A stretch of DNA of 58,214 nucleotides, taken from assembly GCA_038319115.1 (NCBI GenBank), contig JBBQCV010000001.1:1-58214 (forward strand). The letters are read 5' to 3'. The DNA comes from Burkholderiales bacterium (GTDB lineage Bacteria; Pseudomonadota; Gammaproteobacteria; Burkholderiales; SG8-39). The notes beneath the pieces are model-generated. The model was given only the letters and a program-made list of their open reading frames with translations, was not told the origin of the DNA and did not search any database. Numbering within the stretch: the stretch's first letter is position 1; every line of letters starts with the position of its first letter. The position numbers and the translations under genes are program-made. This document shows positions 1 through 58,214 of this stretch, piece by piece.

Positions 1-17
1 CAGGCCCTGCGCACGAA

Positions 18-56
18 CTTGCCCAACCCGCCTGCCTAACCCACCTGCCCAACCCC
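18..56 (+). repeat. Three tandem imperfect 13-nt repeats (cttgcccaacccg / cctgcctaaccca / cctgcccaacccc) just upstream of pssA
   Basis: Read directly from the sequence. Units match 11/13 pairwise. The array ends 10 nt before the ATG at 67. Confidence 0.8.
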
Positions 57-66
57 TCCACCGGAG

Positions 67-720
67 ATGGCCTTGAAGACGATCCTCGAAACCGCCCTCG
101 AGCAAGGCGCGCCGCGACACCTTTCGATGGTGCGCAGCTTCCACCTCGCCGACCTGTTCACGCTGGCCAACGCGGCGTGCGGGGTGGCCGGCGTGTTCCT
201 CGCCATGCTGTTCATCGACAGCGGCTGGATCCGCCATTTCCTCTGGGCCGCGGCGATGGCGCCGCTGGCGTTCTTCTTCGACGTGCTCGACGGGCGCATC
301 GCGCGCGCGCGCCACACCCACTCGGCCTTCGGACGCGAACTCGAGTCGCTCGCCGACGTGATCTCGTTCGGGGTGGCCCCTGCCGCCCTCGCCTTCGCCG
401 CGGGCATGCGTGGCGGGTGGGATGCGTTCGCGCTGATCTACTTTGTCTGCTGCGGCGTGAGCCGCCTCGCGCGCTTCAACGTCACGGCCGAGAGCCTCGC
501 CACCGATAGCGGCAAGGTCGCCTATTTCGAAGGCACCCCCATTCCCTCCAGCGTGGTGCTCACCGCGCTGCTCACTTTCGCTGTGTGGCGCGGCCGCATC
601 GGCGAGGCCCTGTATGGCGGCGTGTGGTCGCTGGGCTGGGACCTGCACCCCTTGAGCCTGCTGTTCGTGCTCTCGGGCACGCTGATGATCAGCAAGACGC
701 TGCGGATCCCGAAATTCTAG
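67..720 (+). CDS. pssA: CDP-diacylglycerol--serine O-phosphatidyltransferase (CDP-alcohol phosphatidyltransferase family)
   Basis: 217 aa, multi-pass hydrophobic. CDP-alcohol transferase motif DGRIARARHTHSAFGRELESLADVISFG. GGAG lies 4 nt upstream of the ATG. Confidence 0.85.
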   Translation: MALKTILETALEQGAPRHLSMVRSFHLADLFTLANAACGVAGVFLAMLFIDSGWIRHFLWAAAMAPLAFFFDVLDGRIARARHTHSAFGRELESLADVISFGVAPAALAFAAGMRGGWDAFALIYFVCCGVSRLARFNVTAESLATDSGKVAYFEGTPIPSSVVLTALLTFAVWRGRIGEALYGGVWSLGWDLHPLSLLFVLSGTLMISKTLRIPKF

Positions 721-754
721 GAAACCGACGCGAGGCCACGCTATCCTCCGTGGC

Positions 755-1423
755 ATGCAAACCCCCGCCGCACCGCCGCGCTACGACGCGATCCTGTTCG
801 ACCTGCTCACGGCCCTGATCGACTCATGGGCGTTGTGGAACCGCGTGGCCGGCAGCGAGGAAGCAGGACGCAGGTGGCGCGCCGAGTACCTGCGCCTCAC
901 CTACGGCTGCGGAACCTATCTGCCCTACGAAAGCCTGGTGGCCGAAGCGGCCCGCGCGAGCGGCCTGTCGAACGAGCATGCCGCGCGCCTCTGCCTCGAA
1001 TGGGAAACGCTGCAGCCCTGGGACGACGCGGTCGCGCTGCTTGGCGCGCTCGCGCCGCACTACCGCCTCGGGGTGGTGACCAACTGCTCCGAAGTCCTCG
1101 GCCGCCGCGCGGCGGCGCTCATGCAGGTGCCGTTCGAGTGCATCGTGACCGCCGAGCGCGCCGGCTTCTACAAACCCGATCCCGCGCCCTACCTTCTGGC
1201 GCTGCGCGACCTCGGCCTGCCCGCCGAGCGCGTTTTGTTCGTCGCCGGCTCGGGCTTCGACCTGATCGGCACCGCCCGCATCGGCATGACCACGCTGTGG
1301 CACAACCGTGTCGGCCTCGCTTCGCCGCAGGGCGCCCCCGCCGCCGCGGCCGAGGCGGCGACGCTACGCCCGATGGTCGAGGATTTCCTGCAGCGCTCCA
1401 GCCAACCTGAAGTCATTCCATGA
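755..1423 (+). CDS. HAD-superfamily hydrolase (haloacid dehalogenase-like)
   Basis: 222 aa. N-terminal ILFDLLTALIDSW (nucleophile Asp region), VVTNCS, FYKPDPAPY and FVAGSGFDLIGT motifs typical of the HAD fold. Stop overlaps the next start (ATGA at 1420..1423). Confidence 0.75.
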   Translation: MQTPAAPPRYDAILFDLLTALIDSWALWNRVAGSEEAGRRWRAEYLRLTYGCGTYLPYESLVAEAARASGLSNEHAARLCLEWETLQPWDDAVALLGALAPHYRLGVVTNCSEVLGRRAAALMQVPFECIVTAERAGFYKPDPAPYLLALRDLGLPAERVLFVAGSGFDLIGTARIGMTTLWHNRVGLASPQGAPAAAAEAATLRPMVEDFLQRSSQPEVIP

Positions 1424-2562
1424 CCCCGGACCCGACCCTCGCCGAACTCGATACCCCTGCGCTGCTGCTGGATCGCGGCAAGGTCGCCGCCAACGCCGCG
1501 CGCCTGCGCTCGCACATCGAATCCCTCGGCTCGCGGCTGCGGCTGCACGTGAAGACTGCCAAGTCGCTTGGGGTGGCGCGCCTCGTGCTCGGCGAAGCGC
1601 CCGCACCGATCACCGTGTCGACGCTCAAGGAAGCCGAGCAGTTCGCCGTCCACGGCTATCGCGACATCCTGTATGGCGTGGCTTTCGCGCCGGACAAGCT
1701 CGCGCGCGCCCTTGCGCTCGCGCGCAACGGCGTGGACCTGGCGATCGTGCTCGACAGCCTGCAGGCGGCACGCACGATCGCCGGCCTGCTCGGCCCGGAC
1801 GCTCCGGCCTTGCGCGTGCTGGTCGAGATCGACTGCGACGGACACCGCGCGGGCCTGCGGCCCGGCGACCCGGCGATAGTCGAAATCGCACGCGCGCTGG
1901 CCGGCAGCCGCGCACAGGTGGCCGGGGTCATGACTCACGCGGGCGGTTCGTACGACTGCCGCAGCGTCGATGCGATTCGCGCGATGGCCGTGCAGGAGCG
2001 CGATGCAGTCATTGCCGCCGCGCATGCGTTGCGCGCAGCCGGGTTTGACGCGCCGGTCGTGAGCGTCGGCTCCACGCCCACCGCCACGTACGCCGATGAC
2101 CTCACGGGCGTGACCGAGGTGCGTGCCGGGGTGTTCGTGTTTTTCGACCTGGTGATGGCCGGCATCGGCGTGTGCCGCGTGGAAGACATCGCCGTCTCGG
2201 TGCTCGGCACGGTGATCGGGCACCAGCGCGAAAAGGGATGGACGCTCACCGACGCGGGCTGGATGGCCATGTCGCGCGACCGCGGCACCGCGAAACAGCC
2301 GCTCGACCAGGGCTATGGCGTGGTCTGCGACGCGGCGGGCCGGCCGATTCCCGGGCTCATCGTGTCGGATGCGAGCCAGGAGCACGGCATCATCAGCCAT
2401 CGCAGCGGCGATCCGGCGCGCATGCCGGACCTGCCGATCGGCACGCGCCTGCGCATCCTGCCCAACCACGCCTGCGCAACCGCCGCGCAGTACGATCACT
2501 ATGCGGTGCTCGACGGCGACGGGCGCATCGAGGCCACCTGGCCACGCTTCTCGGGCTGGTGA
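1420..2562 (+). CDS. DSD1-family PLP enzyme (D-serine dehydratase / D-threonine aldolase-like; alanine racemase N-terminal domain)
   Basis: 380 aa. LDTPALLLD start, PLP-lysine context LHVKTAK, C-terminal LPNHACATAAQYDHY typical of the family. Translationally coupled to the HAD gene. Confidence 0.8.
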   Translation: MTPDPTLAELDTPALLLDRGKVAANAARLRSHIESLGSRLRLHVKTAKSLGVARLVLGEAPAPITVSTLKEAEQFAVHGYRDILYGVAFAPDKLARALALARNGVDLAIVLDSLQAARTIAGLLGPDAPALRVLVEIDCDGHRAGLRPGDPAIVEIARALAGSRAQVAGVMTHAGGSYDCRSVDAIRAMAVQERDAVIAAAHALRAAGFDAPVVSVGSTPTATYADDLTGVTEVRAGVFVFFDLVMAGIGVCRVEDIAVSVLGTVIGHQREKGWTLTDAGWMAMSRDRGTAKQPLDQGYGVVCDAAGRPIPGLIVSDASQEHGIISHRSGDPARMPDLPIGTRLRILPNHACATAAQYDHYAVLDGDGRIEATWPRFSGW

Positions 2563-2655
2563 CAGTGGCCTCGCGCACCTGAAACAACGCACGGACCGGC
2601 CCAGCGCGGCTGGTAAGATCGGCGCATCCCCACGCATCGCCACAAAGGAAGCGCC

Positions 2656-3009
2656 ATGCCCGCGAAAGCCAACTACATTTTCACCGTCAGCATGGATGTC
2701 GAAGCCGACAAGGAAGCCCTCTTCAACGAGGTCTACGACACCGAGCACATCCCGCTGATCCTCAAGGTCCCCGGCGTGGTGTCGGCCAAGCGCTACAAGA
2801 TGGAACCGCTCACCATGATCCTCGGCGGCGAGAAGAAATCCATCGTCATGGAAGGCGAGCCGGTCTACATGGCCGTGTATGAGCTCGAGAGCGCCGACGT
2901 GCTCGTGGGCGAAGGCTGGGCCAAGGCGGTGGATTCGGGTCGCTGGCCGTCGCACGTGCGGCCTTTCACCAAAAACCGCCGCCACGTCCTGCGCAAGCTG
3001 ACCGGCTAG
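2656..3009 (+). CDS. Small conserved hypothetical protein, possibly a dimeric alpha/beta-barrel (DUF4286/EthD-like)
   Basis: 117 aa with balanced composition unlike the R/A/G-rich spurious ORFs. aaggaag RBS-like element upstream of the ATG. The function call is a weak pattern match only. Confidence 0.55.
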   Translation: MPAKANYIFTVSMDVEADKEALFNEVYDTEHIPLILKVPGVVSAKRYKMEPLTMILGGEKKSIVMEGEPVYMAVYELESADVLVGEGWAKAVDSGRWPSHVRPFTKNRRHVLRKLTG

Positions 3010-3036
3010 GACGCGCGGGCGCGCGCCGCGGCCTTT

Positions 3037-3663
3037 TCAGCGCGGCGGCACGGCCTTGCGCGGCTCGGGGGCCGGGCCGAGGCGCACGATCGCGATGCGC
3101 GCCGTTTCACCGCTCGCGACGAGGGCGCAGCGTTCGCCTTGCGGCGAGTCGAGAAGCACCGATTCAAGCGGCTTCAGGGGCAGGGCGTCGCCGCTGACCT
3201 GCGCCTCGCCTTCGAGGAGCACGGCGACCACGGTCTCGCCCGCGCGCTGCTCGCAAAAGAGGGGCCCCCGCCAGCGCGGCAGCACGATCCTGGCGCTGGC
3301 CCGGCTGCGCCGCGTCATTACGTTGAACACCTGCACGGGCTCGCCGAGCAGGCGGCAGGTGGTTTCCCAATCGCCGCTGAAGGCGAAAGGCACGAAGGGC
3401 GTGCCGACCGCGCGACGCACGTTCACATTGTTGATGATATCGATGCACGTAAGTTCGACGCCGGCCCCCGCCAGCAGCATGAACTGCCGGTCCATGCCGG
3501 ACAGGGCCGAAAACGGGCAGTCGATGCCGATGTCGGTGGTGCTCACCTGCCAGTCGGCCGTGTCGTGGCCGCCGATGGCCGGGTGCGAAGCGATGACGCG
3601 CGACACGCCCAGCCTGTTCTTCCAGGCAAGCGTGGCGTACTCGGCCGAGCGCAGGATTCGCAT
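3037..3663 (-). CDS. HutD/Ves-family protein
   Basis: 208 aa. N-terminus MRILRSAEYATLAWKNRLGVSRVIA resembles the HutD-family signature (..Y...PWKNG.G.T.EI). Confidence 0.75.
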   Translation of the reverse strand: MRILRSAEYATLAWKNRLGVSRVIASHPAIGGHDTADWQVSTTDIGIDCPFSALSGMDRQFMLLAGAGVELTCIDIINNVNVRRAVGTPFVPFAFSGDWETTCRLLGEPVQVFNVMTRRSRASARIVLPRWRGPLFCEQRAGETVVAVLLEGEAQVSGDALPLKPLESVLLDSPQGERCALVASGETARIAIVRLGPAPEPRKAVPPR

Positions 3664-3711
3664 GTCCGAATATAGCGTCGAATCCGGTTAGCATTACGAC
3701 ATTCGAGAATC

Positions 3712-5499
3712 ATGCCGCCCCTCCTGCCTGCCCCCGCCCCAGCGCCTGTGCCCGCTCCCGTCTCCGCCCCGACGACGGCCGCGGATGCGTCGCAGCGGGG
3801 TCCACGGCGTCCTTCCAGGGATGCGCGCCGCGCCCGCATCGCATCGGGTGTGGTGCTGTTCATCTTCGTCGCCACGCACCTGGTCAACCACGCGCTCGGA
3901 CTGGTCTCGCTCGCGGCGATGGAGGCCGGCCGCTGGGCGTTCCTCGCCGTGTGGCGCAATTCCGTGGGCACGGCGCTCATTGCCGGCGCGATCGTGGTCC
4001 ACATCGCGCTGGCCGTCTGGTCGATCTACCTGCGCCGCCAGTTCCGCATGCCGTTCTGGGAGGGATTCCAGATCCTGCTGGGCGTGGCGATCCCGCTGCT
4101 GCTCGTCGACCACGTCATCGGGACGCGTCTTTCCCACGAAGAATTCGGCTTCGAAGATTCGTACACCGCGGTGGTGCTGGTGTTCTGGGTGCTCAAGCCC
4201 GAACTGGCGCTGTGGCAGAGCATCCTGGTGCTGGTGGCCTGGGCGCATGGCTGCATGGGCATCCACTACTGGCTGCGCATGGAGCCCTGGTATGCGCGCA
4301 TCCGCATGGTGCTGTACACCATCGTGGTCCTGCTGCCCGTGCTTGGCCTGCTTGGGTTCGCGCAGGCTGGCCGCTTCGTCGCCAGCCTCGCGGCCGACCC
4401 GATCTGGGCGCGCGAGCTGCTGGCCGATGCGCGCGCGCCCGACGTCATGGCCTCTGCCGCGCTCAAGCACACCGGCGACTCCATCGAATTGGTGTTCGCC
4501 TTCCTGCTCGCCATCACGCTGGTGGCGCGCGCGGTGCGCGAGGTCATCGAGCGCGGAAGCTCGGTGCGCATCACCTATCCCGGCCGGCGGGTGGTTACTG
4601 TCCCGGTGGGCTTCTCGATCCTCGAGGCCAGCCGCCAGGAGCGCATCCCGCATGCTTCGGTGTGCGGCGGGCGCGGGCGCTGCTCGACTTGCCGGGTACG
4701 CGTCTTGTCGGGCGCGGGCCCGTTGCCACCGCCGCGCCCGACCGAGGCGCGCGTGCTCGCGCGCCTGAATGCCCCGCCCGACGTGCGCCTCGCCTGCCAG
4801 CTGCGGCCGGTCCACGACCTGAGTCTCATGCTCCTTATTCCGCCCAGCATGAAGCCGATGGAGTCCCTCGAGCACCCCGGCATCATGGCCGGGCGCGAAA
4901 GGGAGGTCTGCGTCATGTTCGCCGACCTGCGCGGGTTCACCAAGATCGCCGAAAAGCGCCTGCCCTACGACGTCGTCTTCCTGCTCAACCGCTACTTCGA
5001 GGCGGTGGGGGACGCGATCGAGGCGGCCGGCGGCATCCCGAACCAGTTCATCGGCGACGGCATCATGGCGCTGTTCGGAGTCGAAAGCGGCGCGGCGGCG
5101 GGTGCGCGCGACGCGCTGGCGGCCGCGCGCGCCATGCACCGTGCAATCACCGACCTGAGCGCAGAACTGCACGAAGCGCTGCCCGAGCCGCTGCGCCTGG
5201 GCATCGGCGTGCACGTGGGGCCGGCGGTCGTCGGGCACATGGGCCGCGGCGTCGCCACCTACCTCACCGCGGTCGGCGACACGGTCAACACCGCCAGCCG
5301 CCTGCAGGACCACACCAAGGAATTCGCCTGCGAACTGATCGTGTCCGACCGCGTTGCCGAGCGCGCTGGGATCGACCTGTCGGGGTTTCCGCGCGAAGAA
5401 ATCACGGTGCGCAACCGCGCCGAGCCAGTGACGGTGAGGATCGTCAAGGACGTAGAGTCCCTGCCGCTTCCGCAAGCAAGGGCTGCGGAGCGCGCGTAG
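3712..5499 (+). CDS. Membrane-anchored 2Fe-2S ferredoxin-domain / class III adenylate-guanylate cyclase
   Basis: 595 aa. About 6 hydrophobic helices with intramembrane His residues (ATHLVNH, VVHIAL, VDHVIG, AWAHGCMGIHYW). Cys cluster CGGRGRCSTC...LAC. Cyclase motifs VMFADLRGFT, FIGDGIMALFG, GDTVNTASRL. Confidence 0.85.
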   Translation: MPPLLPAPAPAPVPAPVSAPTTAADASQRGPRRPSRDARRARIASGVVLFIFVATHLVNHALGLVSLAAMEAGRWAFLAVWRNSVGTALIAGAIVVHIALAVWSIYLRRQFRMPFWEGFQILLGVAIPLLLVDHVIGTRLSHEEFGFEDSYTAVVLVFWVLKPELALWQSILVLVAWAHGCMGIHYWLRMEPWYARIRMVLYTIVVLLPVLGLLGFAQAGRFVASLAADPIWARELLADARAPDVMASAALKHTGDSIELVFAFLLAITLVARAVREVIERGSSVRITYPGRRVVTVPVGFSILEASRQERIPHASVCGGRGRCSTCRVRVLSGAGPLPPPRPTEARVLARLNAPPDVRLACQLRPVHDLSLMLLIPPSMKPMESLEHPGIMAGREREVCVMFADLRGFTKIAEKRLPYDVVFLLNRYFEAVGDAIEAAGGIPNQFIGDGIMALFGVESGAAAGARDALAAARAMHRAITDLSAELHEALPEPLRLGIGVHVGPAVVGHMGRGVATYLTAVGDTVNTASRLQDHTKEFACELIVSDRVAERAGIDLSGFPREEITVRNRAEPVTVRIVKDVESLPLPQARAAERA

Positions 5500-5572
5500 T
5501 GACGTTGCGATTCGTGCCCGACGGACGTTGCGCAAGCAGTCGAATGGGTAATTGGGCGGCGGCCCGCCCGCT

Positions 5573-6643
5573 TCAGCCCTCGACGGCGGCCTGCCAGCCT
5601 TCCTTCATCTGGCGGTCGAAATCCTCCGCCACGCGGGCGTCCTTCTCGAGCATCGCGTCGGCGTCGGTGGTCGCGTATTTCATCACCCCAAGGTCGGTGA
5701 ACGCCTTCTGCACGCGCGGGCTCCACAGGCCGATGTCGCGCACCGTGGGGACGATGCGCGAGAACAGGCGCATGCGGTAGCGGATGTTGGCCTCGGAGGC
5801 CTCGATCACCGGCAGGATGTCGTCGGGCTCGTAGCCGAGCTTTTCCCACATCTCTCGCGCGCGCATGCGGTCGCTCAGGTAGATCGAGCCCTCGATGATG
5901 AAATCCTCGCGCTCGCGCCGCTCGGCCTCGGTGAGTTGCGGGTAATAGTCCTTGAGCGCCATGCGCCCGAAGGCGACGTGCCGTGCCTCGTCCTGCATCA
6001 CGTAGGCGTTCACCTGGCGGCACAGCAGGTTCTTCGAATAGTCACGAATGCTCTGGAAAGCCACCAGCGCAAGGCCTTCGATAAGCACCTGCATGCCGAG
6101 ATAGGTGAAATCCCAGCGCTTGTCCGACAACGTCTTTTCGAGCAACGCCTTCAACGGCGGCGATATCGGGTACACCATGCGGTACTTGTCGGTCAGCAGC
6201 TTCCTGAACGCCTCCACATGGCGCGCCTCGTCCATGACCTGGGTGGCGGCATAAAACTTGGATTCGATGTCGGGCACGTCCTGCACGATGCGCGCGGTAC
6301 ACACCAGCGCCCCCTGCTCGCCGTGCAGGAACTGCGACAGCGTGTGCACCTGGTTGTGGTAGCGCAGTTCGGTCTTCTGCCGCGCCGACAGCTTGTCCCA
6401 CAGCGGCGTGCCGTAGAGCGGCAGCACCGTTTCGTCCATCTGCATCGGGTCTTCCGGGTCGACCGGCAGGCTCCAGTCGATGCGCGTGGCCGCGTCCCAT
6501 TGCTGGCGCTTGCCCTTGGCGTACAGGTTGAGCAGCTCGGAGCTGCGCGCGTCGTAGTCCCAGGTAAAGGAGGCCTCGACCTCGCCGTTGACTTTCCAAT
6601 GGGTCTCCTCGACCGGGAGCGCGTAGCGATAGAGCGTGGACAT
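5573..6643 (-). CDS. Ferritin-like diiron (ExxH x2) protein, putative diiron oxygenase
   Basis: 356 aa. Two ExxH motifs (MDEARHVEAF and MQDEARHVAFG) with additional carboxylates (HGEQG, LIEGLA), as in diiron carboxylate enzymes. Confidence 0.7.
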   Translation of the reverse strand: MSTLYRYALPVEETHWKVNGEVEASFTWDYDARSSELLNLYAKGKRQQWDAATRIDWSLPVDPEDPMQMDETVLPLYGTPLWDKLSARQKTELRYHNQVHTLSQFLHGEQGALVCTARIVQDVPDIESKFYAATQVMDEARHVEAFRKLLTDKYRMVYPISPPLKALLEKTLSDKRWDFTYLGMQVLIEGLALVAFQSIRDYSKNLLCRQVNAYVMQDEARHVAFGRMALKDYYPQLTEAERREREDFIIEGSIYLSDRMRAREMWEKLGYEPDDILPVIEASEANIRYRMRLFSRIVPTVRDIGLWSPRVQKAFTDLGVMKYATTDADAMLEKDARVAEDFDRQMKEGWQAAVEG

Positions 6644-6688
6644 AAACTTCTCCGATGCGACCTTGGCTGGATGGTAGACCTATGCCGC

Positions 6689-6738
6689 GGGGGCGTCGAG
6701 CTGCCGCCGCAGGGGGGGGGCGTCGAGCCGCCGCAAGG
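6689..6738. repeat. Direct repeat (core cgtcgagc[t]gccgccgca[a]gg, 27-nt period) flanking a G9 homopolymer in a divergent intergenic region
   Basis: Repeat cores at 6694..6713 and 6721..6738. G9 run at 6712..6720. Lies between the diiron gene start (6643) and the PPK2 start (6843). Confidence 0.75.
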
Positions 6739-6842
6739 CGGCGTCAGGCGATGTCAGGATCGGCGGGAACGGCGCGCGCAAGTTCATGGCGTGCGCCCGC
6801 GCCACGGTATCCTCTGCATTTGTCCCCAAAGGCACAGTCGCA

Positions 6843-7709
6843 ATGAAAATCAACACGGGTGAGTTCCGCGTCCGGCCGGGCGAGAAGGTCAAGCTGGCGG
6901 CACGCCCGACACGGGTCAAGGACTGGTACCAGTCCAAATCCGGTTACCGCGACCTGCTTGCCGAGCACATCGCCGAGCTGCAGGACCTGCAGGACCGGCT
7001 GTACGCCTCCAACGGCTACTCGGTCCTGTTCATCCTGCAGGCGATGGACGCGGCCGGCAAGGACGGCGTCATCAAGCACGTGATGTCAGGCCTCAACCCG
7101 CAGGGCTGCCAGGTGTTCAGCTTCAAGCACCCCAGCGCCGAGGAGCTCGACCACGACTTCCTGTGGCGTGCGGTGCGCGCCCTCCCTGAACGCGGCCGCA
7201 TCGGCATCTTCAACCGTTCTTACTACGAGGAAGTCCTCATCGTGCGCGTGCACCCCGCGATACTGCGCGCGCAGAACCTGCCCGACCTGCCCGCCGATGA
7301 AACCGAAACCTGGCAGGGGCGGTTTCGCTCGATCAACGATTTCGAGGCCCACCTGCACCGCAGCGGCACGCGCGTGGTGAAGTTCTTCCTGCACATTTCG
7401 AAAGACGAGCAGAAGAAGCGCTTCCTCGCGCGCATCGACGACCCGGCCAAGAACTGGAAATTCGTGCGCTCCGACCTCGAGGAGCGCGCCTGCTGGGACG
7501 ACTACCAGCGCGCCTACGAGGCCTGCCTCTCGGCGACCAGCACCAGCCTGTCGCCCTGGTACGTGGTGCCCGCCGACGACAAGAAGAACGCGCGCCTGGC
7601 CGTGTCGCGCATCGTGCTCGACACGCTTGCCGGGCTGGGCCTGGCCTACCCCGTTCTCGACGCCAAAGCGACGCGCGAGCTGGCCGGGATGCGCAAGCTG
7701 CTCAAATAA
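6843..7709 (+). CDS. ppk2: Polyphosphate kinase 2 family (polyphosphate:nucleotide phosphotransferase)
   Basis: ORF 6786..7709 trimmed to MKINTGEF at 6843. Walker A-like [31 protein letters not shown], and lid-like [17 protein letters not shown] typical of single-domain PPK2. Confidence 0.85.
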
Positions 7710-8475
7710 TCGACAGCCCGCCGTCGACCATGAGGGTCGCGCCGGTGATGAAGGAGGCCTCCGCCGAGCTCAGCCACAGCACCGGCCAGGCGATTTCGTC
7801 GGGCGAGGCCCAGCGGCCGATGAGCGAATTGTCGTCGCGGGCCTTGCGCGTCTCCTCCAGCGACTTGCCCGCCGCCTTGGCCCGTTTGAGATGGAAATCG
7901 GTCAGCGTCGAGCCCGGGCAGATCGCGTTGGCACGGATGCCGTTGCCCGCCTCCTCGTGCGCAAGGGTGCGCGTGAAGGCCAGCAGCGCGGCCTTGGAAG
8001 CGTCGTAGATGCCCATCCCCTTGCGTCCGGTCACGGCGTAGCAGGACGACACGTTCACGATGCTGCCCTGGCCCGAGCGGCGCAGCGGGGGGAGCGCGGC
8101 GCGGCAGTAGTTGGCCGCACCGAGCAGGTTGACATCGAGCATCGCGCGCCACTCCTGCGGCGTCGCATCGGCCATCGACGCGTAGTTGCGCATCGCCGCG
8201 TTGTTGACCAGCAGGTCGAGCTGGCCGAACTGCGCTATGGCATGCGCGACCGCACGCAGCGCGGCCTCGGCGTCGGAGACGTTCGCGGAAAAATGCGCGA
8301 CGCGCGCGCCCGGCGCCTTGTCGCGCAGCGCCTGCGCGGTGGCCTCGAGCGCCGCGGGATCCTGGTCGACCAGCACCACCGCGGCGCCCTCGGCGCAGAA
8401 CACCGCCCCAGTGGCCGCGCCGATGCCCGCGCCCCCACCGGTGATGAGCGCAACCTTGCCTTTCAGGCGGTCCAT
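7702..8475 (-). CDS. SDR-family oxidoreductase
   Basis: 257 aa. TGGGAGIG cofactor motif, NNAA, catalytic YDASKAA. Start overlaps the upstream amidohydrolase stop by 13 nt. Confidence 0.9.
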
Positions 8476-9401
8476 GGCGTGCCTTCTTTCAGTCCAAGCA
8501 GTCGGAGCGGATTGGCGACGAGGATCCTGTGCAGCACGGCCTCGTCGGGGGCGAATTCAAACAACGCGTCCAGCAAGCGGCCATCATCGGGCATGCGCAC
8601 CGGATCGAACACGCCGGTGTGTGGCCAGTCGCTGCCCCACAACATCCTGTCGGGCGCGATTTCGATCAGGCGCTGCGCGAACGGAACCACGTCGGCGTAC
8701 GGCGGGCCTGACCGGGTAAGGCGGTCGGCACCACTCAGCTTGACCCAGACGTTGTCCTGCCGCGCCAGTTCGGCCAGCACGCCAAAGGAGTCCTGCGCGA
8801 GGCCGAGCGTGGGATCGATGCGACCCATGTGGTCGATCACAATCGGGACGCGGATGCCCGCGAGCCACGCCTTGAGGCCGGGTAGCGCGGCGCCCTCGAA
8901 GTGCAGCTCGACGAACCACCCCAGGCCGTCAATGCAATCGAGCACGTGATCGAAGACCGCAGGATCAAGCGCGCCGCCATGTTGCGGGTTGAAAGCGAAG
9001 CGCACCCCGCGCGCACCTTGCGCGTGGAGCTTTTCGCATCCTTCGCGGGAGGCCGTGCCGTCCAGGCGCACGACCGCGAGATAGCGCCCCTCCGAGTGCG
9101 CCGCCGCGTCGAGGTCGACCGCGTTGTCGAATCCGTGGGTGTTGGCATGCACCACCAACCCACGCTCGATGCCGAGCGCCCGGTGCATGCGCAGGCACGC
9201 ATCGAGCGGCGCATCCGGTGGCGTGTACTTGCGCTTGGGCGAATAGGCAAAGCGCGCCTGCGGGCCGAGCACATGGAAGTGGGTGTCCCATGCGCCGGCG
9301 GGCAGCGCGCGGCGCGGACGCAAAGGCGCGGGGAGCGGGCCGAGGCAAGCGCGGATCACGGGATCCGGGTTGACGCGCCCGGAACGCTCAGGGATCGACA
9401 A
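8463..9401 (-). CDS. Amidohydrolase-2 family protein (LigI / 2-pyrone-4,6-dicarboxylate hydrolase-like)
   Basis: 312 aa. WDTHFHVLGP (HxH), IVIDHMG, WGSDWPH motifs. Start overlaps the dioxygenase stop by 14 nt. Confidence 0.8.
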   Translation of the reverse strand: MSIPERSGRVNPDPVIRACLGPLPAPLRPRRALPAGAWDTHFHVLGPQARFAYSPKRKYTPPDAPLDACLRMHRALGIERGLVVHANTHGFDNAVDLDAAAHSEGRYLAVVRLDGTASREGCEKLHAQGARGVRFAFNPQHGGALDPAVFDHVLDCIDGLGWFVELHFEGAALPGLKAWLAGIRVPIVIDHMGRIDPTLGLAQDSFGVLAELARQDNVWVKLSGADRLTRSGPPYADVVPFAQRLIEIAPDRMLWGSDWPHTGVFDPVRMPDDGRLLDALFEFAPDEAVLHRILVANPLRLLGLKEGTPWTA

Positions 9402-10095
9402 AGAACGGCGTCTCGCCGTTGCCGCGCAACACGATGTCGAAGCCGAACGCCAACGTGCCGTCGGCGCCGGGCGGAAGCTCGCGCGCGATCAGAGAGGCGC
9501 GCGCTTCGAGGTCATCGATGCCGTTGAGAATCGGGTCGATGTCGTTCAGCTTTTCGTGCGGGAAATAAAGCTGCGTGATGAGCCGCTGCATGACACCCGC
9601 GCCGAAGATGGAAAAATGGATGTGCGGCGGGCGGTACCAGTCGTCATACCCGGGGTTGGGGTAATCGCCCGGCTTGATGGTCGTGAAGCGATAGCGCCCT
9701 TCGCTGTCGGTGAGCATCCGGCCATAGCCTTTGAAGTTCGGGTCGACCGGCTCGGGCGTCTGGTCGACCGGGTGCTCGTACTTGCCCCACTTGTTGGCCT
9801 GCCATACCTCCACCAGCGCACCGCGCACCGGCTTGCCCGATTCATCGAAGACCTGCCCGCTTACCACGATGGGCACACCCTGCGCCCGCGCGCCACCTGG
9901 CACCTTGCAGGCAAGGTCGTCCTCGCCCGGGTCGATGAGTGCCTGCGGGTAGAACGGCCCGACCGTCTGCGAGGGCGTGACCACCCGCACCGGCCCGGCC
10001 GGCGTGCGCGACTCGTGCACGCGATAGCCCTTGATGAGCTCGAGGCGCCGCTTGTCGACGAAAACAGAGGGATGTGGAATTGGTTTATCAGTCAT
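9388..10095 (-). CDS. Intradiol ring-cleavage dioxygenase, protocatechuate 3,4-dioxygenase beta-subunit-like
   Basis: Trimmed from ORF 9388..11130 to MTDKPIPH (CAT at 10093..10095), 235 aa. TVGPFYP, GRYRFTTIKPGDYP and YRPPHIHFSIF (His ligands) are typical of intradiol dioxygenases. Confidence 0.8.
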   Translation of the reverse strand: MTDKPIPHPSVFVDKRRLELIKGYRVHESRTPAGPVRVVTPSQTVGPFYPQALIDPGEDDLACKVPGGARAQGVPIVVSGQVFDESGKPVRGALVEVWQANKWGKYEHPVDQTPEPVDPNFKGYGRMLTDSEGRYRFTTIKPGDYPNPGYDDWYRPPHIHFSIFGAGVMQRLITQLYFPHEKLNDIDPILNGIDDLEARASLIARELPPGADGTLAFGFDIVLRGNGETPFFVDP

Positions 10096-10178
10096 AGATA
10101 AGTAGTAAAAGCTCAGCCAAAAAAGGGAGAGATGGGAGGGGGTAACGGGGGAACCGCAGGTGCCCCTGTTCCGAGCGC

Positions 10179-11156
10179 TTAGTTTACTTTGGCACCCGTC
10201 TGCCGGATCACCTTGCCCCAGCGCGGGATCTCGGTGCGGATCCATTCGGCGAACTGCTCGGGCGAGCCGGCCACCATCTCGAACTCGACCGCGAGCAGCT
10301 TGTCGCGCACTTCGGGCAGGTGGAGGATGCGCACGATCTCGCGGTTGTAGCGCTCGATGATCGGCCGTGGCGTGCCGCCGGTGGTGAGGAAGCCGATCCA
10401 CGCCACCGCCTCGAAGTCGGGAAAGCCCGACTCGATCATGGTCGGCACCGAAGGCGTCGAGGCGAAGCGCTTGCGCCCGGTCGATGCGAGAAGTCGGATC
10501 TGACCCGACTTTACGTATTGCAGCACGTTGCCCGGCACGAAGAACGCCGTCTGCACGTTGCCGCCGAGGAGGTCGGTCACCGCCGGCGCCGAGCCCTTGT
10601 AGGGCACATGCACGATATTGACGCCGGCGGCGGTCTTCAGCATCTCCATGGTCAGGTGCGAAGCGCTGCCCACGGCGATCGACGCGTAGCTGAGCTTGCC
10701 CGGCTGGGCCTTGGCCAGCGCCACCAGCTCGCCCACCGTGTGCGCGGGCACGCTCGGGTGGACGGTGAGGAACTGCGGCGCGGTCACGGCCAGCGTGATC
10801 GGCGCCAGGTCTTTGACCGGGTCGTACGGCATCTTCGCGAACAACGAGACGTTGACCGCGATCGGCCCGTTGTAGCCGATCAGCAGCATGTGGCCGTCCG
10901 GCGCCGCCTTGGCCACCATGTCCGCGCCGATGTTGCCACCCGCGCCACCCTTGTTCTCCACCACGATCGGCTGGCCGAGCGCCTCCTGCAATTTGGGCGC
11001 GACCAGGCGCGCGACGAGGTCGTTGGTGCCGCCGAGCACCGGCACGATGATGCGCACCGGCTTGGTCGGCGACCACTCCTGCGACTGCGCGTGCATCGGC
11101 AGCAGCACCGCAGCCGCGCCCAAGGCACAAATGACTCTACGCATCGAATTCCTCAT
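10179..11156 (-). CDS. Bug-family (TctC-like) tripartite tricarboxylate transporter substrate-binding protein
   Basis: 325 aa. Signal peptide, then PTKPVRIIVPVLGGTNDL, VENKGGAGGNIG, PYKGSAPAVTDLLGG. ATGA overlap with the upstream Rieske gene stop. Confidence 0.9.
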   Translation of the reverse strand: MRNSMRRVICALGAAAVLLPMHAQSQEWSPTKPVRIIVPVLGGTNDLVARLVAPKLQEALGQPIVVENKGGAGGNIGADMVAKAAPDGHMLLIGYNGPIAVNVSLFAKMPYDPVKDLAPITLAVTAPQFLTVHPSVPAHTVGELVALAKAQPGKLSYASIAVGSASHLTMEMLKTAAGVNIVHVPYKGSAPAVTDLLGGNVQTAFFVPGNVLQYVKSGQIRLLASTGRKRFASTPSVPTMIESGFPDFEAVAWIGFLTTGGTPRPIIERYNREIVRILHLPEVRDKLLAVEFEMVAGSPEQFAEWIRTEIPRWGKVIRQTGAKVN

Positions 11157-12424
11157 AGTGAAAATACCGGCTGGGCCAACTCATCGTAAAGTGCTTCGTT
11201 CGCCCAGTCCGTCACGCTCGCATTGCGGTCAAGAAGCACCGATGCGGCGCGCACGCGCTGCGCTGCCGCGTCCAGCGCCGGCGGTTCGATGCCCTGCGAG
11301 AGGTTGAGCGCGGCATTGAACAGGATGCGCCGCGCCATCGCGATCGGCTTGTCGGTGGCGACGAGGTGCTCGCGCGAATGGTCCTGGATCGGGCCCATGC
11401 TTTCCTGCAGCGAGGCGTCCTGTACCGAGAACCCTTCGACGCCGCTGAACGAGCGCATTTCCTTCTGCGCGCGTCGGTCGATGAGGTAGTCGTTGTCCTT
11501 GTTGGCCGCGGGACGGAAGCTGCCAGGCTCGTATTTCACGTGGATGCCCTTGCCCTCCTCGAGGTCGCGGCGCTCCTCAATGGAAAGCGGCTTGTCGGGA
11601 TAGAAGTTGATGCTCCACGCCCAGCAGTGTTCGTCGTCGATGGGCACCCACACGTGCCCGCCCAGCGGGTGCGGCCCGAACGGCGGGATCAGCGTGTACC
11701 ACGGAAACAGGAACTGGGTGACGCGCCAGTAATAGGAATCGGCCTCGCCATTGCGGCGCCCGTAGATCGACAGCCCGTGCGGCATTTCGTGGACGTCGAA
11801 CACCGCGTTGCGGTCGGCCTTGATGTACTTGTTGGCGGCCGCTTCGCGGTGCATTGGGTCGATGTCCAGCTCGTAGCGATGCACCCACGAGGCGTGGGTG
11901 GTGTCAATGCCCCCTTCCATGGCCTGCAGCCAGCTGCATTCCTGCAGGCGCTTGGAGGCGTAGCGATGGCTCTCGGGCAGCCCGCACCACTCGACTTCGG
12001 GCGGGGCCGGCTGCTTGTCCTTGGGGCCCATGTAGGCCCACACCAGCCCGCCGCGCTCCACGCACGGGTAGGCGGTGATGCTCATCTTGGCCGCGAGCGC
12101 CGGGACCGAGGGCAGTTCCACGCACTGGCCGGTGCGGTCGAATTTCCAGCCGTGATACGAGCAGCGAATGCCGTGCTCCTCGTTGCGCCCGAAGAACAGC
12201 GACACGCCGCGGTGGGCGCAGAACTCGTCGATGAGGCTGGCACGCCCTTCGGTGTCGCGAAAGGCCAGCAGCCGCTCGCCGAGGATCTTTACGCGCACCT
12301 GGGGCCCGTCGGGCTCGGCGATCTCGGACGAGGACACGATGGGCACCCAGTACCTGCGCATGAGCTTGCCCATCGGCGTGTCCGGCCCGACGCGCACCAG
12401 CACTTCGGCCATTTCCTTGTTCAT
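11153..12424 (-). CDS. Rieske 2Fe-2S aromatic ring-hydroxylating oxygenase, alpha-only (phthalate/VanA-type family)
   Basis: Trimmed to MNKEMAEV (CAT at 12422..12424), 423 aa. Rieske motif CAHRG..(16)..CSYHGW. Mononuclear iron motif DTTHASWVH (Dx2Hx4H). Confidence 0.85.
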   Translation of the reverse strand: MNKEMAEVLVRVGPDTPMGKLMRRYWVPIVSSSEIAEPDGPQVRVKILGERLLAFRDTEGRASLIDEFCAHRGVSLFFGRNEEHGIRCSYHGWKFDRTGQCVELPSVPALAAKMSITAYPCVERGGLVWAYMGPKDKQPAPPEVEWCGLPESHRYASKRLQECSWLQAMEGGIDTTHASWVHRYELDIDPMHREAAANKYIKADRNAVFDVHEMPHGLSIYGRRNGEADSYYWRVTQFLFPWYTLIPPFGPHPLGGHVWVPIDDEHCWAWSINFYPDKPLSIEERRDLEEGKGIHVKYEPGSFRPAANKDNDYLIDRRAQKEMRSFSGVEGFSVQDASLQESMGPIQDHSREHLVATDKPIAMARRILFNAALNLSQGIEPPALDAAAQRVRAASVLLDRNASVTDWANEALYDELAQPVFSL

Positions 12425-12538
12425 GTGGTCTCTCCTTGGACGCCTGGAACCGGCAGGGTGCGCCGGGGCCGGGCTCGCCCGGGCACCGCGGCGCAATGAA
12501 AAACCATTCTCGCAGGCGGTCCGGCGCTGTCAAGCGAT

Positions 12539-14170
12539 ATGCCGAAACTGCAATGCAATCGGCAGGCCATCGCGGGCGGGCCGCTAAAATGCGCACTGGC
12601 AGCACAGGACGCCGGGCCGGTTCACATGCAGGACGAGGCAACAGCGCACGAAGGAATGACCGGCACCGCCGCCGGGCACGCGCCGGACGAAGGCTATGTC
12701 ACGGCGCTCGACTATACCTACCGCTACTGTCCCGTGCTCGCGCCTGCGCGCATCGCGCTTGCGTGTGCCGCGCGCGGCATCGCGCCCCCCGCCAATCCGG
12801 CGCCCCGCTACCTCGAGCTCGCCATCGGCCAGGGCGTTTCGCTCAACATCCATGCGGCAGCCTGCCCCGGCGCGTTCGAGGGAGTCGACTTCAATCCACG
12901 GCACGCCGCGAACGCCAGGGAGCTCGCCGCCGCCTCCACTGCCGCAGTGCGTGTCTCGGATGACTCCTTCGAGAGTTTCCTCGCCCGTCGCGTTGGTGTG
13001 CAGTTCGACCACATCACGCTGCATGGCACCTGGTCATGGATATCGGCTGCGAACCGCCACCTCGTGGTGGAGATCCTGCGCCGCCACCTCGCTCCCGGCG
13101 GCGCGTGCCTCGTCAGCTACAACTGCCTGCCCGGATGGGCCGCGGAGATTCCGCTGCGGCGGCTCTTGACGCTGCATGCGTCGCTCGCACCCGCGGACCA
13201 GCCCCTCTCCGCAAGGATCGATTCGGCGCTTGGATTCGTGCAGTGCCTGCACGAGGCGGGCGCAGGCTACTTCGATGCGCACCCGCGGCTGGGGGCATGG
13301 CTGGAACGCCTGCAGCGTCAGGACCGCGCCTACCTCGCGCACGAATACTTCAACCGCGACTGGCATCCGGCCACCTCCGACGAAGTGGCGCAGGCGATGG
13401 CCGGGGCGGGCCTCGAGTTCGCCACCAGCACCGGCCTCGCCGAACAAGCCGAAGCCACCGGCTTCGCCGCGGCCGCGCGCGATGTCATTGAGTCGATCGC
13501 GCAACCTGCCCTGCGCGAGGCCGTCCTCGACCTGGTCGCGCACCGGTCTTTTCGCAGCGACATCTTCGTGCGCAACGGCCCCCTCCGCGCAGCCGGCGCT
13601 CCGTACGAGAACATCGCGGATGTGCGCTTCGTTTTGCTCCAGCATCCCGATTACCTGCCGGGCAGCGCCCAGATCGGGCGCACCAGGTACGCGCTGCCCG
13701 CCGAGGTGTACCGCCCGTTCGCAATCGCCATGGCCGCGCAGGACTACGCGCCCAAGTCGCTCCGCGACCTTGCGGCCCACCCGGAATGCCGGCACCTGGG
13801 TGGCGCACAACTCGCGCAGGCCGCGCTGGTGCTGACCGACGCGGGCTGCCTGCACCCGACACAGCCACCGGCCGACCGCGCGCTGGCGGCCCGCCGCTGC
13901 GCCGGACTGAACGCGCTCATCCTCAAACGCGCCGCCACCGCGACCGAGATCACCGCGCTGGCCTCGCCGCTCTTGGGCGCCGGGGTGGCGGTTGCGCGCG
14001 AGGAAATGCTGTTCCTGCGCGCCCGCTTGCAAGGCCTGCAAGACCACGACGAATGGGCCCGCCATGCGTGGGAAAGCATGGGCGCAGGCGATCCTGCCCT
14101 GCTGCGCTCCGCCGCGCGCGCGTTCGCGCGCATCCGGCTGCCGGTGCTCAGGGCCGTAGGCGTGGCATGA
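12539..14170 (+). CDS. Class I SAM-methyltransferase-like protein with a methyltransferase regulatory domain
   Basis: 543 aa (alternative start ATG at 12626). GYVTALDYTYRYCP, YLELAIGQG (motif I position), FEGVDFNP, ITLHGTWSWIS and VSYNCLPGW match the pattern I recall for this family. Confidence 0.7.
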   Translation: MPKLQCNRQAIAGGPLKCALAAQDAGPVHMQDEATAHEGMTGTAAGHAPDEGYVTALDYTYRYCPVLAPARIALACAARGIAPPANPAPRYLELAIGQGVSLNIHAAACPGAFEGVDFNPRHAANARELAAASTAAVRVSDDSFESFLARRVGVQFDHITLHGTWSWISAANRHLVVEILRRHLAPGGACLVSYNCLPGWAAEIPLRRLLTLHASLAPADQPLSARIDSALGFVQCLHEAGAGYFDAHPRLGAWLERLQRQDRAYLAHEYFNRDWHPATSDEVAQAMAGAGLEFATSTGLAEQAEATGFAAAARDVIESIAQPALREAVLDLVAHRSFRSDIFVRNGPLRAAGAPYENIADVRFVLLQHPDYLPGSAQIGRTRYALPAEVYRPFAIAMAAQDYAPKSLRDLAAHPECRHLGGAQLAQAALVLTDAGCLHPTQPPADRALAARRCAGLNALILKRAATATEITALASPLLGAGVAVAREEMLFLRARLQGLQDHDEWARHAWESMGAGDPALLRSAARAFARIRLPVLRAVGVA

Positions 14171-14192
14171 GCACACCACGGGACGCTTTCAC

Positions 14193-15110
14193 ATGAGCCC
14201 GCCCGAGTGGCTCTGGATCCCGGTCACGGTCTGGGCGGCGTTTGCCCAGACACTGCGCAATGCCGCGCAACGCAGCCTGGTCCAGGAACTCGGCACGCTC
14301 GGCGCCACGTTGGTGCGATTCCTGTACGGGCTGCCTTTCGCGATCCTGTGGCTCGTCGGCGTTCAAGCCGCGGGAGGGTACGCAATGCCGGCGCCGAACC
14401 TCATGTTCGCGGCGTGGGTGAGCTTCGGCGCCCTCAGCCAGATCATCGCCACCGCGTTGCTGCTGCGCGTGATGGCGGAGCGCAACTTCACCCTCGGCGT
14501 GGCGTATTCCAAGACCGAGATCCTGCAGGTCGCCCTGTTCGGGCTGCTGGTGCTCGGCGACCCGCTCACGGCCGCCACCGCGCTTGCGGTCGCCTGCGGC
14601 ACGCTCGGCGTCCTGCTGCTGTCCCCGGCCGACCGCGAGCGGCCGCTTCGCACCATGCTGGCCGGATGGACTTCGACACCGGCGCTGCTCGGGATGGCTT
14701 CGGGAACGTTCTTCGCGTTTTCGGCGATCGGCTTTCGCGGCGCGGCGCTGTCGCTTGCGGACACCCCCTTCATGATGTCGGCCGCGGTAACCCTCGTCGC
14801 CGCCCAGGCGCTGCAGACCATCGCGCTCGGCGGATGGCTGCTCGCGCGCAACCCGCCAGTGGTCGTGCGTGTGCTCCGCGCCTGGCGGCGCTCGCTGTTC
14901 GCCGGCCTCATGGGCGCGGCGGCCTCGGCCGGATGGTTCACCGCGATGGCGATCGAGCCGGTCGCGCATGTGCGCACGCTGGGCCTGGTGGAATTGGTGT
15001 TCGCTTCGATCGTGTCGCGGCGCCTGTTTCGCGAGCGGCTTTCACGGCTCGAACTCGCCGGCATGGCGCTGTTGGCGATGGGAGTGGCGATCGTGACGCT
15101 GGGAAGCTAG
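14193..15110 (+). CDS. EamA/DMT-family membrane transporter
   Basis: 305 aa, about 10 hydrophobic segments, two-repeat organisation typical of the drug/metabolite transporter family. Confidence 0.7.
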   Translation: MSPPEWLWIPVTVWAAFAQTLRNAAQRSLVQELGTLGATLVRFLYGLPFAILWLVGVQAAGGYAMPAPNLMFAAWVSFGALSQIIATALLLRVMAERNFTLGVAYSKTEILQVALFGLLVLGDPLTAATALAVACGTLGVLLLSPADRERPLRTMLAGWTSTPALLGMASGTFFAFSAIGFRGAALSLADTPFMMSAAVTLVAAQALQTIALGGWLLARNPPVVVRVLRAWRRSLFAGLMGAAASAGWFTAMAIEPVAHVRTLGLVELVFASIVSRRLFRERLSRLELAGMALLAMGVAIVTLGS

Positions 15111-15181
15111 CAGCGAGGCGAATATTCCAGCGTCGTGACTCAGGGTAGAGAGCGGTCCCGGGCGCGCACCGCCGCGTCGTT

Positions 15182-16723
15182 TCAGGCCATGCCGATCGGC
15201 TCGCCGAGTGTTTCCGCGACCTTCCCGGGGCGCTCGCGCATGAGGTCGTGCAGGCGCTTTTGCACGCTCGCATAAGCCGGGTCGCCGAAGCGGTTGACCG
15301 TCTCGGCCGGGTCGTTCACGAGGTCGTACAGTTCCCCCGCACCGCTGCCCAACTCGAAGGTTGCCTTGTGCGTTTTGGTGCGCACCGTGCGCAGTTGCAG
15401 CGCCACGCCGCAGCGCGAGGGGTGAACGTGCCACTCGCTCCACGCCGCGTTGCGGGTTTCCTCGCCTCCGCCCAGCAGTGTCGCAAGCGACCGGCCCTGC
15501 TGCGGCAGCGCCGGCTCCACGCCGGCCATTTCGCAGAAAGTGGCGGCGAGGTCGAGCGTGGACACCGGCTCGTCGACCACGCGACCGCTCGCCACGCCGG
15601 GGCCCGCGGCGAGCATGTTGACCCGAAGCAGATCCTCGAGCGGCCAGGGCCCCTTGAGGTAGAGCCCGTGGTTGCCGAGCATCTCGCCATGGTCGGTGGT
15701 GAACACCACGAGCGTGTCTTCCTCCAGCCCCAGGTCGGCGAGCCTGGACAGGATCCGCCCGACGTTGTGGTCGATGAGCGAAATCATGCCGTAGTAGTTC
15801 GCCGTCATCTGCGCGAGCTGCGCGTCGGTCTGGCGCGGCATGCGCGAGACCTTGGCGCGCAGGTGACGGAATTCCGCGTCGGCCAGCTGCGGCGTGCCCT
15901 CGAGCGTGGCCTTGTACCACCACGGGCGCAGGAAGGGATCTTCGCCGCGCGTGGCCGGCAGGGGCACGTCCTTCGGGTCGTGCAGCAGGCTCCACGGCAC
16001 CGGGCAGTCGAAAGGCTGGTGCGGATCGGGAAACGAGACCCACGCGCAAAACGGCTTGGACGCATCGCGCTGCTCGAGCCAGCTCACGGTGCGGTCGCCA
16101 AGCCAGGCGCTCGAATGCCAGGCGCACGGCAACGCCGAATGCCAGGTCTGCGCCGCGCCGCCGGTGTCCGGGCCGGTGGCTGCAGTGCACAGCGCGATCA
16201 TCGATTCCTCGTCCCCGCGCGACAGGAGCCAGCGCTCATAGTGGCCCACAGGCGGGCGCTCGAGCGGCATCGGGTTGTTGATGTGCCCCAGCACGATGAG
16301 TTCCACGTGCTCGAAGCCCATGTACGGCCCGCGCCAGGCGTCGCCGAACTTTGCGCCGCTGCGCATGCACTCGGGCGTGCCGGTGGGCTGGAAGGTCGCC
16401 TTGGTGGCGAAGTGCGCCTTGCCCAGGTACAGCGTGTCGTAGCCCGACTGCGCGAGCGTGCCGGCGAAGCCTTTCTCACCGACGCGCGGGTCGAGGTCCA
16501 CGCCGTTGTCCCACACCCCGTGCGTAAGCGGCAACTGGCCGGTGAGGATCGAGGCACGCGAAGGCTGGCACACGAGGTTGGGCGTGATGCAGGCCGAGAA
16601 ACGCGTGCCCGACTGCGCCAGGCGGTCGAGGTGCGGCGTTCGCACGGCCGGGTTCTGGATACCGAAGCAGTCGGCGCGATGCTGGTCGGAGGTGATGAGG
16701 AGGATATTGGGTCGTTTCGTCAT
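15182..16723 (-). CDS. Cys-type sulfatase (arylsulfatase family)
   Basis: Trimmed from ORF 15182..17377 to MTKRPNILLITSDQHRAD (CAT at 16721..16723), 513 aa. Formylglycine target motif CQPSRASILTG. TTDHGEMLG. Confidence 0.85.
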   Translation of the reverse strand: MTKRPNILLITSDQHRADCFGIQNPAVRTPHLDRLAQSGTRFSACITPNLVCQPSRASILTGQLPLTHGVWDNGVDLDPRVGEKGFAGTLAQSGYDTLYLGKAHFATKATFQPTGTPECMRSGAKFGDAWRGPYMGFEHVELIVLGHINNPMPLERPPVGHYERWLLSRGDEESMIALCTAATGPDTGGAAQTWHSALPCAWHSSAWLGDRTVSWLEQRDASKPFCAWVSFPDPHQPFDCPVPWSLLHDPKDVPLPATRGEDPFLRPWWYKATLEGTPQLADAEFRHLRAKVSRMPRQTDAQLAQMTANYYGMISLIDHNVGRILSRLADLGLEEDTLVVFTTDHGEMLGNHGLYLKGPWPLEDLLRVNMLAAGPGVASGRVVDEPVSTLDLAATFCEMAGVEPALPQQGRSLATLLGGGEETRNAAWSEWHVHPSRCGVALQLRTVRTKTHKATFELGSGAGELYDLVNDPAETVNRFGDPAYASVQKRLHDLMRERPGKVAETLGEPIGMA

Positions 16724-16735
16724 ATGATAGGCGGC

Positions 16736-17716
16736 ATGTATAGCCGCTTCCGCAAGTTGGTCCGCCCCGCCCTGCTCGCCGCAATGCTTGCGCCGTGCGT
16801 GGCGGTTGCGCAGAACTATCCCACGAAACCCATCCATTTGATCGCGCCGTTCGCACCCGGCGGGGTCATGGACCTCACCGCGCGCTCGGTGGCCGCACCG
16901 CTGCAGGAGAGCGTGGGGCAGTCGGTGATCATCGAGAACCGCGCCGGCGGCGGCGGTAACATCGGCACCGACCTCGTCGCGCGCGCCACCCCGGACGGCT
17001 ACACGCTGCTCATGCTCGGCGACAACAACACCATCGCCCCGGCGCTCTACTCCAAGCTCAACCACGACGTGCTGAAGGATTTCGTGCCGATCACCGCGCT
17101 GGTGACCGGCTCGCACATCCTCGTCGCGCATCCGTCGCTGCCGATCAACAGCGTGAAGGAACTCATCGCGGCGGCGAAAAAGGACCCGGGGCAGCTCAGC
17201 TACGCATCGCCCGGCAACGGCACCGCCCAGCACCTGGGCGTCGAACTGCTCAAGCTCATGGCCGGCAACCTGCAGATCACCCACATCCCGTACAAGGGCG
17301 GCGGCCAGGCGATCGGCGACGTGGTGGGCGGACAGGTGAAGCTCGCCATCCTCGGCCTCGCACCGGCGCTGCCGCACCTCAAGTCGGGCAAGCTCAAGGC
17401 CCTCGCGGTCACCGGCCGGCAGCGCGTCGCGCTGTTACCGAATGTACCCACAGTGGCCGAATCGGGCCTCCCGGGATTCGAAACCCTGCAGTGGTATGGC
17501 GTGGCAGCCCCTGCCGGCACGCCACCGGCCGTCATTGCGAAGCTGTACACCGAACTCACCAAGGCCATCCGCCAGCCCGCGGTGAGCGAGCGCTTGGCTG
17601 CGGCCGGTATGGAGATTGCCCCGAGTGCGAGTCCTGCGGAGTTTGCGAAGTTCGTGCGCGAAGACCTCGCGCGGTGGCCCGCCATCGTCAAGGCTGCGGG
17701 CGCCAAGGTCGACTAG
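16736..17716 (+). CDS. Bug-family (TctC-like) substrate-binding protein
   Basis: Trimmed from ORF 15248..17716 to MYSRFRKLV (alternative ATG at 16724). Signal peptide, YPTKPIHLIAPFAPGGVMD, ENRAGGGGNIG, PYKGGGQAIGDVVGG. Confidence 0.9.
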   Translation: MYSRFRKLVRPALLAAMLAPCVAVAQNYPTKPIHLIAPFAPGGVMDLTARSVAAPLQESVGQSVIIENRAGGGGNIGTDLVARATPDGYTLLMLGDNNTIAPALYSKLNHDVLKDFVPITALVTGSHILVAHPSLPINSVKELIAAAKKDPGQLSYASPGNGTAQHLGVELLKLMAGNLQITHIPYKGGGQAIGDVVGGQVKLAILGLAPALPHLKSGKLKALAVTGRQRVALLPNVPTVAESGLPGFETLQWYGVAAPAGTPPAVIAKLYTELTKAIRQPAVSERLAAAGMEIAPSASPAEFAKFVREDLARWPAIVKAAGAKVD

Positions 17717-17752
17717 GGCCGGGAGCGGACCGCCCCCCGTGTGCCGGGACGG

Positions 17753-19360
17753 CTAGGCGCGCTTGGCGAACCGCTCGCGCAATTTCATCTTCCAGAATTT
17801 CCCGGTCGAGGTGCGCGGGATCGCATCGAGGAATTCGTAACGGTCCGGCAACTGCCACTTGGCGAATTTCTTCGCCAGCGCTTCGTTGAGCTCGGCAGCG
17901 CTCACCGACTGGCCAGGCTTGGCGACCACGCACGCGAGCGGCCGCTCGCCCCATTTCTCGTGCGGCACCGCGATCACGGCGGCTTCGGCGACGCCGGGAT
18001 GCGCCATGAGGGCATTCTCGAGATCGACCGAACTGATCCACTCGCCGCCCGACTTGATCAGGTCCTTGGTGCGGTCGGTGATGTGCAGGTAGCCATGCGC
18101 ATCCATCTTCGCCACGTCGCCCGTGCGCAGCCAGCCGTCGTCGGTGAACTTGCTCGCATCGTTTGCCACGTTGTAGTAGCTCCCGGTGATGAACGGACCG
18201 CGCACCTGCACTTCGCCGACGCTCTTGCCGTCGTGCGGCGCGATGCCGTCGTCGCCCACCAGCCGCAGTTCCACCAGCGGCACGGTCACCCCCGCGGTGG
18301 CCGCGAGACGGAACTGCTCATCCTCCGACGCACCGGAAAGTTCGGGCTTGATGTAACTGAGCGTTGCAAGGGGCGAAGTCTCGGTCATGCCCCAGCCTTG
18401 CGCGATGCGCACGCCATGCCGCGCGAATCCGCGGATCAGCGACTCGGGCACGGCGGCGCCGCCCACGAGGCTGCGCATGCCCTTGGGCAGGCTCCATTTT
18501 TGTGGGTTGGCCTCCAGCGCCTGGATGAGCGTGAGCCAGATGGTCGGCACGCCCAGCGCCATCGTGGGGGGCTCGGCATTGATGAGGTCGAGCAGGTCCT
18601 CCGGATGCAGGTGGGGGCCGGGGAACACGAGCCGGGTGCCGAGCATGACCGCGGCATACGGCACGCCCCAGCAATTGGCATGGAACATCGGCGTCACCGG
18701 CAGCAGAACGTCGCGCCCCTCGAGGCCCCAGTATTCGGGCAGGCACGCCACCAATGTGTGCAGCACGGTCGAGCGGTGCGAATACACCACGCCCTTGGAG
18801 CGGCCGGTGGTGCCGCTCGTGTAGCACATCGCCACGGCGTCGTTTTCGTCGTGCGGCGCGTACTCGAACTCGTCGGGCGCCGATGCGAGCAGCACCTCGT
18901 AGTCGGTGAACCCGGCCGCCACGGGCGCGCCTGAGAACGGGAACACGATGACGCGCTCGAAGGCGTGCCTGGCGGCGAACTGCTTGTAGAGCGGCAGCAG
19001 GATATCGTCGACGATGAGGAAGCGGTCGCCCGCATCGGCCGCGATCCAGCCGATCTCGTCCGGCGACAGGCGCAGGTTGAGGGTGTGCATGACCCCGCTC
19101 GCGGCCGGGATGCCGAAATAGCATTCGAGGTGCGCGTGGTGGTTCCAGCACAGCGTCGCCACGCGCTCGCCCTTCTTCAGGCCCAGGCCCTGCAGCGCCG
19201 CGGCAAGCTGGCGCGTGCGGCGGTAGTACTGCGCATAAGTGTGGCGGCGCAGCGACTTGTCTGGCAGGCGCGAAACGATCTGCGATTCGGGGAACAGCCG
19301 GCCGGCGCGCTCGAGCAGCAGGTTGAGCGACAGCGGGTCCCGCATCATCGTGCTCTGCAT
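17753..19360 (-). CDS. AMP-dependent acyl-CoA synthetase/ligase (medium/long-chain, DmdB-like)
   Basis: 535 aa. AMP-binding motif MCYTSGTTGRSKGV, GWGMTE, DRTKDLIKSGGEWIS. The N-terminus MQSTMMRDPLSLNLLLERA resembles the DmdB/FadD-like subgroup. Confidence 0.9.
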   Translation of the reverse strand: MQSTMMRDPLSLNLLLERAGRLFPESQIVSRLPDKSLRRHTYAQYYRRTRQLAAALQGLGLKKGERVATLCWNHHAHLECYFGIPAASGVMHTLNLRLSPDEIGWIAADAGDRFLIVDDILLPLYKQFAARHAFERVIVFPFSGAPVAAGFTDYEVLLASAPDEFEYAPHDENDAVAMCYTSGTTGRSKGVVYSHRSTVLHTLVACLPEYWGLEGRDVLLPVTPMFHANCWGVPYAAVMLGTRLVFPGPHLHPEDLLDLINAEPPTMALGVPTIWLTLIQALEANPQKWSLPKGMRSLVGGAAVPESLIRGFARHGVRIAQGWGMTETSPLATLSYIKPELSGASEDEQFRLAATAGVTVPLVELRLVGDDGIAPHDGKSVGEVQVRGPFITGSYYNVANDASKFTDDGWLRTGDVAKMDAHGYLHITDRTKDLIKSGGEWISSVDLENALMAHPGVAEAAVIAVPHEKWGERPLACVVAKPGQSVSAAELNEALAKKFAKWQLPDRYEFLDAIPRTSTGKFWKMKLRERFAKRA

Positions 19361-19398
19361 GACGGCCTCCTTGGGCGAAGAAACCTATGCCGCGCCGC

Positions 19399-20385
19399 TC
19401 ACTCGGCTATCTTGATCCCGCTCGACACGATGACCGGCTTCCAGCGCGCCTGCTCGGCGCGGATGTAGGCGGCCGCCGCCACCGGATTGGAACCCGTGGT
19501 CGGTTCGATGCCCAGGCCGATGAGCTGCTCCTGCATCGCGCGGTCGCCCATTACCTTGGCGGTCGCCTGCGAAAGCGCCTCGACGATCGCCGGCGGCGTG
19601 CCGGCGGGCACCACGATCACGTTCCACAGCAGCGCCTCGAAGCCCTTGGTGCCGATCGCCTCGTCCACCGTGGGGACGTCGGGCAGCAGCGCCGAACGCC
19701 GCGAGCTCGCCAGGGCCAGCACGCGGATGCGACCCGCCTTGTGGTTCTGCAGCGCCGAGCCGATGGTATCCACCGAGAACGCGATCTGCCCGCCGAGCAG
19801 CGCCTGCATCGAGGGCGCGCTGCCGCGGAACGGGATGTGCTGCAGGTCGGCGCCGGTCTCGTGCTTGAGGCGCTCGACGCTGATCTGCATGAGCGTGCCG
19901 GTGCCGGGCGAGCCGTACTGGAGCTTGCCCGGCTGCGCGCGCGCCGCGTCCATGACGCCCTTGAGCGTCGGTGGCAACGACGGGTTGGCGGTGAACACGA
20001 TGGTCGCGCCGCCGACCACGGCCACCGGGACGAAGTCGGTGAGCACGTCGTACAGCGGCTTGTCGGTGAGCAGCGGGTACATGCAGTTGGTGGACGCGGT
20101 GCCAAACCCCAGCGTATAGCCGTCCGGGGCACTGCGCTTCACGTCGAGGATGCCGACGATGCCGCTCGCGCCCGACTTGTTGTCGACCACCACCGGCTGG
20201 CCCAGCACGGCCGAGAGGCGCGCTGCATACGAGCGCCCGAAAACGTCGGTCGGCCCGCCCGGCGGGAACGGCACCACCAGGCGCAACGGCTTGGTCGGGT
20301 ACGCGGTCTGGGCCGATGCCCCATGCACCGCGCACAGTGCGGCGAGGGCGACCGCCGCAATCTTCAATAGTGCAAACCGTTTCAT
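19399..20385 (-). CDS. Bug-family (TctC-like) substrate-binding protein
   Basis: Trimmed to MKRFALLKIA (CAT at 20383..20385) with aggagg upstream. YPTKPLRLVVPFPPGGPTD, DNKSGASG, PFRGSAPSMQALLGG. Confidence 0.9.
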   Translation of the reverse strand: MKRFALLKIAAVALAALCAVHGASAQTAYPTKPLRLVVPFPPGGPTDVFGRSYAARLSAVLGQPVVVDNKSGASGIVGILDVKRSAPDGYTLGFGTASTNCMYPLLTDKPLYDVLTDFVPVAVVGGATIVFTANPSLPPTLKGVMDAARAQPGKLQYGSPGTGTLMQISVERLKHETGADLQHIPFRGSAPSMQALLGGQIAFSVDTIGSALQNHKAGRIRVLALASSRRSALLPDVPTVDEAIGTKGFEALLWNVIVVPAGTPPAIVEALSQATAKVMGDRAMQEQLIGLGIEPTTGSNPVAAAAYIRAEQARWKPVIVSSGIKIAE

Positions 20386-20413
20386 CGTGAATCCTCCTGG
20401 GACGAAAATGGGA

Positions 20414-20902
20414 TCAAAGGCCGGCCGCGCGCCATTCCGGGTTCGGCGCGGCCGGTTCGCTCGCGAGCCCGACCGAGCGAATGGCCTCGATCGCGCAGTA
20501 CTCATCCTTGTCGGACGCATCGCCGCTGATACCGACCGCGCCGATGGCAGTGCCGCCGGCATCGAGCACCAGCACGCCACCGGGCACGGGGATGAAACGC
20601 CCGTCTGACACCGAGGCGAGTGCGCCTTGGAACGCGGGGCGCTGGCCGAGGCGGTCGCGAATCAACCGCGTCGACATTCCCATGCCAAGACTTGCCCAGG
20701 CCTTGCCAAACGCGATGTCGAAGCGCATCAGGCCCGAACCGTCTTCGCGCTTATAAGCCACCAGCCCGCCACCCGCGTCGAGCACCGCCACCGCAAGGGG
20801 CATGAGGCCCTCCTTGCGTCGGGCCGCGAGGGCAGCGTCGACGATGCGTTCGGCGATTTCCAGTGCCAGGCTCGAGTGGATCGGGTGCAGGGTGTGGGCC
20901 AT
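20414..20902 (-). CDS. GlcG/HbpS-family (DUF336) heme-binding-like protein
   Basis: 162 aa. LAVAVLDAGGGLVAY, AFGKAWAS, GAVGISGDASDKDEYCA typical of the family. Confidence 0.8.
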   Translation of the reverse strand: MAHTLHPIHSSLALEIAERIVDAALAARRKEGLMPLAVAVLDAGGGLVAYKREDGSGLMRFDIAFGKAWASLGMGMSTRLIRDRLGQRPAFQGALASVSDGRFIPVPGGVLVLDAGGTAIGAVGISGDASDKDEYCAIEAIRSVGLASEPAAPNPEWRAAGL

Positions 20903-20910
20903 GGGTTTTC

Positions 20911-22575
20911 CTAACTTTTGCGTCCATACAAGTCACGCGCAGCTTGCGCACTCACGAACCCGGCGCGCAAGTCCGATTCCACCGCCGCGGGGTCACGCTC
21001 CGAGGGCGCACCATAGCCGCCCCCGCCGGGCATTTCGAGCACCAGCACCTCACCGGCCGGAATCGTCTGCCGCCCTTTGGAACGCAGTTTAGCGCCCGAC
21101 TTGAGCGCGATGCCGCCCAGCGCGCCATCGCCGCCGCCTTCGCAACCGCGCGGCGCAAACTGGGTGCGGTCGAAGGTGGCGAAGATCGCGAACGGCTCGG
21201 CTTCGCGGCTGCCGATCTCCATGACCTGCCCCAGGCCGCCACGGAACCGGCCCGCGCCGCCGGAGTCCTGCCGGTATTCCTTGCGCCACACCACCAGCGG
21301 CGAAATTGCCTCGGTGATCTCGATCGGGACCATGCGCACGCCGCTGGGGAATGGCGTCGCCGACAGGCCATCCAGGCTGGGGCGCGCACCCACCCCGCCG
21401 CTGTGGAAACTGGTGACGTTGAATGTGCTGGCACCGGTGCCGCGCGAAGCCCCGGCTGCGATGCCCGGCCCTGCCCCGAGCTTGACCGACCACAGCGAGG
21501 CCGCACCTTCGGCCGGCACTTTCCCCGGCACGAGCTGGTGCAGGCAGCCGAACACTACGTCGGGCAGCATGTGGCCGATGATCGCGCGCGCCATCACCGG
21601 GCTGGGCGGCTTCGCATTGACGATGCATCCCTCGGGCGCCTCGATGCGGATCGTCGCGAGCGACCCGGCATTGTTCGGGATCGACGGGCCCACGATGCAC
21701 TTCACCCCGAACGCGGTATAGGCGTCGGTGTAGTTCTTGGGGCAATTGATGCCGTATTCGGAAATCCCCGAGGTACCGGCGAAGTCGACCACGACTCCGG
21801 CGGCCGAAAGGTCCAGCCGCGCGCGCAGCGTGATCGGCTCGTCGTACCCGTCCATCGTCATTGCGTACGAGGCCGACCCCTTCGGCAGGGCGGCGAGCGA
21901 AGCGAGCATCGCGTCGCGGCTGCGGGTCACGATGTAGTCGGCCAGCCCCGTGAGGTCGTCCATGGCGTGCTCGTCCATCATTTCGAGCAGCCGCTTGGCG
22001 CCGATTCCGTTGCATGCGGCCAGCGCGTACATGTCACCCTCGACCTGCACCGGCTCGCGCACGTTCTGGCGCAGGATGGCGAAAAAAGTATCGTTCGCCT
22101 CGCCGCGCGAGAACATCCTGCAGATCGGGACCCACAGGCCTTCGTGGTACACCTGCCGGCCGTCGGGTGACTGGCCCAGGCCGCCGATGTCGACCACGTG
22201 GGTGGTGCACGCGAAGATCGCCACCGCGTGCCCATTGCGGAATGCCGGCGTCACGACGGTGAAATCCGACAGGTGGCCGGTGCCCTTCCACGGGTCGTTG
22301 GTCACGAACACGTCGCCCTCGCGCATCGTGTCGAGGGGGAACGCGGCGAGGAAGTGCGGCACCGCCGCCGCCATGGTGTTGACGTGCCCGGGCGTGCCGG
22401 TGACCGCCTGCGCGATCATGCGACCCTGCACGTCGAACACGCCGGCCGAAATGTCGCCGGCCTCGCGCGCAGGCGTGCTGAACGCGGTGCGAACCAGCGT
22501 CTGCGCCTGCTCCTCGACCACCGCGAGGAGCCGGTTCCACATCACCTGCAGCCTGATTTCGGATGGGTTATTCAT
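20911..22575 (-). CDS. Hydantoinase B/oxoprolinase family protein (HyuB-like)
   Basis: 554 aa. MWNRLLAVVEEQAQTLVRTAFS, REAGDISAGVFD, NDPWKGTGHLSD, GGGYG near the C-terminus. Confidence 0.9.
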   Translation of the reverse strand: MNNPSEIRLQVMWNRLLAVVEEQAQTLVRTAFSTPAREAGDISAGVFDVQGRMIAQAVTGTPGHVNTMAAAVPHFLAAFPLDTMREGDVFVTNDPWKGTGHLSDFTVVTPAFRNGHAVAIFACTTHVVDIGGLGQSPDGRQVYHEGLWVPICRMFSRGEANDTFFAILRQNVREPVQVEGDMYALAACNGIGAKRLLEMMDEHAMDDLTGLADYIVTRSRDAMLASLAALPKGSASYAMTMDGYDEPITLRARLDLSAAGVVVDFAGTSGISEYGINCPKNYTDAYTAFGVKCIVGPSIPNNAGSLATIRIEAPEGCIVNAKPPSPVMARAIIGHMLPDVVFGCLHQLVPGKVPAEGAASLWSVKLGAGPGIAAGASRGTGASTFNVTSFHSGGVGARPSLDGLSATPFPSGVRMVPIEITEAISPLVVWRKEYRQDSGGAGRFRGGLGQVMEIGSREAEPFAIFATFDRTQFAPRGCEGGGDGALGGIALKSGAKLRSKGRQTIPAGEVLVLEMPGGGGYGAPSERDPAAVESDLRAGFVSAQAARDLYGRKS

Positions 22576-22578
22576 GGC

Positions 22579-24657
22579 TCAGTGCCTCCTTGCCATGCGG
22601 ATGAACCCGTTGGCGTCGATGCGCGCGTCGAACGCGGCCGGCACGACCGTGGTGGTCTCATCCTCACAGATCACCGCCGGGCCGCTCAACGCCATTCCCG
22701 GCGCAAGCGCCGCGCGCTCGAACACGGCGTAGTCGGAAAACGCCCCGGCGCGCGAGTCGTACACGCTCCGCTTCCCGGAGGGGGCCGCGCAGGGGACGGC
22801 GGGCGCCCCCGGCACGGCTGCGGGCAGCTCGGTCGGCGTGCCGAGCGACAGGCTCCACGAGATCACCTCCTGCGTGAGGTTCGGGATGGTGCGCCCGAAG
22901 AGCTCTGCGTACTTCTGTTGGAAAAGCGCCGCCATGTGCGCTTCGTCGCCCGTCTCGAATTGCTTCACCGGCAGCGCCACGGCGATCTCGTGGCCCTGCC
23001 CGCGGTAGCGCATGAAAGCGGTGCGCCGCTCGACCAGGGCGGCACTGGGCTCGGCGAGGCGCACGATGGCTTCGGCGTATTCGCGCATCTGGCCGAACAT
23101 CGCATTGATCGGTCCGGGCTCGTAGCGCCGCAGGTCGAGGTAGCGTGTCTGCACCAGCTCGTAGGCGATGCCGGCGCGCAGGAAGCCGATGGCCGACCCG
23201 ACCCCGGCGCCGCTGGGAATGATGACCTCGTCGATCCCGAGCTTCTCGGCCAGCCGCGCCGCGTGCAGGGGCGCCGCGCCGCCGAAAGCGATCATCGTGC
23301 GCGCCGCGACATCCTTGCCGCTCTCGGCGCCATGAATGCGCGTGGCATTGGCCATGTTTTCGTCCACGATCTCGCCGATCGCAGCAGCGGACTCGACCGC
23401 ATCGAGTTTCAGCTGCTCACCTATGCCCTGCAGCAGCGCGCGCTCGGCGGCGGCGCGGTCCAGCGTGATGCGGCCGCCTGCGAACGCATCGGCGTCGATG
23501 CGTCCCATGACGAGATCGGCGTCGGTCACTGCAGGGGCGCGCCCACCACGGCCGTAGCACGCCGGGCCAGGCTCGGAGCCGGCGCTTTCGGGTCCCACGG
23601 CCACCACGCCCAGCGCATTCAGGTGACCGATCGAGCCGCCGCCGGCGCCGATTTCCACCATTTCGATCACCGGGATCTTGACCGGGATGCCGCTCCCCTT
23701 GGAAAAACGGTATTCGCGCGCCACCTCGAAGGAGCGCGAGATCTGCGGCGTGTAGGCATCGATGAAGCACAGCTTGGCGGTGGTGCCGCCCATGTCGAAG
23801 GAGAGCACTTGTGGCCGGCCGCACAGCGCGGCCACCTGCGCCGCGAGCACCGCGCCGCCGGCGGGTCCTGACTCGACCATGCGGATCGGGAAGCGCCGTG
23901 CTATTTCCACCGTAGTCACGGTGCCGCTCGACATCATCATGAGCAGCGGGCAGGCGAACCCGCCCGCCTCAAGCCGCTCTTCGACCCGCTCGAGGTAACC
24001 GCGCATGAGCGGGCGCACATAGGCATTGGCAACGGTCGTGGAGATGCGGTCGTACTCGCGAATCTCGGGGCAGACTTCGCTCGAGAGCGACACCGGCACG
24101 CCCGGCATGAGGTCGCGCAGCAACGCCTGGATGCGGCGCTCGTGCGCCGGGTTGGCGTAGCTGTGCATGAGCCCGACCGCCACCGCCCCGACCCCTTCGC
24201 GCCGGAACGCTTCTGCGGCCACGCGCACGTCGTCGTCGAGCATCGCGATCAGCACGCTGCCGTCGGCGGCAAGGCGCTCGGTCACTTCGAGGCGCAGCCA
24301 GCGCGGCACCAGCGGCGTGGGGCGGCGCATGAAAACGTCGGACTGCTCGAAGCGGTGCTCGTAGGCCATTTCGAGCGTATCGCGAAAGCCCCTGGTGCAT
24401 AGCAGCCCGACCTTCGCTCCCTTCCTCTCGATGAGGGCGTTGGTCGCGAGGGTGGTGCCGTGCACGATGAGGCCCACCTGCGCGGGCCGCACGTGAGCCT
24501 TCTCCATCGCCATGCGCACGCCCTCGATGAAGCCGGCTTCGGGCTCCGAGGCGGTGGTCAGCACCTTGCTGATGGTGCGCACGCCACCGGCTTCGAGCAC
24601 AACGTCGGTAAACGTGCCGCCGATGTCGACGGCCAGGCGCACCTTGCCCTCGCCCAT
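22579..24657 (-). CDS. Hydantoinase/oxoprolinase family protein (HyuA-like, ATP-dependent)
   Basis: Trimmed from ORF 22579..24789 to MGEGKVRLAVDIGGTFTDVV (CAT at 24655..24657), 692 aa. Start overlaps the Qor stop (TGATG). Confidence 0.9.
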   Translation of the reverse strand: MGEGKVRLAVDIGGTFTDVVLEAGGVRTISKVLTTASEPEAGFIEGVRMAMEKAHVRPAQVGLIVHGTTLATNALIERKGAKVGLLCTRGFRDTLEMAYEHRFEQSDVFMRRPTPLVPRWLRLEVTERLAADGSVLIAMLDDDVRVAAEAFRREGVGAVAVGLMHSYANPAHERRIQALLRDLMPGVPVSLSSEVCPEIREYDRISTTVANAYVRPLMRGYLERVEERLEAGGFACPLLMMMSSGTVTTVEIARRFPIRMVESGPAGGAVLAAQVAALCGRPQVLSFDMGGTTAKLCFIDAYTPQISRSFEVAREYRFSKGSGIPVKIPVIEMVEIGAGGGSIGHLNALGVVAVGPESAGSEPGPACYGRGGRAPAVTDADLVMGRIDADAFAGGRITLDRAAAERALLQGIGEQLKLDAVESAAAIGEIVDENMANATRIHGAESGKDVAARTMIAFGGAAPLHAARLAEKLGIDEVIIPSGAGVGSAIGFLRAGIAYELVQTRYLDLRRYEPGPINAMFGQMREYAEAIVRLAEPSAALVERRTAFMRYRGQGHEIAVALPVKQFETGDEAHMAALFQQKYAELFGRTIPNLTQEVISWSLSLGTPTELPAAVPGAPAVPCAAPSGKRSVYDSRAGAFSDYAVFERAALAPGMALSGPAVICEDETTTVVPAAFDARIDANGFIRMARRH

Positions 24658-25658
24658 CAGCCCACCTTCAGCAGGATCTTGCCCGCGGCCCCGCCCGCTT
24701 CCATGTGCGCGTGCGCGTCGCCCGCGCGCTCCAGGGCGAACACCTTGTCGATGATGGGGCGGATTCGGCCGCTTTCGAGCAGCGGCCACACCACGCGGCG
24801 CAGGATGGCGGCGATGCGGGTCTTGTCCTCGACGCTGCGGTGGCGCAGGGTCGAGCCGGTTACGACGAGGCGCTTGAGCATGATCTCGCGGATGTTGAAC
24901 GTGGCCTCTGCCCCGGCGTCGCCCGCGATGTAGGCAAGGCGCCCGAAAGGCGCCATGGCCCTGGCATTGCGCCCGGCATACGGGCCGCCCACCATGTCGA
25001 GCACCGCGTCCACGCCGCGGCCTTGCGTGTGACGCAGTATCGCGTCGACGAAATCATCTTCGCGGTAGTTGATCGCGAGTTCGGCGCCCAGCGTCCTGCA
25101 CAGTTCGCAACGCGCCTCGCTACCTGCGGTGACAATTGCACGCGAGCCCAGCGCGACCGCCATCTGGATCGCCATCGTGCCGATCCCGCTGGCCCCGCCA
25201 TGGATGAGTGCGATGTCGCCCGCGCGCAAGGCGCCATGCTCGAACAGGGCGGTCCAGACCGTGAACGCCGCCTCGGGAAGGCCCGCGGCGTCAACGAGGT
25301 CGATGCCGGCGGGCACCGGCAGGCACTGGCCTGCGGGCGCAATACAGTATTCGGCGTACCCGCCGCCGGCCACGAGGGCGCAGACGCGATCGCCCACCGC
25401 CCATTGCGTCGTTCCTTGCCCGATGGCCTCGATCACCCCGGAGATTTCGAGGCCTAGTGTCGCCGGTGCGCCGGGCGGCATCGGGTAGTCGCCCGCGCGC
25501 TGCTTGCAGTCGGCGCGGTTGATTCCCGCGGCATGGACCCGGATGCGCACCTCCCCATGACCGGGAAACGGCACCGGAACGCGCACGACCTCGAGCGCCT
25601 CCGGCCCGCCGGGCGAAGGCACCTGCACCGATGCGGCGATGACAGGCGCGCCCGCCAC
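24657..25658 (-). CDS. NAD(P)H:quinone oxidoreductase (zinc-type ADH superfamily, PIG3/Qor-like)
   Basis: GPEALEVV, GLEISGVIEAIG, ALIHGGASGIGTMAIQMA. Start uncertain: no plausible ATG, GTG candidates at 25658 or 25628. The upstream ORF extension would collide with the divergent Bug gene. Confidence 0.8.
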   Translation of the reverse strand: MAGAPVIAASVQVPSPGGPEALEVVRVPVPFPGHGEVRIRVHAAGINRADCKQRAGDYPMPPGAPATLGLEISGVIEAIGQGTTQWAVGDRVCALVAGGGYAEYCIAPAGQCLPVPAGIDLVDAAGLPEAAFTVWTALFEHGALRAGDIALIHGGASGIGTMAIQMAVALGSRAIVTAGSEARCELCRTLGAELAINYREDDFVDAILRHTQGRGVDAVLDMVGGPYAGRNARAMAPFGRLAYIAGDAGAEATFNIREIMLKRLVVTGSTLRHRSVEDKTRIAAILRRVVWPLLESGRIRPIIDKVFALERAGDAHAHMEAGGAAGKILLKVG

Positions 25659-25725
25659 AACGATCGCGTCGTTGCCCGCGCCGGGGTCGTGGGTTAGATT
25701 CGGATACTCTTTTTGGGGAAACACC

Positions 25726-26691
25726 ATGAACCGTCGGATTGCTCTTGCTGCACTCTTTGCGGGCCTGATCGCGCCCGCCATGGCCCCGGCGCAAGACTAT
25801 CCGGCGCGCACGCTGCATCTGGTCGTCCCTTTCCCACCGGGTGGGGGCGTAGATACTCTAGCACGCATCGTCGCGCCGAAAATCCAGGGTTCGCTCGGCC
25901 AGGCGGTGATCGTCGAGAACAAATCCGGCGCTGCCGGCACGATCGGCGTGGACTACGTTGCGAAGTCCGCGCCCGATGGCTACACCATCATCGTCGGCTC
26001 GCCGGGCAACATGTCGGTCGCCCCCAGCATCAACTCGAAACTGCCCTACAAACCCCTGACCGACCTCGCACCCGTGGCGATGGGCGTGCGCATCCCCACC
26101 CTGCTGGTGGTGCACCCGTCTTTCGCGGCCAACACCGTGCAGGAACTCATCGCGCTCGCGAAGGCCAGCCCCGGCAAGTACAACTTCTCCTCCGGCGGGC
26201 AGGGCACCGCGCTGCACCTCGCGGGGGAACTGTTCAAGCTGCAGGCCGGCGTCGACATCCGCCATATCCCGTACAAGGGCACGAGCCCCGCGATCACCGA
26301 CCTCCTCGCGGGCCAGGTCAACATGATGTTCTCCGACCCCTCCGTGCTGCAGCACGTGAAGGCCGGCAAGCTGCGCCTGCTCGCGCAGACCACCGCCGCA
26401 CGCGCACCTTCGCTGCCCGACGTGCCCACCATCGCCGAGAGCGGCTTGCCCGGCTACTCGGCCGCCAACTGGTACGGGTTCTTCGTGCCCGCCGGGACGC
26501 CGCCGGCCATCGTGCAGAAACTCAACGGCGCGTTCGTCTCCGCCCTCCAGCAACCCGACGTGATCGGGCTGCTGCGCAATGGCGGCATGGATGGCGCGCC
26601 CTCCACATCCGCCGAGCTCGGCGCCTTCCTCAGGGAAGACATCGAGCGCTGGGCGCGCGTCATCCGGGAAGCGCGGCTGGAAACCAACTAG
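25726..26691 (+). CDS. Bug-family (TctC-like) substrate-binding protein
   Basis: Trimmed from ORF 25639..26691 to MNRRIALAALFAG. YPARTLHLVVPFPPGGGVD, ENKSGAAGTIG, PYKGTSPAITDLLAG. Confidence 0.9.
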   Translation: MNRRIALAALFAGLIAPAMAPAQDYPARTLHLVVPFPPGGGVDTLARIVAPKIQGSLGQAVIVENKSGAAGTIGVDYVAKSAPDGYTIIVGSPGNMSVAPSINSKLPYKPLTDLAPVAMGVRIPTLLVVHPSFAANTVQELIALAKASPGKYNFSSGGQGTALHLAGELFKLQAGVDIRHIPYKGTSPAITDLLAGQVNMMFSDPSVLQHVKAGKLRLLAQTTAARAPSLPDVPTIAESGLPGYSAANWYGFFVPAGTPPAIVQKLNGAFVSALQQPDVIGLLRNGGMDGAPSTSAELGAFLREDIERWARVIREARLETN

Positions 26692-26710
26692 CCGCGATGC
26701 CGAGCGGCGC

Positions 26711-28372
26711 CTAGACGATCAGCGGCTTGTAGCGGAGGCGCTTCGGGCGCGCGCCTTCTTCGCCCAGCCGCTTTCTCTTGTCGGCTTCGTATTCCTGGTA
26801 GTTTCCGTCGAAGAACACCGCCTGCGACTCGCCCTCGAAGGCGAGGATGTGGGTGGCGATGCGATCGAGGAACCAGCGGTCGTGCGAGATCACCATCACG
26901 CTGCCGGCGAACCCGAGCAAGGCTTCCTCCAGCGCCCGCAGCGTCTCGACGTCGATGTCGTTGGAGGGTTCGTCCAGCAGCAGCACGTTGGCACCCGACA
27001 TCAGGGTCTTGGCCAGGTGCAGCCGGCCGCGCTCGCCGCCCGAGAGCTGGCCGACGACCTTCTGCTGGTCGCCGCCCTTGAAGTTGAAGCGCCCGAGGTA
27101 GGCGCGCGAGGGCATGGTGAACTTGCCCACCGTGATCATGTCCTGCCCGTCGGCGATCTCCTCGAACACGGTCTTGTCGGCCGAGAGCTCGTCGCGCGAC
27201 TGGTCCACGTAGGCGAGCTGCACGGTCTTGCCGATCTTCACTTCACCCGAATCCGGCTTCTCCTTGCCGGTGATCATGCGGAACAGAGTCGACTTGCCCG
27301 CGCCATTGGGGCCGATCACGCCGACGATCGCGCCCGGCGGCACCTTGAACGAGAGCTTGTCGAGTAGCAGGCGGTCGCCGTAACCCTTGCTGACCTCGAC
27401 GAACTCGATGACCTCGTTGCCCAGGCGCTCGGCCACCGGAATGAAGATCTCCGAGGTCTCGTTCCTTTGCTGGCTCTCGAAAGAGGAGAGTTCATCGAAG
27501 CGCGCAAGGCGCGCCTTGGACTTTGCCTGCCGGCCCTTCGGGTTCTGGCGCACCCATTCGAGCTCAGCCTTCATGGCGCGCATGTGCGCGTCTTCCTGCT
27601 TGGACTCGGTCGCCAGGCGCTTTCCCTTCTGCTCCAGCCACGAGGAATAGTTGCCTTCCCACGGAATGCCCTTGCCGCGGTCCAGTTCCAGGATCCAGCT
27701 CGCCGCGTTGTCGAGGAAGTAGCGGTCGTGGGTGACGGCCACCACCGTGCCCGGGAACCTCTGCAGGAACTGCTCCAGCCAGTCGACGCTCTCGGCATCG
27801 AGGTGGTTGGTCGGCTCATCGAGCAGCAGCATGTCGGGCTTGGACAGCAGGAGGCGGCACAGCGCCACGCGGCGCTTCTCGCCGCCGGAAAGCTTCTCGG
27901 TCTTGGCCTCCCAGGGCGGCAGGCGCAGCGCGTCGGCGGCGATCTCGAGCTGGTGGTCGTCCCCGCCGCCGGTGTTGAGCATGGCCTCGAGGGTGGCCTG
28001 CTCCTCGGCGAGCTTGTCGAAATCGGCATCGGGCTCGGAATAAGCCGCATAGACCTCGTCGAGGCGCTTTTTCGCCGCGGCGGTGTCGCCCATGCCTTCC
28101 TCGACGATTTCGCGCACGGTCTTGGCCGGGTCGAGCTGCGGCTCCTGCGGCAGGTAGCCGATGCGCATGTTGGGCATCGGCGTGGCCTCGCCGTCGAAGT
28201 TGGTGTCTTCGCCGGCCATGATCTTGAGCACCGTGGACTTGCCCGAGCCGTTCAGGCCGAGCACGCCGATCTTGGCGCCGGGGAAGAACGCGAGGTTGAT
28301 GTTCTTGAGGATCTGGCGTTGCGGCGGCACCGTCTTGGAGAGCCGCTTCATCGAGAATACGTACTGCGCCAT
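26711..28372 (-). CDS. ettA: Energy-dependent translational throttle protein EttA (ABC-F ATPase)
   Basis: 553 aa. MAQYVFSMKRLSKTVPP.. N-terminus, two Walker A motifs (GLNGSGKST, GPNGAGKST), two signature motifs (LSGGEKRR, LSGGERGR). Length and layout are typical of EttA/YjjK. Confidence 0.95.
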   Translation of the reverse strand: MAQYVFSMKRLSKTVPPQRQILKNINLAFFPGAKIGVLGLNGSGKSTVLKIMAGEDTNFDGEATPMPNMRIGYLPQEPQLDPAKTVREIVEEGMGDTAAAKKRLDEVYAAYSEPDADFDKLAEEQATLEAMLNTGGGDDHQLEIAADALRLPPWEAKTEKLSGGEKRRVALCRLLLSKPDMLLLDEPTNHLDAESVDWLEQFLQRFPGTVVAVTHDRYFLDNAASWILELDRGKGIPWEGNYSSWLEQKGKRLATESKQEDAHMRAMKAELEWVRQNPKGRQAKSKARLARFDELSSFESQQRNETSEIFIPVAERLGNEVIEFVEVSKGYGDRLLLDKLSFKVPPGAIVGVIGPNGAGKSTLFRMITGKEKPDSGEVKIGKTVQLAYVDQSRDELSADKTVFEEIADGQDMITVGKFTMPSRAYLGRFNFKGGDQQKVVGQLSGGERGRLHLAKTLMSGANVLLLDEPSNDIDVETLRALEEALLGFAGSVMVISHDRWFLDRIATHILAFEGESQAVFFDGNYQEYEADKRKRLGEEGARPKRLRYKPLIV

Positions 28373-28550
28373 GGCAATTCCTGCTGGGGTAAACCCCGAT
28401 TATCTCAGGTTGGCGCGGCGGGCCGGGGCCGCGGCACGCACGCAACGCTCGTACTAGAATAGCCACGCGAAGGACTCTCACGGTGAGCCACATCGTGAGC
28501 CGCACGATGCGACGCGCGAATGCGGCCAACCATCCCCACCTGGAGACGCC

Positions 28551-28991
28551 ATGAAAACCACCCTGTCCAAACTGATGGCCGGCATTGCCCTGGCCGGTAT
28601 CCTTGCTGCAGCGCCCCTTCCCGCCCTGGCGCAACAGGCCGCGGCCGGCAAGCAACGCGTGGTGATCCAGGTCAGCGACGCCGATCCGGGCAAGTGGCGG
28701 CTCGCGCTCAACAATGCGCGTAATGTCCAGCAAGACCTCGGCGCGCAGAACGTCGACATCGAGATCGTCGCCTACGGCCCCGGCATCGGCATGCTCAAGA
28801 GCGAATCGGCCGCCGAACCCGGCGTCGTGCAGGCCATGACCGACGGGGTCAAGGTGGTCGCGTGCGAGAACACCATGCACAACCTCAAGCTCAAGCGCGA
28901 GGACATGCAGGGCGGCATCGGCTACGTCAAGGCCGGCGTGGTGGAGATCATGCAAAAGCAGCGCGCCGGCTGGTCGTATATCCGGCCTTAG
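28551..28991 (+). CDS. Secreted DsrE/DsrF-like family protein
   Basis: 146 aa. Signal peptide ending ALAQQ, RVVIQVSDADP, VACENTMHNL (conserved Cys context). It is the last gene before the palindrome axis. Confidence 0.65.
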   Translation: MKTTLSKLMAGIALAGILAAAPLPALAQQAAAGKQRVVIQVSDADPGKWRLALNNARNVQQDLGAQNVDIEIVAYGPGIGMLKSESAAEPGVVQAMTDGVKVVACENTMHNLKLKREDMQGGIGYVKAGVVEIMQKQRAGWSYIRP

Positions 28992-29223
28992 GGGCCGGGG
29001 GCGGCGGCGCCGGCCCATGCGTTTATCCGTGATCTGGTATTGCAACTCGCTTGGAACCAGCCTCCCGGGCTGATCTAGCTAAATGTAAGTCCGACAATCA
29101 CCGTGCCGGCACGGTGATTGTCGGACTTACATTTAGCTAGATCAGCCCGGGAGGCTGGTTCCAAGCGAGTTGCAATACCAGATCACGGATAAACGCATGG
29201 GCCGGCGCCGCCGCCCCCGGCCC

Positions 29224-29664
29224 CTAAGGCCGGATATACGACCAGCCGGCGCGCTGCTTTTGCATGATCTCCACCACGCCGGCCTTGACGTAGCCGATGC
29301 CGCCCTGCATGTCCTCGCGCTTGAGCTTGAGGTTGTGCATGGTGTTCTCGCACGCGACCACCTTGACCCCGTCGGTCATGGCCTGCACGACGCCGGGTTC
29401 GGCGGCCGATTCGCTCTTGAGCATGCCGATGCCGGGGCCGTAGGCGACGATCTCGATGTCGACGTTCTGCGCGCCGAGGTCTTGCTGGACATTACGCGCA
29501 TTGTTGAGCGCGAGCCGCCACTTGCCCGGATCGGCGTCGCTGACCTGGATCACCACGCGTTGCTTGCCGGCCGCGGCCTGTTGCGCCAGGGCGGGAAGGG
29601 GCGCTGCAGCAAGGATACCGGCCAGGGCAATGCCGGCCATCAGTTTGGACAGGGTGGTTTTCAT
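29224..29664 (-). CDS. Secreted DsrE/DsrF-like family protein (mirror copy)
   Basis: Mirror copy of 28551..28991 (58215-x); identical translation. May not be a separate locus; see the palindrome caveat. Confidence 0.65.
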   Translation of the reverse strand: MKTTLSKLMAGIALAGILAAAPLPALAQQAAAGKQRVVIQVSDADPGKWRLALNNARNVQQDLGAQNVDIEIVAYGPGIGMLKSESAAEPGVVQAMTDGVKVVACENTMHNLKLKREDMQGGIGYVKAGVVEIMQKQRAGWSYIRP

Positions 29665-29842
29665 GGCGTCTCCAGGTGGGGATGGTTGGCCGCATTCGCG
29701 CGTCGCATCGTGCGGCTCACGATGTGGCTCACCGTGAGAGTCCTTCGCGTGGCTATTCTAGTACGAGCGTTGCGTGCGTGCCGCGGCCCCGGCCCGCCGC
29801 GCCAACCTGAGATAATCGGGGTTTACCCCAGCAGGAATTGCC

Positions 29843-31504
29843 ATGGCGCAGTACGTATTCTCGATGAAGCGGCTCTCCAAGACGGTGCCGCCGCAACGCC
29901 AGATCCTCAAGAACATCAACCTCGCGTTCTTCCCCGGCGCCAAGATCGGCGTGCTCGGCCTGAACGGCTCGGGCAAGTCCACGGTGCTCAAGATCATGGC
30001 CGGCGAAGACACCAACTTCGACGGCGAGGCCACGCCGATGCCCAACATGCGCATCGGCTACCTGCCGCAGGAGCCGCAGCTCGACCCGGCCAAGACCGTG
30101 CGCGAAATCGTCGAGGAAGGCATGGGCGACACCGCCGCGGCGAAAAAGCGCCTCGACGAGGTCTATGCGGCTTATTCCGAGCCCGATGCCGATTTCGACA
30201 AGCTCGCCGAGGAGCAGGCCACCCTCGAGGCCATGCTCAACACCGGCGGCGGGGACGACCACCAGCTCGAGATCGCCGCCGACGCGCTGCGCCTGCCGCC
30301 CTGGGAGGCCAAGACCGAGAAGCTTTCCGGCGGCGAGAAGCGCCGCGTGGCGCTGTGCCGCCTCCTGCTGTCCAAGCCCGACATGCTGCTGCTCGATGAG
30401 CCGACCAACCACCTCGATGCCGAGAGCGTCGACTGGCTGGAGCAGTTCCTGCAGAGGTTCCCGGGCACGGTGGTGGCCGTCACCCACGACCGCTACTTCC
30501 TCGACAACGCGGCGAGCTGGATCCTGGAACTGGACCGCGGCAAGGGCATTCCGTGGGAAGGCAACTATTCCTCGTGGCTGGAGCAGAAGGGAAAGCGCCT
30601 GGCGACCGAGTCCAAGCAGGAAGACGCGCACATGCGCGCCATGAAGGCTGAGCTCGAATGGGTGCGCCAGAACCCGAAGGGCCGGCAGGCAAAGTCCAAG
30701 GCGCGCCTTGCGCGCTTCGATGAACTCTCCTCTTTCGAGAGCCAGCAAAGGAACGAGACCTCGGAGATCTTCATTCCGGTGGCCGAGCGCCTGGGCAACG
30801 AGGTCATCGAGTTCGTCGAGGTCAGCAAGGGTTACGGCGACCGCCTGCTACTCGACAAGCTCTCGTTCAAGGTGCCGCCGGGCGCGATCGTCGGCGTGAT
30901 CGGCCCCAATGGCGCGGGCAAGTCGACTCTGTTCCGCATGATCACCGGCAAGGAGAAGCCGGATTCGGGTGAAGTGAAGATCGGCAAGACCGTGCAGCTC
31001 GCCTACGTGGACCAGTCGCGCGACGAGCTCTCGGCCGACAAGACCGTGTTCGAGGAGATCGCCGACGGGCAGGACATGATCACGGTGGGCAAGTTCACCA
31101 TGCCCTCGCGCGCCTACCTCGGGCGCTTCAACTTCAAGGGCGGCGACCAGCAGAAGGTCGTCGGCCAGCTCTCGGGCGGCGAGCGCGGCCGGCTGCACCT
31201 GGCCAAGACCCTGATGTCGGGTGCCAACGTGCTGCTGCTGGACGAACCCTCCAACGACATCGACGTCGAGACGCTGCGGGCGCTGGAGGAAGCCTTGCTC
31301 GGGTTCGCCGGCAGCGTGATGGTGATCTCGCACGACCGCTGGTTCCTCGATCGCATCGCCACCCACATCCTCGCCTTCGAGGGCGAGTCGCAGGCGGTGT
31401 TCTTCGACGGAAACTACCAGGAATACGAAGCCGACAAGAGAAAGCGGCTGGGCGAAGAAGGCGCGCGCCCGAAGCGCCTCCGCTACAAGCCGCTGATCGT
31501 CTAG
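29843..31504 (+). CDS. ettA: EttA ABC-F ATPase (mirror copy)
   Basis: Mirror copy of 26711..28372; identical translation; palindrome caveat. Confidence 0.95.
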   Translation: MAQYVFSMKRLSKTVPPQRQILKNINLAFFPGAKIGVLGLNGSGKSTVLKIMAGEDTNFDGEATPMPNMRIGYLPQEPQLDPAKTVREIVEEGMGDTAAAKKRLDEVYAAYSEPDADFDKLAEEQATLEAMLNTGGGDDHQLEIAADALRLPPWEAKTEKLSGGEKRRVALCRLLLSKPDMLLLDEPTNHLDAESVDWLEQFLQRFPGTVVAVTHDRYFLDNAASWILELDRGKGIPWEGNYSSWLEQKGKRLATESKQEDAHMRAMKAELEWVRQNPKGRQAKSKARLARFDELSSFESQQRNETSEIFIPVAERLGNEVIEFVEVSKGYGDRLLLDKLSFKVPPGAIVGVIGPNGAGKSTLFRMITGKEKPDSGEVKIGKTVQLAYVDQSRDELSADKTVFEEIADGQDMITVGKFTMPSRAYLGRFNFKGGDQQKVVGQLSGGERGRLHLAKTLMSGANVLLLDEPSNDIDVETLRALEEALLGFAGSVMVISHDRWFLDRIATHILAFEGESQAVFFDGNYQEYEADKRKRLGEEGARPKRLRYKPLIV

Positions 31505-31523
31505 GCGCCGCTCGGCATCGCGG

Positions 31524-32489
31524 CTAGTTGGTTTCCAGCCGCGCTTCCCGGATGACGCGCGCCCAGCGCTCGATGTCTTCCCTGAGGAAGGCGCCGAGCT
31601 CGGCGGATGTGGAGGGCGCGCCATCCATGCCGCCATTGCGCAGCAGCCCGATCACGTCGGGTTGCTGGAGGGCGGAGACGAACGCGCCGTTGAGTTTCTG
31701 CACGATGGCCGGCGGCGTCCCGGCGGGCACGAAGAACCCGTACCAGTTGGCGGCCGAGTAGCCGGGCAAGCCGCTCTCGGCGATGGTGGGCACGTCGGGC
31801 AGCGAAGGTGCGCGTGCGGCGGTGGTCTGCGCGAGCAGGCGCAGCTTGCCGGCCTTCACGTGCTGCAGCACGGAGGGGTCGGAGAACATCATGTTGACCT
31901 GGCCCGCGAGGAGGTCGGTGATCGCGGGGCTCGTGCCCTTGTACGGGATATGGCGGATGTCGACGCCGGCCTGCAGCTTGAACAGTTCCCCCGCGAGGTG
32001 CAGCGCGGTGCCCTGCCCGCCGGAGGAGAAGTTGTACTTGCCGGGGCTGGCCTTCGCGAGCGCGATGAGTTCCTGCACGGTGTTGGCCGCGAAAGACGGG
32101 TGCACCACCAGCAGGGTGGGGATGCGCACGCCCATCGCCACGGGTGCGAGGTCGGTCAGGGGTTTGTAGGGCAGTTTCGAGTTGATGCTGGGGGCGACCG
32201 ACATGTTGCCCGGCGAGCCGACGATGATGGTGTAGCCATCGGGCGCGGACTTCGCAACGTAGTCCACGCCGATCGTGCCGGCAGCGCCGGATTTGTTCTC
32301 GACGATCACCGCCTGGCCGAGCGAACCCTGGATTTTCGGCGCGACGATGCGTGCTAGAGTATCTACGCCCCCACCCGGTGGGAAAGGGACGACCAGATGC
32401 AGCGTGCGCGCCGGATAGTCTTGCGCCGGGGCCATGGCGGGCGCGATCAGGCCCGCAAAGAGTGCAGCAAGAGCAATCCGACGGTTCAT
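31524..32489 (-). CDS. Bug-family substrate-binding protein (mirror copy)
   Basis: Mirror copy of 25726..26691; identical translation; palindrome caveat. Confidence 0.9.
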   Translation of the reverse strand: MNRRIALAALFAGLIAPAMAPAQDYPARTLHLVVPFPPGGGVDTLARIVAPKIQGSLGQAVIVENKSGAAGTIGVDYVAKSAPDGYTIIVGSPGNMSVAPSINSKLPYKPLTDLAPVAMGVRIPTLLVVHPSFAANTVQELIALAKASPGKYNFSSGGQGTALHLAGELFKLQAGVDIRHIPYKGTSPAITDLLAGQVNMMFSDPSVLQHVKAGKLRLLAQTTAARAPSLPDVPTIAESGLPGYSAANWYGFFVPAGTPPAIVQKLNGAFVSALQQPDVIGLLRNGGMDGAPSTSAELGAFLREDIERWARVIREARLETN

Positions 32490-32556
32490 GGTGTTTCCCC
32501 AAAAAGAGTATCCGAATCTAACCCACGACCCCGGCGCGGGCAACGACGCGATCGTT

Positions 32557-33558
32557 GTGGCGGGCGCGCCTGTCATCGCCGCATCGGTGCAGGTGCCTTC
32601 GCCCGGCGGGCCGGAGGCGCTCGAGGTCGTGCGCGTTCCGGTGCCGTTTCCCGGTCATGGGGAGGTGCGCATCCGGGTCCATGCCGCGGGAATCAACCGC
32701 GCCGACTGCAAGCAGCGCGCGGGCGACTACCCGATGCCGCCCGGCGCACCGGCGACACTAGGCCTCGAAATCTCCGGGGTGATCGAGGCCATCGGGCAAG
32801 GAACGACGCAATGGGCGGTGGGCGATCGCGTCTGCGCCCTCGTGGCCGGCGGCGGGTACGCCGAATACTGTATTGCGCCCGCAGGCCAGTGCCTGCCGGT
32901 GCCCGCCGGCATCGACCTCGTTGACGCCGCGGGCCTTCCCGAGGCGGCGTTCACGGTCTGGACCGCCCTGTTCGAGCATGGCGCCTTGCGCGCGGGCGAC
33001 ATCGCACTCATCCATGGCGGGGCCAGCGGGATCGGCACGATGGCGATCCAGATGGCGGTCGCGCTGGGCTCGCGTGCAATTGTCACCGCAGGTAGCGAGG
33101 CGCGTTGCGAACTGTGCAGGACGCTGGGCGCCGAACTCGCGATCAACTACCGCGAAGATGATTTCGTCGACGCGATACTGCGTCACACGCAAGGCCGCGG
33201 CGTGGACGCGGTGCTCGACATGGTGGGCGGCCCGTATGCCGGGCGCAATGCCAGGGCCATGGCGCCTTTCGGGCGCCTTGCCTACATCGCGGGCGACGCC
33301 GGGGCAGAGGCCACGTTCAACATCCGCGAGATCATGCTCAAGCGCCTCGTCGTAACCGGCTCGACCCTGCGCCACCGCAGCGTCGAGGACAAGACCCGCA
33401 TCGCCGCCATCCTGCGCCGCGTGGTGTGGCCGCTGCTCGAAAGCGGCCGAATCCGCCCCATCATCGACAAGGTGTTCGCCCTGGAGCGCGCGGGCGACGC
33501 GCACGCGCACATGGAAGCGGGCGGGGCCGCGGGCAAGATCCTGCTGAAGGTGGGCTGA
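32557..33558 (+). CDS. NAD(P)H:quinone oxidoreductase (mirror copy)
   Basis: Mirror copy of 24657..25658; GTG start at 32557 or 32587; palindrome caveat. Confidence 0.8.
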   Translation: MAGAPVIAASVQVPSPGGPEALEVVRVPVPFPGHGEVRIRVHAAGINRADCKQRAGDYPMPPGAPATLGLEISGVIEAIGQGTTQWAVGDRVCALVAGGGYAEYCIAPAGQCLPVPAGIDLVDAAGLPEAAFTVWTALFEHGALRAGDIALIHGGASGIGTMAIQMAVALGSRAIVTAGSEARCELCRTLGAELAINYREDDFVDAILRHTQGRGVDAVLDMVGGPYAGRNARAMAPFGRLAYIAGDAGAEATFNIREIMLKRLVVTGSTLRHRSVEDKTRIAAILRRVVWPLLESGRIRPIIDKVFALERAGDAHAHMEAGGAAGKILLKVG

Positions 33559-35636
33559 TGGGCGAGGGCAAGGTGCGCCTGGCCGTCGACATCGGCGGCA
33601 CGTTTACCGACGTTGTGCTCGAAGCCGGTGGCGTGCGCACCATCAGCAAGGTGCTGACCACCGCCTCGGAGCCCGAAGCCGGCTTCATCGAGGGCGTGCG
33701 CATGGCGATGGAGAAGGCTCACGTGCGGCCCGCGCAGGTGGGCCTCATCGTGCACGGCACCACCCTCGCGACCAACGCCCTCATCGAGAGGAAGGGAGCG
33801 AAGGTCGGGCTGCTATGCACCAGGGGCTTTCGCGATACGCTCGAAATGGCCTACGAGCACCGCTTCGAGCAGTCCGACGTTTTCATGCGCCGCCCCACGC
33901 CGCTGGTGCCGCGCTGGCTGCGCCTCGAAGTGACCGAGCGCCTTGCCGCCGACGGCAGCGTGCTGATCGCGATGCTCGACGACGACGTGCGCGTGGCCGC
34001 AGAAGCGTTCCGGCGCGAAGGGGTCGGGGCGGTGGCGGTCGGGCTCATGCACAGCTACGCCAACCCGGCGCACGAGCGCCGCATCCAGGCGTTGCTGCGC
34101 GACCTCATGCCGGGCGTGCCGGTGTCGCTCTCGAGCGAAGTCTGCCCCGAGATTCGCGAGTACGACCGCATCTCCACGACCGTTGCCAATGCCTATGTGC
34201 GCCCGCTCATGCGCGGTTACCTCGAGCGGGTCGAAGAGCGGCTTGAGGCGGGCGGGTTCGCCTGCCCGCTGCTCATGATGATGTCGAGCGGCACCGTGAC
34301 TACGGTGGAAATAGCACGGCGCTTCCCGATCCGCATGGTCGAGTCAGGACCCGCCGGCGGCGCGGTGCTCGCGGCGCAGGTGGCCGCGCTGTGCGGCCGG
34401 CCACAAGTGCTCTCCTTCGACATGGGCGGCACCACCGCCAAGCTGTGCTTCATCGATGCCTACACGCCGCAGATCTCGCGCTCCTTCGAGGTGGCGCGCG
34501 AATACCGTTTTTCCAAGGGGAGCGGCATCCCGGTCAAGATCCCGGTGATCGAAATGGTGGAAATCGGCGCCGGCGGCGGCTCGATCGGTCACCTGAATGC
34601 GCTGGGCGTGGTGGCCGTGGGACCCGAAAGCGCCGGCTCCGAGCCTGGCCCGGCGTGCTACGGCCGTGGTGGGCGCGCCCCTGCAGTGACCGACGCCGAT
34701 CTCGTCATGGGACGCATCGACGCCGATGCGTTCGCAGGCGGCCGCATCACGCTGGACCGCGCCGCCGCCGAGCGCGCGCTGCTGCAGGGCATAGGTGAGC
34801 AGCTGAAACTCGATGCGGTCGAGTCCGCTGCTGCGATCGGCGAGATCGTGGACGAAAACATGGCCAATGCCACGCGCATTCATGGCGCCGAGAGCGGCAA
34901 GGATGTCGCGGCGCGCACGATGATCGCTTTCGGCGGCGCGGCGCCCCTGCACGCGGCGCGGCTGGCCGAGAAGCTCGGGATCGACGAGGTCATCATTCCC
35001 AGCGGCGCCGGGGTCGGGTCGGCCATCGGCTTCCTGCGCGCCGGCATCGCCTACGAGCTGGTGCAGACACGCTACCTCGACCTGCGGCGCTACGAGCCCG
35101 GACCGATCAATGCGATGTTCGGCCAGATGCGCGAATACGCCGAAGCCATCGTGCGCCTCGCCGAGCCCAGTGCCGCCCTGGTCGAGCGGCGCACCGCTTT
35201 CATGCGCTACCGCGGGCAGGGCCACGAGATCGCCGTGGCGCTGCCGGTGAAGCAATTCGAGACGGGCGACGAAGCGCACATGGCGGCGCTTTTCCAACAG
35301 AAGTACGCAGAGCTCTTCGGGCGCACCATCCCGAACCTCACGCAGGAGGTGATCTCGTGGAGCCTGTCGCTCGGCACGCCGACCGAGCTGCCCGCAGCCG
35401 TGCCGGGGGCGCCCGCCGTCCCCTGCGCGGCCCCCTCCGGGAAGCGGAGCGTGTACGACTCGCGCGCCGGGGCGTTTTCCGACTACGCCGTGTTCGAGCG
35501 CGCGGCGCTTGCGCCGGGAATGGCGTTGAGCGGCCCGGCGGTGATCTGTGAGGATGAGACCACCACGGTCGTGCCGGCCGCGTTCGACGCGCGCATCGAC
35601 GCCAACGGGTTCATCCGCATGGCAAGGAGGCACTGA
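33558..35636 (+). CDS. HyuA-like hydantoinase/oxoprolinase (mirror copy)
   Basis: Mirror copy of 22579..24657; ATG at 33558; palindrome caveat. Confidence 0.9.
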   Translation: MGEGKVRLAVDIGGTFTDVVLEAGGVRTISKVLTTASEPEAGFIEGVRMAMEKAHVRPAQVGLIVHGTTLATNALIERKGAKVGLLCTRGFRDTLEMAYEHRFEQSDVFMRRPTPLVPRWLRLEVTERLAADGSVLIAMLDDDVRVAAEAFRREGVGAVAVGLMHSYANPAHERRIQALLRDLMPGVPVSLSSEVCPEIREYDRISTTVANAYVRPLMRGYLERVEERLEAGGFACPLLMMMSSGTVTTVEIARRFPIRMVESGPAGGAVLAAQVAALCGRPQVLSFDMGGTTAKLCFIDAYTPQISRSFEVAREYRFSKGSGIPVKIPVIEMVEIGAGGGSIGHLNALGVVAVGPESAGSEPGPACYGRGGRAPAVTDADLVMGRIDADAFAGGRITLDRAAAERALLQGIGEQLKLDAVESAAAIGEIVDENMANATRIHGAESGKDVAARTMIAFGGAAPLHAARLAEKLGIDEVIIPSGAGVGSAIGFLRAGIAYELVQTRYLDLRRYEPGPINAMFGQMREYAEAIVRLAEPSAALVERRTAFMRYRGQGHEIAVALPVKQFETGDEAHMAALFQQKYAELFGRTIPNLTQEVISWSLSLGTPTELPAAVPGAPAVPCAAPSGKRSVYDSRAGAFSDYAVFERAALAPGMALSGPAVICEDETTTVVPAAFDARIDANGFIRMARRH

Positions 35637-35639
35637 GCC

Positions 35640-37304
35640 ATGAATAACCCATCCGAAATCAGGCTGCAGGTGATGTGGAACCGGCTCCTCGCGGTGGTCG
35701 AGGAGCAGGCGCAGACGCTGGTTCGCACCGCGTTCAGCACGCCTGCGCGCGAGGCCGGCGACATTTCGGCCGGCGTGTTCGACGTGCAGGGTCGCATGAT
35801 CGCGCAGGCGGTCACCGGCACGCCCGGGCACGTCAACACCATGGCGGCGGCGGTGCCGCACTTCCTCGCCGCGTTCCCCCTCGACACGATGCGCGAGGGC
35901 GACGTGTTCGTGACCAACGACCCGTGGAAGGGCACCGGCCACCTGTCGGATTTCACCGTCGTGACGCCGGCATTCCGCAATGGGCACGCGGTGGCGATCT
36001 TCGCGTGCACCACCCACGTGGTCGACATCGGCGGCCTGGGCCAGTCACCCGACGGCCGGCAGGTGTACCACGAAGGCCTGTGGGTCCCGATCTGCAGGAT
36101 GTTCTCGCGCGGCGAGGCGAACGATACTTTTTTCGCCATCCTGCGCCAGAACGTGCGCGAGCCGGTGCAGGTCGAGGGTGACATGTACGCGCTGGCCGCA
36201 TGCAACGGAATCGGCGCCAAGCGGCTGCTCGAAATGATGGACGAGCACGCCATGGACGACCTCACGGGGCTGGCCGACTACATCGTGACCCGCAGCCGCG
36301 ACGCGATGCTCGCTTCGCTCGCCGCCCTGCCGAAGGGGTCGGCCTCGTACGCAATGACGATGGACGGGTACGACGAGCCGATCACGCTGCGCGCGCGGCT
36401 GGACCTTTCGGCCGCCGGAGTCGTGGTCGACTTCGCCGGTACCTCGGGGATTTCCGAATACGGCATCAATTGCCCCAAGAACTACACCGACGCCTATACC
36501 GCGTTCGGGGTGAAGTGCATCGTGGGCCCGTCGATCCCGAACAATGCCGGGTCGCTCGCGACGATCCGCATCGAGGCGCCCGAGGGATGCATCGTCAATG
36601 CGAAGCCGCCCAGCCCGGTGATGGCGCGCGCGATCATCGGCCACATGCTGCCCGACGTAGTGTTCGGCTGCCTGCACCAGCTCGTGCCGGGGAAAGTGCC
36701 GGCCGAAGGTGCGGCCTCGCTGTGGTCGGTCAAGCTCGGGGCAGGGCCGGGCATCGCAGCCGGGGCTTCGCGCGGCACCGGTGCCAGCACATTCAACGTC
36801 ACCAGTTTCCACAGCGGCGGGGTGGGTGCGCGCCCCAGCCTGGATGGCCTGTCGGCGACGCCATTCCCCAGCGGCGTGCGCATGGTCCCGATCGAGATCA
36901 CCGAGGCAATTTCGCCGCTGGTGGTGTGGCGCAAGGAATACCGGCAGGACTCCGGCGGCGCGGGCCGGTTCCGTGGCGGCCTGGGGCAGGTCATGGAGAT
37001 CGGCAGCCGCGAAGCCGAGCCGTTCGCGATCTTCGCCACCTTCGACCGCACCCAGTTTGCGCCGCGCGGTTGCGAAGGCGGCGGCGATGGCGCGCTGGGC
37101 GGCATCGCGCTCAAGTCGGGCGCTAAACTGCGTTCCAAAGGGCGGCAGACGATTCCGGCCGGTGAGGTGCTGGTGCTCGAAATGCCCGGCGGGGGCGGCT
37201 ATGGTGCGCCCTCGGAGCGTGACCCCGCGGCGGTGGAATCGGACTTGCGCGCCGGGTTCGTGAGTGCGCAAGCTGCGCGTGACTTGTATGGACGCAAAAG
37301 TTAG
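35640..37304 (+). CDS. HyuB-like hydantoinase B/oxoprolinase (mirror copy)
   Basis: Mirror copy of 20911..22575; identical translation; palindrome caveat. Confidence 0.9.
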   Translation: MNNPSEIRLQVMWNRLLAVVEEQAQTLVRTAFSTPAREAGDISAGVFDVQGRMIAQAVTGTPGHVNTMAAAVPHFLAAFPLDTMREGDVFVTNDPWKGTGHLSDFTVVTPAFRNGHAVAIFACTTHVVDIGGLGQSPDGRQVYHEGLWVPICRMFSRGEANDTFFAILRQNVREPVQVEGDMYALAACNGIGAKRLLEMMDEHAMDDLTGLADYIVTRSRDAMLASLAALPKGSASYAMTMDGYDEPITLRARLDLSAAGVVVDFAGTSGISEYGINCPKNYTDAYTAFGVKCIVGPSIPNNAGSLATIRIEAPEGCIVNAKPPSPVMARAIIGHMLPDVVFGCLHQLVPGKVPAEGAASLWSVKLGAGPGIAAGASRGTGASTFNVTSFHSGGVGARPSLDGLSATPFPSGVRMVPIEITEAISPLVVWRKEYRQDSGGAGRFRGGLGQVMEIGSREAEPFAIFATFDRTQFAPRGCEGGGDGALGGIALKSGAKLRSKGRQTIPAGEVLVLEMPGGGGYGAPSERDPAAVESDLRAGFVSAQAARDLYGRKS

Positions 37305-37312
37305 GAAAACCC

Positions 37313-37801
37313 ATGGCCCACACCCTGCACCCGATCCACTCGAGCCTGGCACTGGAAATCGCCGAACGCATCGTCGACGCTGCCCTCGCGGCCCGACGCA
37401 AGGAGGGCCTCATGCCCCTTGCGGTGGCGGTGCTCGACGCGGGTGGCGGGCTGGTGGCTTATAAGCGCGAAGACGGTTCGGGCCTGATGCGCTTCGACAT
37501 CGCGTTTGGCAAGGCCTGGGCAAGTCTTGGCATGGGAATGTCGACGCGGTTGATTCGCGACCGCCTCGGCCAGCGCCCCGCGTTCCAAGGCGCACTCGCC
37601 TCGGTGTCAGACGGGCGTTTCATCCCCGTGCCCGGTGGCGTGCTGGTGCTCGATGCCGGCGGCACTGCCATCGGCGCGGTCGGTATCAGCGGCGATGCGT
37701 CCGACAAGGATGAGTACTGCGCGATCGAGGCCATTCGCTCGGTCGGGCTCGCGAGCGAACCGGCCGCGCCGAACCCGGAATGGCGCGCGGCCGGCCTTTG
37801 A
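37313..37801 (+). CDS. GlcG/HbpS-family protein (mirror copy)
   Basis: Mirror copy of 20414..20902; identical translation; palindrome caveat. Confidence 0.8.
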   Translation: MAHTLHPIHSSLALEIAERIVDAALAARRKEGLMPLAVAVLDAGGGLVAYKREDGSGLMRFDIAFGKAWASLGMGMSTRLIRDRLGQRPAFQGALASVSDGRFIPVPGGVLVLDAGGTAIGAVGISGDASDKDEYCAIEAIRSVGLASEPAAPNPEWRAAGL

Positions 37802-37829
37802 TCCCATTTTCGTCCCAGGAGGATTCACG

Positions 37830-38816
37830 ATGAAACGGTTTGCACTATTGAAGATTGCGGCGGTCGCCCTCGCCGCACTGTGCGCGGTGCATGGGGCATC
37901 GGCCCAGACCGCGTACCCGACCAAGCCGTTGCGCCTGGTGGTGCCGTTCCCGCCGGGCGGGCCGACCGACGTTTTCGGGCGCTCGTATGCAGCGCGCCTC
38001 TCGGCCGTGCTGGGCCAGCCGGTGGTGGTCGACAACAAGTCGGGCGCGAGCGGCATCGTCGGCATCCTCGACGTGAAGCGCAGTGCCCCGGACGGCTATA
38101 CGCTGGGGTTTGGCACCGCGTCCACCAACTGCATGTACCCGCTGCTCACCGACAAGCCGCTGTACGACGTGCTCACCGACTTCGTCCCGGTGGCCGTGGT
38201 CGGCGGCGCGACCATCGTGTTCACCGCCAACCCGTCGTTGCCACCGACGCTCAAGGGCGTCATGGACGCGGCGCGCGCGCAGCCGGGCAAGCTCCAGTAC
38301 GGCTCGCCCGGCACCGGCACGCTCATGCAGATCAGCGTCGAGCGCCTCAAGCACGAGACCGGCGCCGACCTGCAGCACATCCCGTTCCGCGGCAGCGCGC
38401 CCTCGATGCAGGCGCTGCTCGGCGGGCAGATCGCGTTCTCGGTGGATACCATCGGCTCGGCGCTGCAGAACCACAAGGCGGGTCGCATCCGCGTGCTGGC
38501 CCTGGCGAGCTCGCGGCGTTCGGCGCTGCTGCCCGACGTCCCCACGGTGGACGAGGCGATCGGCACCAAGGGCTTCGAGGCGCTGCTGTGGAACGTGATC
38601 GTGGTGCCCGCCGGCACGCCGCCGGCGATCGTCGAGGCGCTTTCGCAGGCGACCGCCAAGGTAATGGGCGACCGCGCGATGCAGGAGCAGCTCATCGGCC
38701 TGGGCATCGAACCGACCACGGGTTCCAATCCGGTGGCGGCGGCCGCCTACATCCGCGCCGAGCAGGCGCGCTGGAAGCCGGTCATCGTGTCGAGCGGGAT
38801 CAAGATAGCCGAGTGA
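37830..38816 (+). CDS. Bug-family substrate-binding protein (mirror copy)
   Basis: Mirror copy of 19399..20385; ATG at 37830 preceded by aggagg; palindrome caveat. Confidence 0.9.
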   Translation: MKRFALLKIAAVALAALCAVHGASAQTAYPTKPLRLVVPFPPGGPTDVFGRSYAARLSAVLGQPVVVDNKSGASGIVGILDVKRSAPDGYTLGFGTASTNCMYPLLTDKPLYDVLTDFVPVAVVGGATIVFTANPSLPPTLKGVMDAARAQPGKLQYGSPGTGTLMQISVERLKHETGADLQHIPFRGSAPSMQALLGGQIAFSVDTIGSALQNHKAGRIRVLALASSRRSALLPDVPTVDEAIGTKGFEALLWNVIVVPAGTPPAIVEALSQATAKVMGDRAMQEQLIGLGIEPTTGSNPVAAAAYIRAEQARWKPVIVSSGIKIAE

Positions 38817-38854
38817 GCGGCGCGGCATAGGTTTCTTCGCCCAAGGAGGCCGTC

Positions 38855-40462
38855 ATGCAGAGCACGATGATGCGGGACCCGCTGTCGCTCAACCTGCTGC
38901 TCGAGCGCGCCGGCCGGCTGTTCCCCGAATCGCAGATCGTTTCGCGCCTGCCAGACAAGTCGCTGCGCCGCCACACTTATGCGCAGTACTACCGCCGCAC
39001 GCGCCAGCTTGCCGCGGCGCTGCAGGGCCTGGGCCTGAAGAAGGGCGAGCGCGTGGCGACGCTGTGCTGGAACCACCACGCGCACCTCGAATGCTATTTC
39101 GGCATCCCGGCCGCGAGCGGGGTCATGCACACCCTCAACCTGCGCCTGTCGCCGGACGAGATCGGCTGGATCGCGGCCGATGCGGGCGACCGCTTCCTCA
39201 TCGTCGACGATATCCTGCTGCCGCTCTACAAGCAGTTCGCCGCCAGGCACGCCTTCGAGCGCGTCATCGTGTTCCCGTTCTCAGGCGCGCCCGTGGCGGC
39301 CGGGTTCACCGACTACGAGGTGCTGCTCGCATCGGCGCCCGACGAGTTCGAGTACGCGCCGCACGACGAAAACGACGCCGTGGCGATGTGCTACACGAGC
39401 GGCACCACCGGCCGCTCCAAGGGCGTGGTGTATTCGCACCGCTCGACCGTGCTGCACACATTGGTGGCGTGCCTGCCCGAATACTGGGGCCTCGAGGGGC
39501 GCGACGTTCTGCTGCCGGTGACGCCGATGTTCCATGCCAATTGCTGGGGCGTGCCGTATGCCGCGGTCATGCTCGGCACCCGGCTCGTGTTCCCCGGCCC
39601 CCACCTGCATCCGGAGGACCTGCTCGACCTCATCAATGCCGAGCCCCCCACGATGGCGCTGGGCGTGCCGACCATCTGGCTCACGCTCATCCAGGCGCTG
39701 GAGGCCAACCCACAAAAATGGAGCCTGCCCAAGGGCATGCGCAGCCTCGTGGGCGGCGCCGCCGTGCCCGAGTCGCTGATCCGCGGATTCGCGCGGCATG
39801 GCGTGCGCATCGCGCAAGGCTGGGGCATGACCGAGACTTCGCCCCTTGCAACGCTCAGTTACATCAAGCCCGAACTTTCCGGTGCGTCGGAGGATGAGCA
39901 GTTCCGTCTCGCGGCCACCGCGGGGGTGACCGTGCCGCTGGTGGAACTGCGGCTGGTGGGCGACGACGGCATCGCGCCGCACGACGGCAAGAGCGTCGGC
40001 GAAGTGCAGGTGCGCGGTCCGTTCATCACCGGGAGCTACTACAACGTGGCAAACGATGCGAGCAAGTTCACCGACGACGGCTGGCTGCGCACGGGCGACG
40101 TGGCGAAGATGGATGCGCATGGCTACCTGCACATCACCGACCGCACCAAGGACCTGATCAAGTCGGGCGGCGAGTGGATCAGTTCGGTCGATCTCGAGAA
40201 TGCCCTCATGGCGCATCCCGGCGTCGCCGAAGCCGCCGTGATCGCGGTGCCGCACGAGAAATGGGGCGAGCGGCCGCTCGCGTGCGTGGTCGCCAAGCCT
40301 GGCCAGTCGGTGAGCGCTGCCGAGCTCAACGAAGCGCTGGCGAAGAAATTCGCCAAGTGGCAGTTGCCGGACCGTTACGAATTCCTCGATGCGATCCCGC
40401 GCACCTCGACCGGGAAATTCTGGAAGATGAAATTGCGCGAGCGGTTCGCCAAGCGCGCCTAG
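38855..40462 (+). CDS. AMP-dependent acyl-CoA ligase (mirror copy)
   Basis: Mirror copy of 17753..19360; identical translation; palindrome caveat. Confidence 0.9.
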   Translation: MQSTMMRDPLSLNLLLERAGRLFPESQIVSRLPDKSLRRHTYAQYYRRTRQLAAALQGLGLKKGERVATLCWNHHAHLECYFGIPAASGVMHTLNLRLSPDEIGWIAADAGDRFLIVDDILLPLYKQFAARHAFERVIVFPFSGAPVAAGFTDYEVLLASAPDEFEYAPHDENDAVAMCYTSGTTGRSKGVVYSHRSTVLHTLVACLPEYWGLEGRDVLLPVTPMFHANCWGVPYAAVMLGTRLVFPGPHLHPEDLLDLINAEPPTMALGVPTIWLTLIQALEANPQKWSLPKGMRSLVGGAAVPESLIRGFARHGVRIAQGWGMTETSPLATLSYIKPELSGASEDEQFRLAATAGVTVPLVELRLVGDDGIAPHDGKSVGEVQVRGPFITGSYYNVANDASKFTDDGWLRTGDVAKMDAHGYLHITDRTKDLIKSGGEWISSVDLENALMAHPGVAEAAVIAVPHEKWGERPLACVVAKPGQSVSAAELNEALAKKFAKWQLPDRYEFLDAIPRTSTGKFWKMKLRERFAKRA

Positions 40463-40498
40463 CCGTCCCGGCACACGGGGGGCGGTCCGCTCCCGGCC

Positions 40499-41479
40499 CT
40501 AGTCGACCTTGGCGCCCGCAGCCTTGACGATGGCGGGCCACCGCGCGAGGTCTTCGCGCACGAACTTCGCAAACTCCGCAGGACTCGCACTCGGGGCAAT
40601 CTCCATACCGGCCGCAGCCAAGCGCTCGCTCACCGCGGGCTGGCGGATGGCCTTGGTGAGTTCGGTGTACAGCTTCGCAATGACGGCCGGTGGCGTGCCG
40701 GCAGGGGCTGCCACGCCATACCACTGCAGGGTTTCGAATCCCGGGAGGCCCGATTCGGCCACTGTGGGTACATTCGGTAACAGCGCGACGCGCTGCCGGC
40801 CGGTGACCGCGAGGGCCTTGAGCTTGCCCGACTTGAGGTGCGGCAGCGCCGGTGCGAGGCCGAGGATGGCGAGCTTCACCTGTCCGCCCACCACGTCGCC
40901 GATCGCCTGGCCGCCGCCCTTGTACGGGATGTGGGTGATCTGCAGGTTGCCGGCCATGAGCTTGAGCAGTTCGACGCCCAGGTGCTGGGCGGTGCCGTTG
41001 CCGGGCGATGCGTAGCTGAGCTGCCCCGGGTCCTTTTTCGCCGCCGCGATGAGTTCCTTCACGCTGTTGATCGGCAGCGACGGATGCGCGACGAGGATGT
41101 GCGAGCCGGTCACCAGCGCGGTGATCGGCACGAAATCCTTCAGCACGTCGTGGTTGAGCTTGGAGTAGAGCGCCGGGGCGATGGTGTTGTTGTCGCCGAG
41201 CATGAGCAGCGTGTAGCCGTCCGGGGTGGCGCGCGCGACGAGGTCGGTGCCGATGTTACCGCCGCCGCCGGCGCGGTTCTCGATGATCACCGACTGCCCC
41301 ACGCTCTCCTGCAGCGGTGCGGCCACCGAGCGCGCGGTGAGGTCCATGACCCCGCCGGGTGCGAACGGCGCGATCAAATGGATGGGTTTCGTGGGATAGT
41401 TCTGCGCAACCGCCACGCACGGCGCAAGCATTGCGGCGAGCAGGGCGGGGCGGACCAACTTGCGGAAGCGGCTATACAT
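40499..41479 (-). CDS. Bug-family substrate-binding protein (mirror copy)
   Basis: Mirror copy of 16736..17716; palindrome caveat. Confidence 0.9.
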   Translation of the reverse strand: MYSRFRKLVRPALLAAMLAPCVAVAQNYPTKPIHLIAPFAPGGVMDLTARSVAAPLQESVGQSVIIENRAGGGGNIGTDLVARATPDGYTLLMLGDNNTIAPALYSKLNHDVLKDFVPITALVTGSHILVAHPSLPINSVKELIAAAKKDPGQLSYASPGNGTAQHLGVELLKLMAGNLQITHIPYKGGGQAIGDVVGGQVKLAILGLAPALPHLKSGKLKALAVTGRQRVALLPNVPTVAESGLPGFETLQWYGVAAPAGTPPAVIAKLYTELTKAIRQPAVSERLAAAGMEIAPSASPAEFAKFVREDLARWPAIVKAAGAKVD

Positions 41480-41491
41480 GCCGCCTATCAT

Positions 41492-43033
41492 ATGACGAAA
41501 CGACCCAATATCCTCCTCATCACCTCCGACCAGCATCGCGCCGACTGCTTCGGTATCCAGAACCCGGCCGTGCGAACGCCGCACCTCGACCGCCTGGCGC
41601 AGTCGGGCACGCGTTTCTCGGCCTGCATCACGCCCAACCTCGTGTGCCAGCCTTCGCGTGCCTCGATCCTCACCGGCCAGTTGCCGCTTACGCACGGGGT
41701 GTGGGACAACGGCGTGGACCTCGACCCGCGCGTCGGTGAGAAAGGCTTCGCCGGCACGCTCGCGCAGTCGGGCTACGACACGCTGTACCTGGGCAAGGCG
41801 CACTTCGCCACCAAGGCGACCTTCCAGCCCACCGGCACGCCCGAGTGCATGCGCAGCGGCGCAAAGTTCGGCGACGCCTGGCGCGGGCCGTACATGGGCT
41901 TCGAGCACGTGGAACTCATCGTGCTGGGGCACATCAACAACCCGATGCCGCTCGAGCGCCCGCCTGTGGGCCACTATGAGCGCTGGCTCCTGTCGCGCGG
42001 GGACGAGGAATCGATGATCGCGCTGTGCACTGCAGCCACCGGCCCGGACACCGGCGGCGCGGCGCAGACCTGGCATTCGGCGTTGCCGTGCGCCTGGCAT
42101 TCGAGCGCCTGGCTTGGCGACCGCACCGTGAGCTGGCTCGAGCAGCGCGATGCGTCCAAGCCGTTTTGCGCGTGGGTCTCGTTTCCCGATCCGCACCAGC
42201 CTTTCGACTGCCCGGTGCCGTGGAGCCTGCTGCACGACCCGAAGGACGTGCCCCTGCCGGCCACGCGCGGCGAAGATCCCTTCCTGCGCCCGTGGTGGTA
42301 CAAGGCCACGCTCGAGGGCACGCCGCAGCTGGCCGACGCGGAATTCCGTCACCTGCGCGCCAAGGTCTCGCGCATGCCGCGCCAGACCGACGCGCAGCTC
42401 GCGCAGATGACGGCGAACTACTACGGCATGATTTCGCTCATCGACCACAACGTCGGGCGGATCCTGTCCAGGCTCGCCGACCTGGGGCTGGAGGAAGACA
42501 CGCTCGTGGTGTTCACCACCGACCATGGCGAGATGCTCGGCAACCACGGGCTCTACCTCAAGGGGCCCTGGCCGCTCGAGGATCTGCTTCGGGTCAACAT
42601 GCTCGCCGCGGGCCCCGGCGTGGCGAGCGGTCGCGTGGTCGACGAGCCGGTGTCCACGCTCGACCTCGCCGCCACTTTCTGCGAAATGGCCGGCGTGGAG
42701 CCGGCGCTGCCGCAGCAGGGCCGGTCGCTTGCGACACTGCTGGGCGGAGGCGAGGAAACCCGCAACGCGGCGTGGAGCGAGTGGCACGTTCACCCCTCGC
42801 GCTGCGGCGTGGCGCTGCAACTGCGCACGGTGCGCACCAAAACGCACAAGGCAACCTTCGAGTTGGGCAGCGGTGCGGGGGAACTGTACGACCTCGTGAA
42901 CGACCCGGCCGAGACGGTCAACCGCTTCGGCGACCCGGCTTATGCGAGCGTGCAAAAGCGCCTGCACGACCTCATGCGCGAGCGCCCCGGGAAGGTCGCG
43001 GAAACACTCGGCGAGCCGATCGGCATGGCCTGA
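41492..43033 (+). CDS. Cys-type sulfatase (mirror copy)
   Basis: Mirror copy of 15182..16723; ATG at 41492; palindrome caveat. Confidence 0.85.
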   Translation: MTKRPNILLITSDQHRADCFGIQNPAVRTPHLDRLAQSGTRFSACITPNLVCQPSRASILTGQLPLTHGVWDNGVDLDPRVGEKGFAGTLAQSGYDTLYLGKAHFATKATFQPTGTPECMRSGAKFGDAWRGPYMGFEHVELIVLGHINNPMPLERPPVGHYERWLLSRGDEESMIALCTAATGPDTGGAAQTWHSALPCAWHSSAWLGDRTVSWLEQRDASKPFCAWVSFPDPHQPFDCPVPWSLLHDPKDVPLPATRGEDPFLRPWWYKATLEGTPQLADAEFRHLRAKVSRMPRQTDAQLAQMTANYYGMISLIDHNVGRILSRLADLGLEEDTLVVFTTDHGEMLGNHGLYLKGPWPLEDLLRVNMLAAGPGVASGRVVDEPVSTLDLAATFCEMAGVEPALPQQGRSLATLLGGGEETRNAAWSEWHVHPSRCGVALQLRTVRTKTHKATFELGSGAGELYDLVNDPAETVNRFGDPAYASVQKRLHDLMRERPGKVAETLGEPIGMA

Positions 43034-43104
43034 AACGACGCGGCGGTGCGCGCCCGGGACCGCTCTCTACCCTGAGTCACGACGCTGGAATATTCGCCTC
43101 GCTG

Positions 43105-44022
43105 CTAGCTTCCCAGCGTCACGATCGCCACTCCCATCGCCAACAGCGCCATGCCGGCGAGTTCGAGCCGTGAAAGCCGCTCGCGAAACAGGCGCCGCGA
43201 CACGATCGAAGCGAACACCAATTCCACCAGGCCCAGCGTGCGCACATGCGCGACCGGCTCGATCGCCATCGCGGTGAACCATCCGGCCGAGGCCGCCGCG
43301 CCCATGAGGCCGGCGAACAGCGAGCGCCGCCAGGCGCGGAGCACACGCACGACCACTGGCGGGTTGCGCGCGAGCAGCCATCCGCCGAGCGCGATGGTCT
43401 GCAGCGCCTGGGCGGCGACGAGGGTTACCGCGGCCGACATCATGAAGGGGGTGTCCGCAAGCGACAGCGCCGCGCCGCGAAAGCCGATCGCCGAAAACGC
43501 GAAGAACGTTCCCGAAGCCATCCCGAGCAGCGCCGGTGTCGAAGTCCATCCGGCCAGCATGGTGCGAAGCGGCCGCTCGCGGTCGGCCGGGGACAGCAGC
43601 AGGACGCCGAGCGTGCCGCAGGCGACCGCAAGCGCGGTGGCGGCCGTGAGCGGGTCGCCGAGCACCAGCAGCCCGAACAGGGCGACCTGCAGGATCTCGG
43701 TCTTGGAATACGCCACGCCGAGGGTGAAGTTGCGCTCCGCCATCACGCGCAGCAGCAACGCGGTGGCGATGATCTGGCTGAGGGCGCCGAAGCTCACCCA
43801 CGCCGCGAACATGAGGTTCGGCGCCGGCATTGCGTACCCTCCCGCGGCTTGAACGCCGACGAGCCACAGGATCGCGAAAGGCAGCCCGTACAGGAATCGC
43901 ACCAACGTGGCGCCGAGCGTGCCGAGTTCCTGGACCAGGCTGCGTTGCGCGGCATTGCGCAGTGTCTGGGCAAACGCCGCCCAGACCGTGACCGGGATCC
44001 AGAGCCACTCGGGCGGGCTCAT
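43105..44022 (-). CDS. EamA/DMT-family transporter (mirror copy)
   Basis: Mirror copy of 14193..15110; palindrome caveat. Confidence 0.7.
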   Translation of the reverse strand: MSPPEWLWIPVTVWAAFAQTLRNAAQRSLVQELGTLGATLVRFLYGLPFAILWLVGVQAAGGYAMPAPNLMFAAWVSFGALSQIIATALLLRVMAERNFTLGVAYSKTEILQVALFGLLVLGDPLTAATALAVACGTLGVLLLSPADRERPLRTMLAGWTSTPALLGMASGTFFAFSAIGFRGAALSLADTPFMMSAAVTLVAAQALQTIALGGWLLARNPPVVVRVLRAWRRSLFAGLMGAAASAGWFTAMAIEPVAHVRTLGLVELVFASIVSRRLFRERLSRLELAGMALLAMGVAIVTLGS

Positions 44023-44044
44023 GTGAAAGCGTCCCGTGGTGTGC

Positions 44045-45676
44045 TCATGCCACGCCTACGGCCCTGAGCACCGGCAGCCGGATGCGCGCGAACGCGCGCG
44101 CGGCGGAGCGCAGCAGGGCAGGATCGCCTGCGCCCATGCTTTCCCACGCATGGCGGGCCCATTCGTCGTGGTCTTGCAGGCCTTGCAAGCGGGCGCGCAG
44201 GAACAGCATTTCCTCGCGCGCAACCGCCACCCCGGCGCCCAAGAGCGGCGAGGCCAGCGCGGTGATCTCGGTCGCGGTGGCGGCGCGTTTGAGGATGAGC
44301 GCGTTCAGTCCGGCGCAGCGGCGGGCCGCCAGCGCGCGGTCGGCCGGTGGCTGTGTCGGGTGCAGGCAGCCCGCGTCGGTCAGCACCAGCGCGGCCTGCG
44401 CGAGTTGTGCGCCACCCAGGTGCCGGCATTCCGGGTGGGCCGCAAGGTCGCGGAGCGACTTGGGCGCGTAGTCCTGCGCGGCCATGGCGATTGCGAACGG
44501 GCGGTACACCTCGGCGGGCAGCGCGTACCTGGTGCGCCCGATCTGGGCGCTGCCCGGCAGGTAATCGGGATGCTGGAGCAAAACGAAGCGCACATCCGCG
44601 ATGTTCTCGTACGGAGCGCCGGCTGCGCGGAGGGGGCCGTTGCGCACGAAGATGTCGCTGCGAAAAGACCGGTGCGCGACCAGGTCGAGGACGGCCTCGC
44701 GCAGGGCAGGTTGCGCGATCGACTCAATGACATCGCGCGCGGCCGCGGCGAAGCCGGTGGCTTCGGCTTGTTCGGCGAGGCCGGTGCTGGTGGCGAACTC
44801 GAGGCCCGCCCCGGCCATCGCCTGCGCCACTTCGTCGGAGGTGGCCGGATGCCAGTCGCGGTTGAAGTATTCGTGCGCGAGGTAGGCGCGGTCCTGACGC
44901 TGCAGGCGTTCCAGCCATGCCCCCAGCCGCGGGTGCGCATCGAAGTAGCCTGCGCCCGCCTCGTGCAGGCACTGCACGAATCCAAGCGCCGAATCGATCC
45001 TTGCGGAGAGGGGCTGGTCCGCGGGTGCGAGCGACGCATGCAGCGTCAAGAGCCGCCGCAGCGGAATCTCCGCGGCCCATCCGGGCAGGCAGTTGTAGCT
45101 GACGAGGCACGCGCCGCCGGGAGCGAGGTGGCGGCGCAGGATCTCCACCACGAGGTGGCGGTTCGCAGCCGATATCCATGACCAGGTGCCATGCAGCGTG
45201 ATGTGGTCGAACTGCACACCAACGCGACGGGCGAGGAAACTCTCGAAGGAGTCATCCGAGACACGCACTGCGGCAGTGGAGGCGGCGGCGAGCTCCCTGG
45301 CGTTCGCGGCGTGCCGTGGATTGAAGTCGACTCCCTCGAACGCGCCGGGGCAGGCTGCCGCATGGATGTTGAGCGAAACGCCCTGGCCGATGGCGAGCTC
45401 GAGGTAGCGGGGCGCCGGATTGGCGGGGGGCGCGATGCCGCGCGCGGCACACGCAAGCGCGATGCGCGCAGGCGCGAGCACGGGACAGTAGCGGTAGGTA
45501 TAGTCGAGCGCCGTGACATAGCCTTCGTCCGGCGCGTGCCCGGCGGCGGTGCCGGTCATTCCTTCGTGCGCTGTTGCCTCGTCCTGCATGTGAACCGGCC
45601 CGGCGTCCTGTGCTGCCAGTGCGCATTTTAGCGGCCCGCCCGCGATGGCCTGCCGATTGCATTGCAGTTTCGGCAT
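44045..45676 (-). CDS. Methyltransferase-regulatory-domain protein (mirror copy)
   Basis: Mirror copy of 12539..14170; palindrome caveat. Confidence 0.7.
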   Translation of the reverse strand: MPKLQCNRQAIAGGPLKCALAAQDAGPVHMQDEATAHEGMTGTAAGHAPDEGYVTALDYTYRYCPVLAPARIALACAARGIAPPANPAPRYLELAIGQGVSLNIHAAACPGAFEGVDFNPRHAANARELAAASTAAVRVSDDSFESFLARRVGVQFDHITLHGTWSWISAANRHLVVEILRRHLAPGGACLVSYNCLPGWAAEIPLRRLLTLHASLAPADQPLSARIDSALGFVQCLHEAGAGYFDAHPRLGAWLERLQRQDRAYLAHEYFNRDWHPATSDEVAQAMAGAGLEFATSTGLAEQAEATGFAAAARDVIESIAQPALREAVLDLVAHRSFRSDIFVRNGPLRAAGAPYENIADVRFVLLQHPDYLPGSAQIGRTRYALPAEVYRPFAIAMAAQDYAPKSLRDLAAHPECRHLGGAQLAQAALVLTDAGCLHPTQPPADRALAARRCAGLNALILKRAATATEITALASPLLGAGVAVAREEMLFLRARLQGLQDHDEWARHAWESMGAGDPALLRSAARAFARIRLPVLRAVGVA

Positions 45677-45790
45677 ATCGCTTGACAGCGCCGGACCGCC
45701 TGCGAGAATGGTTTTTCATTGCGCCGCGGTGCCCGGGCGAGCCCGGCCCCGGCGCACCCTGCCGGTTCCAGGCGTCCAAGGAGAGACCAC

Positions 45791-47062
45791 ATGAACAAGG
45801 AAATGGCCGAAGTGCTGGTGCGCGTCGGGCCGGACACGCCGATGGGCAAGCTCATGCGCAGGTACTGGGTGCCCATCGTGTCCTCGTCCGAGATCGCCGA
45901 GCCCGACGGGCCCCAGGTGCGCGTAAAGATCCTCGGCGAGCGGCTGCTGGCCTTTCGCGACACCGAAGGGCGTGCCAGCCTCATCGACGAGTTCTGCGCC
46001 CACCGCGGCGTGTCGCTGTTCTTCGGGCGCAACGAGGAGCACGGCATTCGCTGCTCGTATCACGGCTGGAAATTCGACCGCACCGGCCAGTGCGTGGAAC
46101 TGCCCTCGGTCCCGGCGCTCGCGGCCAAGATGAGCATCACCGCCTACCCGTGCGTGGAGCGCGGCGGGCTGGTGTGGGCCTACATGGGCCCCAAGGACAA
46201 GCAGCCGGCCCCGCCCGAAGTCGAGTGGTGCGGGCTGCCCGAGAGCCATCGCTACGCCTCCAAGCGCCTGCAGGAATGCAGCTGGCTGCAGGCCATGGAA
46301 GGGGGCATTGACACCACCCACGCCTCGTGGGTGCATCGCTACGAGCTGGACATCGACCCAATGCACCGCGAAGCGGCCGCCAACAAGTACATCAAGGCCG
46401 ACCGCAACGCGGTGTTCGACGTCCACGAAATGCCGCACGGGCTGTCGATCTACGGGCGCCGCAATGGCGAGGCCGATTCCTATTACTGGCGCGTCACCCA
46501 GTTCCTGTTTCCGTGGTACACGCTGATCCCGCCGTTCGGGCCGCACCCGCTGGGCGGGCACGTGTGGGTGCCCATCGACGACGAACACTGCTGGGCGTGG
46601 AGCATCAACTTCTATCCCGACAAGCCGCTTTCCATTGAGGAGCGCCGCGACCTCGAGGAGGGCAAGGGCATCCACGTGAAATACGAGCCTGGCAGCTTCC
46701 GTCCCGCGGCCAACAAGGACAACGACTACCTCATCGACCGACGCGCGCAGAAGGAAATGCGCTCGTTCAGCGGCGTCGAAGGGTTCTCGGTACAGGACGC
46801 CTCGCTGCAGGAAAGCATGGGCCCGATCCAGGACCATTCGCGCGAGCACCTCGTCGCCACCGACAAGCCGATCGCGATGGCGCGGCGCATCCTGTTCAAT
46901 GCCGCGCTCAACCTCTCGCAGGGCATCGAACCGCCGGCGCTGGACGCGGCAGCGCAGCGCGTGCGCGCCGCATCGGTGCTTCTTGACCGCAATGCGAGCG
47001 TGACGGACTGGGCGAACGAAGCACTTTACGATGAGTTGGCCCAGCCGGTATTTTCACTATGA
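45791..47062 (+). CDS. Rieske aromatic ring-hydroxylating oxygenase (mirror copy)
   Basis: Mirror copy of 11153..12424; ATG at 45791; palindrome caveat. Confidence 0.85.
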   Translation: MNKEMAEVLVRVGPDTPMGKLMRRYWVPIVSSSEIAEPDGPQVRVKILGERLLAFRDTEGRASLIDEFCAHRGVSLFFGRNEEHGIRCSYHGWKFDRTGQCVELPSVPALAAKMSITAYPCVERGGLVWAYMGPKDKQPAPPEVEWCGLPESHRYASKRLQECSWLQAMEGGIDTTHASWVHRYELDIDPMHREAAANKYIKADRNAVFDVHEMPHGLSIYGRRNGEADSYYWRVTQFLFPWYTLIPPFGPHPLGGHVWVPIDDEHCWAWSINFYPDKPLSIEERRDLEEGKGIHVKYEPGSFRPAANKDNDYLIDRRAQKEMRSFSGVEGFSVQDASLQESMGPIQDHSREHLVATDKPIAMARRILFNAALNLSQGIEPPALDAAAQRVRAASVLLDRNASVTDWANEALYDELAQPVFSL

Positions 47063-48036
47063 GGAATTCGATGCGTAGAGTCATTTGTGCCTTGGGCGCG
47101 GCTGCGGTGCTGCTGCCGATGCACGCGCAGTCGCAGGAGTGGTCGCCGACCAAGCCGGTGCGCATCATCGTGCCGGTGCTCGGCGGCACCAACGACCTCG
47201 TCGCGCGCCTGGTCGCGCCCAAATTGCAGGAGGCGCTCGGCCAGCCGATCGTGGTGGAGAACAAGGGTGGCGCGGGTGGCAACATCGGCGCGGACATGGT
47301 GGCCAAGGCGGCGCCGGACGGCCACATGCTGCTGATCGGCTACAACGGGCCGATCGCGGTCAACGTCTCGTTGTTCGCGAAGATGCCGTACGACCCGGTC
47401 AAAGACCTGGCGCCGATCACGCTGGCCGTGACCGCGCCGCAGTTCCTCACCGTCCACCCGAGCGTGCCCGCGCACACGGTGGGCGAGCTGGTGGCGCTGG
47501 CCAAGGCCCAGCCGGGCAAGCTCAGCTACGCGTCGATCGCCGTGGGCAGCGCTTCGCACCTGACCATGGAGATGCTGAAGACCGCCGCCGGCGTCAATAT
47601 CGTGCATGTGCCCTACAAGGGCTCGGCGCCGGCGGTGACCGACCTCCTCGGCGGCAACGTGCAGACGGCGTTCTTCGTGCCGGGCAACGTGCTGCAATAC
47701 GTAAAGTCGGGTCAGATCCGACTTCTCGCATCGACCGGGCGCAAGCGCTTCGCCTCGACGCCTTCGGTGCCGACCATGATCGAGTCGGGCTTTCCCGACT
47801 TCGAGGCGGTGGCGTGGATCGGCTTCCTCACCACCGGCGGCACGCCACGGCCGATCATCGAGCGCTACAACCGCGAGATCGTGCGCATCCTCCACCTGCC
47901 CGAAGTGCGCGACAAGCTGCTCGCGGTCGAGTTCGAGATGGTGGCCGGCTCGCCCGAGCAGTTCGCCGAATGGATCCGCACCGAGATCCCGCGCTGGGGC
48001 AAGGTGATCCGGCAGACGGGTGCCAAAGTAAACTAA
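47059..48036 (+). CDS. Bug-family substrate-binding protein (mirror copy)
   Basis: Mirror copy of 10179..11156; palindrome caveat. Confidence 0.9.
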   Translation: MRNSMRRVICALGAAAVLLPMHAQSQEWSPTKPVRIIVPVLGGTNDLVARLVAPKLQEALGQPIVVENKGGAGGNIGADMVAKAAPDGHMLLIGYNGPIAVNVSLFAKMPYDPVKDLAPITLAVTAPQFLTVHPSVPAHTVGELVALAKAQPGKLSYASIAVGSASHLTMEMLKTAAGVNIVHVPYKGSAPAVTDLLGGNVQTAFFVPGNVLQYVKSGQIRLLASTGRKRFASTPSVPTMIESGFPDFEAVAWIGFLTTGGTPRPIIERYNREIVRILHLPEVRDKLLAVEFEMVAGSPEQFAEWIRTEIPRWGKVIRQTGAKVN

Positions 48037-48119
48037 GCGCTCGGAACAGGGGCACCTGCGGTTCCCCCGTTACCCCCTCCCATCTCTCCCTTTTTTGGCT
48101 GAGCTTTTACTACTTATCT

Positions 48120-48827
48120 ATGACTGATAAACCAATTCCACATCCCTCTGTTTTCGTCGACAAGCGGCGCCTCGAGCTCATCAAGGGCTATCGCGTGCAC
48201 GAGTCGCGCACGCCGGCCGGGCCGGTGCGGGTGGTCACGCCCTCGCAGACGGTCGGGCCGTTCTACCCGCAGGCACTCATCGACCCGGGCGAGGACGACC
48301 TTGCCTGCAAGGTGCCAGGTGGCGCGCGGGCGCAGGGTGTGCCCATCGTGGTAAGCGGGCAGGTCTTCGATGAATCGGGCAAGCCGGTGCGCGGTGCGCT
48401 GGTGGAGGTATGGCAGGCCAACAAGTGGGGCAAGTACGAGCACCCGGTCGACCAGACGCCCGAGCCGGTCGACCCGAACTTCAAAGGCTATGGCCGGATG
48501 CTCACCGACAGCGAAGGGCGCTATCGCTTCACGACCATCAAGCCGGGCGATTACCCCAACCCCGGGTATGACGACTGGTACCGCCCGCCGCACATCCATT
48601 TTTCCATCTTCGGCGCGGGTGTCATGCAGCGGCTCATCACGCAGCTTTATTTCCCGCACGAAAAGCTGAACGACATCGACCCGATTCTCAACGGCATCGA
48701 TGACCTCGAAGCGCGCGCCTCTCTGATCGCGCGCGAGCTTCCGCCCGGCGCCGACGGCACGTTGGCGTTCGGCTTCGACATCGTGTTGCGCGGCAACGGC
48801 GAGACGCCGTTCTTTGTCGATCCCTGA
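48120..48827 (+). CDS. PcaH-like intradiol dioxygenase (mirror copy)
   Basis: Mirror copy of 9388..10095; ATG at 48120; palindrome caveat. Confidence 0.8.
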   Translation: MTDKPIPHPSVFVDKRRLELIKGYRVHESRTPAGPVRVVTPSQTVGPFYPQALIDPGEDDLACKVPGGARAQGVPIVVSGQVFDESGKPVRGALVEVWQANKWGKYEHPVDQTPEPVDPNFKGYGRMLTDSEGRYRFTTIKPGDYPNPGYDDWYRPPHIHFSIFGAGVMQRLITQLYFPHEKLNDIDPILNGIDDLEARASLIARELPPGADGTLAFGFDIVLRGNGETPFFVDP

Positions 48828-49752
48828 GCGTTCCGGGCGCGTCAACCCGGATCCCGTGATCCGCGCTTGCCTCGGCCCGCTCCCCGCGCCTTTGCGTCCG
48901 CGCCGCGCGCTGCCCGCCGGCGCATGGGACACCCACTTCCATGTGCTCGGCCCGCAGGCGCGCTTTGCCTATTCGCCCAAGCGCAAGTACACGCCACCGG
49001 ATGCGCCGCTCGATGCGTGCCTGCGCATGCACCGGGCGCTCGGCATCGAGCGTGGGTTGGTGGTGCATGCCAACACCCACGGATTCGACAACGCGGTCGA
49101 CCTCGACGCGGCGGCGCACTCGGAGGGGCGCTATCTCGCGGTCGTGCGCCTGGACGGCACGGCCTCCCGCGAAGGATGCGAAAAGCTCCACGCGCAAGGT
49201 GCGCGCGGGGTGCGCTTCGCTTTCAACCCGCAACATGGCGGCGCGCTTGATCCTGCGGTCTTCGATCACGTGCTCGATTGCATTGACGGCCTGGGGTGGT
49301 TCGTCGAGCTGCACTTCGAGGGCGCCGCGCTACCCGGCCTCAAGGCGTGGCTCGCGGGCATCCGCGTCCCGATTGTGATCGACCACATGGGTCGCATCGA
49401 TCCCACGCTCGGCCTCGCGCAGGACTCCTTTGGCGTGCTGGCCGAACTGGCGCGGCAGGACAACGTCTGGGTCAAGCTGAGTGGTGCCGACCGCCTTACC
49501 CGGTCAGGCCCGCCGTACGCCGACGTGGTTCCGTTCGCGCAGCGCCTGATCGAAATCGCGCCCGACAGGATGTTGTGGGGCAGCGACTGGCCACACACCG
49601 GCGTGTTCGATCCGGTGCGCATGCCCGATGATGGCCGCTTGCTGGACGCGTTGTTTGAATTCGCCCCCGACGAGGCCGTGCTGCACAGGATCCTCGTCGC
49701 CAATCCGCTCCGACTGCTTGGACTGAAAGAAGGCACGCCATGGACCGCCTGA
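48814..49752 (+). CDS. LigI-like amidohydrolase (mirror copy)
   Basis: Mirror copy of 8463..9401; palindrome caveat. Confidence 0.8.
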   Translation: MSIPERSGRVNPDPVIRACLGPLPAPLRPRRALPAGAWDTHFHVLGPQARFAYSPKRKYTPPDAPLDACLRMHRALGIERGLVVHANTHGFDNAVDLDAAAHSEGRYLAVVRLDGTASREGCEKLHAQGARGVRFAFNPQHGGALDPAVFDHVLDCIDGLGWFVELHFEGAALPGLKAWLAGIRVPIVIDHMGRIDPTLGLAQDSFGVLAELARQDNVWVKLSGADRLTRSGPPYADVVPFAQRLIEIAPDRMLWGSDWPHTGVFDPVRMPDDGRLLDALFEFAPDEAVLHRILVANPLRLLGLKEGTPWTA

Positions 49753-50513
49753 AAGGCAAGGTTGCGCTCATCACCGGTGGGGGCGCGGGCATCGGCGCGG
49801 CCACTGGGGCGGTGTTCTGCGCCGAGGGCGCCGCGGTGGTGCTGGTCGACCAGGATCCCGCGGCGCTCGAGGCCACCGCGCAGGCGCTGCGCGACAAGGC
49901 GCCGGGCGCGCGCGTCGCGCATTTTTCCGCGAACGTCTCCGACGCCGAGGCCGCGCTGCGTGCGGTCGCGCATGCCATAGCGCAGTTCGGCCAGCTCGAC
50001 CTGCTGGTCAACAACGCGGCGATGCGCAACTACGCGTCGATGGCCGATGCGACGCCGCAGGAGTGGCGCGCGATGCTCGATGTCAACCTGCTCGGTGCGG
50101 CCAACTACTGCCGCGCCGCGCTCCCCCCGCTGCGCCGCTCGGGCCAGGGCAGCATCGTGAACGTGTCGTCCTGCTACGCCGTGACCGGACGCAAGGGGAT
50201 GGGCATCTACGACGCTTCCAAGGCCGCGCTGCTGGCCTTCACGCGCACCCTTGCGCACGAGGAGGCGGGCAACGGCATCCGTGCCAACGCGATCTGCCCG
50301 GGCTCGACGCTGACCGATTTCCATCTCAAACGGGCCAAGGCGGCGGGCAAGTCGCTGGAGGAGACGCGCAAGGCCCGCGACGACAATTCGCTCATCGGCC
50401 GCTGGGCCTCGCCCGACGAAATCGCCTGGCCGGTGCTGTGGCTGAGCTCGGCGGAGGCCTCCTTCATCACCGGCGCGACCCTCATGGTCGACGGCGGGCT
50501 GTCGATTATTTGA
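49740..50513 (+). CDS. SDR-family oxidoreductase (mirror copy)
   Basis: Mirror copy of 7702..8475; palindrome caveat. Confidence 0.9.
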
Positions 50514-51372
50514 GCAGCTTGCGCATCCCGGCCAGCTCGCGCGTCGCTTTGGCGTCGAGAACGGGGTAGGCCAGGCCCAGCCCGGCAAGCGTGTCGAGCA
50601 CGATGCGCGACACGGCCAGGCGCGCGTTCTTCTTGTCGTCGGCGGGCACCACGTACCAGGGCGACAGGCTGGTGCTGGTCGCCGAGAGGCAGGCCTCGTA
50701 GGCGCGCTGGTAGTCGTCCCAGCAGGCGCGCTCCTCGAGGTCGGAGCGCACGAATTTCCAGTTCTTGGCCGGGTCGTCGATGCGCGCGAGGAAGCGCTTC
50801 TTCTGCTCGTCTTTCGAAATGTGCAGGAAGAACTTCACCACGCGCGTGCCGCTGCGGTGCAGGTGGGCCTCGAAATCGTTGATCGAGCGAAACCGCCCCT
50901 GCCAGGTTTCGGTTTCATCGGCGGGCAGGTCGGGCAGGTTCTGCGCGCGCAGTATCGCGGGGTGCACGCGCACGATGAGGACTTCCTCGTAGTAAGAACG
51001 GTTGAAGATGCCGATGCGGCCGCGTTCAGGGAGGGCGCGCACCGCACGCCACAGGAAGTCGTGGTCGAGCTCCTCGGCGCTGGGGTGCTTGAAGCTGAAC
51101 ACCTGGCAGCCCTGCGGGTTGAGGCCTGACATCACGTGCTTGATGACGCCGTCCTTGCCGGCCGCGTCCATCGCCTGCAGGATGAACAGGACCGAGTAGC
51201 CGTTGGAGGCGTACAGCCGGTCCTGCAGGTCCTGCAGCTCGGCGATGTGCTCGGCAAGCAGGTCGCGGTAACCGGATTTGGACTGGTACCAGTCCTTGAC
51301 CCGTGTCGGGCGTGCCGCCAGCTTGACCTTCTCGCCCGGCCGGACGCGGAACTCACCCGTGTTGATTTTCAT
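50506..51372 (-). CDS. ppk2: PPK2-family polyphosphate kinase (mirror copy)
   Basis: Mirror copy of 6843..7709; palindrome caveat. Confidence 0.85.
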
Positions 51373-51476
51373 TGCGACTGTGCCTTTGGGGACAAATGCA
51401 GAGGATACCGTGGCGCGGGCGCACGCCATGAACTTGCGCGCGCCGTTCCCGCCGATCCTGACATCGCCTGACGCCG

Positions 51477-51526
51477 CCTTGCGGCGGCTCGACGCCCCCC
51501 CCCTGCGGCGGCAGCTCGACGCCCCC
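51477..51526. repeat. Direct repeat plus C9 homopolymer (mirror copy of 6689..6738)
   Basis: C9 run at 51495..51503 read directly from the sequence; mirror of the G9 run. Confidence 0.75.
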
Positions 51527-51571
51527 GCGGCATAGGTCTACCATCCAGCCAAGGTCGCATCGGAGAAGTTT

Positions 51572-52642
51572 ATGTCCACGCTCTATCGCTACGCGCTCCC
51601 GGTCGAGGAGACCCATTGGAAAGTCAACGGCGAGGTCGAGGCCTCCTTTACCTGGGACTACGACGCGCGCAGCTCCGAGCTGCTCAACCTGTACGCCAAG
51701 GGCAAGCGCCAGCAATGGGACGCGGCCACGCGCATCGACTGGAGCCTGCCGGTCGACCCGGAAGACCCGATGCAGATGGACGAAACGGTGCTGCCGCTCT
51801 ACGGCACGCCGCTGTGGGACAAGCTGTCGGCGCGGCAGAAGACCGAACTGCGCTACCACAACCAGGTGCACACGCTGTCGCAGTTCCTGCACGGCGAGCA
51901 GGGGGCGCTGGTGTGTACCGCGCGCATCGTGCAGGACGTGCCCGACATCGAATCCAAGTTTTATGCCGCCACCCAGGTCATGGACGAGGCGCGCCATGTG
52001 GAGGCGTTCAGGAAGCTGCTGACCGACAAGTACCGCATGGTGTACCCGATATCGCCGCCGTTGAAGGCGTTGCTCGAAAAGACGTTGTCGGACAAGCGCT
52101 GGGATTTCACCTATCTCGGCATGCAGGTGCTTATCGAAGGCCTTGCGCTGGTGGCTTTCCAGAGCATTCGTGACTATTCGAAGAACCTGCTGTGCCGCCA
52201 GGTGAACGCCTACGTGATGCAGGACGAGGCACGGCACGTCGCCTTCGGGCGCATGGCGCTCAAGGACTATTACCCGCAACTCACCGAGGCCGAGCGGCGC
52301 GAGCGCGAGGATTTCATCATCGAGGGCTCGATCTACCTGAGCGACCGCATGCGCGCGCGAGAGATGTGGGAAAAGCTCGGCTACGAGCCCGACGACATCC
52401 TGCCGGTGATCGAGGCCTCCGAGGCCAACATCCGCTACCGCATGCGCCTGTTCTCGCGCATCGTCCCCACGGTGCGCGACATCGGCCTGTGGAGCCCGCG
52501 CGTGCAGAAGGCGTTCACCGACCTTGGGGTGATGAAATACGCGACCACCGACGCCGACGCGATGCTCGAGAAGGACGCCCGCGTGGCGGAGGATTTCGAC
52601 CGCCAGATGAAGGAAGGCTGGCAGGCCGCCGTCGAGGGCTGA
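51572..52642 (+). CDS. Ferritin-like diiron protein (mirror copy)
   Basis: Mirror copy of 5573..6643; palindrome caveat. Confidence 0.7.
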   Translation: MSTLYRYALPVEETHWKVNGEVEASFTWDYDARSSELLNLYAKGKRQQWDAATRIDWSLPVDPEDPMQMDETVLPLYGTPLWDKLSARQKTELRYHNQVHTLSQFLHGEQGALVCTARIVQDVPDIESKFYAATQVMDEARHVEAFRKLLTDKYRMVYPISPPLKALLEKTLSDKRWDFTYLGMQVLIEGLALVAFQSIRDYSKNLLCRQVNAYVMQDEARHVAFGRMALKDYYPQLTEAERREREDFIIEGSIYLSDRMRAREMWEKLGYEPDDILPVIEASEANIRYRMRLFSRIVPTVRDIGLWSPRVQKAFTDLGVMKYATTDADAMLEKDARVAEDFDRQMKEGWQAAVEG

Positions 52643-52715
52643 AGCGGGCGGGCCGCCGCCCAATTACCCATTCGACTGCTTGCGCAACGTCCGTCGGGCA
52701 CGAATCGCAACGTCA

Positions 52716-54503
52716 CTACGCGCGCTCCGCAGCCCTTGCTTGCGGAAGCGGCAGGGACTCTACGTCCTTGACGATCCTCACCGTCACTGGCTCGGCGCGG
52801 TTGCGCACCGTGATTTCTTCGCGCGGAAACCCCGACAGGTCGATCCCAGCGCGCTCGGCAACGCGGTCGGACACGATCAGTTCGCAGGCGAATTCCTTGG
52901 TGTGGTCCTGCAGGCGGCTGGCGGTGTTGACCGTGTCGCCGACCGCGGTGAGGTAGGTGGCGACGCCGCGGCCCATGTGCCCGACGACCGCCGGCCCCAC
53001 GTGCACGCCGATGCCCAGGCGCAGCGGCTCGGGCAGCGCTTCGTGCAGTTCTGCGCTCAGGTCGGTGATTGCACGGTGCATGGCGCGCGCGGCCGCCAGC
53101 GCGTCGCGCGCACCCGCCGCCGCGCCGCTTTCGACTCCGAACAGCGCCATGATGCCGTCGCCGATGAACTGGTTCGGGATGCCGCCGGCCGCCTCGATCG
53201 CGTCCCCCACCGCCTCGAAGTAGCGGTTGAGCAGGAAGACGACGTCGTAGGGCAGGCGCTTTTCGGCGATCTTGGTGAACCCGCGCAGGTCGGCGAACAT
53301 GACGCAGACCTCCCTTTCGCGCCCGGCCATGATGCCGGGGTGCTCGAGGGACTCCATCGGCTTCATGCTGGGCGGAATAAGGAGCATGAGACTCAGGTCG
53401 TGGACCGGCCGCAGCTGGCAGGCGAGGCGCACGTCGGGCGGGGCATTCAGGCGCGCGAGCACGCGCGCCTCGGTCGGGCGCGGCGGTGGCAACGGGCCCG
53501 CGCCCGACAAGACGCGTACCCGGCAAGTCGAGCAGCGCCCGCGCCCGCCGCACACCGAAGCATGCGGGATGCGCTCCTGGCGGCTGGCCTCGAGGATCGA
53601 GAAGCCCACCGGGACAGTAACCACCCGCCGGCCGGGATAGGTGATGCGCACCGAGCTTCCGCGCTCGATGACCTCGCGCACCGCGCGCGCCACCAGCGTG
53701 ATGGCGAGCAGGAAGGCGAACACCAATTCGATGGAGTCGCCGGTGTGCTTGAGCGCGGCAGAGGCCATGACGTCGGGCGCGCGCGCATCGGCCAGCAGCT
53801 CGCGCGCCCAGATCGGGTCGGCCGCGAGGCTGGCGACGAAGCGGCCAGCCTGCGCGAACCCAAGCAGGCCAAGCACGGGCAGCAGGACCACGATGGTGTA
53901 CAGCACCATGCGGATGCGCGCATACCAGGGCTCCATGCGCAGCCAGTAGTGGATGCCCATGCAGCCATGCGCCCAGGCCACCAGCACCAGGATGCTCTGC
54001 CACAGCGCCAGTTCGGGCTTGAGCACCCAGAACACCAGCACCACCGCGGTGTACGAATCTTCGAAGCCGAATTCTTCGTGGGAAAGACGCGTCCCGATGA
54101 CGTGGTCGACGAGCAGCAGCGGGATCGCCACGCCCAGCAGGATCTGGAATCCCTCCCAGAACGGCATGCGGAACTGGCGGCGCAGGTAGATCGACCAGAC
54201 GGCCAGCGCGATGTGGACCACGATCGCGCCGGCAATGAGCGCCGTGCCCACGGAATTGCGCCACACGGCGAGGAACGCCCAGCGGCCGGCCTCCATCGCC
54301 GCGAGCGAGACCAGTCCGAGCGCGTGGTTGACCAGGTGCGTGGCGACGAAGATGAACAGCACCACACCCGATGCGATGCGGGCGCGGCGCGCATCCCTGG
54401 AAGGACGCCGTGGACCCCGCTGCGACGCATCCGCGGCCGTCGTCGGGGCGGAGACGGGAGCGGGCACAGGCGCTGGGGCGGGGGCAGGCAGGAGGGGCGG
54501 CAT
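52716..54503 (-). CDS. Membrane / 2Fe-2S / class III cyclase (mirror copy)
   Basis: Mirror copy of 3712..5499; palindrome caveat. Confidence 0.85.
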   Translation of the reverse strand: MPPLLPAPAPAPVPAPVSAPTTAADASQRGPRRPSRDARRARIASGVVLFIFVATHLVNHALGLVSLAAMEAGRWAFLAVWRNSVGTALIAGAIVVHIALAVWSIYLRRQFRMPFWEGFQILLGVAIPLLLVDHVIGTRLSHEEFGFEDSYTAVVLVFWVLKPELALWQSILVLVAWAHGCMGIHYWLRMEPWYARIRMVLYTIVVLLPVLGLLGFAQAGRFVASLAADPIWARELLADARAPDVMASAALKHTGDSIELVFAFLLAITLVARAVREVIERGSSVRITYPGRRVVTVPVGFSILEASRQERIPHASVCGGRGRCSTCRVRVLSGAGPLPPPRPTEARVLARLNAPPDVRLACQLRPVHDLSLMLLIPPSMKPMESLEHPGIMAGREREVCVMFADLRGFTKIAEKRLPYDVVFLLNRYFEAVGDAIEAAGGIPNQFIGDGIMALFGVESGAAAGARDALAAARAMHRAITDLSAELHEALPEPLRLGIGVHVGPAVVGHMGRGVATYLTAVGDTVNTASRLQDHTKEFACELIVSDRVAERAGIDLSGFPREEITVRNRAEPVTVRIVKDVESLPLPQARAAERA

Positions 54504-54551
54504 GATTCTCGAATGTCGTAATGCTAACCGGATTCGACGCTATATTCGGAC

Positions 54552-55178
54552 ATGCGAATCCTGCGCTCGGCCGAGTACGCCACGCTTGCCTGGAAGAACA
54601 GGCTGGGCGTGTCGCGCGTCATCGCTTCGCACCCGGCCATCGGCGGCCACGACACGGCCGACTGGCAGGTGAGCACCACCGACATCGGCATCGACTGCCC
54701 GTTTTCGGCCCTGTCCGGCATGGACCGGCAGTTCATGCTGCTGGCGGGGGCCGGCGTCGAACTTACGTGCATCGATATCATCAACAATGTGAACGTGCGT
54801 CGCGCGGTCGGCACGCCCTTCGTGCCTTTCGCCTTCAGCGGCGATTGGGAAACCACCTGCCGCCTGCTCGGCGAGCCCGTGCAGGTGTTCAACGTAATGA
54901 CGCGGCGCAGCCGGGCCAGCGCCAGGATCGTGCTGCCGCGCTGGCGGGGGCCCCTCTTTTGCGAGCAGCGCGCGGGCGAGACCGTGGTCGCCGTGCTCCT
55001 CGAAGGCGAGGCGCAGGTCAGCGGCGACGCCCTGCCCCTGAAGCCGCTTGAATCGGTGCTTCTCGACTCGCCGCAAGGCGAACGCTGCGCCCTCGTCGCG
55101 AGCGGTGAAACGGCGCGCATCGCGATCGTGCGCCTCGGCCCGGCCCCCGAGCCGCGCAAGGCCGTGCCGCCGCGCTGA
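54552..55178 (+). CDS. HutD/Ves-family protein (mirror copy)
   Basis: Mirror copy of 3037..3663; palindrome caveat. Confidence 0.75.
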   Translation: MRILRSAEYATLAWKNRLGVSRVIASHPAIGGHDTADWQVSTTDIGIDCPFSALSGMDRQFMLLAGAGVELTCIDIINNVNVRRAVGTPFVPFAFSGDWETTCRLLGEPVQVFNVMTRRSRASARIVLPRWRGPLFCEQRAGETVVAVLLEGEAQVSGDALPLKPLESVLLDSPQGERCALVASGETARIAIVRLGPAPEPRKAVPPR

Positions 55179-55205
55179 AAAGGCCGCGGCGCGCGCCCGC
55201 GCGTC

Positions 55206-55559
55206 CTAGCCGGTCAGCTTGCGCAGGACGTGGCGGCGGTTTTTGGTGAAAGGCCGCACGTGCGACGGCCAGCGACCCGAATCCACCGCCTTGGCCCAGC
55301 CTTCGCCCACGAGCACGTCGGCGCTCTCGAGCTCATACACGGCCATGTAGACCGGCTCGCCTTCCATGACGATGGATTTCTTCTCGCCGCCGAGGATCAT
55401 GGTGAGCGGTTCCATCTTGTAGCGCTTGGCCGACACCACGCCGGGGACCTTGAGGATCAGCGGGATGTGCTCGGTGTCGTAGACCTCGTTGAAGAGGGCT
55501 TCCTTGTCGGCTTCGACATCCATGCTGACGGTGAAAATGTAGTTGGCTTTCGCGGGCAT
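55206..55559 (-). CDS. Small conserved hypothetical protein (mirror copy)
   Basis: Mirror copy of 2656..3009; palindrome caveat. Confidence 0.55.
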   Translation of the reverse strand: MPAKANYIFTVSMDVEADKEALFNEVYDTEHIPLILKVPGVVSAKRYKMEPLTMILGGEKKSIVMEGEPVYMAVYELESADVLVGEGWAKAVDSGRWPSHVRPFTKNRRHVLRKLTG

Positions 55560-55652
55560 GGCGCTTCCTTTGTGGCGATGCGTGGGGATGCGCCGATCTT
55601 ACCAGCCGCGCTGGGCCGGTCCGTGCGTTGTTTCAGGTGCGCGAGGCCACTG

Positions 55653-56795
55653 TCACCAGCCCGAGAAGCGTGGCCAGGTGGCCTCGATGCGCCCGTCGCC
55701 GTCGAGCACCGCATAGTGATCGTACTGCGCGGCGGTTGCGCAGGCGTGGTTGGGCAGGATGCGCAGGCGCGTGCCGATCGGCAGGTCCGGCATGCGCGCC
55801 GGATCGCCGCTGCGATGGCTGATGATGCCGTGCTCCTGGCTCGCATCCGACACGATGAGCCCGGGAATCGGCCGGCCCGCCGCGTCGCAGACCACGCCAT
55901 AGCCCTGGTCGAGCGGCTGTTTCGCGGTGCCGCGGTCGCGCGACATGGCCATCCAGCCCGCGTCGGTGAGCGTCCATCCCTTTTCGCGCTGGTGCCCGAT
56001 CACCGTGCCGAGCACCGAGACGGCGATGTCTTCCACGCGGCACACGCCGATGCCGGCCATCACCAGGTCGAAAAACACGAACACCCCGGCACGCACCTCG
56101 GTCACGCCCGTGAGGTCATCGGCGTACGTGGCGGTGGGCGTGGAGCCGACGCTCACGACCGGCGCGTCAAACCCGGCTGCGCGCAACGCATGCGCGGCGG
56201 CAATGACTGCATCGCGCTCCTGCACGGCCATCGCGCGAATCGCATCGACGCTGCGGCAGTCGTACGAACCGCCCGCGTGAGTCATGACCCCGGCCACCTG
56301 TGCGCGGCTGCCGGCCAGCGCGCGTGCGATTTCGACTATCGCCGGGTCGCCGGGCCGCAGGCCCGCGCGGTGTCCGTCGCAGTCGATCTCGACCAGCACG
56401 CGCAAGGCCGGAGCGTCCGGGCCGAGCAGGCCGGCGATCGTGCGTGCCGCCTGCAGGCTGTCGAGCACGATCGCCAGGTCCACGCCGTTGCGCGCGAGCG
56501 CAAGGGCGCGCGCGAGCTTGTCCGGCGCGAAAGCCACGCCATACAGGATGTCGCGATAGCCGTGGACGGCGAACTGCTCGGCTTCCTTGAGCGTCGACAC
56601 GGTGATCGGTGCGGGCGCTTCGCCGAGCACGAGGCGCGCCACCCCAAGCGACTTGGCAGTCTTCACGTGCAGCCGCAGCCGCGAGCCGAGGGATTCGATG
56701 TGCGAGCGCAGGCGCGCGGCGTTGGCGGCGACCTTGCCGCGATCCAGCAGCAGCGCAGGGGTATCGAGTTCGGCGAGGGTCGGGTCCGGGGTCAT
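55653..56795 (-). CDS. DSD1-family PLP enzyme (mirror copy)
   Basis: Mirror copy of 1420..2562; palindrome caveat. Confidence 0.8.
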   Translation of the reverse strand: MTPDPTLAELDTPALLLDRGKVAANAARLRSHIESLGSRLRLHVKTAKSLGVARLVLGEAPAPITVSTLKEAEQFAVHGYRDILYGVAFAPDKLARALALARNGVDLAIVLDSLQAARTIAGLLGPDAPALRVLVEIDCDGHRAGLRPGDPAIVEIARALAGSRAQVAGVMTHAGGSYDCRSVDAIRAMAVQERDAVIAAAHALRAAGFDAPVVSVGSTPTATYADDLTGVTEVRAGVFVFFDLVMAGIGVCRVEDIAVSVLGTVIGHQREKGWTLTDAGWMAMSRDRGTAKQPLDQGYGVVCDAAGRPIPGLIVSDASQEHGIISHRSGDPARMPDLPIGTRLRILPNHACATAAQYDHYAVLDGDGRIEATWPRFSGW

Positions 56796-57460
56796 GGAAT
56801 GACTTCAGGTTGGCTGGAGCGCTGCAGGAAATCCTCGACCATCGGGCGTAGCGTCGCCGCCTCGGCCGCGGCGGCGGGGGCGCCCTGCGGCGAAGCGAGG
56901 CCGACACGGTTGTGCCACAGCGTGGTCATGCCGATGCGGGCGGTGCCGATCAGGTCGAAGCCCGAGCCGGCGACGAACAAAACGCGCTCGGCGGGCAGGC
57001 CGAGGTCGCGCAGCGCCAGAAGGTAGGGCGCGGGATCGGGTTTGTAGAAGCCGGCGCGCTCGGCGGTCACGATGCACTCGAACGGCACCTGCATGAGCGC
57101 CGCCGCGCGGCGGCCGAGGACTTCGGAGCAGTTGGTCACCACCCCGAGGCGGTAGTGCGGCGCGAGCGCGCCAAGCAGCGCGACCGCGTCGTCCCAGGGC
57201 TGCAGCGTTTCCCATTCGAGGCAGAGGCGCGCGGCATGCTCGTTCGACAGGCCGCTCGCGCGGGCCGCTTCGGCCACCAGGCTTTCGTAGGGCAGATAGG
57301 TTCCGCAGCCGTAGGTGAGGCGCAGGTACTCGGCGCGCCACCTGCGTCCTGCTTCCTCGCTGCCGGCCACGCGGTTCCACAACGCCCATGAGTCGATCAG
57401 GGCCGTGAGCAGGTCGAACAGGATCGCGTCGTAGCGCGGCGGTGCGGCGGGGGTTTGCAT
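56792..57460 (-). CDS. HAD-superfamily hydrolase (mirror copy)
   Basis: Mirror copy of 755..1423; palindrome caveat. Confidence 0.75.
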   Translation of the reverse strand: MQTPAAPPRYDAILFDLLTALIDSWALWNRVAGSEEAGRRWRAEYLRLTYGCGTYLPYESLVAEAARASGLSNEHAARLCLEWETLQPWDDAVALLGALAPHYRLGVVTNCSEVLGRRAAALMQVPFECIVTAERAGFYKPDPAPYLLALRDLGLPAERVLFVAGSGFDLIGTARIGMTTLWHNRVGLASPQGAPAAAAEAATLRPMVEDFLQRSSQPEVIP

Positions 57461-57494
57461 GCCACGGAGGATAGCGTGGCCTCGCGTCGGTTTC

Positions 57495-58148
57495 CTAGAA
57501 TTTCGGGATCCGCAGCGTCTTGCTGATCATCAGCGTGCCCGAGAGCACGAACAGCAGGCTCAAGGGGTGCAGGTCCCAGCCCAGCGACCACACGCCGCCA
57601 TACAGGGCCTCGCCGATGCGGCCGCGCCACACAGCGAAAGTGAGCAGCGCGGTGAGCACCACGCTGGAGGGAATGGGGGTGCCTTCGAAATAGGCGACCT
57701 TGCCGCTATCGGTGGCGAGGCTCTCGGCCGTGACGTTGAAGCGCGCGAGGCGGCTCACGCCGCAGCAGACAAAGTAGATCAGCGCGAACGCATCCCACCC
57801 GCCACGCATGCCCGCGGCGAAGGCGAGGGCGGCAGGGGCCACCCCGAACGAGATCACGTCGGCGAGCGACTCGAGTTCGCGTCCGAAGGCCGAGTGGGTG
57901 TGGCGCGCGCGCGCGATGCGCCCGTCGAGCACGTCGAAGAAGAACGCCAGCGGCGCCATCGCCGCGGCCCAGAGGAAATGGCGGATCCAGCCGCTGTCGA
58001 TGAACAGCATGGCGAGGAACACGCCGGCCACCCCGCACGCCGCGTTGGCCAGCGTGAACAGGTCGGCGAGGTGGAAGCTGCGCACCATCGAAAGGTGTCG
58101 CGGCGCGCCTTGCTCGAGGGCGGTTTCGAGGATCGTCTTCAAGGCCAT
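57495..58148 (-). CDS. pssA: Phosphatidylserine synthase (mirror copy)
   Basis: Mirror copy of 67..720; palindrome caveat. Confidence 0.85.
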   Translation of the reverse strand: MALKTILETALEQGAPRHLSMVRSFHLADLFTLANAACGVAGVFLAMLFIDSGWIRHFLWAAAMAPLAFFFDVLDGRIARARHTHSAFGRELESLADVISFGVAPAALAFAAGMRGGWDAFALIYFVCCGVSRLARFNVTAESLATDSGKVAYFEGTPIPSSVVLTALLTFAVWRGRIGEALYGGVWSLGWDLHPLSLLFVLSGTLMISKTLRIPKF

Positions 58149-58158
58149 CTCCGGTGGA

Positions 58159-58197
58159 GGGGTTGGGCAGGTGGGTTAGGCAGGCGGGTTGGGCAAG
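58159..58197 (-). repeat. Three tandem 13-nt repeats (mirror copy of 18..56)
   Basis: Reverse complement of 18..56, read directly from the sequence. Confidence 0.8.
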
Positions 58198-58214
58198 TTC
58201 GTGCGCAGGGCCTG

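Follow-up and report, generated by a model that had tools for sequence, protein, structure and literature searches.

Sequences that mirror themselves have been described at several levels, from the assembly graph to the replicon end. Eighty-one palindromes spanning whole contigs were found in SPAdes assemblies of isolates (PMC9455707), and exact mirror contigs were found in single-cell assemblies (PMC12755884; bioRxiv 10.1101/2023.06.06.543983); in both studies the authors judged them to be assembly errors and removed them. A formal basis was given by Rahman and Medvedev (2022; PMC9528984), with the proof that a self-mirror edge yields a palindromic maximal unitig, which SPAdes and MEGAHIT output whole and ABySS splits. 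Fold-back chimeric reads, in which a forward strand is followed by its own reverse complement, are documented for ONT, PacBio and whole-genome amplification (WGA) data (PMC12870357, PMC6218980). Finally, the telomere junctions of the TelA, TelN, TelK and ResT systems are spacerless perfect palindromes with a self-complementary centre, located at replicon ends on a specific resolvase site and dependent on a resolvase gene (PMC3558466, PMC7861564).

The window analysed here, i.e. the whole 58,214-nt stretch of DNA, matched its own reverse complement at 58,214 of 58,214 positions when compared over its full length, with base counts of A = T = 9325 and C = G = 19782. The axis lies at 29107/29108 and reads CCGTGCC/GGCACGG, giving an even length and no spacer. 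The first-pass annotation had called the entire window a spacerless, apparently error-free palindrome, and the absence of any mismatch upholds that description; the mirror pairs that it had singled out were also recovered on rechecking, namely the termini (1–64 and 58151–58214), an intergenic stretch (10081–10190 and 48025–48134) and a G9 run at 6712–6720 mirrored by a C9 run at 51495–51503. An uninterrupted run of 29,107 complementary bases cannot have arisen by chance; within one arm, other spacerless palindromes reach at most 16 bp. The window is a complete contig as deposited at NCBI, since its DsrE-like and EttA proteins sit on a single contig of exactly 58,214 bp. Its symmetry thus reaches both contig ends, and neither side carries a unique flank. 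The features on which the following argument draws are:

1–29107, plus strand: the real content, a 29.1-kb chromosomal segment of an uncultured member of the Burkholderiales/Betaproteobacteria (from composition, gene calls, Pfam/NCBIfam matches and synteny)
20–55, plus strand: a 13-nt tandem repeat, TGCCCAACCCACC x2.8, 20 nt from the outer contig end
26711–28372, minus strand: ettA, full-length, encoding the energy-dependent translational throttle ABC-F protein (NF008775 equivalog)
28551–28991, plus strand: DsrE-like gene, 146 aa, with a signal-peptide-like N-terminus (PF02635)
28992–29097, no strand: native intergenic region 3' of the DsrE-like gene (from alignment with relatives)
29098–29107, minus strand: TCA, the reverse complement of a TGA stop codon, plus 7 nt (from alignment to the 3' end of relatives' dinB)
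29107–29108, no strand: the fold-back junction or axis, spacerless, ...AATCACCGTGCC/GGCACGGTGATT...
29108–58214, minus strand: the right arm, the exact reverse complement of 1–29107

Like the SPAdes palindromic contigs, the window is palindromic in its entirety, with genes doubled in identical DNA; those contigs, however, came from isolate or single-cell data and a known assembler, whereas the window appears to belong to a metagenome-derived genome and was deposited unfiltered. With the unitigs formed through self-mirror edges (PMC9528984) it shares even length, a spacerless centre and exact end-to-end symmetry, but the palindromes treated there are truly in the genome, whereas the palindromic (k+1)-mer of the window would be spurious, stemming from a chimeric read or a coverage gap. 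Fold-back chimeric reads likewise run along one strand and return as its reverse complement, and the junction k-mers of the window probably come from them, yet they are a read-level phenomenon, near-perfect and usually shorter than 58 kb, and alone they leave the lack of mismatches and the mirrored ends unexplained.

The DNA of the arm is ordinary chromosomal sequence, with about 68% GC, 94% coding density and 24 confident genes, all of them intact and of housekeeping or metabolic kinds, including three TctC receptors, hydantoinase A/B, ettA, PPK2 and the DsrE-like gene. The previous estimate of 29.1 kb of real content is supported; the 26 genes assigned to it come down on recount to 24 confident genes per arm. 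EttA matched NF008775 with 973 bits (residues 1–551 on profile positions 2–554 of 556), and its gene, which is 86–89% identical in nucleotide sequence to those of six relatives, is a housekeeping gene that anchors the synteny with them. The DsrE-like gene was correctly placed by the first-pass annotation as the last before the axis, and homologs of its product with 74–91% identity occur in Betaproteobacteria MAGs. Among the 24 genes of the arm there were none for resolvase, integrase, transposase, partition, replication, phage, plasmid or telomere functions; the window held no tRNA or tmRNA and no Rfam family, and searches of the arm found neither IS elements nor long repeats nor any long palindrome of natural origin. 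The tandem repeat near the outer contig end may be why the unitig ended there.

Nine related loci were examined for gene order (L001/L005, L006, L007, L008, L009, L010, L070, L072 and L067), the GTDB representative genomes containing not the contig itself but only relatives with 83% protein identity or less, and the synteny argument as a whole uses relatives that are only about 75–91% identical. The orthologous locus is internal in relatives' contigs of 114–824 kb, lying for example at 351–372 kb of 432 kb in L001 and at 339–359 kb of 824 kb in L067. In eight of the nine loci (L001/L005, L006–L010, L070 and L072; contigs up to 432 kb) a convergent dinB lies beyond the DsrE-like gene, either directly adjoining it or separated from it by an insert of 1–6 kb (L006, L007, L010 and L072). 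L008 carries a dinB fragment plus a full copy, and in L001 the order beyond the DsrE-like gene runs through dinB, an amidohydrolase gene and a UvrA-like gene. In the remaining locus, on the 824-kb contig of L067, the DsrE-like gene is internal and dinB was undetected. Several of the related MAGs derive from long-read projects, as their contig_NNNN names show.

The window keeps to this arrangement almost to its axis. In the alignment, the distal part of the intergenic region (about 29020–29097) is homologous to the dsrE–dinB intergenic region of relatives (for example, window AAATGTAAGTCCGACAATCAC versus L001 AAATAAAAGTCTGACAATTAC), and the TCA at 29098–29100 aligns with the stop codon of the relatives' convergent dinB; the fold-back comes 7 nt later. 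Homology that reaches the aligned dinB stop and then turns back indicates that the junction cuts off a conserved neighbour: the gene order conserved in relatives is broken at the axis, and the expected dinB is absent from the window, in which a tblastn search with a relative's DinB returned noise only (E of 0.24 or higher). Positions 29098–29107 would be the sole remnant of that gene, the identification of the stop resting on 10 nt of native sequence. The minus-strand open reading frame that ends in this stretch has only 12 codons (LNVSPTITVPAR and a stop), 10 of the 12 being mirrored intergenic DNA. A terminator-like match at the axis spans both arms and owes most of its form to the palindrome. 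The 25 nt of native sequence on the left of the axis had 0 exact matches in JGI metagenomes, so a second assembly of the species showing the true continuation is absent from that collection. Judging from gene order in the relatives, the true right-hand neighbour of the arm is probably the convergent dinB, encoding DNA polymerase IV; the neighbour beyond the axis, previously described as unknown, is no longer fully so, since dinB is predicted from eight of nine loci. The earlier reading of the right arm as most likely no locus of its own gains support from the same comparison, in which relatives continue into dinB and the window, lacking it, folds back about 7 nt past the aligned stop.

We consider it very probable that the palindrome is a technical artefact of the assembly graph, in which a unitig U was joined to its own reverse complement through a self-mirror edge to give U + rc(U), and that the right arm was most likely written by the assembler and represents no second locus. 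The chromosome would carry the 29,107-bp arm once, and the right end of the arm unitig would have gained a link to its own reverse complement, i.e. a self-mirror edge, in the form of a palindromic (k+1)-mer centred on 29107/29108. The most likely source of such a link would be one or a few fold-back chimeric reads, which could have formed by snap-back during library preparation or amplification, or as a long read left unsplit or lacking its adapter; a less likely source would be a naturally occurring short palindrome at a site where the true continuation had no coverage. As regards a natural palindromic seed at the axis, the bases beyond 29107 carry no information of their own that the left arm does not already give. 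If the true continuation were missing from the graph, or were weak or broken up in it, the assembler would walk the unitig forwards, cross the self-link and return along the unitig backwards. An output of the form U + rc(U) would have arms identical by construction, an even length, a spacerless centre and mirrored contig ends.

Several observations favour the artefact. There are no mismatches between the arms, even in the G9/C9 runs, and a single node traversed twice always agrees with itself, whereas independent consensuses would rarely agree so perfectly; and the relatives run into dinB where the window folds back. The graph route also reproduced the window in an idealised simulation. In a toy doubled de Bruijn graph built from error-free arm reads with no coverage filters, adding a single 150-nt fold-back read gave a maximal unitig identical to the window, both at k = 55 and through the MEGAHIT k-list of 21–141 with contigs carried forward. 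When the true continuation was added to the graph, the unitig ended in a branch at 29,107. MEGAHIT has a default minimum k-mer count of 2, so at least two supporting reads would be needed there, unlike the one that sufficed in the toy graph. The assembler, the type of read and the chimeric nature of the junction reads are components of this route that we infer. The first-pass annotation had suspected an artefact and had listed unsplit nanopore reads, a missed SMRTbell adapter and phi29 chimeras as its causes; the suspicion is supported, but the cause that fits best is a graph self-link, not necessarily any of those three. Such behaviour has been documented with short reads for SPAdes and MEGAHIT (PMC9528984, PMC9455707), and the self-link accounts for the exactness, the even length, the spacerless centre and the mirrored ends.

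A graph assembler would emit the same U + rc(U) from fold-back DNA that was real, so the shape of the contig alone does not discriminate between the two. The case for an artefact rests instead on synteny with relatives, on priors concerning the instability of palindromes and on documented precedent. Against this background, three other origins were weighed.

The first is a contig built from fold-back long reads, with a separate consensus for each arm and no self-link in the graph, a category that covers unsplit nanopore template/complement reads, SMRTbell molecules with a missing adapter and palindromes from MDA. Fold-back reads make up 1–4% or more of long reads from genomic DNA (PMC12870357) and are commonly produced by whole-genome amplification (PMC6218980), and the long-read projects behind several related MAGs are compatible with such an origin. 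Two independent 29-kb consensuses should nevertheless differ somewhere and should have unequal ends, whereas we saw 0 differences and exactly mirrored ends, with even the 9-nt homopolymer identical between arms, contrary to what a separate consensus for each arm would give. The intactness of all 24 of the 24 arm genes and the axis itself, at which no adapter remnant was found, likewise speak against an origin at the level of reads, and at 58 kb the contig exceeds any HiFi read. We therefore regard it as very unlikely that the contig arose in this way.

The second and third origins would place the fold-back physically in the sampled DNA, as an inverted duplication or as a hairpin-ended linear replicon. 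Even taken jointly, these have only a slender chance of being correct, and both are made unlikely by the synteny with relatives. A real and very recent spacerless inverted duplication, present in all or part of the population, is highly improbable; as an example of how it might arise, a double-strand break could have occurred close to the dinB 3' end, been capped by a hairpin and, on replication, become a giant palindrome. Bacteria do not maintain long perfect palindromes, whose hairpins are cleaved by SbcCD/Mre11-Rad50. That instability weighs against such a duplication here (see also PMC12624138), as does a divergence of zero across 29 kb. In yeast and in cancer, breaks are known to give rise to fold-back inverted duplications (PMC10622511), and the dsrE–dinB junction is a hot spot of rearrangement in the relatives, with its inserts of 1–6 kb and the double dinB of L008. 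In the known examples, however, priming takes place at short inverted repeats and an asymmetric spacer remains, whereas the centre of the window is perfectly symmetric. A duplication would also have doubled 24 genes and deleted or displaced dinB. Distinct unique flanks would be expected on its outer sides, and none is attached to the contig, although a graph assembler would collapse the arms, emit U + rc(U) and stop where different outer flanks branch, and a break of this kind could hide them.

Least probable of the three, and more remote still, is a contig produced by reading through the covalently closed hairpin telomere, or a replicated telomere junction, of a linear replicon of the ResT/TelA/TelN type. 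By its nature, a hairpin-telomere junction that has been replicated forms a perfect palindrome without a spacer (PMC3558466), and sequencing through a hairpin tip would yield fold-back reads able to drive the same assembly. Such junctions lie at replicon ends, but the orthologous locus is internal rather than terminal in every long-contig relative, where the site is also non-palindromic, and the ordinary, non-palindromic dsrE–dinB intergenic region is the counterpart by orthology of the 30 nt next to the axis. This is indirect evidence, given that each resolvase has its own site (PMC3558466), that the tip does not carry a dedicated palindromic resolvase target; the expected dinB is moreover lost beyond its stop codon plus 7 nt. 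The arm itself is without resolvase, partition or replication genes and carries the housekeeping gene ettA, and similarity to phages or linear plasmids is absent. Such telomeres have been described in Borrelia, in Agrobacterium and in some phages (PMC7861564) but are not known in the Burkholderiales. A plasmid, phage or N15-like origin was rejected, since a plasmid search of the window gave only scattered matches to conserved genes, ettA and hydantoinase among them, and a phage search gave none.

In conclusion, the contig almost certainly reflects an error in the database rather than any structure in the organism, and its biological significance is very low, while its practical significance is modest but real. 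As deposited, it doubles 24 genes and inflates estimates of genome size and of duplication or contamination, and mirrored contigs of this kind introduce false paralogs into pangenomes and gene-family counts, as reported for SPAdes palindromes (PMC9455707). It also conceals the true neighbour of the arm, which is probably dinB. Asking whether a contig equals its own reverse complement is a trivial test, and one that could flag such records database-wide. Were the fold-back real, it would be a remarkable case, implying either that a giant perfect palindrome can be tolerated or that the Betaproteobacteria possess a hairpin-telomere system not described before, a prospect that synteny with related genomes renders improbable.

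The window is an exact palindrome: in a whole-window comparison, 58,214 of 58,214 positions matched its own reverse complement, with an axis of symmetry between 29107 and 29108 (…AATCACCGTGCC to the left, GGCACGGTGATT… to the right), no spacer at the axis and symmetry extending to both window ends. The first-pass annotation had proposed a perfect spacerless palindrome of this length, and this was borne out at every position, including its spot checks of the reverse-complementary termini, of 10081-10190 against 48025-48134, and of the G9 run at 6712-6720 against C9 at 51495-51503. Within one arm (1-29107, plus strand), the longest other spacerless palindromes reached 16 bp. The DsrE-like and EttA proteins of the window both lie on a single 58,214-nt NCBI contig in the protein collection, so the window is the complete deposited contig, a palindrome without unique flanking DNA. 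We consider it very probable that the palindrome is an assembly artefact and not a real feature; on this reading, the genuine content of the window is an unremarkable 29.1 kb of chromosome that appears in two copies. The first-pass annotation had favoured the same interpretation, which is now supported by synteny in relatives and by a documented artefact.

GC content was ~68% throughout the window, and third-codon-position GC marked a single coding frame per region. Annotation identified 24 genes per arm, covering 94% of its length, and all 24 were intact, which argues for high-accuracy reads.

Features of one arm (Pfam and NCBIfam annotation for genes)
20-55 (mirror 58160-58195): tandem repeat with a 13-nt unit (TGCCCAACCCACC), 2.8 copies, at a distance of 20 nt from the outer end of the contig and just upstream of the first gene
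3712-5499: 2Fe-2S/nucleotide-cyclase fusion, 595 aa
5573-6643, minus: AurF-like oxygenase
6786-7709, plus: PPK2
9388-10095, minus: intradiol ring-cleavage dioxygenase (PF00775, 235 aa)
15182-17377: sulfatase, 731 aa
20911-25781: hydantoinase B, hydantoinase A and zinc alcohol dehydrogenase (ADH)
28551-28991: DsrE-like protein (PF02635), last gene before the axis
Elsewhere in the arm: CDP-alcohol phosphatidyltransferase, HAD hydrolase, D-serine-dehydratase-like enzyme, HutD, short-chain dehydrogenase, amidohydrolase, three TctC/Bug receptors, Rieske oxygenase, methyltransferase, EamA transporter, acyl-CoA ligase and full-length EttA (NCBIfam equivalog, 973 bits)

None of the 24 arm genes was an integrase, transposase, replication, partition, phage or telomere-resolvase gene; no tRNA genes or Rfam families were found in the window, and no notable internal repeats in the arm. 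A phage similarity search returned zero matches, and a plasmid search matched scattered conserved genes only. The arm is ordinary chromosomal DNA, and its nearest relatives are uncultured Burkholderiales/Betaproteobacteria MAGs, indicating that it derives from a bacterium of that group.

Within the arm, the 595-aa fusion carries a 2Fe-2S ferredoxin domain (residues 293-366) and a class III adenylate/guanylate cyclase domain (395-551) behind ~290 unannotated N-terminal residues, and may be a redox-sensing cyclase. The Sulfatase domain begins only at residue 223 of its ORF, pointing either to an over-called start codon or to a long unannotated N-terminal extension. Longest-ORF calling easily overlooks the intradiol dioxygenase gene, which is masked by a 580-aa mechanical ORF that extends, in another frame, across the TctC gene region. 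The G9 run lies in the 140 nt that separate the divergent AurF-like oxygenase and PPK2 genes; homopolymers of this kind can act as slippage-prone promoter elements.

Nine related loci (L001/L005, L006, L007, L008, L009, L010, L067, L070 and L072) were compared around the DsrE-like gene, whose closest homologs shared 74-91% protein identity; the adjoining ettA shared 86-89% DNA identity in the six GTDB relatives compared. On the 432-kb contig of L001 (the same locus as L005), the window's order hydantoinase B, hydantoinase A, ADH, TctC, EttA, DsrE-like recurs; beyond the DsrE-like gene, that chromosome runs on into a convergent DNA polymerase IV gene (dinB; Pfam IMS), an amidohydrolase, a UvrA-like gene and further genes. 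Of the nine loci, eight have a convergent dinB next: it adjoins the DsrE-like gene in L001/L005, L009 and L070 (at 91%, the closest homolog), lies beyond an insert of 1-6 kb in L006, L007, L010 and L072, and is represented in L008 by a 3' fragment beside the DsrE-like gene, with full dinB 6 kb away. The exception is L067, where no dinB turned up within 10 kb. L006, L007, L008, L010 and L072 show the dsrE-dinB junction to be a variable hot spot. Separately, the hydantoinase/zinc-ADH cluster of the window and L001 is missing from L006, L008 and L010, which carry acyl-CoA ligase and TctC genes near ettA; this difference is a ~6 kb indel between relatives. The MAG containing L010 (CAMAXP010000008.1) is titled 'Bordetella parapertussis', a label that looks doubtful: genes are ordered as in environmental Betaproteobacteria MAGs, and the DsrE-like protein shares only 77% identity with that of the window.

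In alignments, the intergenic stretch that comes after the DsrE-like gene in the window proved orthologous to the spacer between dsrE and dinB in relatives, and the match extends to the reverse-complemented dinB stop (TCA at 29098-29100; TTA in L001 and L070). The fold-back begins 7 nt past this aligned stop codon, the minus-strand ORF ending at the TCA has 12 codons of which 10 are mirrored intergenic DNA, and no dinB was found anywhere in the window. The axis is therefore a truncation of a conserved neighbour and not a natural end, and the true neighbour past 29107 is probably convergent dinB.

Exact whole-contig palindromes are a described artefact; M. bovis isolates assembled with SPAdes 3.14 gave 81 of them (PMC9455707). 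Rahman and Medvedev proved that in the doubled de Bruijn graph a self-mirror edge, linking a unitig to its own reverse complement, is a palindromic (k+1)-mer that yields a palindromic maximal unitig, output whole by SPAdes and MEGAHIT (PMC9528984). Such an edge predicts arms identical by construction (including the 9-nt homopolymer), even length, zero spacer and mirrored contig ends, as observed here. In a toy graph sufficiency test, the maximal unitig obtained at k=55 from error-free arm reads plus one 150-nt fold-back read matched the window base for base. Multi-k assemblers carry contigs forward between k values; with contigs carried forward, the window was reproduced at all values in the MEGAHIT k-list (21 to 141). 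Adding the true continuation ended the unitig at the branch, at 29,107, implying that the artefact also needs the true path beyond the axis to be absent or weak in the graph. This is plausible, as the variable dsrE-dinB junction of the relatives would fragment that path in a mixed population. Junction k-mers would most likely have come from fold-back chimeric reads, documented for ONT, PacBio and amplified DNA (PMC12870357, PMC6218980), and the 13-nt tandem repeat may have stopped the unitig at its outer end. No second assembly of the same species was present in the collections searched (protein collection, GTDB representative genomes and JGI metagenomes).

Two biological readings, taken together, strike us as very improbable. 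A real inverted duplication would yield the same assembly, so contig shape cannot discriminate, but the arms show zero divergence and flanks are absent. An asymmetric spacer marks known fold-back duplications, whereas the window has none. It is well established that bacteria do not maintain long perfect palindromes, owing to SbcCD. The action of this nuclease on hairpins is described in PMC12624138. Alternatively, the window could be the read-through or replicated junction of a hairpin telomere on a linear replicon. A replicated junction of this kind is a spacerless palindrome (PMC3558466); however, the tip here is ordinary intergenic DNA plus the stop codon of a gene, every relative has the locus in an internal position, arm content is housekeeping and the arm lacks a resolvase gene. 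A read-level origin, in which fold-back long reads built the contig with a separate consensus for each arm, fits poorly with 0 differences between arms and mirrored contig ends, and the perfect agreement of the G9 run speaks against independent calling of the two arms. With the assembly artefact as the favoured explanation, the value of this palindrome is mainly as a database-hygiene flag.

Follow-up and report, generated by a model that had tools for sequence, protein, structure and literature searches.

Contig C1, all 58,214 nt of which make up the window analyzed here, reads to the last base as its own reverse complement, and the question that it raises is whether the axis of this symmetry is a biological structure or a product of assembly. 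The contig is the longest of the 420 in the draft genome G000 (4.14 Mb, 66% G+C, N50 of 14.6 kb). A repeat search found a single inverted repeat that spans the full window, with arms at 1-29107 and 29108-58214 that are 100% complementary and have a spacer of 0 nt; C1 is, in other words, a spacerless palindrome of 2 x 29,107 nt with its axis at 29107|29108. A previous reading made from the letters alone (the sequence-only reading) had described the axis as the breakpoint at which unique sequence ends, and this is borne out. That reading had left the choice between biology, in the form of a telomere tip or a resolvase target, and a strand-switch artifact. In this study, we found support for an artifact in the k = 141 structure of the contig, in the gene order of relatives, and in the location of the expected next gene, dinB, on another contig (C197). 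We conclude, with a probability of about 0.92, that C1 is a palindromic unitig made by a de Bruijn graph assembler, a fold-back artifact that corresponds to no biological structure.

The palindrome has no counterpart in the rest of the assembly. C1 alone among the 420 contigs is a perfect palindrome over its whole length, and it is far beyond what chance would produce, because the next-longest spacerless palindrome in the 4.14-Mb assembly has arms of only 14 nt. Spacerless palindromes with arms of at least 11 nt occur at 11 sites elsewhere in the genome. The longest natural ones of G000 lie at C2:24982, C3:15495, C36:21744, and C177:2318; these four, with arms of 12 to 14 nt, have the form AAAAAG-GC-rich-CTTTTT and were all assembled through normally. 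Judged by their sequence, they resemble bidirectional intrinsic terminators.

The ends of the contigs reveal the type of assembly from which C1 comes. Exact overlaps between contig ends number 298, and since 276 of them are exactly 141 nt long, the assembly was produced from short reads on a de Bruijn graph with a final, odd k of 141. The assembler was most likely MEGAHIT. A k of 141 is the default final value of MEGAHIT and 21 its default smallest value, and sibling assemblies of related organisms in ENA carry contig names in the MEGAHIT style ("k141_"), which is circumstantial evidence. At the scale of the contig, four features describe C1.

1-29107, + strand: left arm of the palindrome, a real single-copy segment of chromosome that ends at an assembly dead end, with ettA and dsrE in the order seen in relatives and each canonical 141-mer present once per arm.

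29108-58214, - strand: phantom arm, the exact reverse complement of 1-29107 (100% complementary, 0 nt spacer), with all 141-mers at multiplicity 2.

1-141, no strand: k-mer overlap with the right end of contig C113 (141 nt, 100% match to C113:11316-11456), mirrored at 58074-58214.

29037-29178, no strand: self-reverse-complementary 142-mer centered on the axis at 29107|29108, the (k+1)-mer edge that forms an inverted loop by the mechanism given in PMC9528984.

Counted at k = 141, the 58,074 k-mer positions of C1 hold 29,037 distinct canonical 141-mers, every one of them at multiplicity 2, and the 142-mer listed above is the only one in the contig that is its own reverse complement. A single 141-mer is common to C1 and any other contig; it is terminal and belongs to C113. 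Seen as a path in the graph, C1 is a single unitig of 29.1 kb that the assembler traversed in one direction and then, by way of one inverted loop, in the other; the return pass wrote the phantom arm. The sequence-only reading had drawn an argument from the absence of loop nucleotides at the axis. A de Bruijn graph folds only through a self-reverse-complementary (k+1)-mer, however, so exact zero-loop symmetry is automatic and says nothing about biology. At either outer end, C1 connects solely to the right end of C113, with an overlap of exactly 141 nt, and C113 is therefore the genuine outer neighbor of the real arm. In the assembly, the palindrome was not carried on into C113.

The type of assembly also bears on an origin in a long-read library, the setting implied by the mention of SMRTbell and ONT adapters in the sequence-only reading. 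In long-read assemblies, giant perfect fold-backs most often stem from such libraries, for example when a SMRTbell adapter is missing or when an ONT read is a fold-back or duplex read. With 420 contigs, an N50 of 14.6 kb, and exact 141-nt end overlaps, G000 is not a long-read assembly, and we regard this origin as the least probable of those considered. No exact word of at least 7 nt was shared between 29040-29107 and the SMRTbell, ONT, Illumina TruSeq, or Nextera adapters, and a single 7-nt word was shared with one of the MGI adapters. Adapter or vector origin of 29040-29107 was rejected, as no word exceeded 7 nt and the homology of this segment to a native spacer, described below, makes the question moot.

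The details that the sequence-only reading had given for the approach to the axis were all confirmed. Unique sequence continues for 116 nt after the stop of the DsrE-like gene (28991) to the axis; the segment 29072-29101, gatctagctaaatgtaagtccgacaatcac, contains 12/30 G+C (0.40); stop triplets lie at 29071-73 (tga), 29076-78 (tag), 29080-82 (taa), and 29086-88 (taa); a CCCGGG site lies at 29064-69; and the center of the axis reads ccgtgcc|ggcacgg. The dip in G+C content is real but unexceptional: just 0.33% of the 30-nt windows in the arm have a G+C content of 0.40 or less, yet these form 10 clusters along it. The elements between the DsrE-like gene and the axis are as follows.

28551-28991, + strand: DsrE-like gene, an open reading frame of 146 aa with a signal-peptide-like N terminus, 79 to 85% identical at the DNA level to same-genus relatives.

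28992-29016, + strand: G+C-rich stem-loop (GGGCCGG, 11 nt, CCGGCCC) directly 3' of the dsrE stop, paired in both the minimum free energy (MFE) and centroid folds.

29044-29101, + strand: native intergenic spacer between dsrE and dinB, which includes the AT-rich dip at 29072-29101, as indicated by local alignment with the relative G017 and by the multiple alignments A1 and A2.

29098-29107, - strand: probable 3' end of dinB by homology to G017, comprising the stop codon TGA (tca on the + strand at 29098-29100), the two codons before it (..A R *), and a single base more, with the remainder of the gene's tail missing from the assembly.

The orthologue of the DsrE-like protein at the related locus L022 has a weak match to the Pfam family DsrE (PF02635). 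The stem-loop at 28992-29016 is an insertion relative to the aligned spacers of G017, G015, and L022 (alignments A1 and A2); it is the sole element in the spacer that is peculiar to this genome and has no U-tract behind it. From the predicted fold, it may be a terminator-like hairpin. A structured RNA or terminator extending across the spacer was considered and rejected: the fold of 123 nt was no better than those of its shuffles (z = 0.06), and only the 28992-29016 stem was notable.

DNA homology to same-genus relatives seemed to end at the dsrE stop, and closer alignment extends it in G017. The segment 29044-29101 aligns to the G017 spacer with a local score of 29, compared with 14.8 +/- 2.3 for dinucleotide shuffles, 0 of 1000 of which reach 29. 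The claim of homology is carried by G017, as the alignments to the spacers of G015 alone and L022 alone fell below significance; the multiple alignments A1 and A2 place the spacers of G017, G015, and L022 consistently with C1. The aligned block ends with "gacaaTCAc" in C1 and "gacaaTTAc" in G017, and the TTA in G017 is the reverse-complement stop of the G017 dinB open reading frame (8612..9910, ending at L014:9910). Since the alignment with G017 ends on the dinB stop, the low-GC stretch is native spacer and neither adapter, vector, nor island, the convergent dinB most likely has its stop codon at 29098-29100 (tca), and the axis appears to lie about 7 nt inside the dinB 3' end. The low-GC stretch, which had been suspected of being foreign or special, is instead a conserved part of the native dsrE-dinB spacer, with 0/1000 shuffles reaching its score. 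The 232-nt stretch around the axis had been called noncoding, but the innermost 10 nt or so on each side are probably the end of dinB by homology to G017. The low-GC stretch was also considered as the start of an inserted island, comparable to the 3- to 6-kb inserts of G002, G008, and G012, and this was rejected because the native spacer to which 29044-29101 aligns, that of G017, is a short one. An insert could still lie beyond the axis.

The sequence-only reading had asked what normally follows the dsrE-like gene in relatives, and the answer largely settles the question of the axis. The ettA-dsrE gene order of C1 matches that of relatives, and all of the same-genus relatives with a close dsrE (8/8) carry a convergent dinB downstream of it on one contig, as L022 also does. 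Between the aligned blocks of dsrE and dinB lie about 80 nt in G014, 170 to 190 nt in G015 and G017, and about 6 kb in G008 and G012. At L022, whose DinB is among the closest (91% identity), the spacer between the two genes measures 64 nt. G000 has its own dinB on contig C197, 83 to 92% identical to the eight same-genus orthologues that adjoin dsrE. This dinB runs off the left end of the contig at residue 330 of about 361, some 31 codons before the end of the gene, and the left terminus is a dead end that has no sequence in common with any other binned contig. Dead ends of this kind within the bin account for 562 of the 840 contig termini. The first bases of C197, AGCCGCACC..., have their equivalent only about 90 to 110 nt beyond the dinB stop in relatives with short spacers. 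With the native spacer on C1 and dinB on C197, the inner end of C1 and the left end of C197 are two dead ends, within the bin, that face each other; the gap between them would be about 90 to 110 nt if nothing is inserted. In relatives, the segment that is missing here has a G+C content of 71 to 77%.

An exact-protein look-up returned no identical match to the DsrE-like protein, and the exact 26-mer to the left of the axis had no match in genome_contigs or metagenome_contigs. The best DsrE match in the JGI metagenomes is 82% identical and the closest DinB homologues are 91% identical, which means that none comes from the same species. As no same-species contig was found, the case rests on homology and synteny.

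The interval between dsrE and dinB is a variable hot spot in the genus, as seen in the relatives L013, L016, L019, L020, and L022. In G002, it contains a HepT-like gene with a putative partner open reading frame and two paralogous hypothetical genes. L022 has MazE-Fic just past dsrE, together with a TctC gene, and in L020 dinB is followed by a GSDH-family gene and, at a greater distance, by a MazE-like gene. On its other side, dinB of G000 is followed at C197:1185-6706 (L014:2082-7835 in a relative) by a gene for a giant UvrA-like protein of about 1,900 aa, with several UvrA/ABC modules in the manner of a doubled UvrA. A giant UvrA-like gene adjoins dinB in the relatives inspected (G017 and L020-L022). 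An Amidohydro_2 gene stands between dinB and the UvrA-like gene in G017, G002, and L022 and is missing in G000.

The gene order around the axis counts against its being a hairpin telomere, the covalently closed end of a linear replicon, in which case the axis would be half of the target of a telomere resolvase. A denatured hairpin end would give just such a symmetry, exact to the last base, and the axis does lie in or beside an intergenic region that is locally AT-rich. However, the arm is ordinary chromosome, and the gene order of 8/8 relatives crosses the position of the axis into dinB. G000 has its own dinB-uvrA2 pair on C197, which breaks off some 31 codons short of the dinB stop, at a distance that relatives with a short spacer put at about 90 to 110 nt. 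Native spacer and dinB stop together come to within 6 nt of the axis, and a conserved gene would be truncated by a telomere at this site. No resolvase is apparent either: the catalytic domain of ResT/TelK (PF16684) gave 0 matches at an E value of 1 or below in a genome estimated to be 96% complete. The last 15 nt before the axis are absent from every other contig of the bin (contigs of at least about 1.5 kb), and the last 15 to 31 nt occur nowhere else in the assembly, so there is no second copy of a telomere. We consider a telomere tip or resolvase target, the biological option of the sequence-only reading, to be highly improbable.

A real perfect palindrome deserves somewhat more weight, although it too is very unlikely. 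It could be a giant inverted duplication, or a broken chromosome capped by a hairpin, present in part of the population and formed when a short natural palindrome in the 3' end of dinB folded back and acted as a primer. In physical terms, a double-strand break in the G+C-rich tail of dinB would be followed by fold-back at ..gtgccggcac.. and by replication of the product in a subpopulation, to be assembled faithfully thereafter; this course of events has the same slim prospect. A de Bruijn assembler presented with a real perfect palindrome would put out precisely this contig, and a palindromic core, ccgg or gccggc, is present at the center. Because the graph and the contig would be the same in either case, C1 alone cannot tell a real palindrome from an artifact. 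What separates the two is C197. A coverage gap predicts a broken dinB on that contig, with the dead end at the syntenic position at which the remainder of the gene is in fact found, but a telomere or a real rearrangement does not. Moreover, the outer ends of C1 reach C113 alone, and the second outer junction of an embedded duplication is not seen. The instability of long perfect palindromes in bacteria, caused by cleavage of the SbcCD type, also counts against a real duplication.

We propose that the palindromic unitig arose as follows. The true chromosome order would be ettA, dsrE, a spacer of about 106 nt, the convergent dinB, and the uvrA2-like gene. Sequence data would have run out inside the G+C-rich 3' tail of dinB, leaving C1 and C197 with their dead ends, and at the dead end of C1 the graph would have contained a k-mer with a suffix that reads the same on both strands. 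There is formal proof that a k-mer with a self-reverse-complementary (k-1)-suffix creates an inverted loop (Rahman & Medvedev, Genome Res 2022, PMC9528984). Where such a loop is "lonely," that is, the sole edge at the end of a unitig, the result in the doubled graph is a palindromic maximal unitig (PMC9528984). Without a true path to compete with it, the inverted loop at the end of C1 would have been the only edge, and the unitig would have been emitted followed by its reverse complement.

The k-mer that seeded the fold could have come from either of two sources. The first is a fold-back (inverted) chimeric read. MEGAHIT retains mercy k-mers, those flanked by two solid k-mers within a single read, and for the next k it takes k-mers from contigs as well as from reads (PMC7299287). 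A chimeric read could have been kept under this rule because a mercy k-mer joins a node without an exit to a node without an entry; a dead-end node and its own reverse complement would be just the configuration that is bridged in this way. A single fold-back chimeric read at the dead end could thus suffice, with the fold carried up to k = 141. The second source is a short natural palindrome, ..caccgtgcc|ggcacggtg.., which would have been met at the smallest k (21 under MEGAHIT defaults) and carried as a contig into larger values of k. If the smallest k was 21, such a seed would have to be at least 22 nt long (atcaccgtgcc|ggcacggtgat) and be followed immediately by the coverage gap. A rough estimate based on 11 sites, 562 dead ends, and 4.1 Mb puts at 1 to 2% the chance that a random dead end has a natural 22-mer palindrome no more than about 10 nt away. 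For this reason we favor the chimeric read, which would probably have nucleated on a shorter core (ccgg or gtgccggcac).

The significance of this finding is one of quality control only. Half of the longest contig of a metagenome-assembled genome, 29.1 kb with roughly 26 genes, is a phantom copy. The copy inflates genome size, estimates of contamination from duplicate markers, and counts of paralogues, and it obscures how dsrE and dinB are truly joined. Part of the contamination estimated for G000 (5.62%) is probably due to it. Statements about paralogy or copy number are unsafe for any gene within 1-29107. The correct representation of the locus is C1 cut at 29107 and set beside C197 across a short gap.

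Three known systems invite comparison with C1. The hairpin telomeres made by protelomerases, such as TelN of phage N15, ResT of Borrelia, and TelA of Agrobacterium, have closed ends that also sequence as spacerless palindromes. Unlike these, C1 belongs to a genome without a resolvase gene or a second telomere copy, and its axis is situated inside conserved synteny, where a telomere would truncate dinB.

A closer likeness is found in the unitigs treated by Rahman and Medvedev (PMC9528984), with which C1 shares its formal properties: it is its own reverse complement at an odd k, it has one central (k+1)-mer, and it contains each canonical k-mer twice. In a test on a synthetic genome that contained real palindromes, SPAdes and MEGAHIT assembled straight across them and ABySS split them (PMC9528984). 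In contrast to the palindromes of those synthetic genomes, which are real, that of C1 is most likely unreal, with the true continuation missing at a dead end. The same study found unitigs to be unsafe when coverage is imperfect or low (PMC9528984), and it is to this result that the fold of C1 is tied.

Whole-contig palindromes have also been described as assembly errors in SPAdes assemblies of Mycobacterium bovis, where they affected 81 contigs (PMC9455707). As in those cases, the entire contig is palindromic, every gene is duplicated as an identical reverse complement, and gene counts are inflated. The M. bovis contigs were assembled with SPAdes from isolates and were described without an analysis of their junctions (PMC9455707), whereas for C1 the junction could be placed within a few bases of the dinB stop and the neighbor on the far side of it located.
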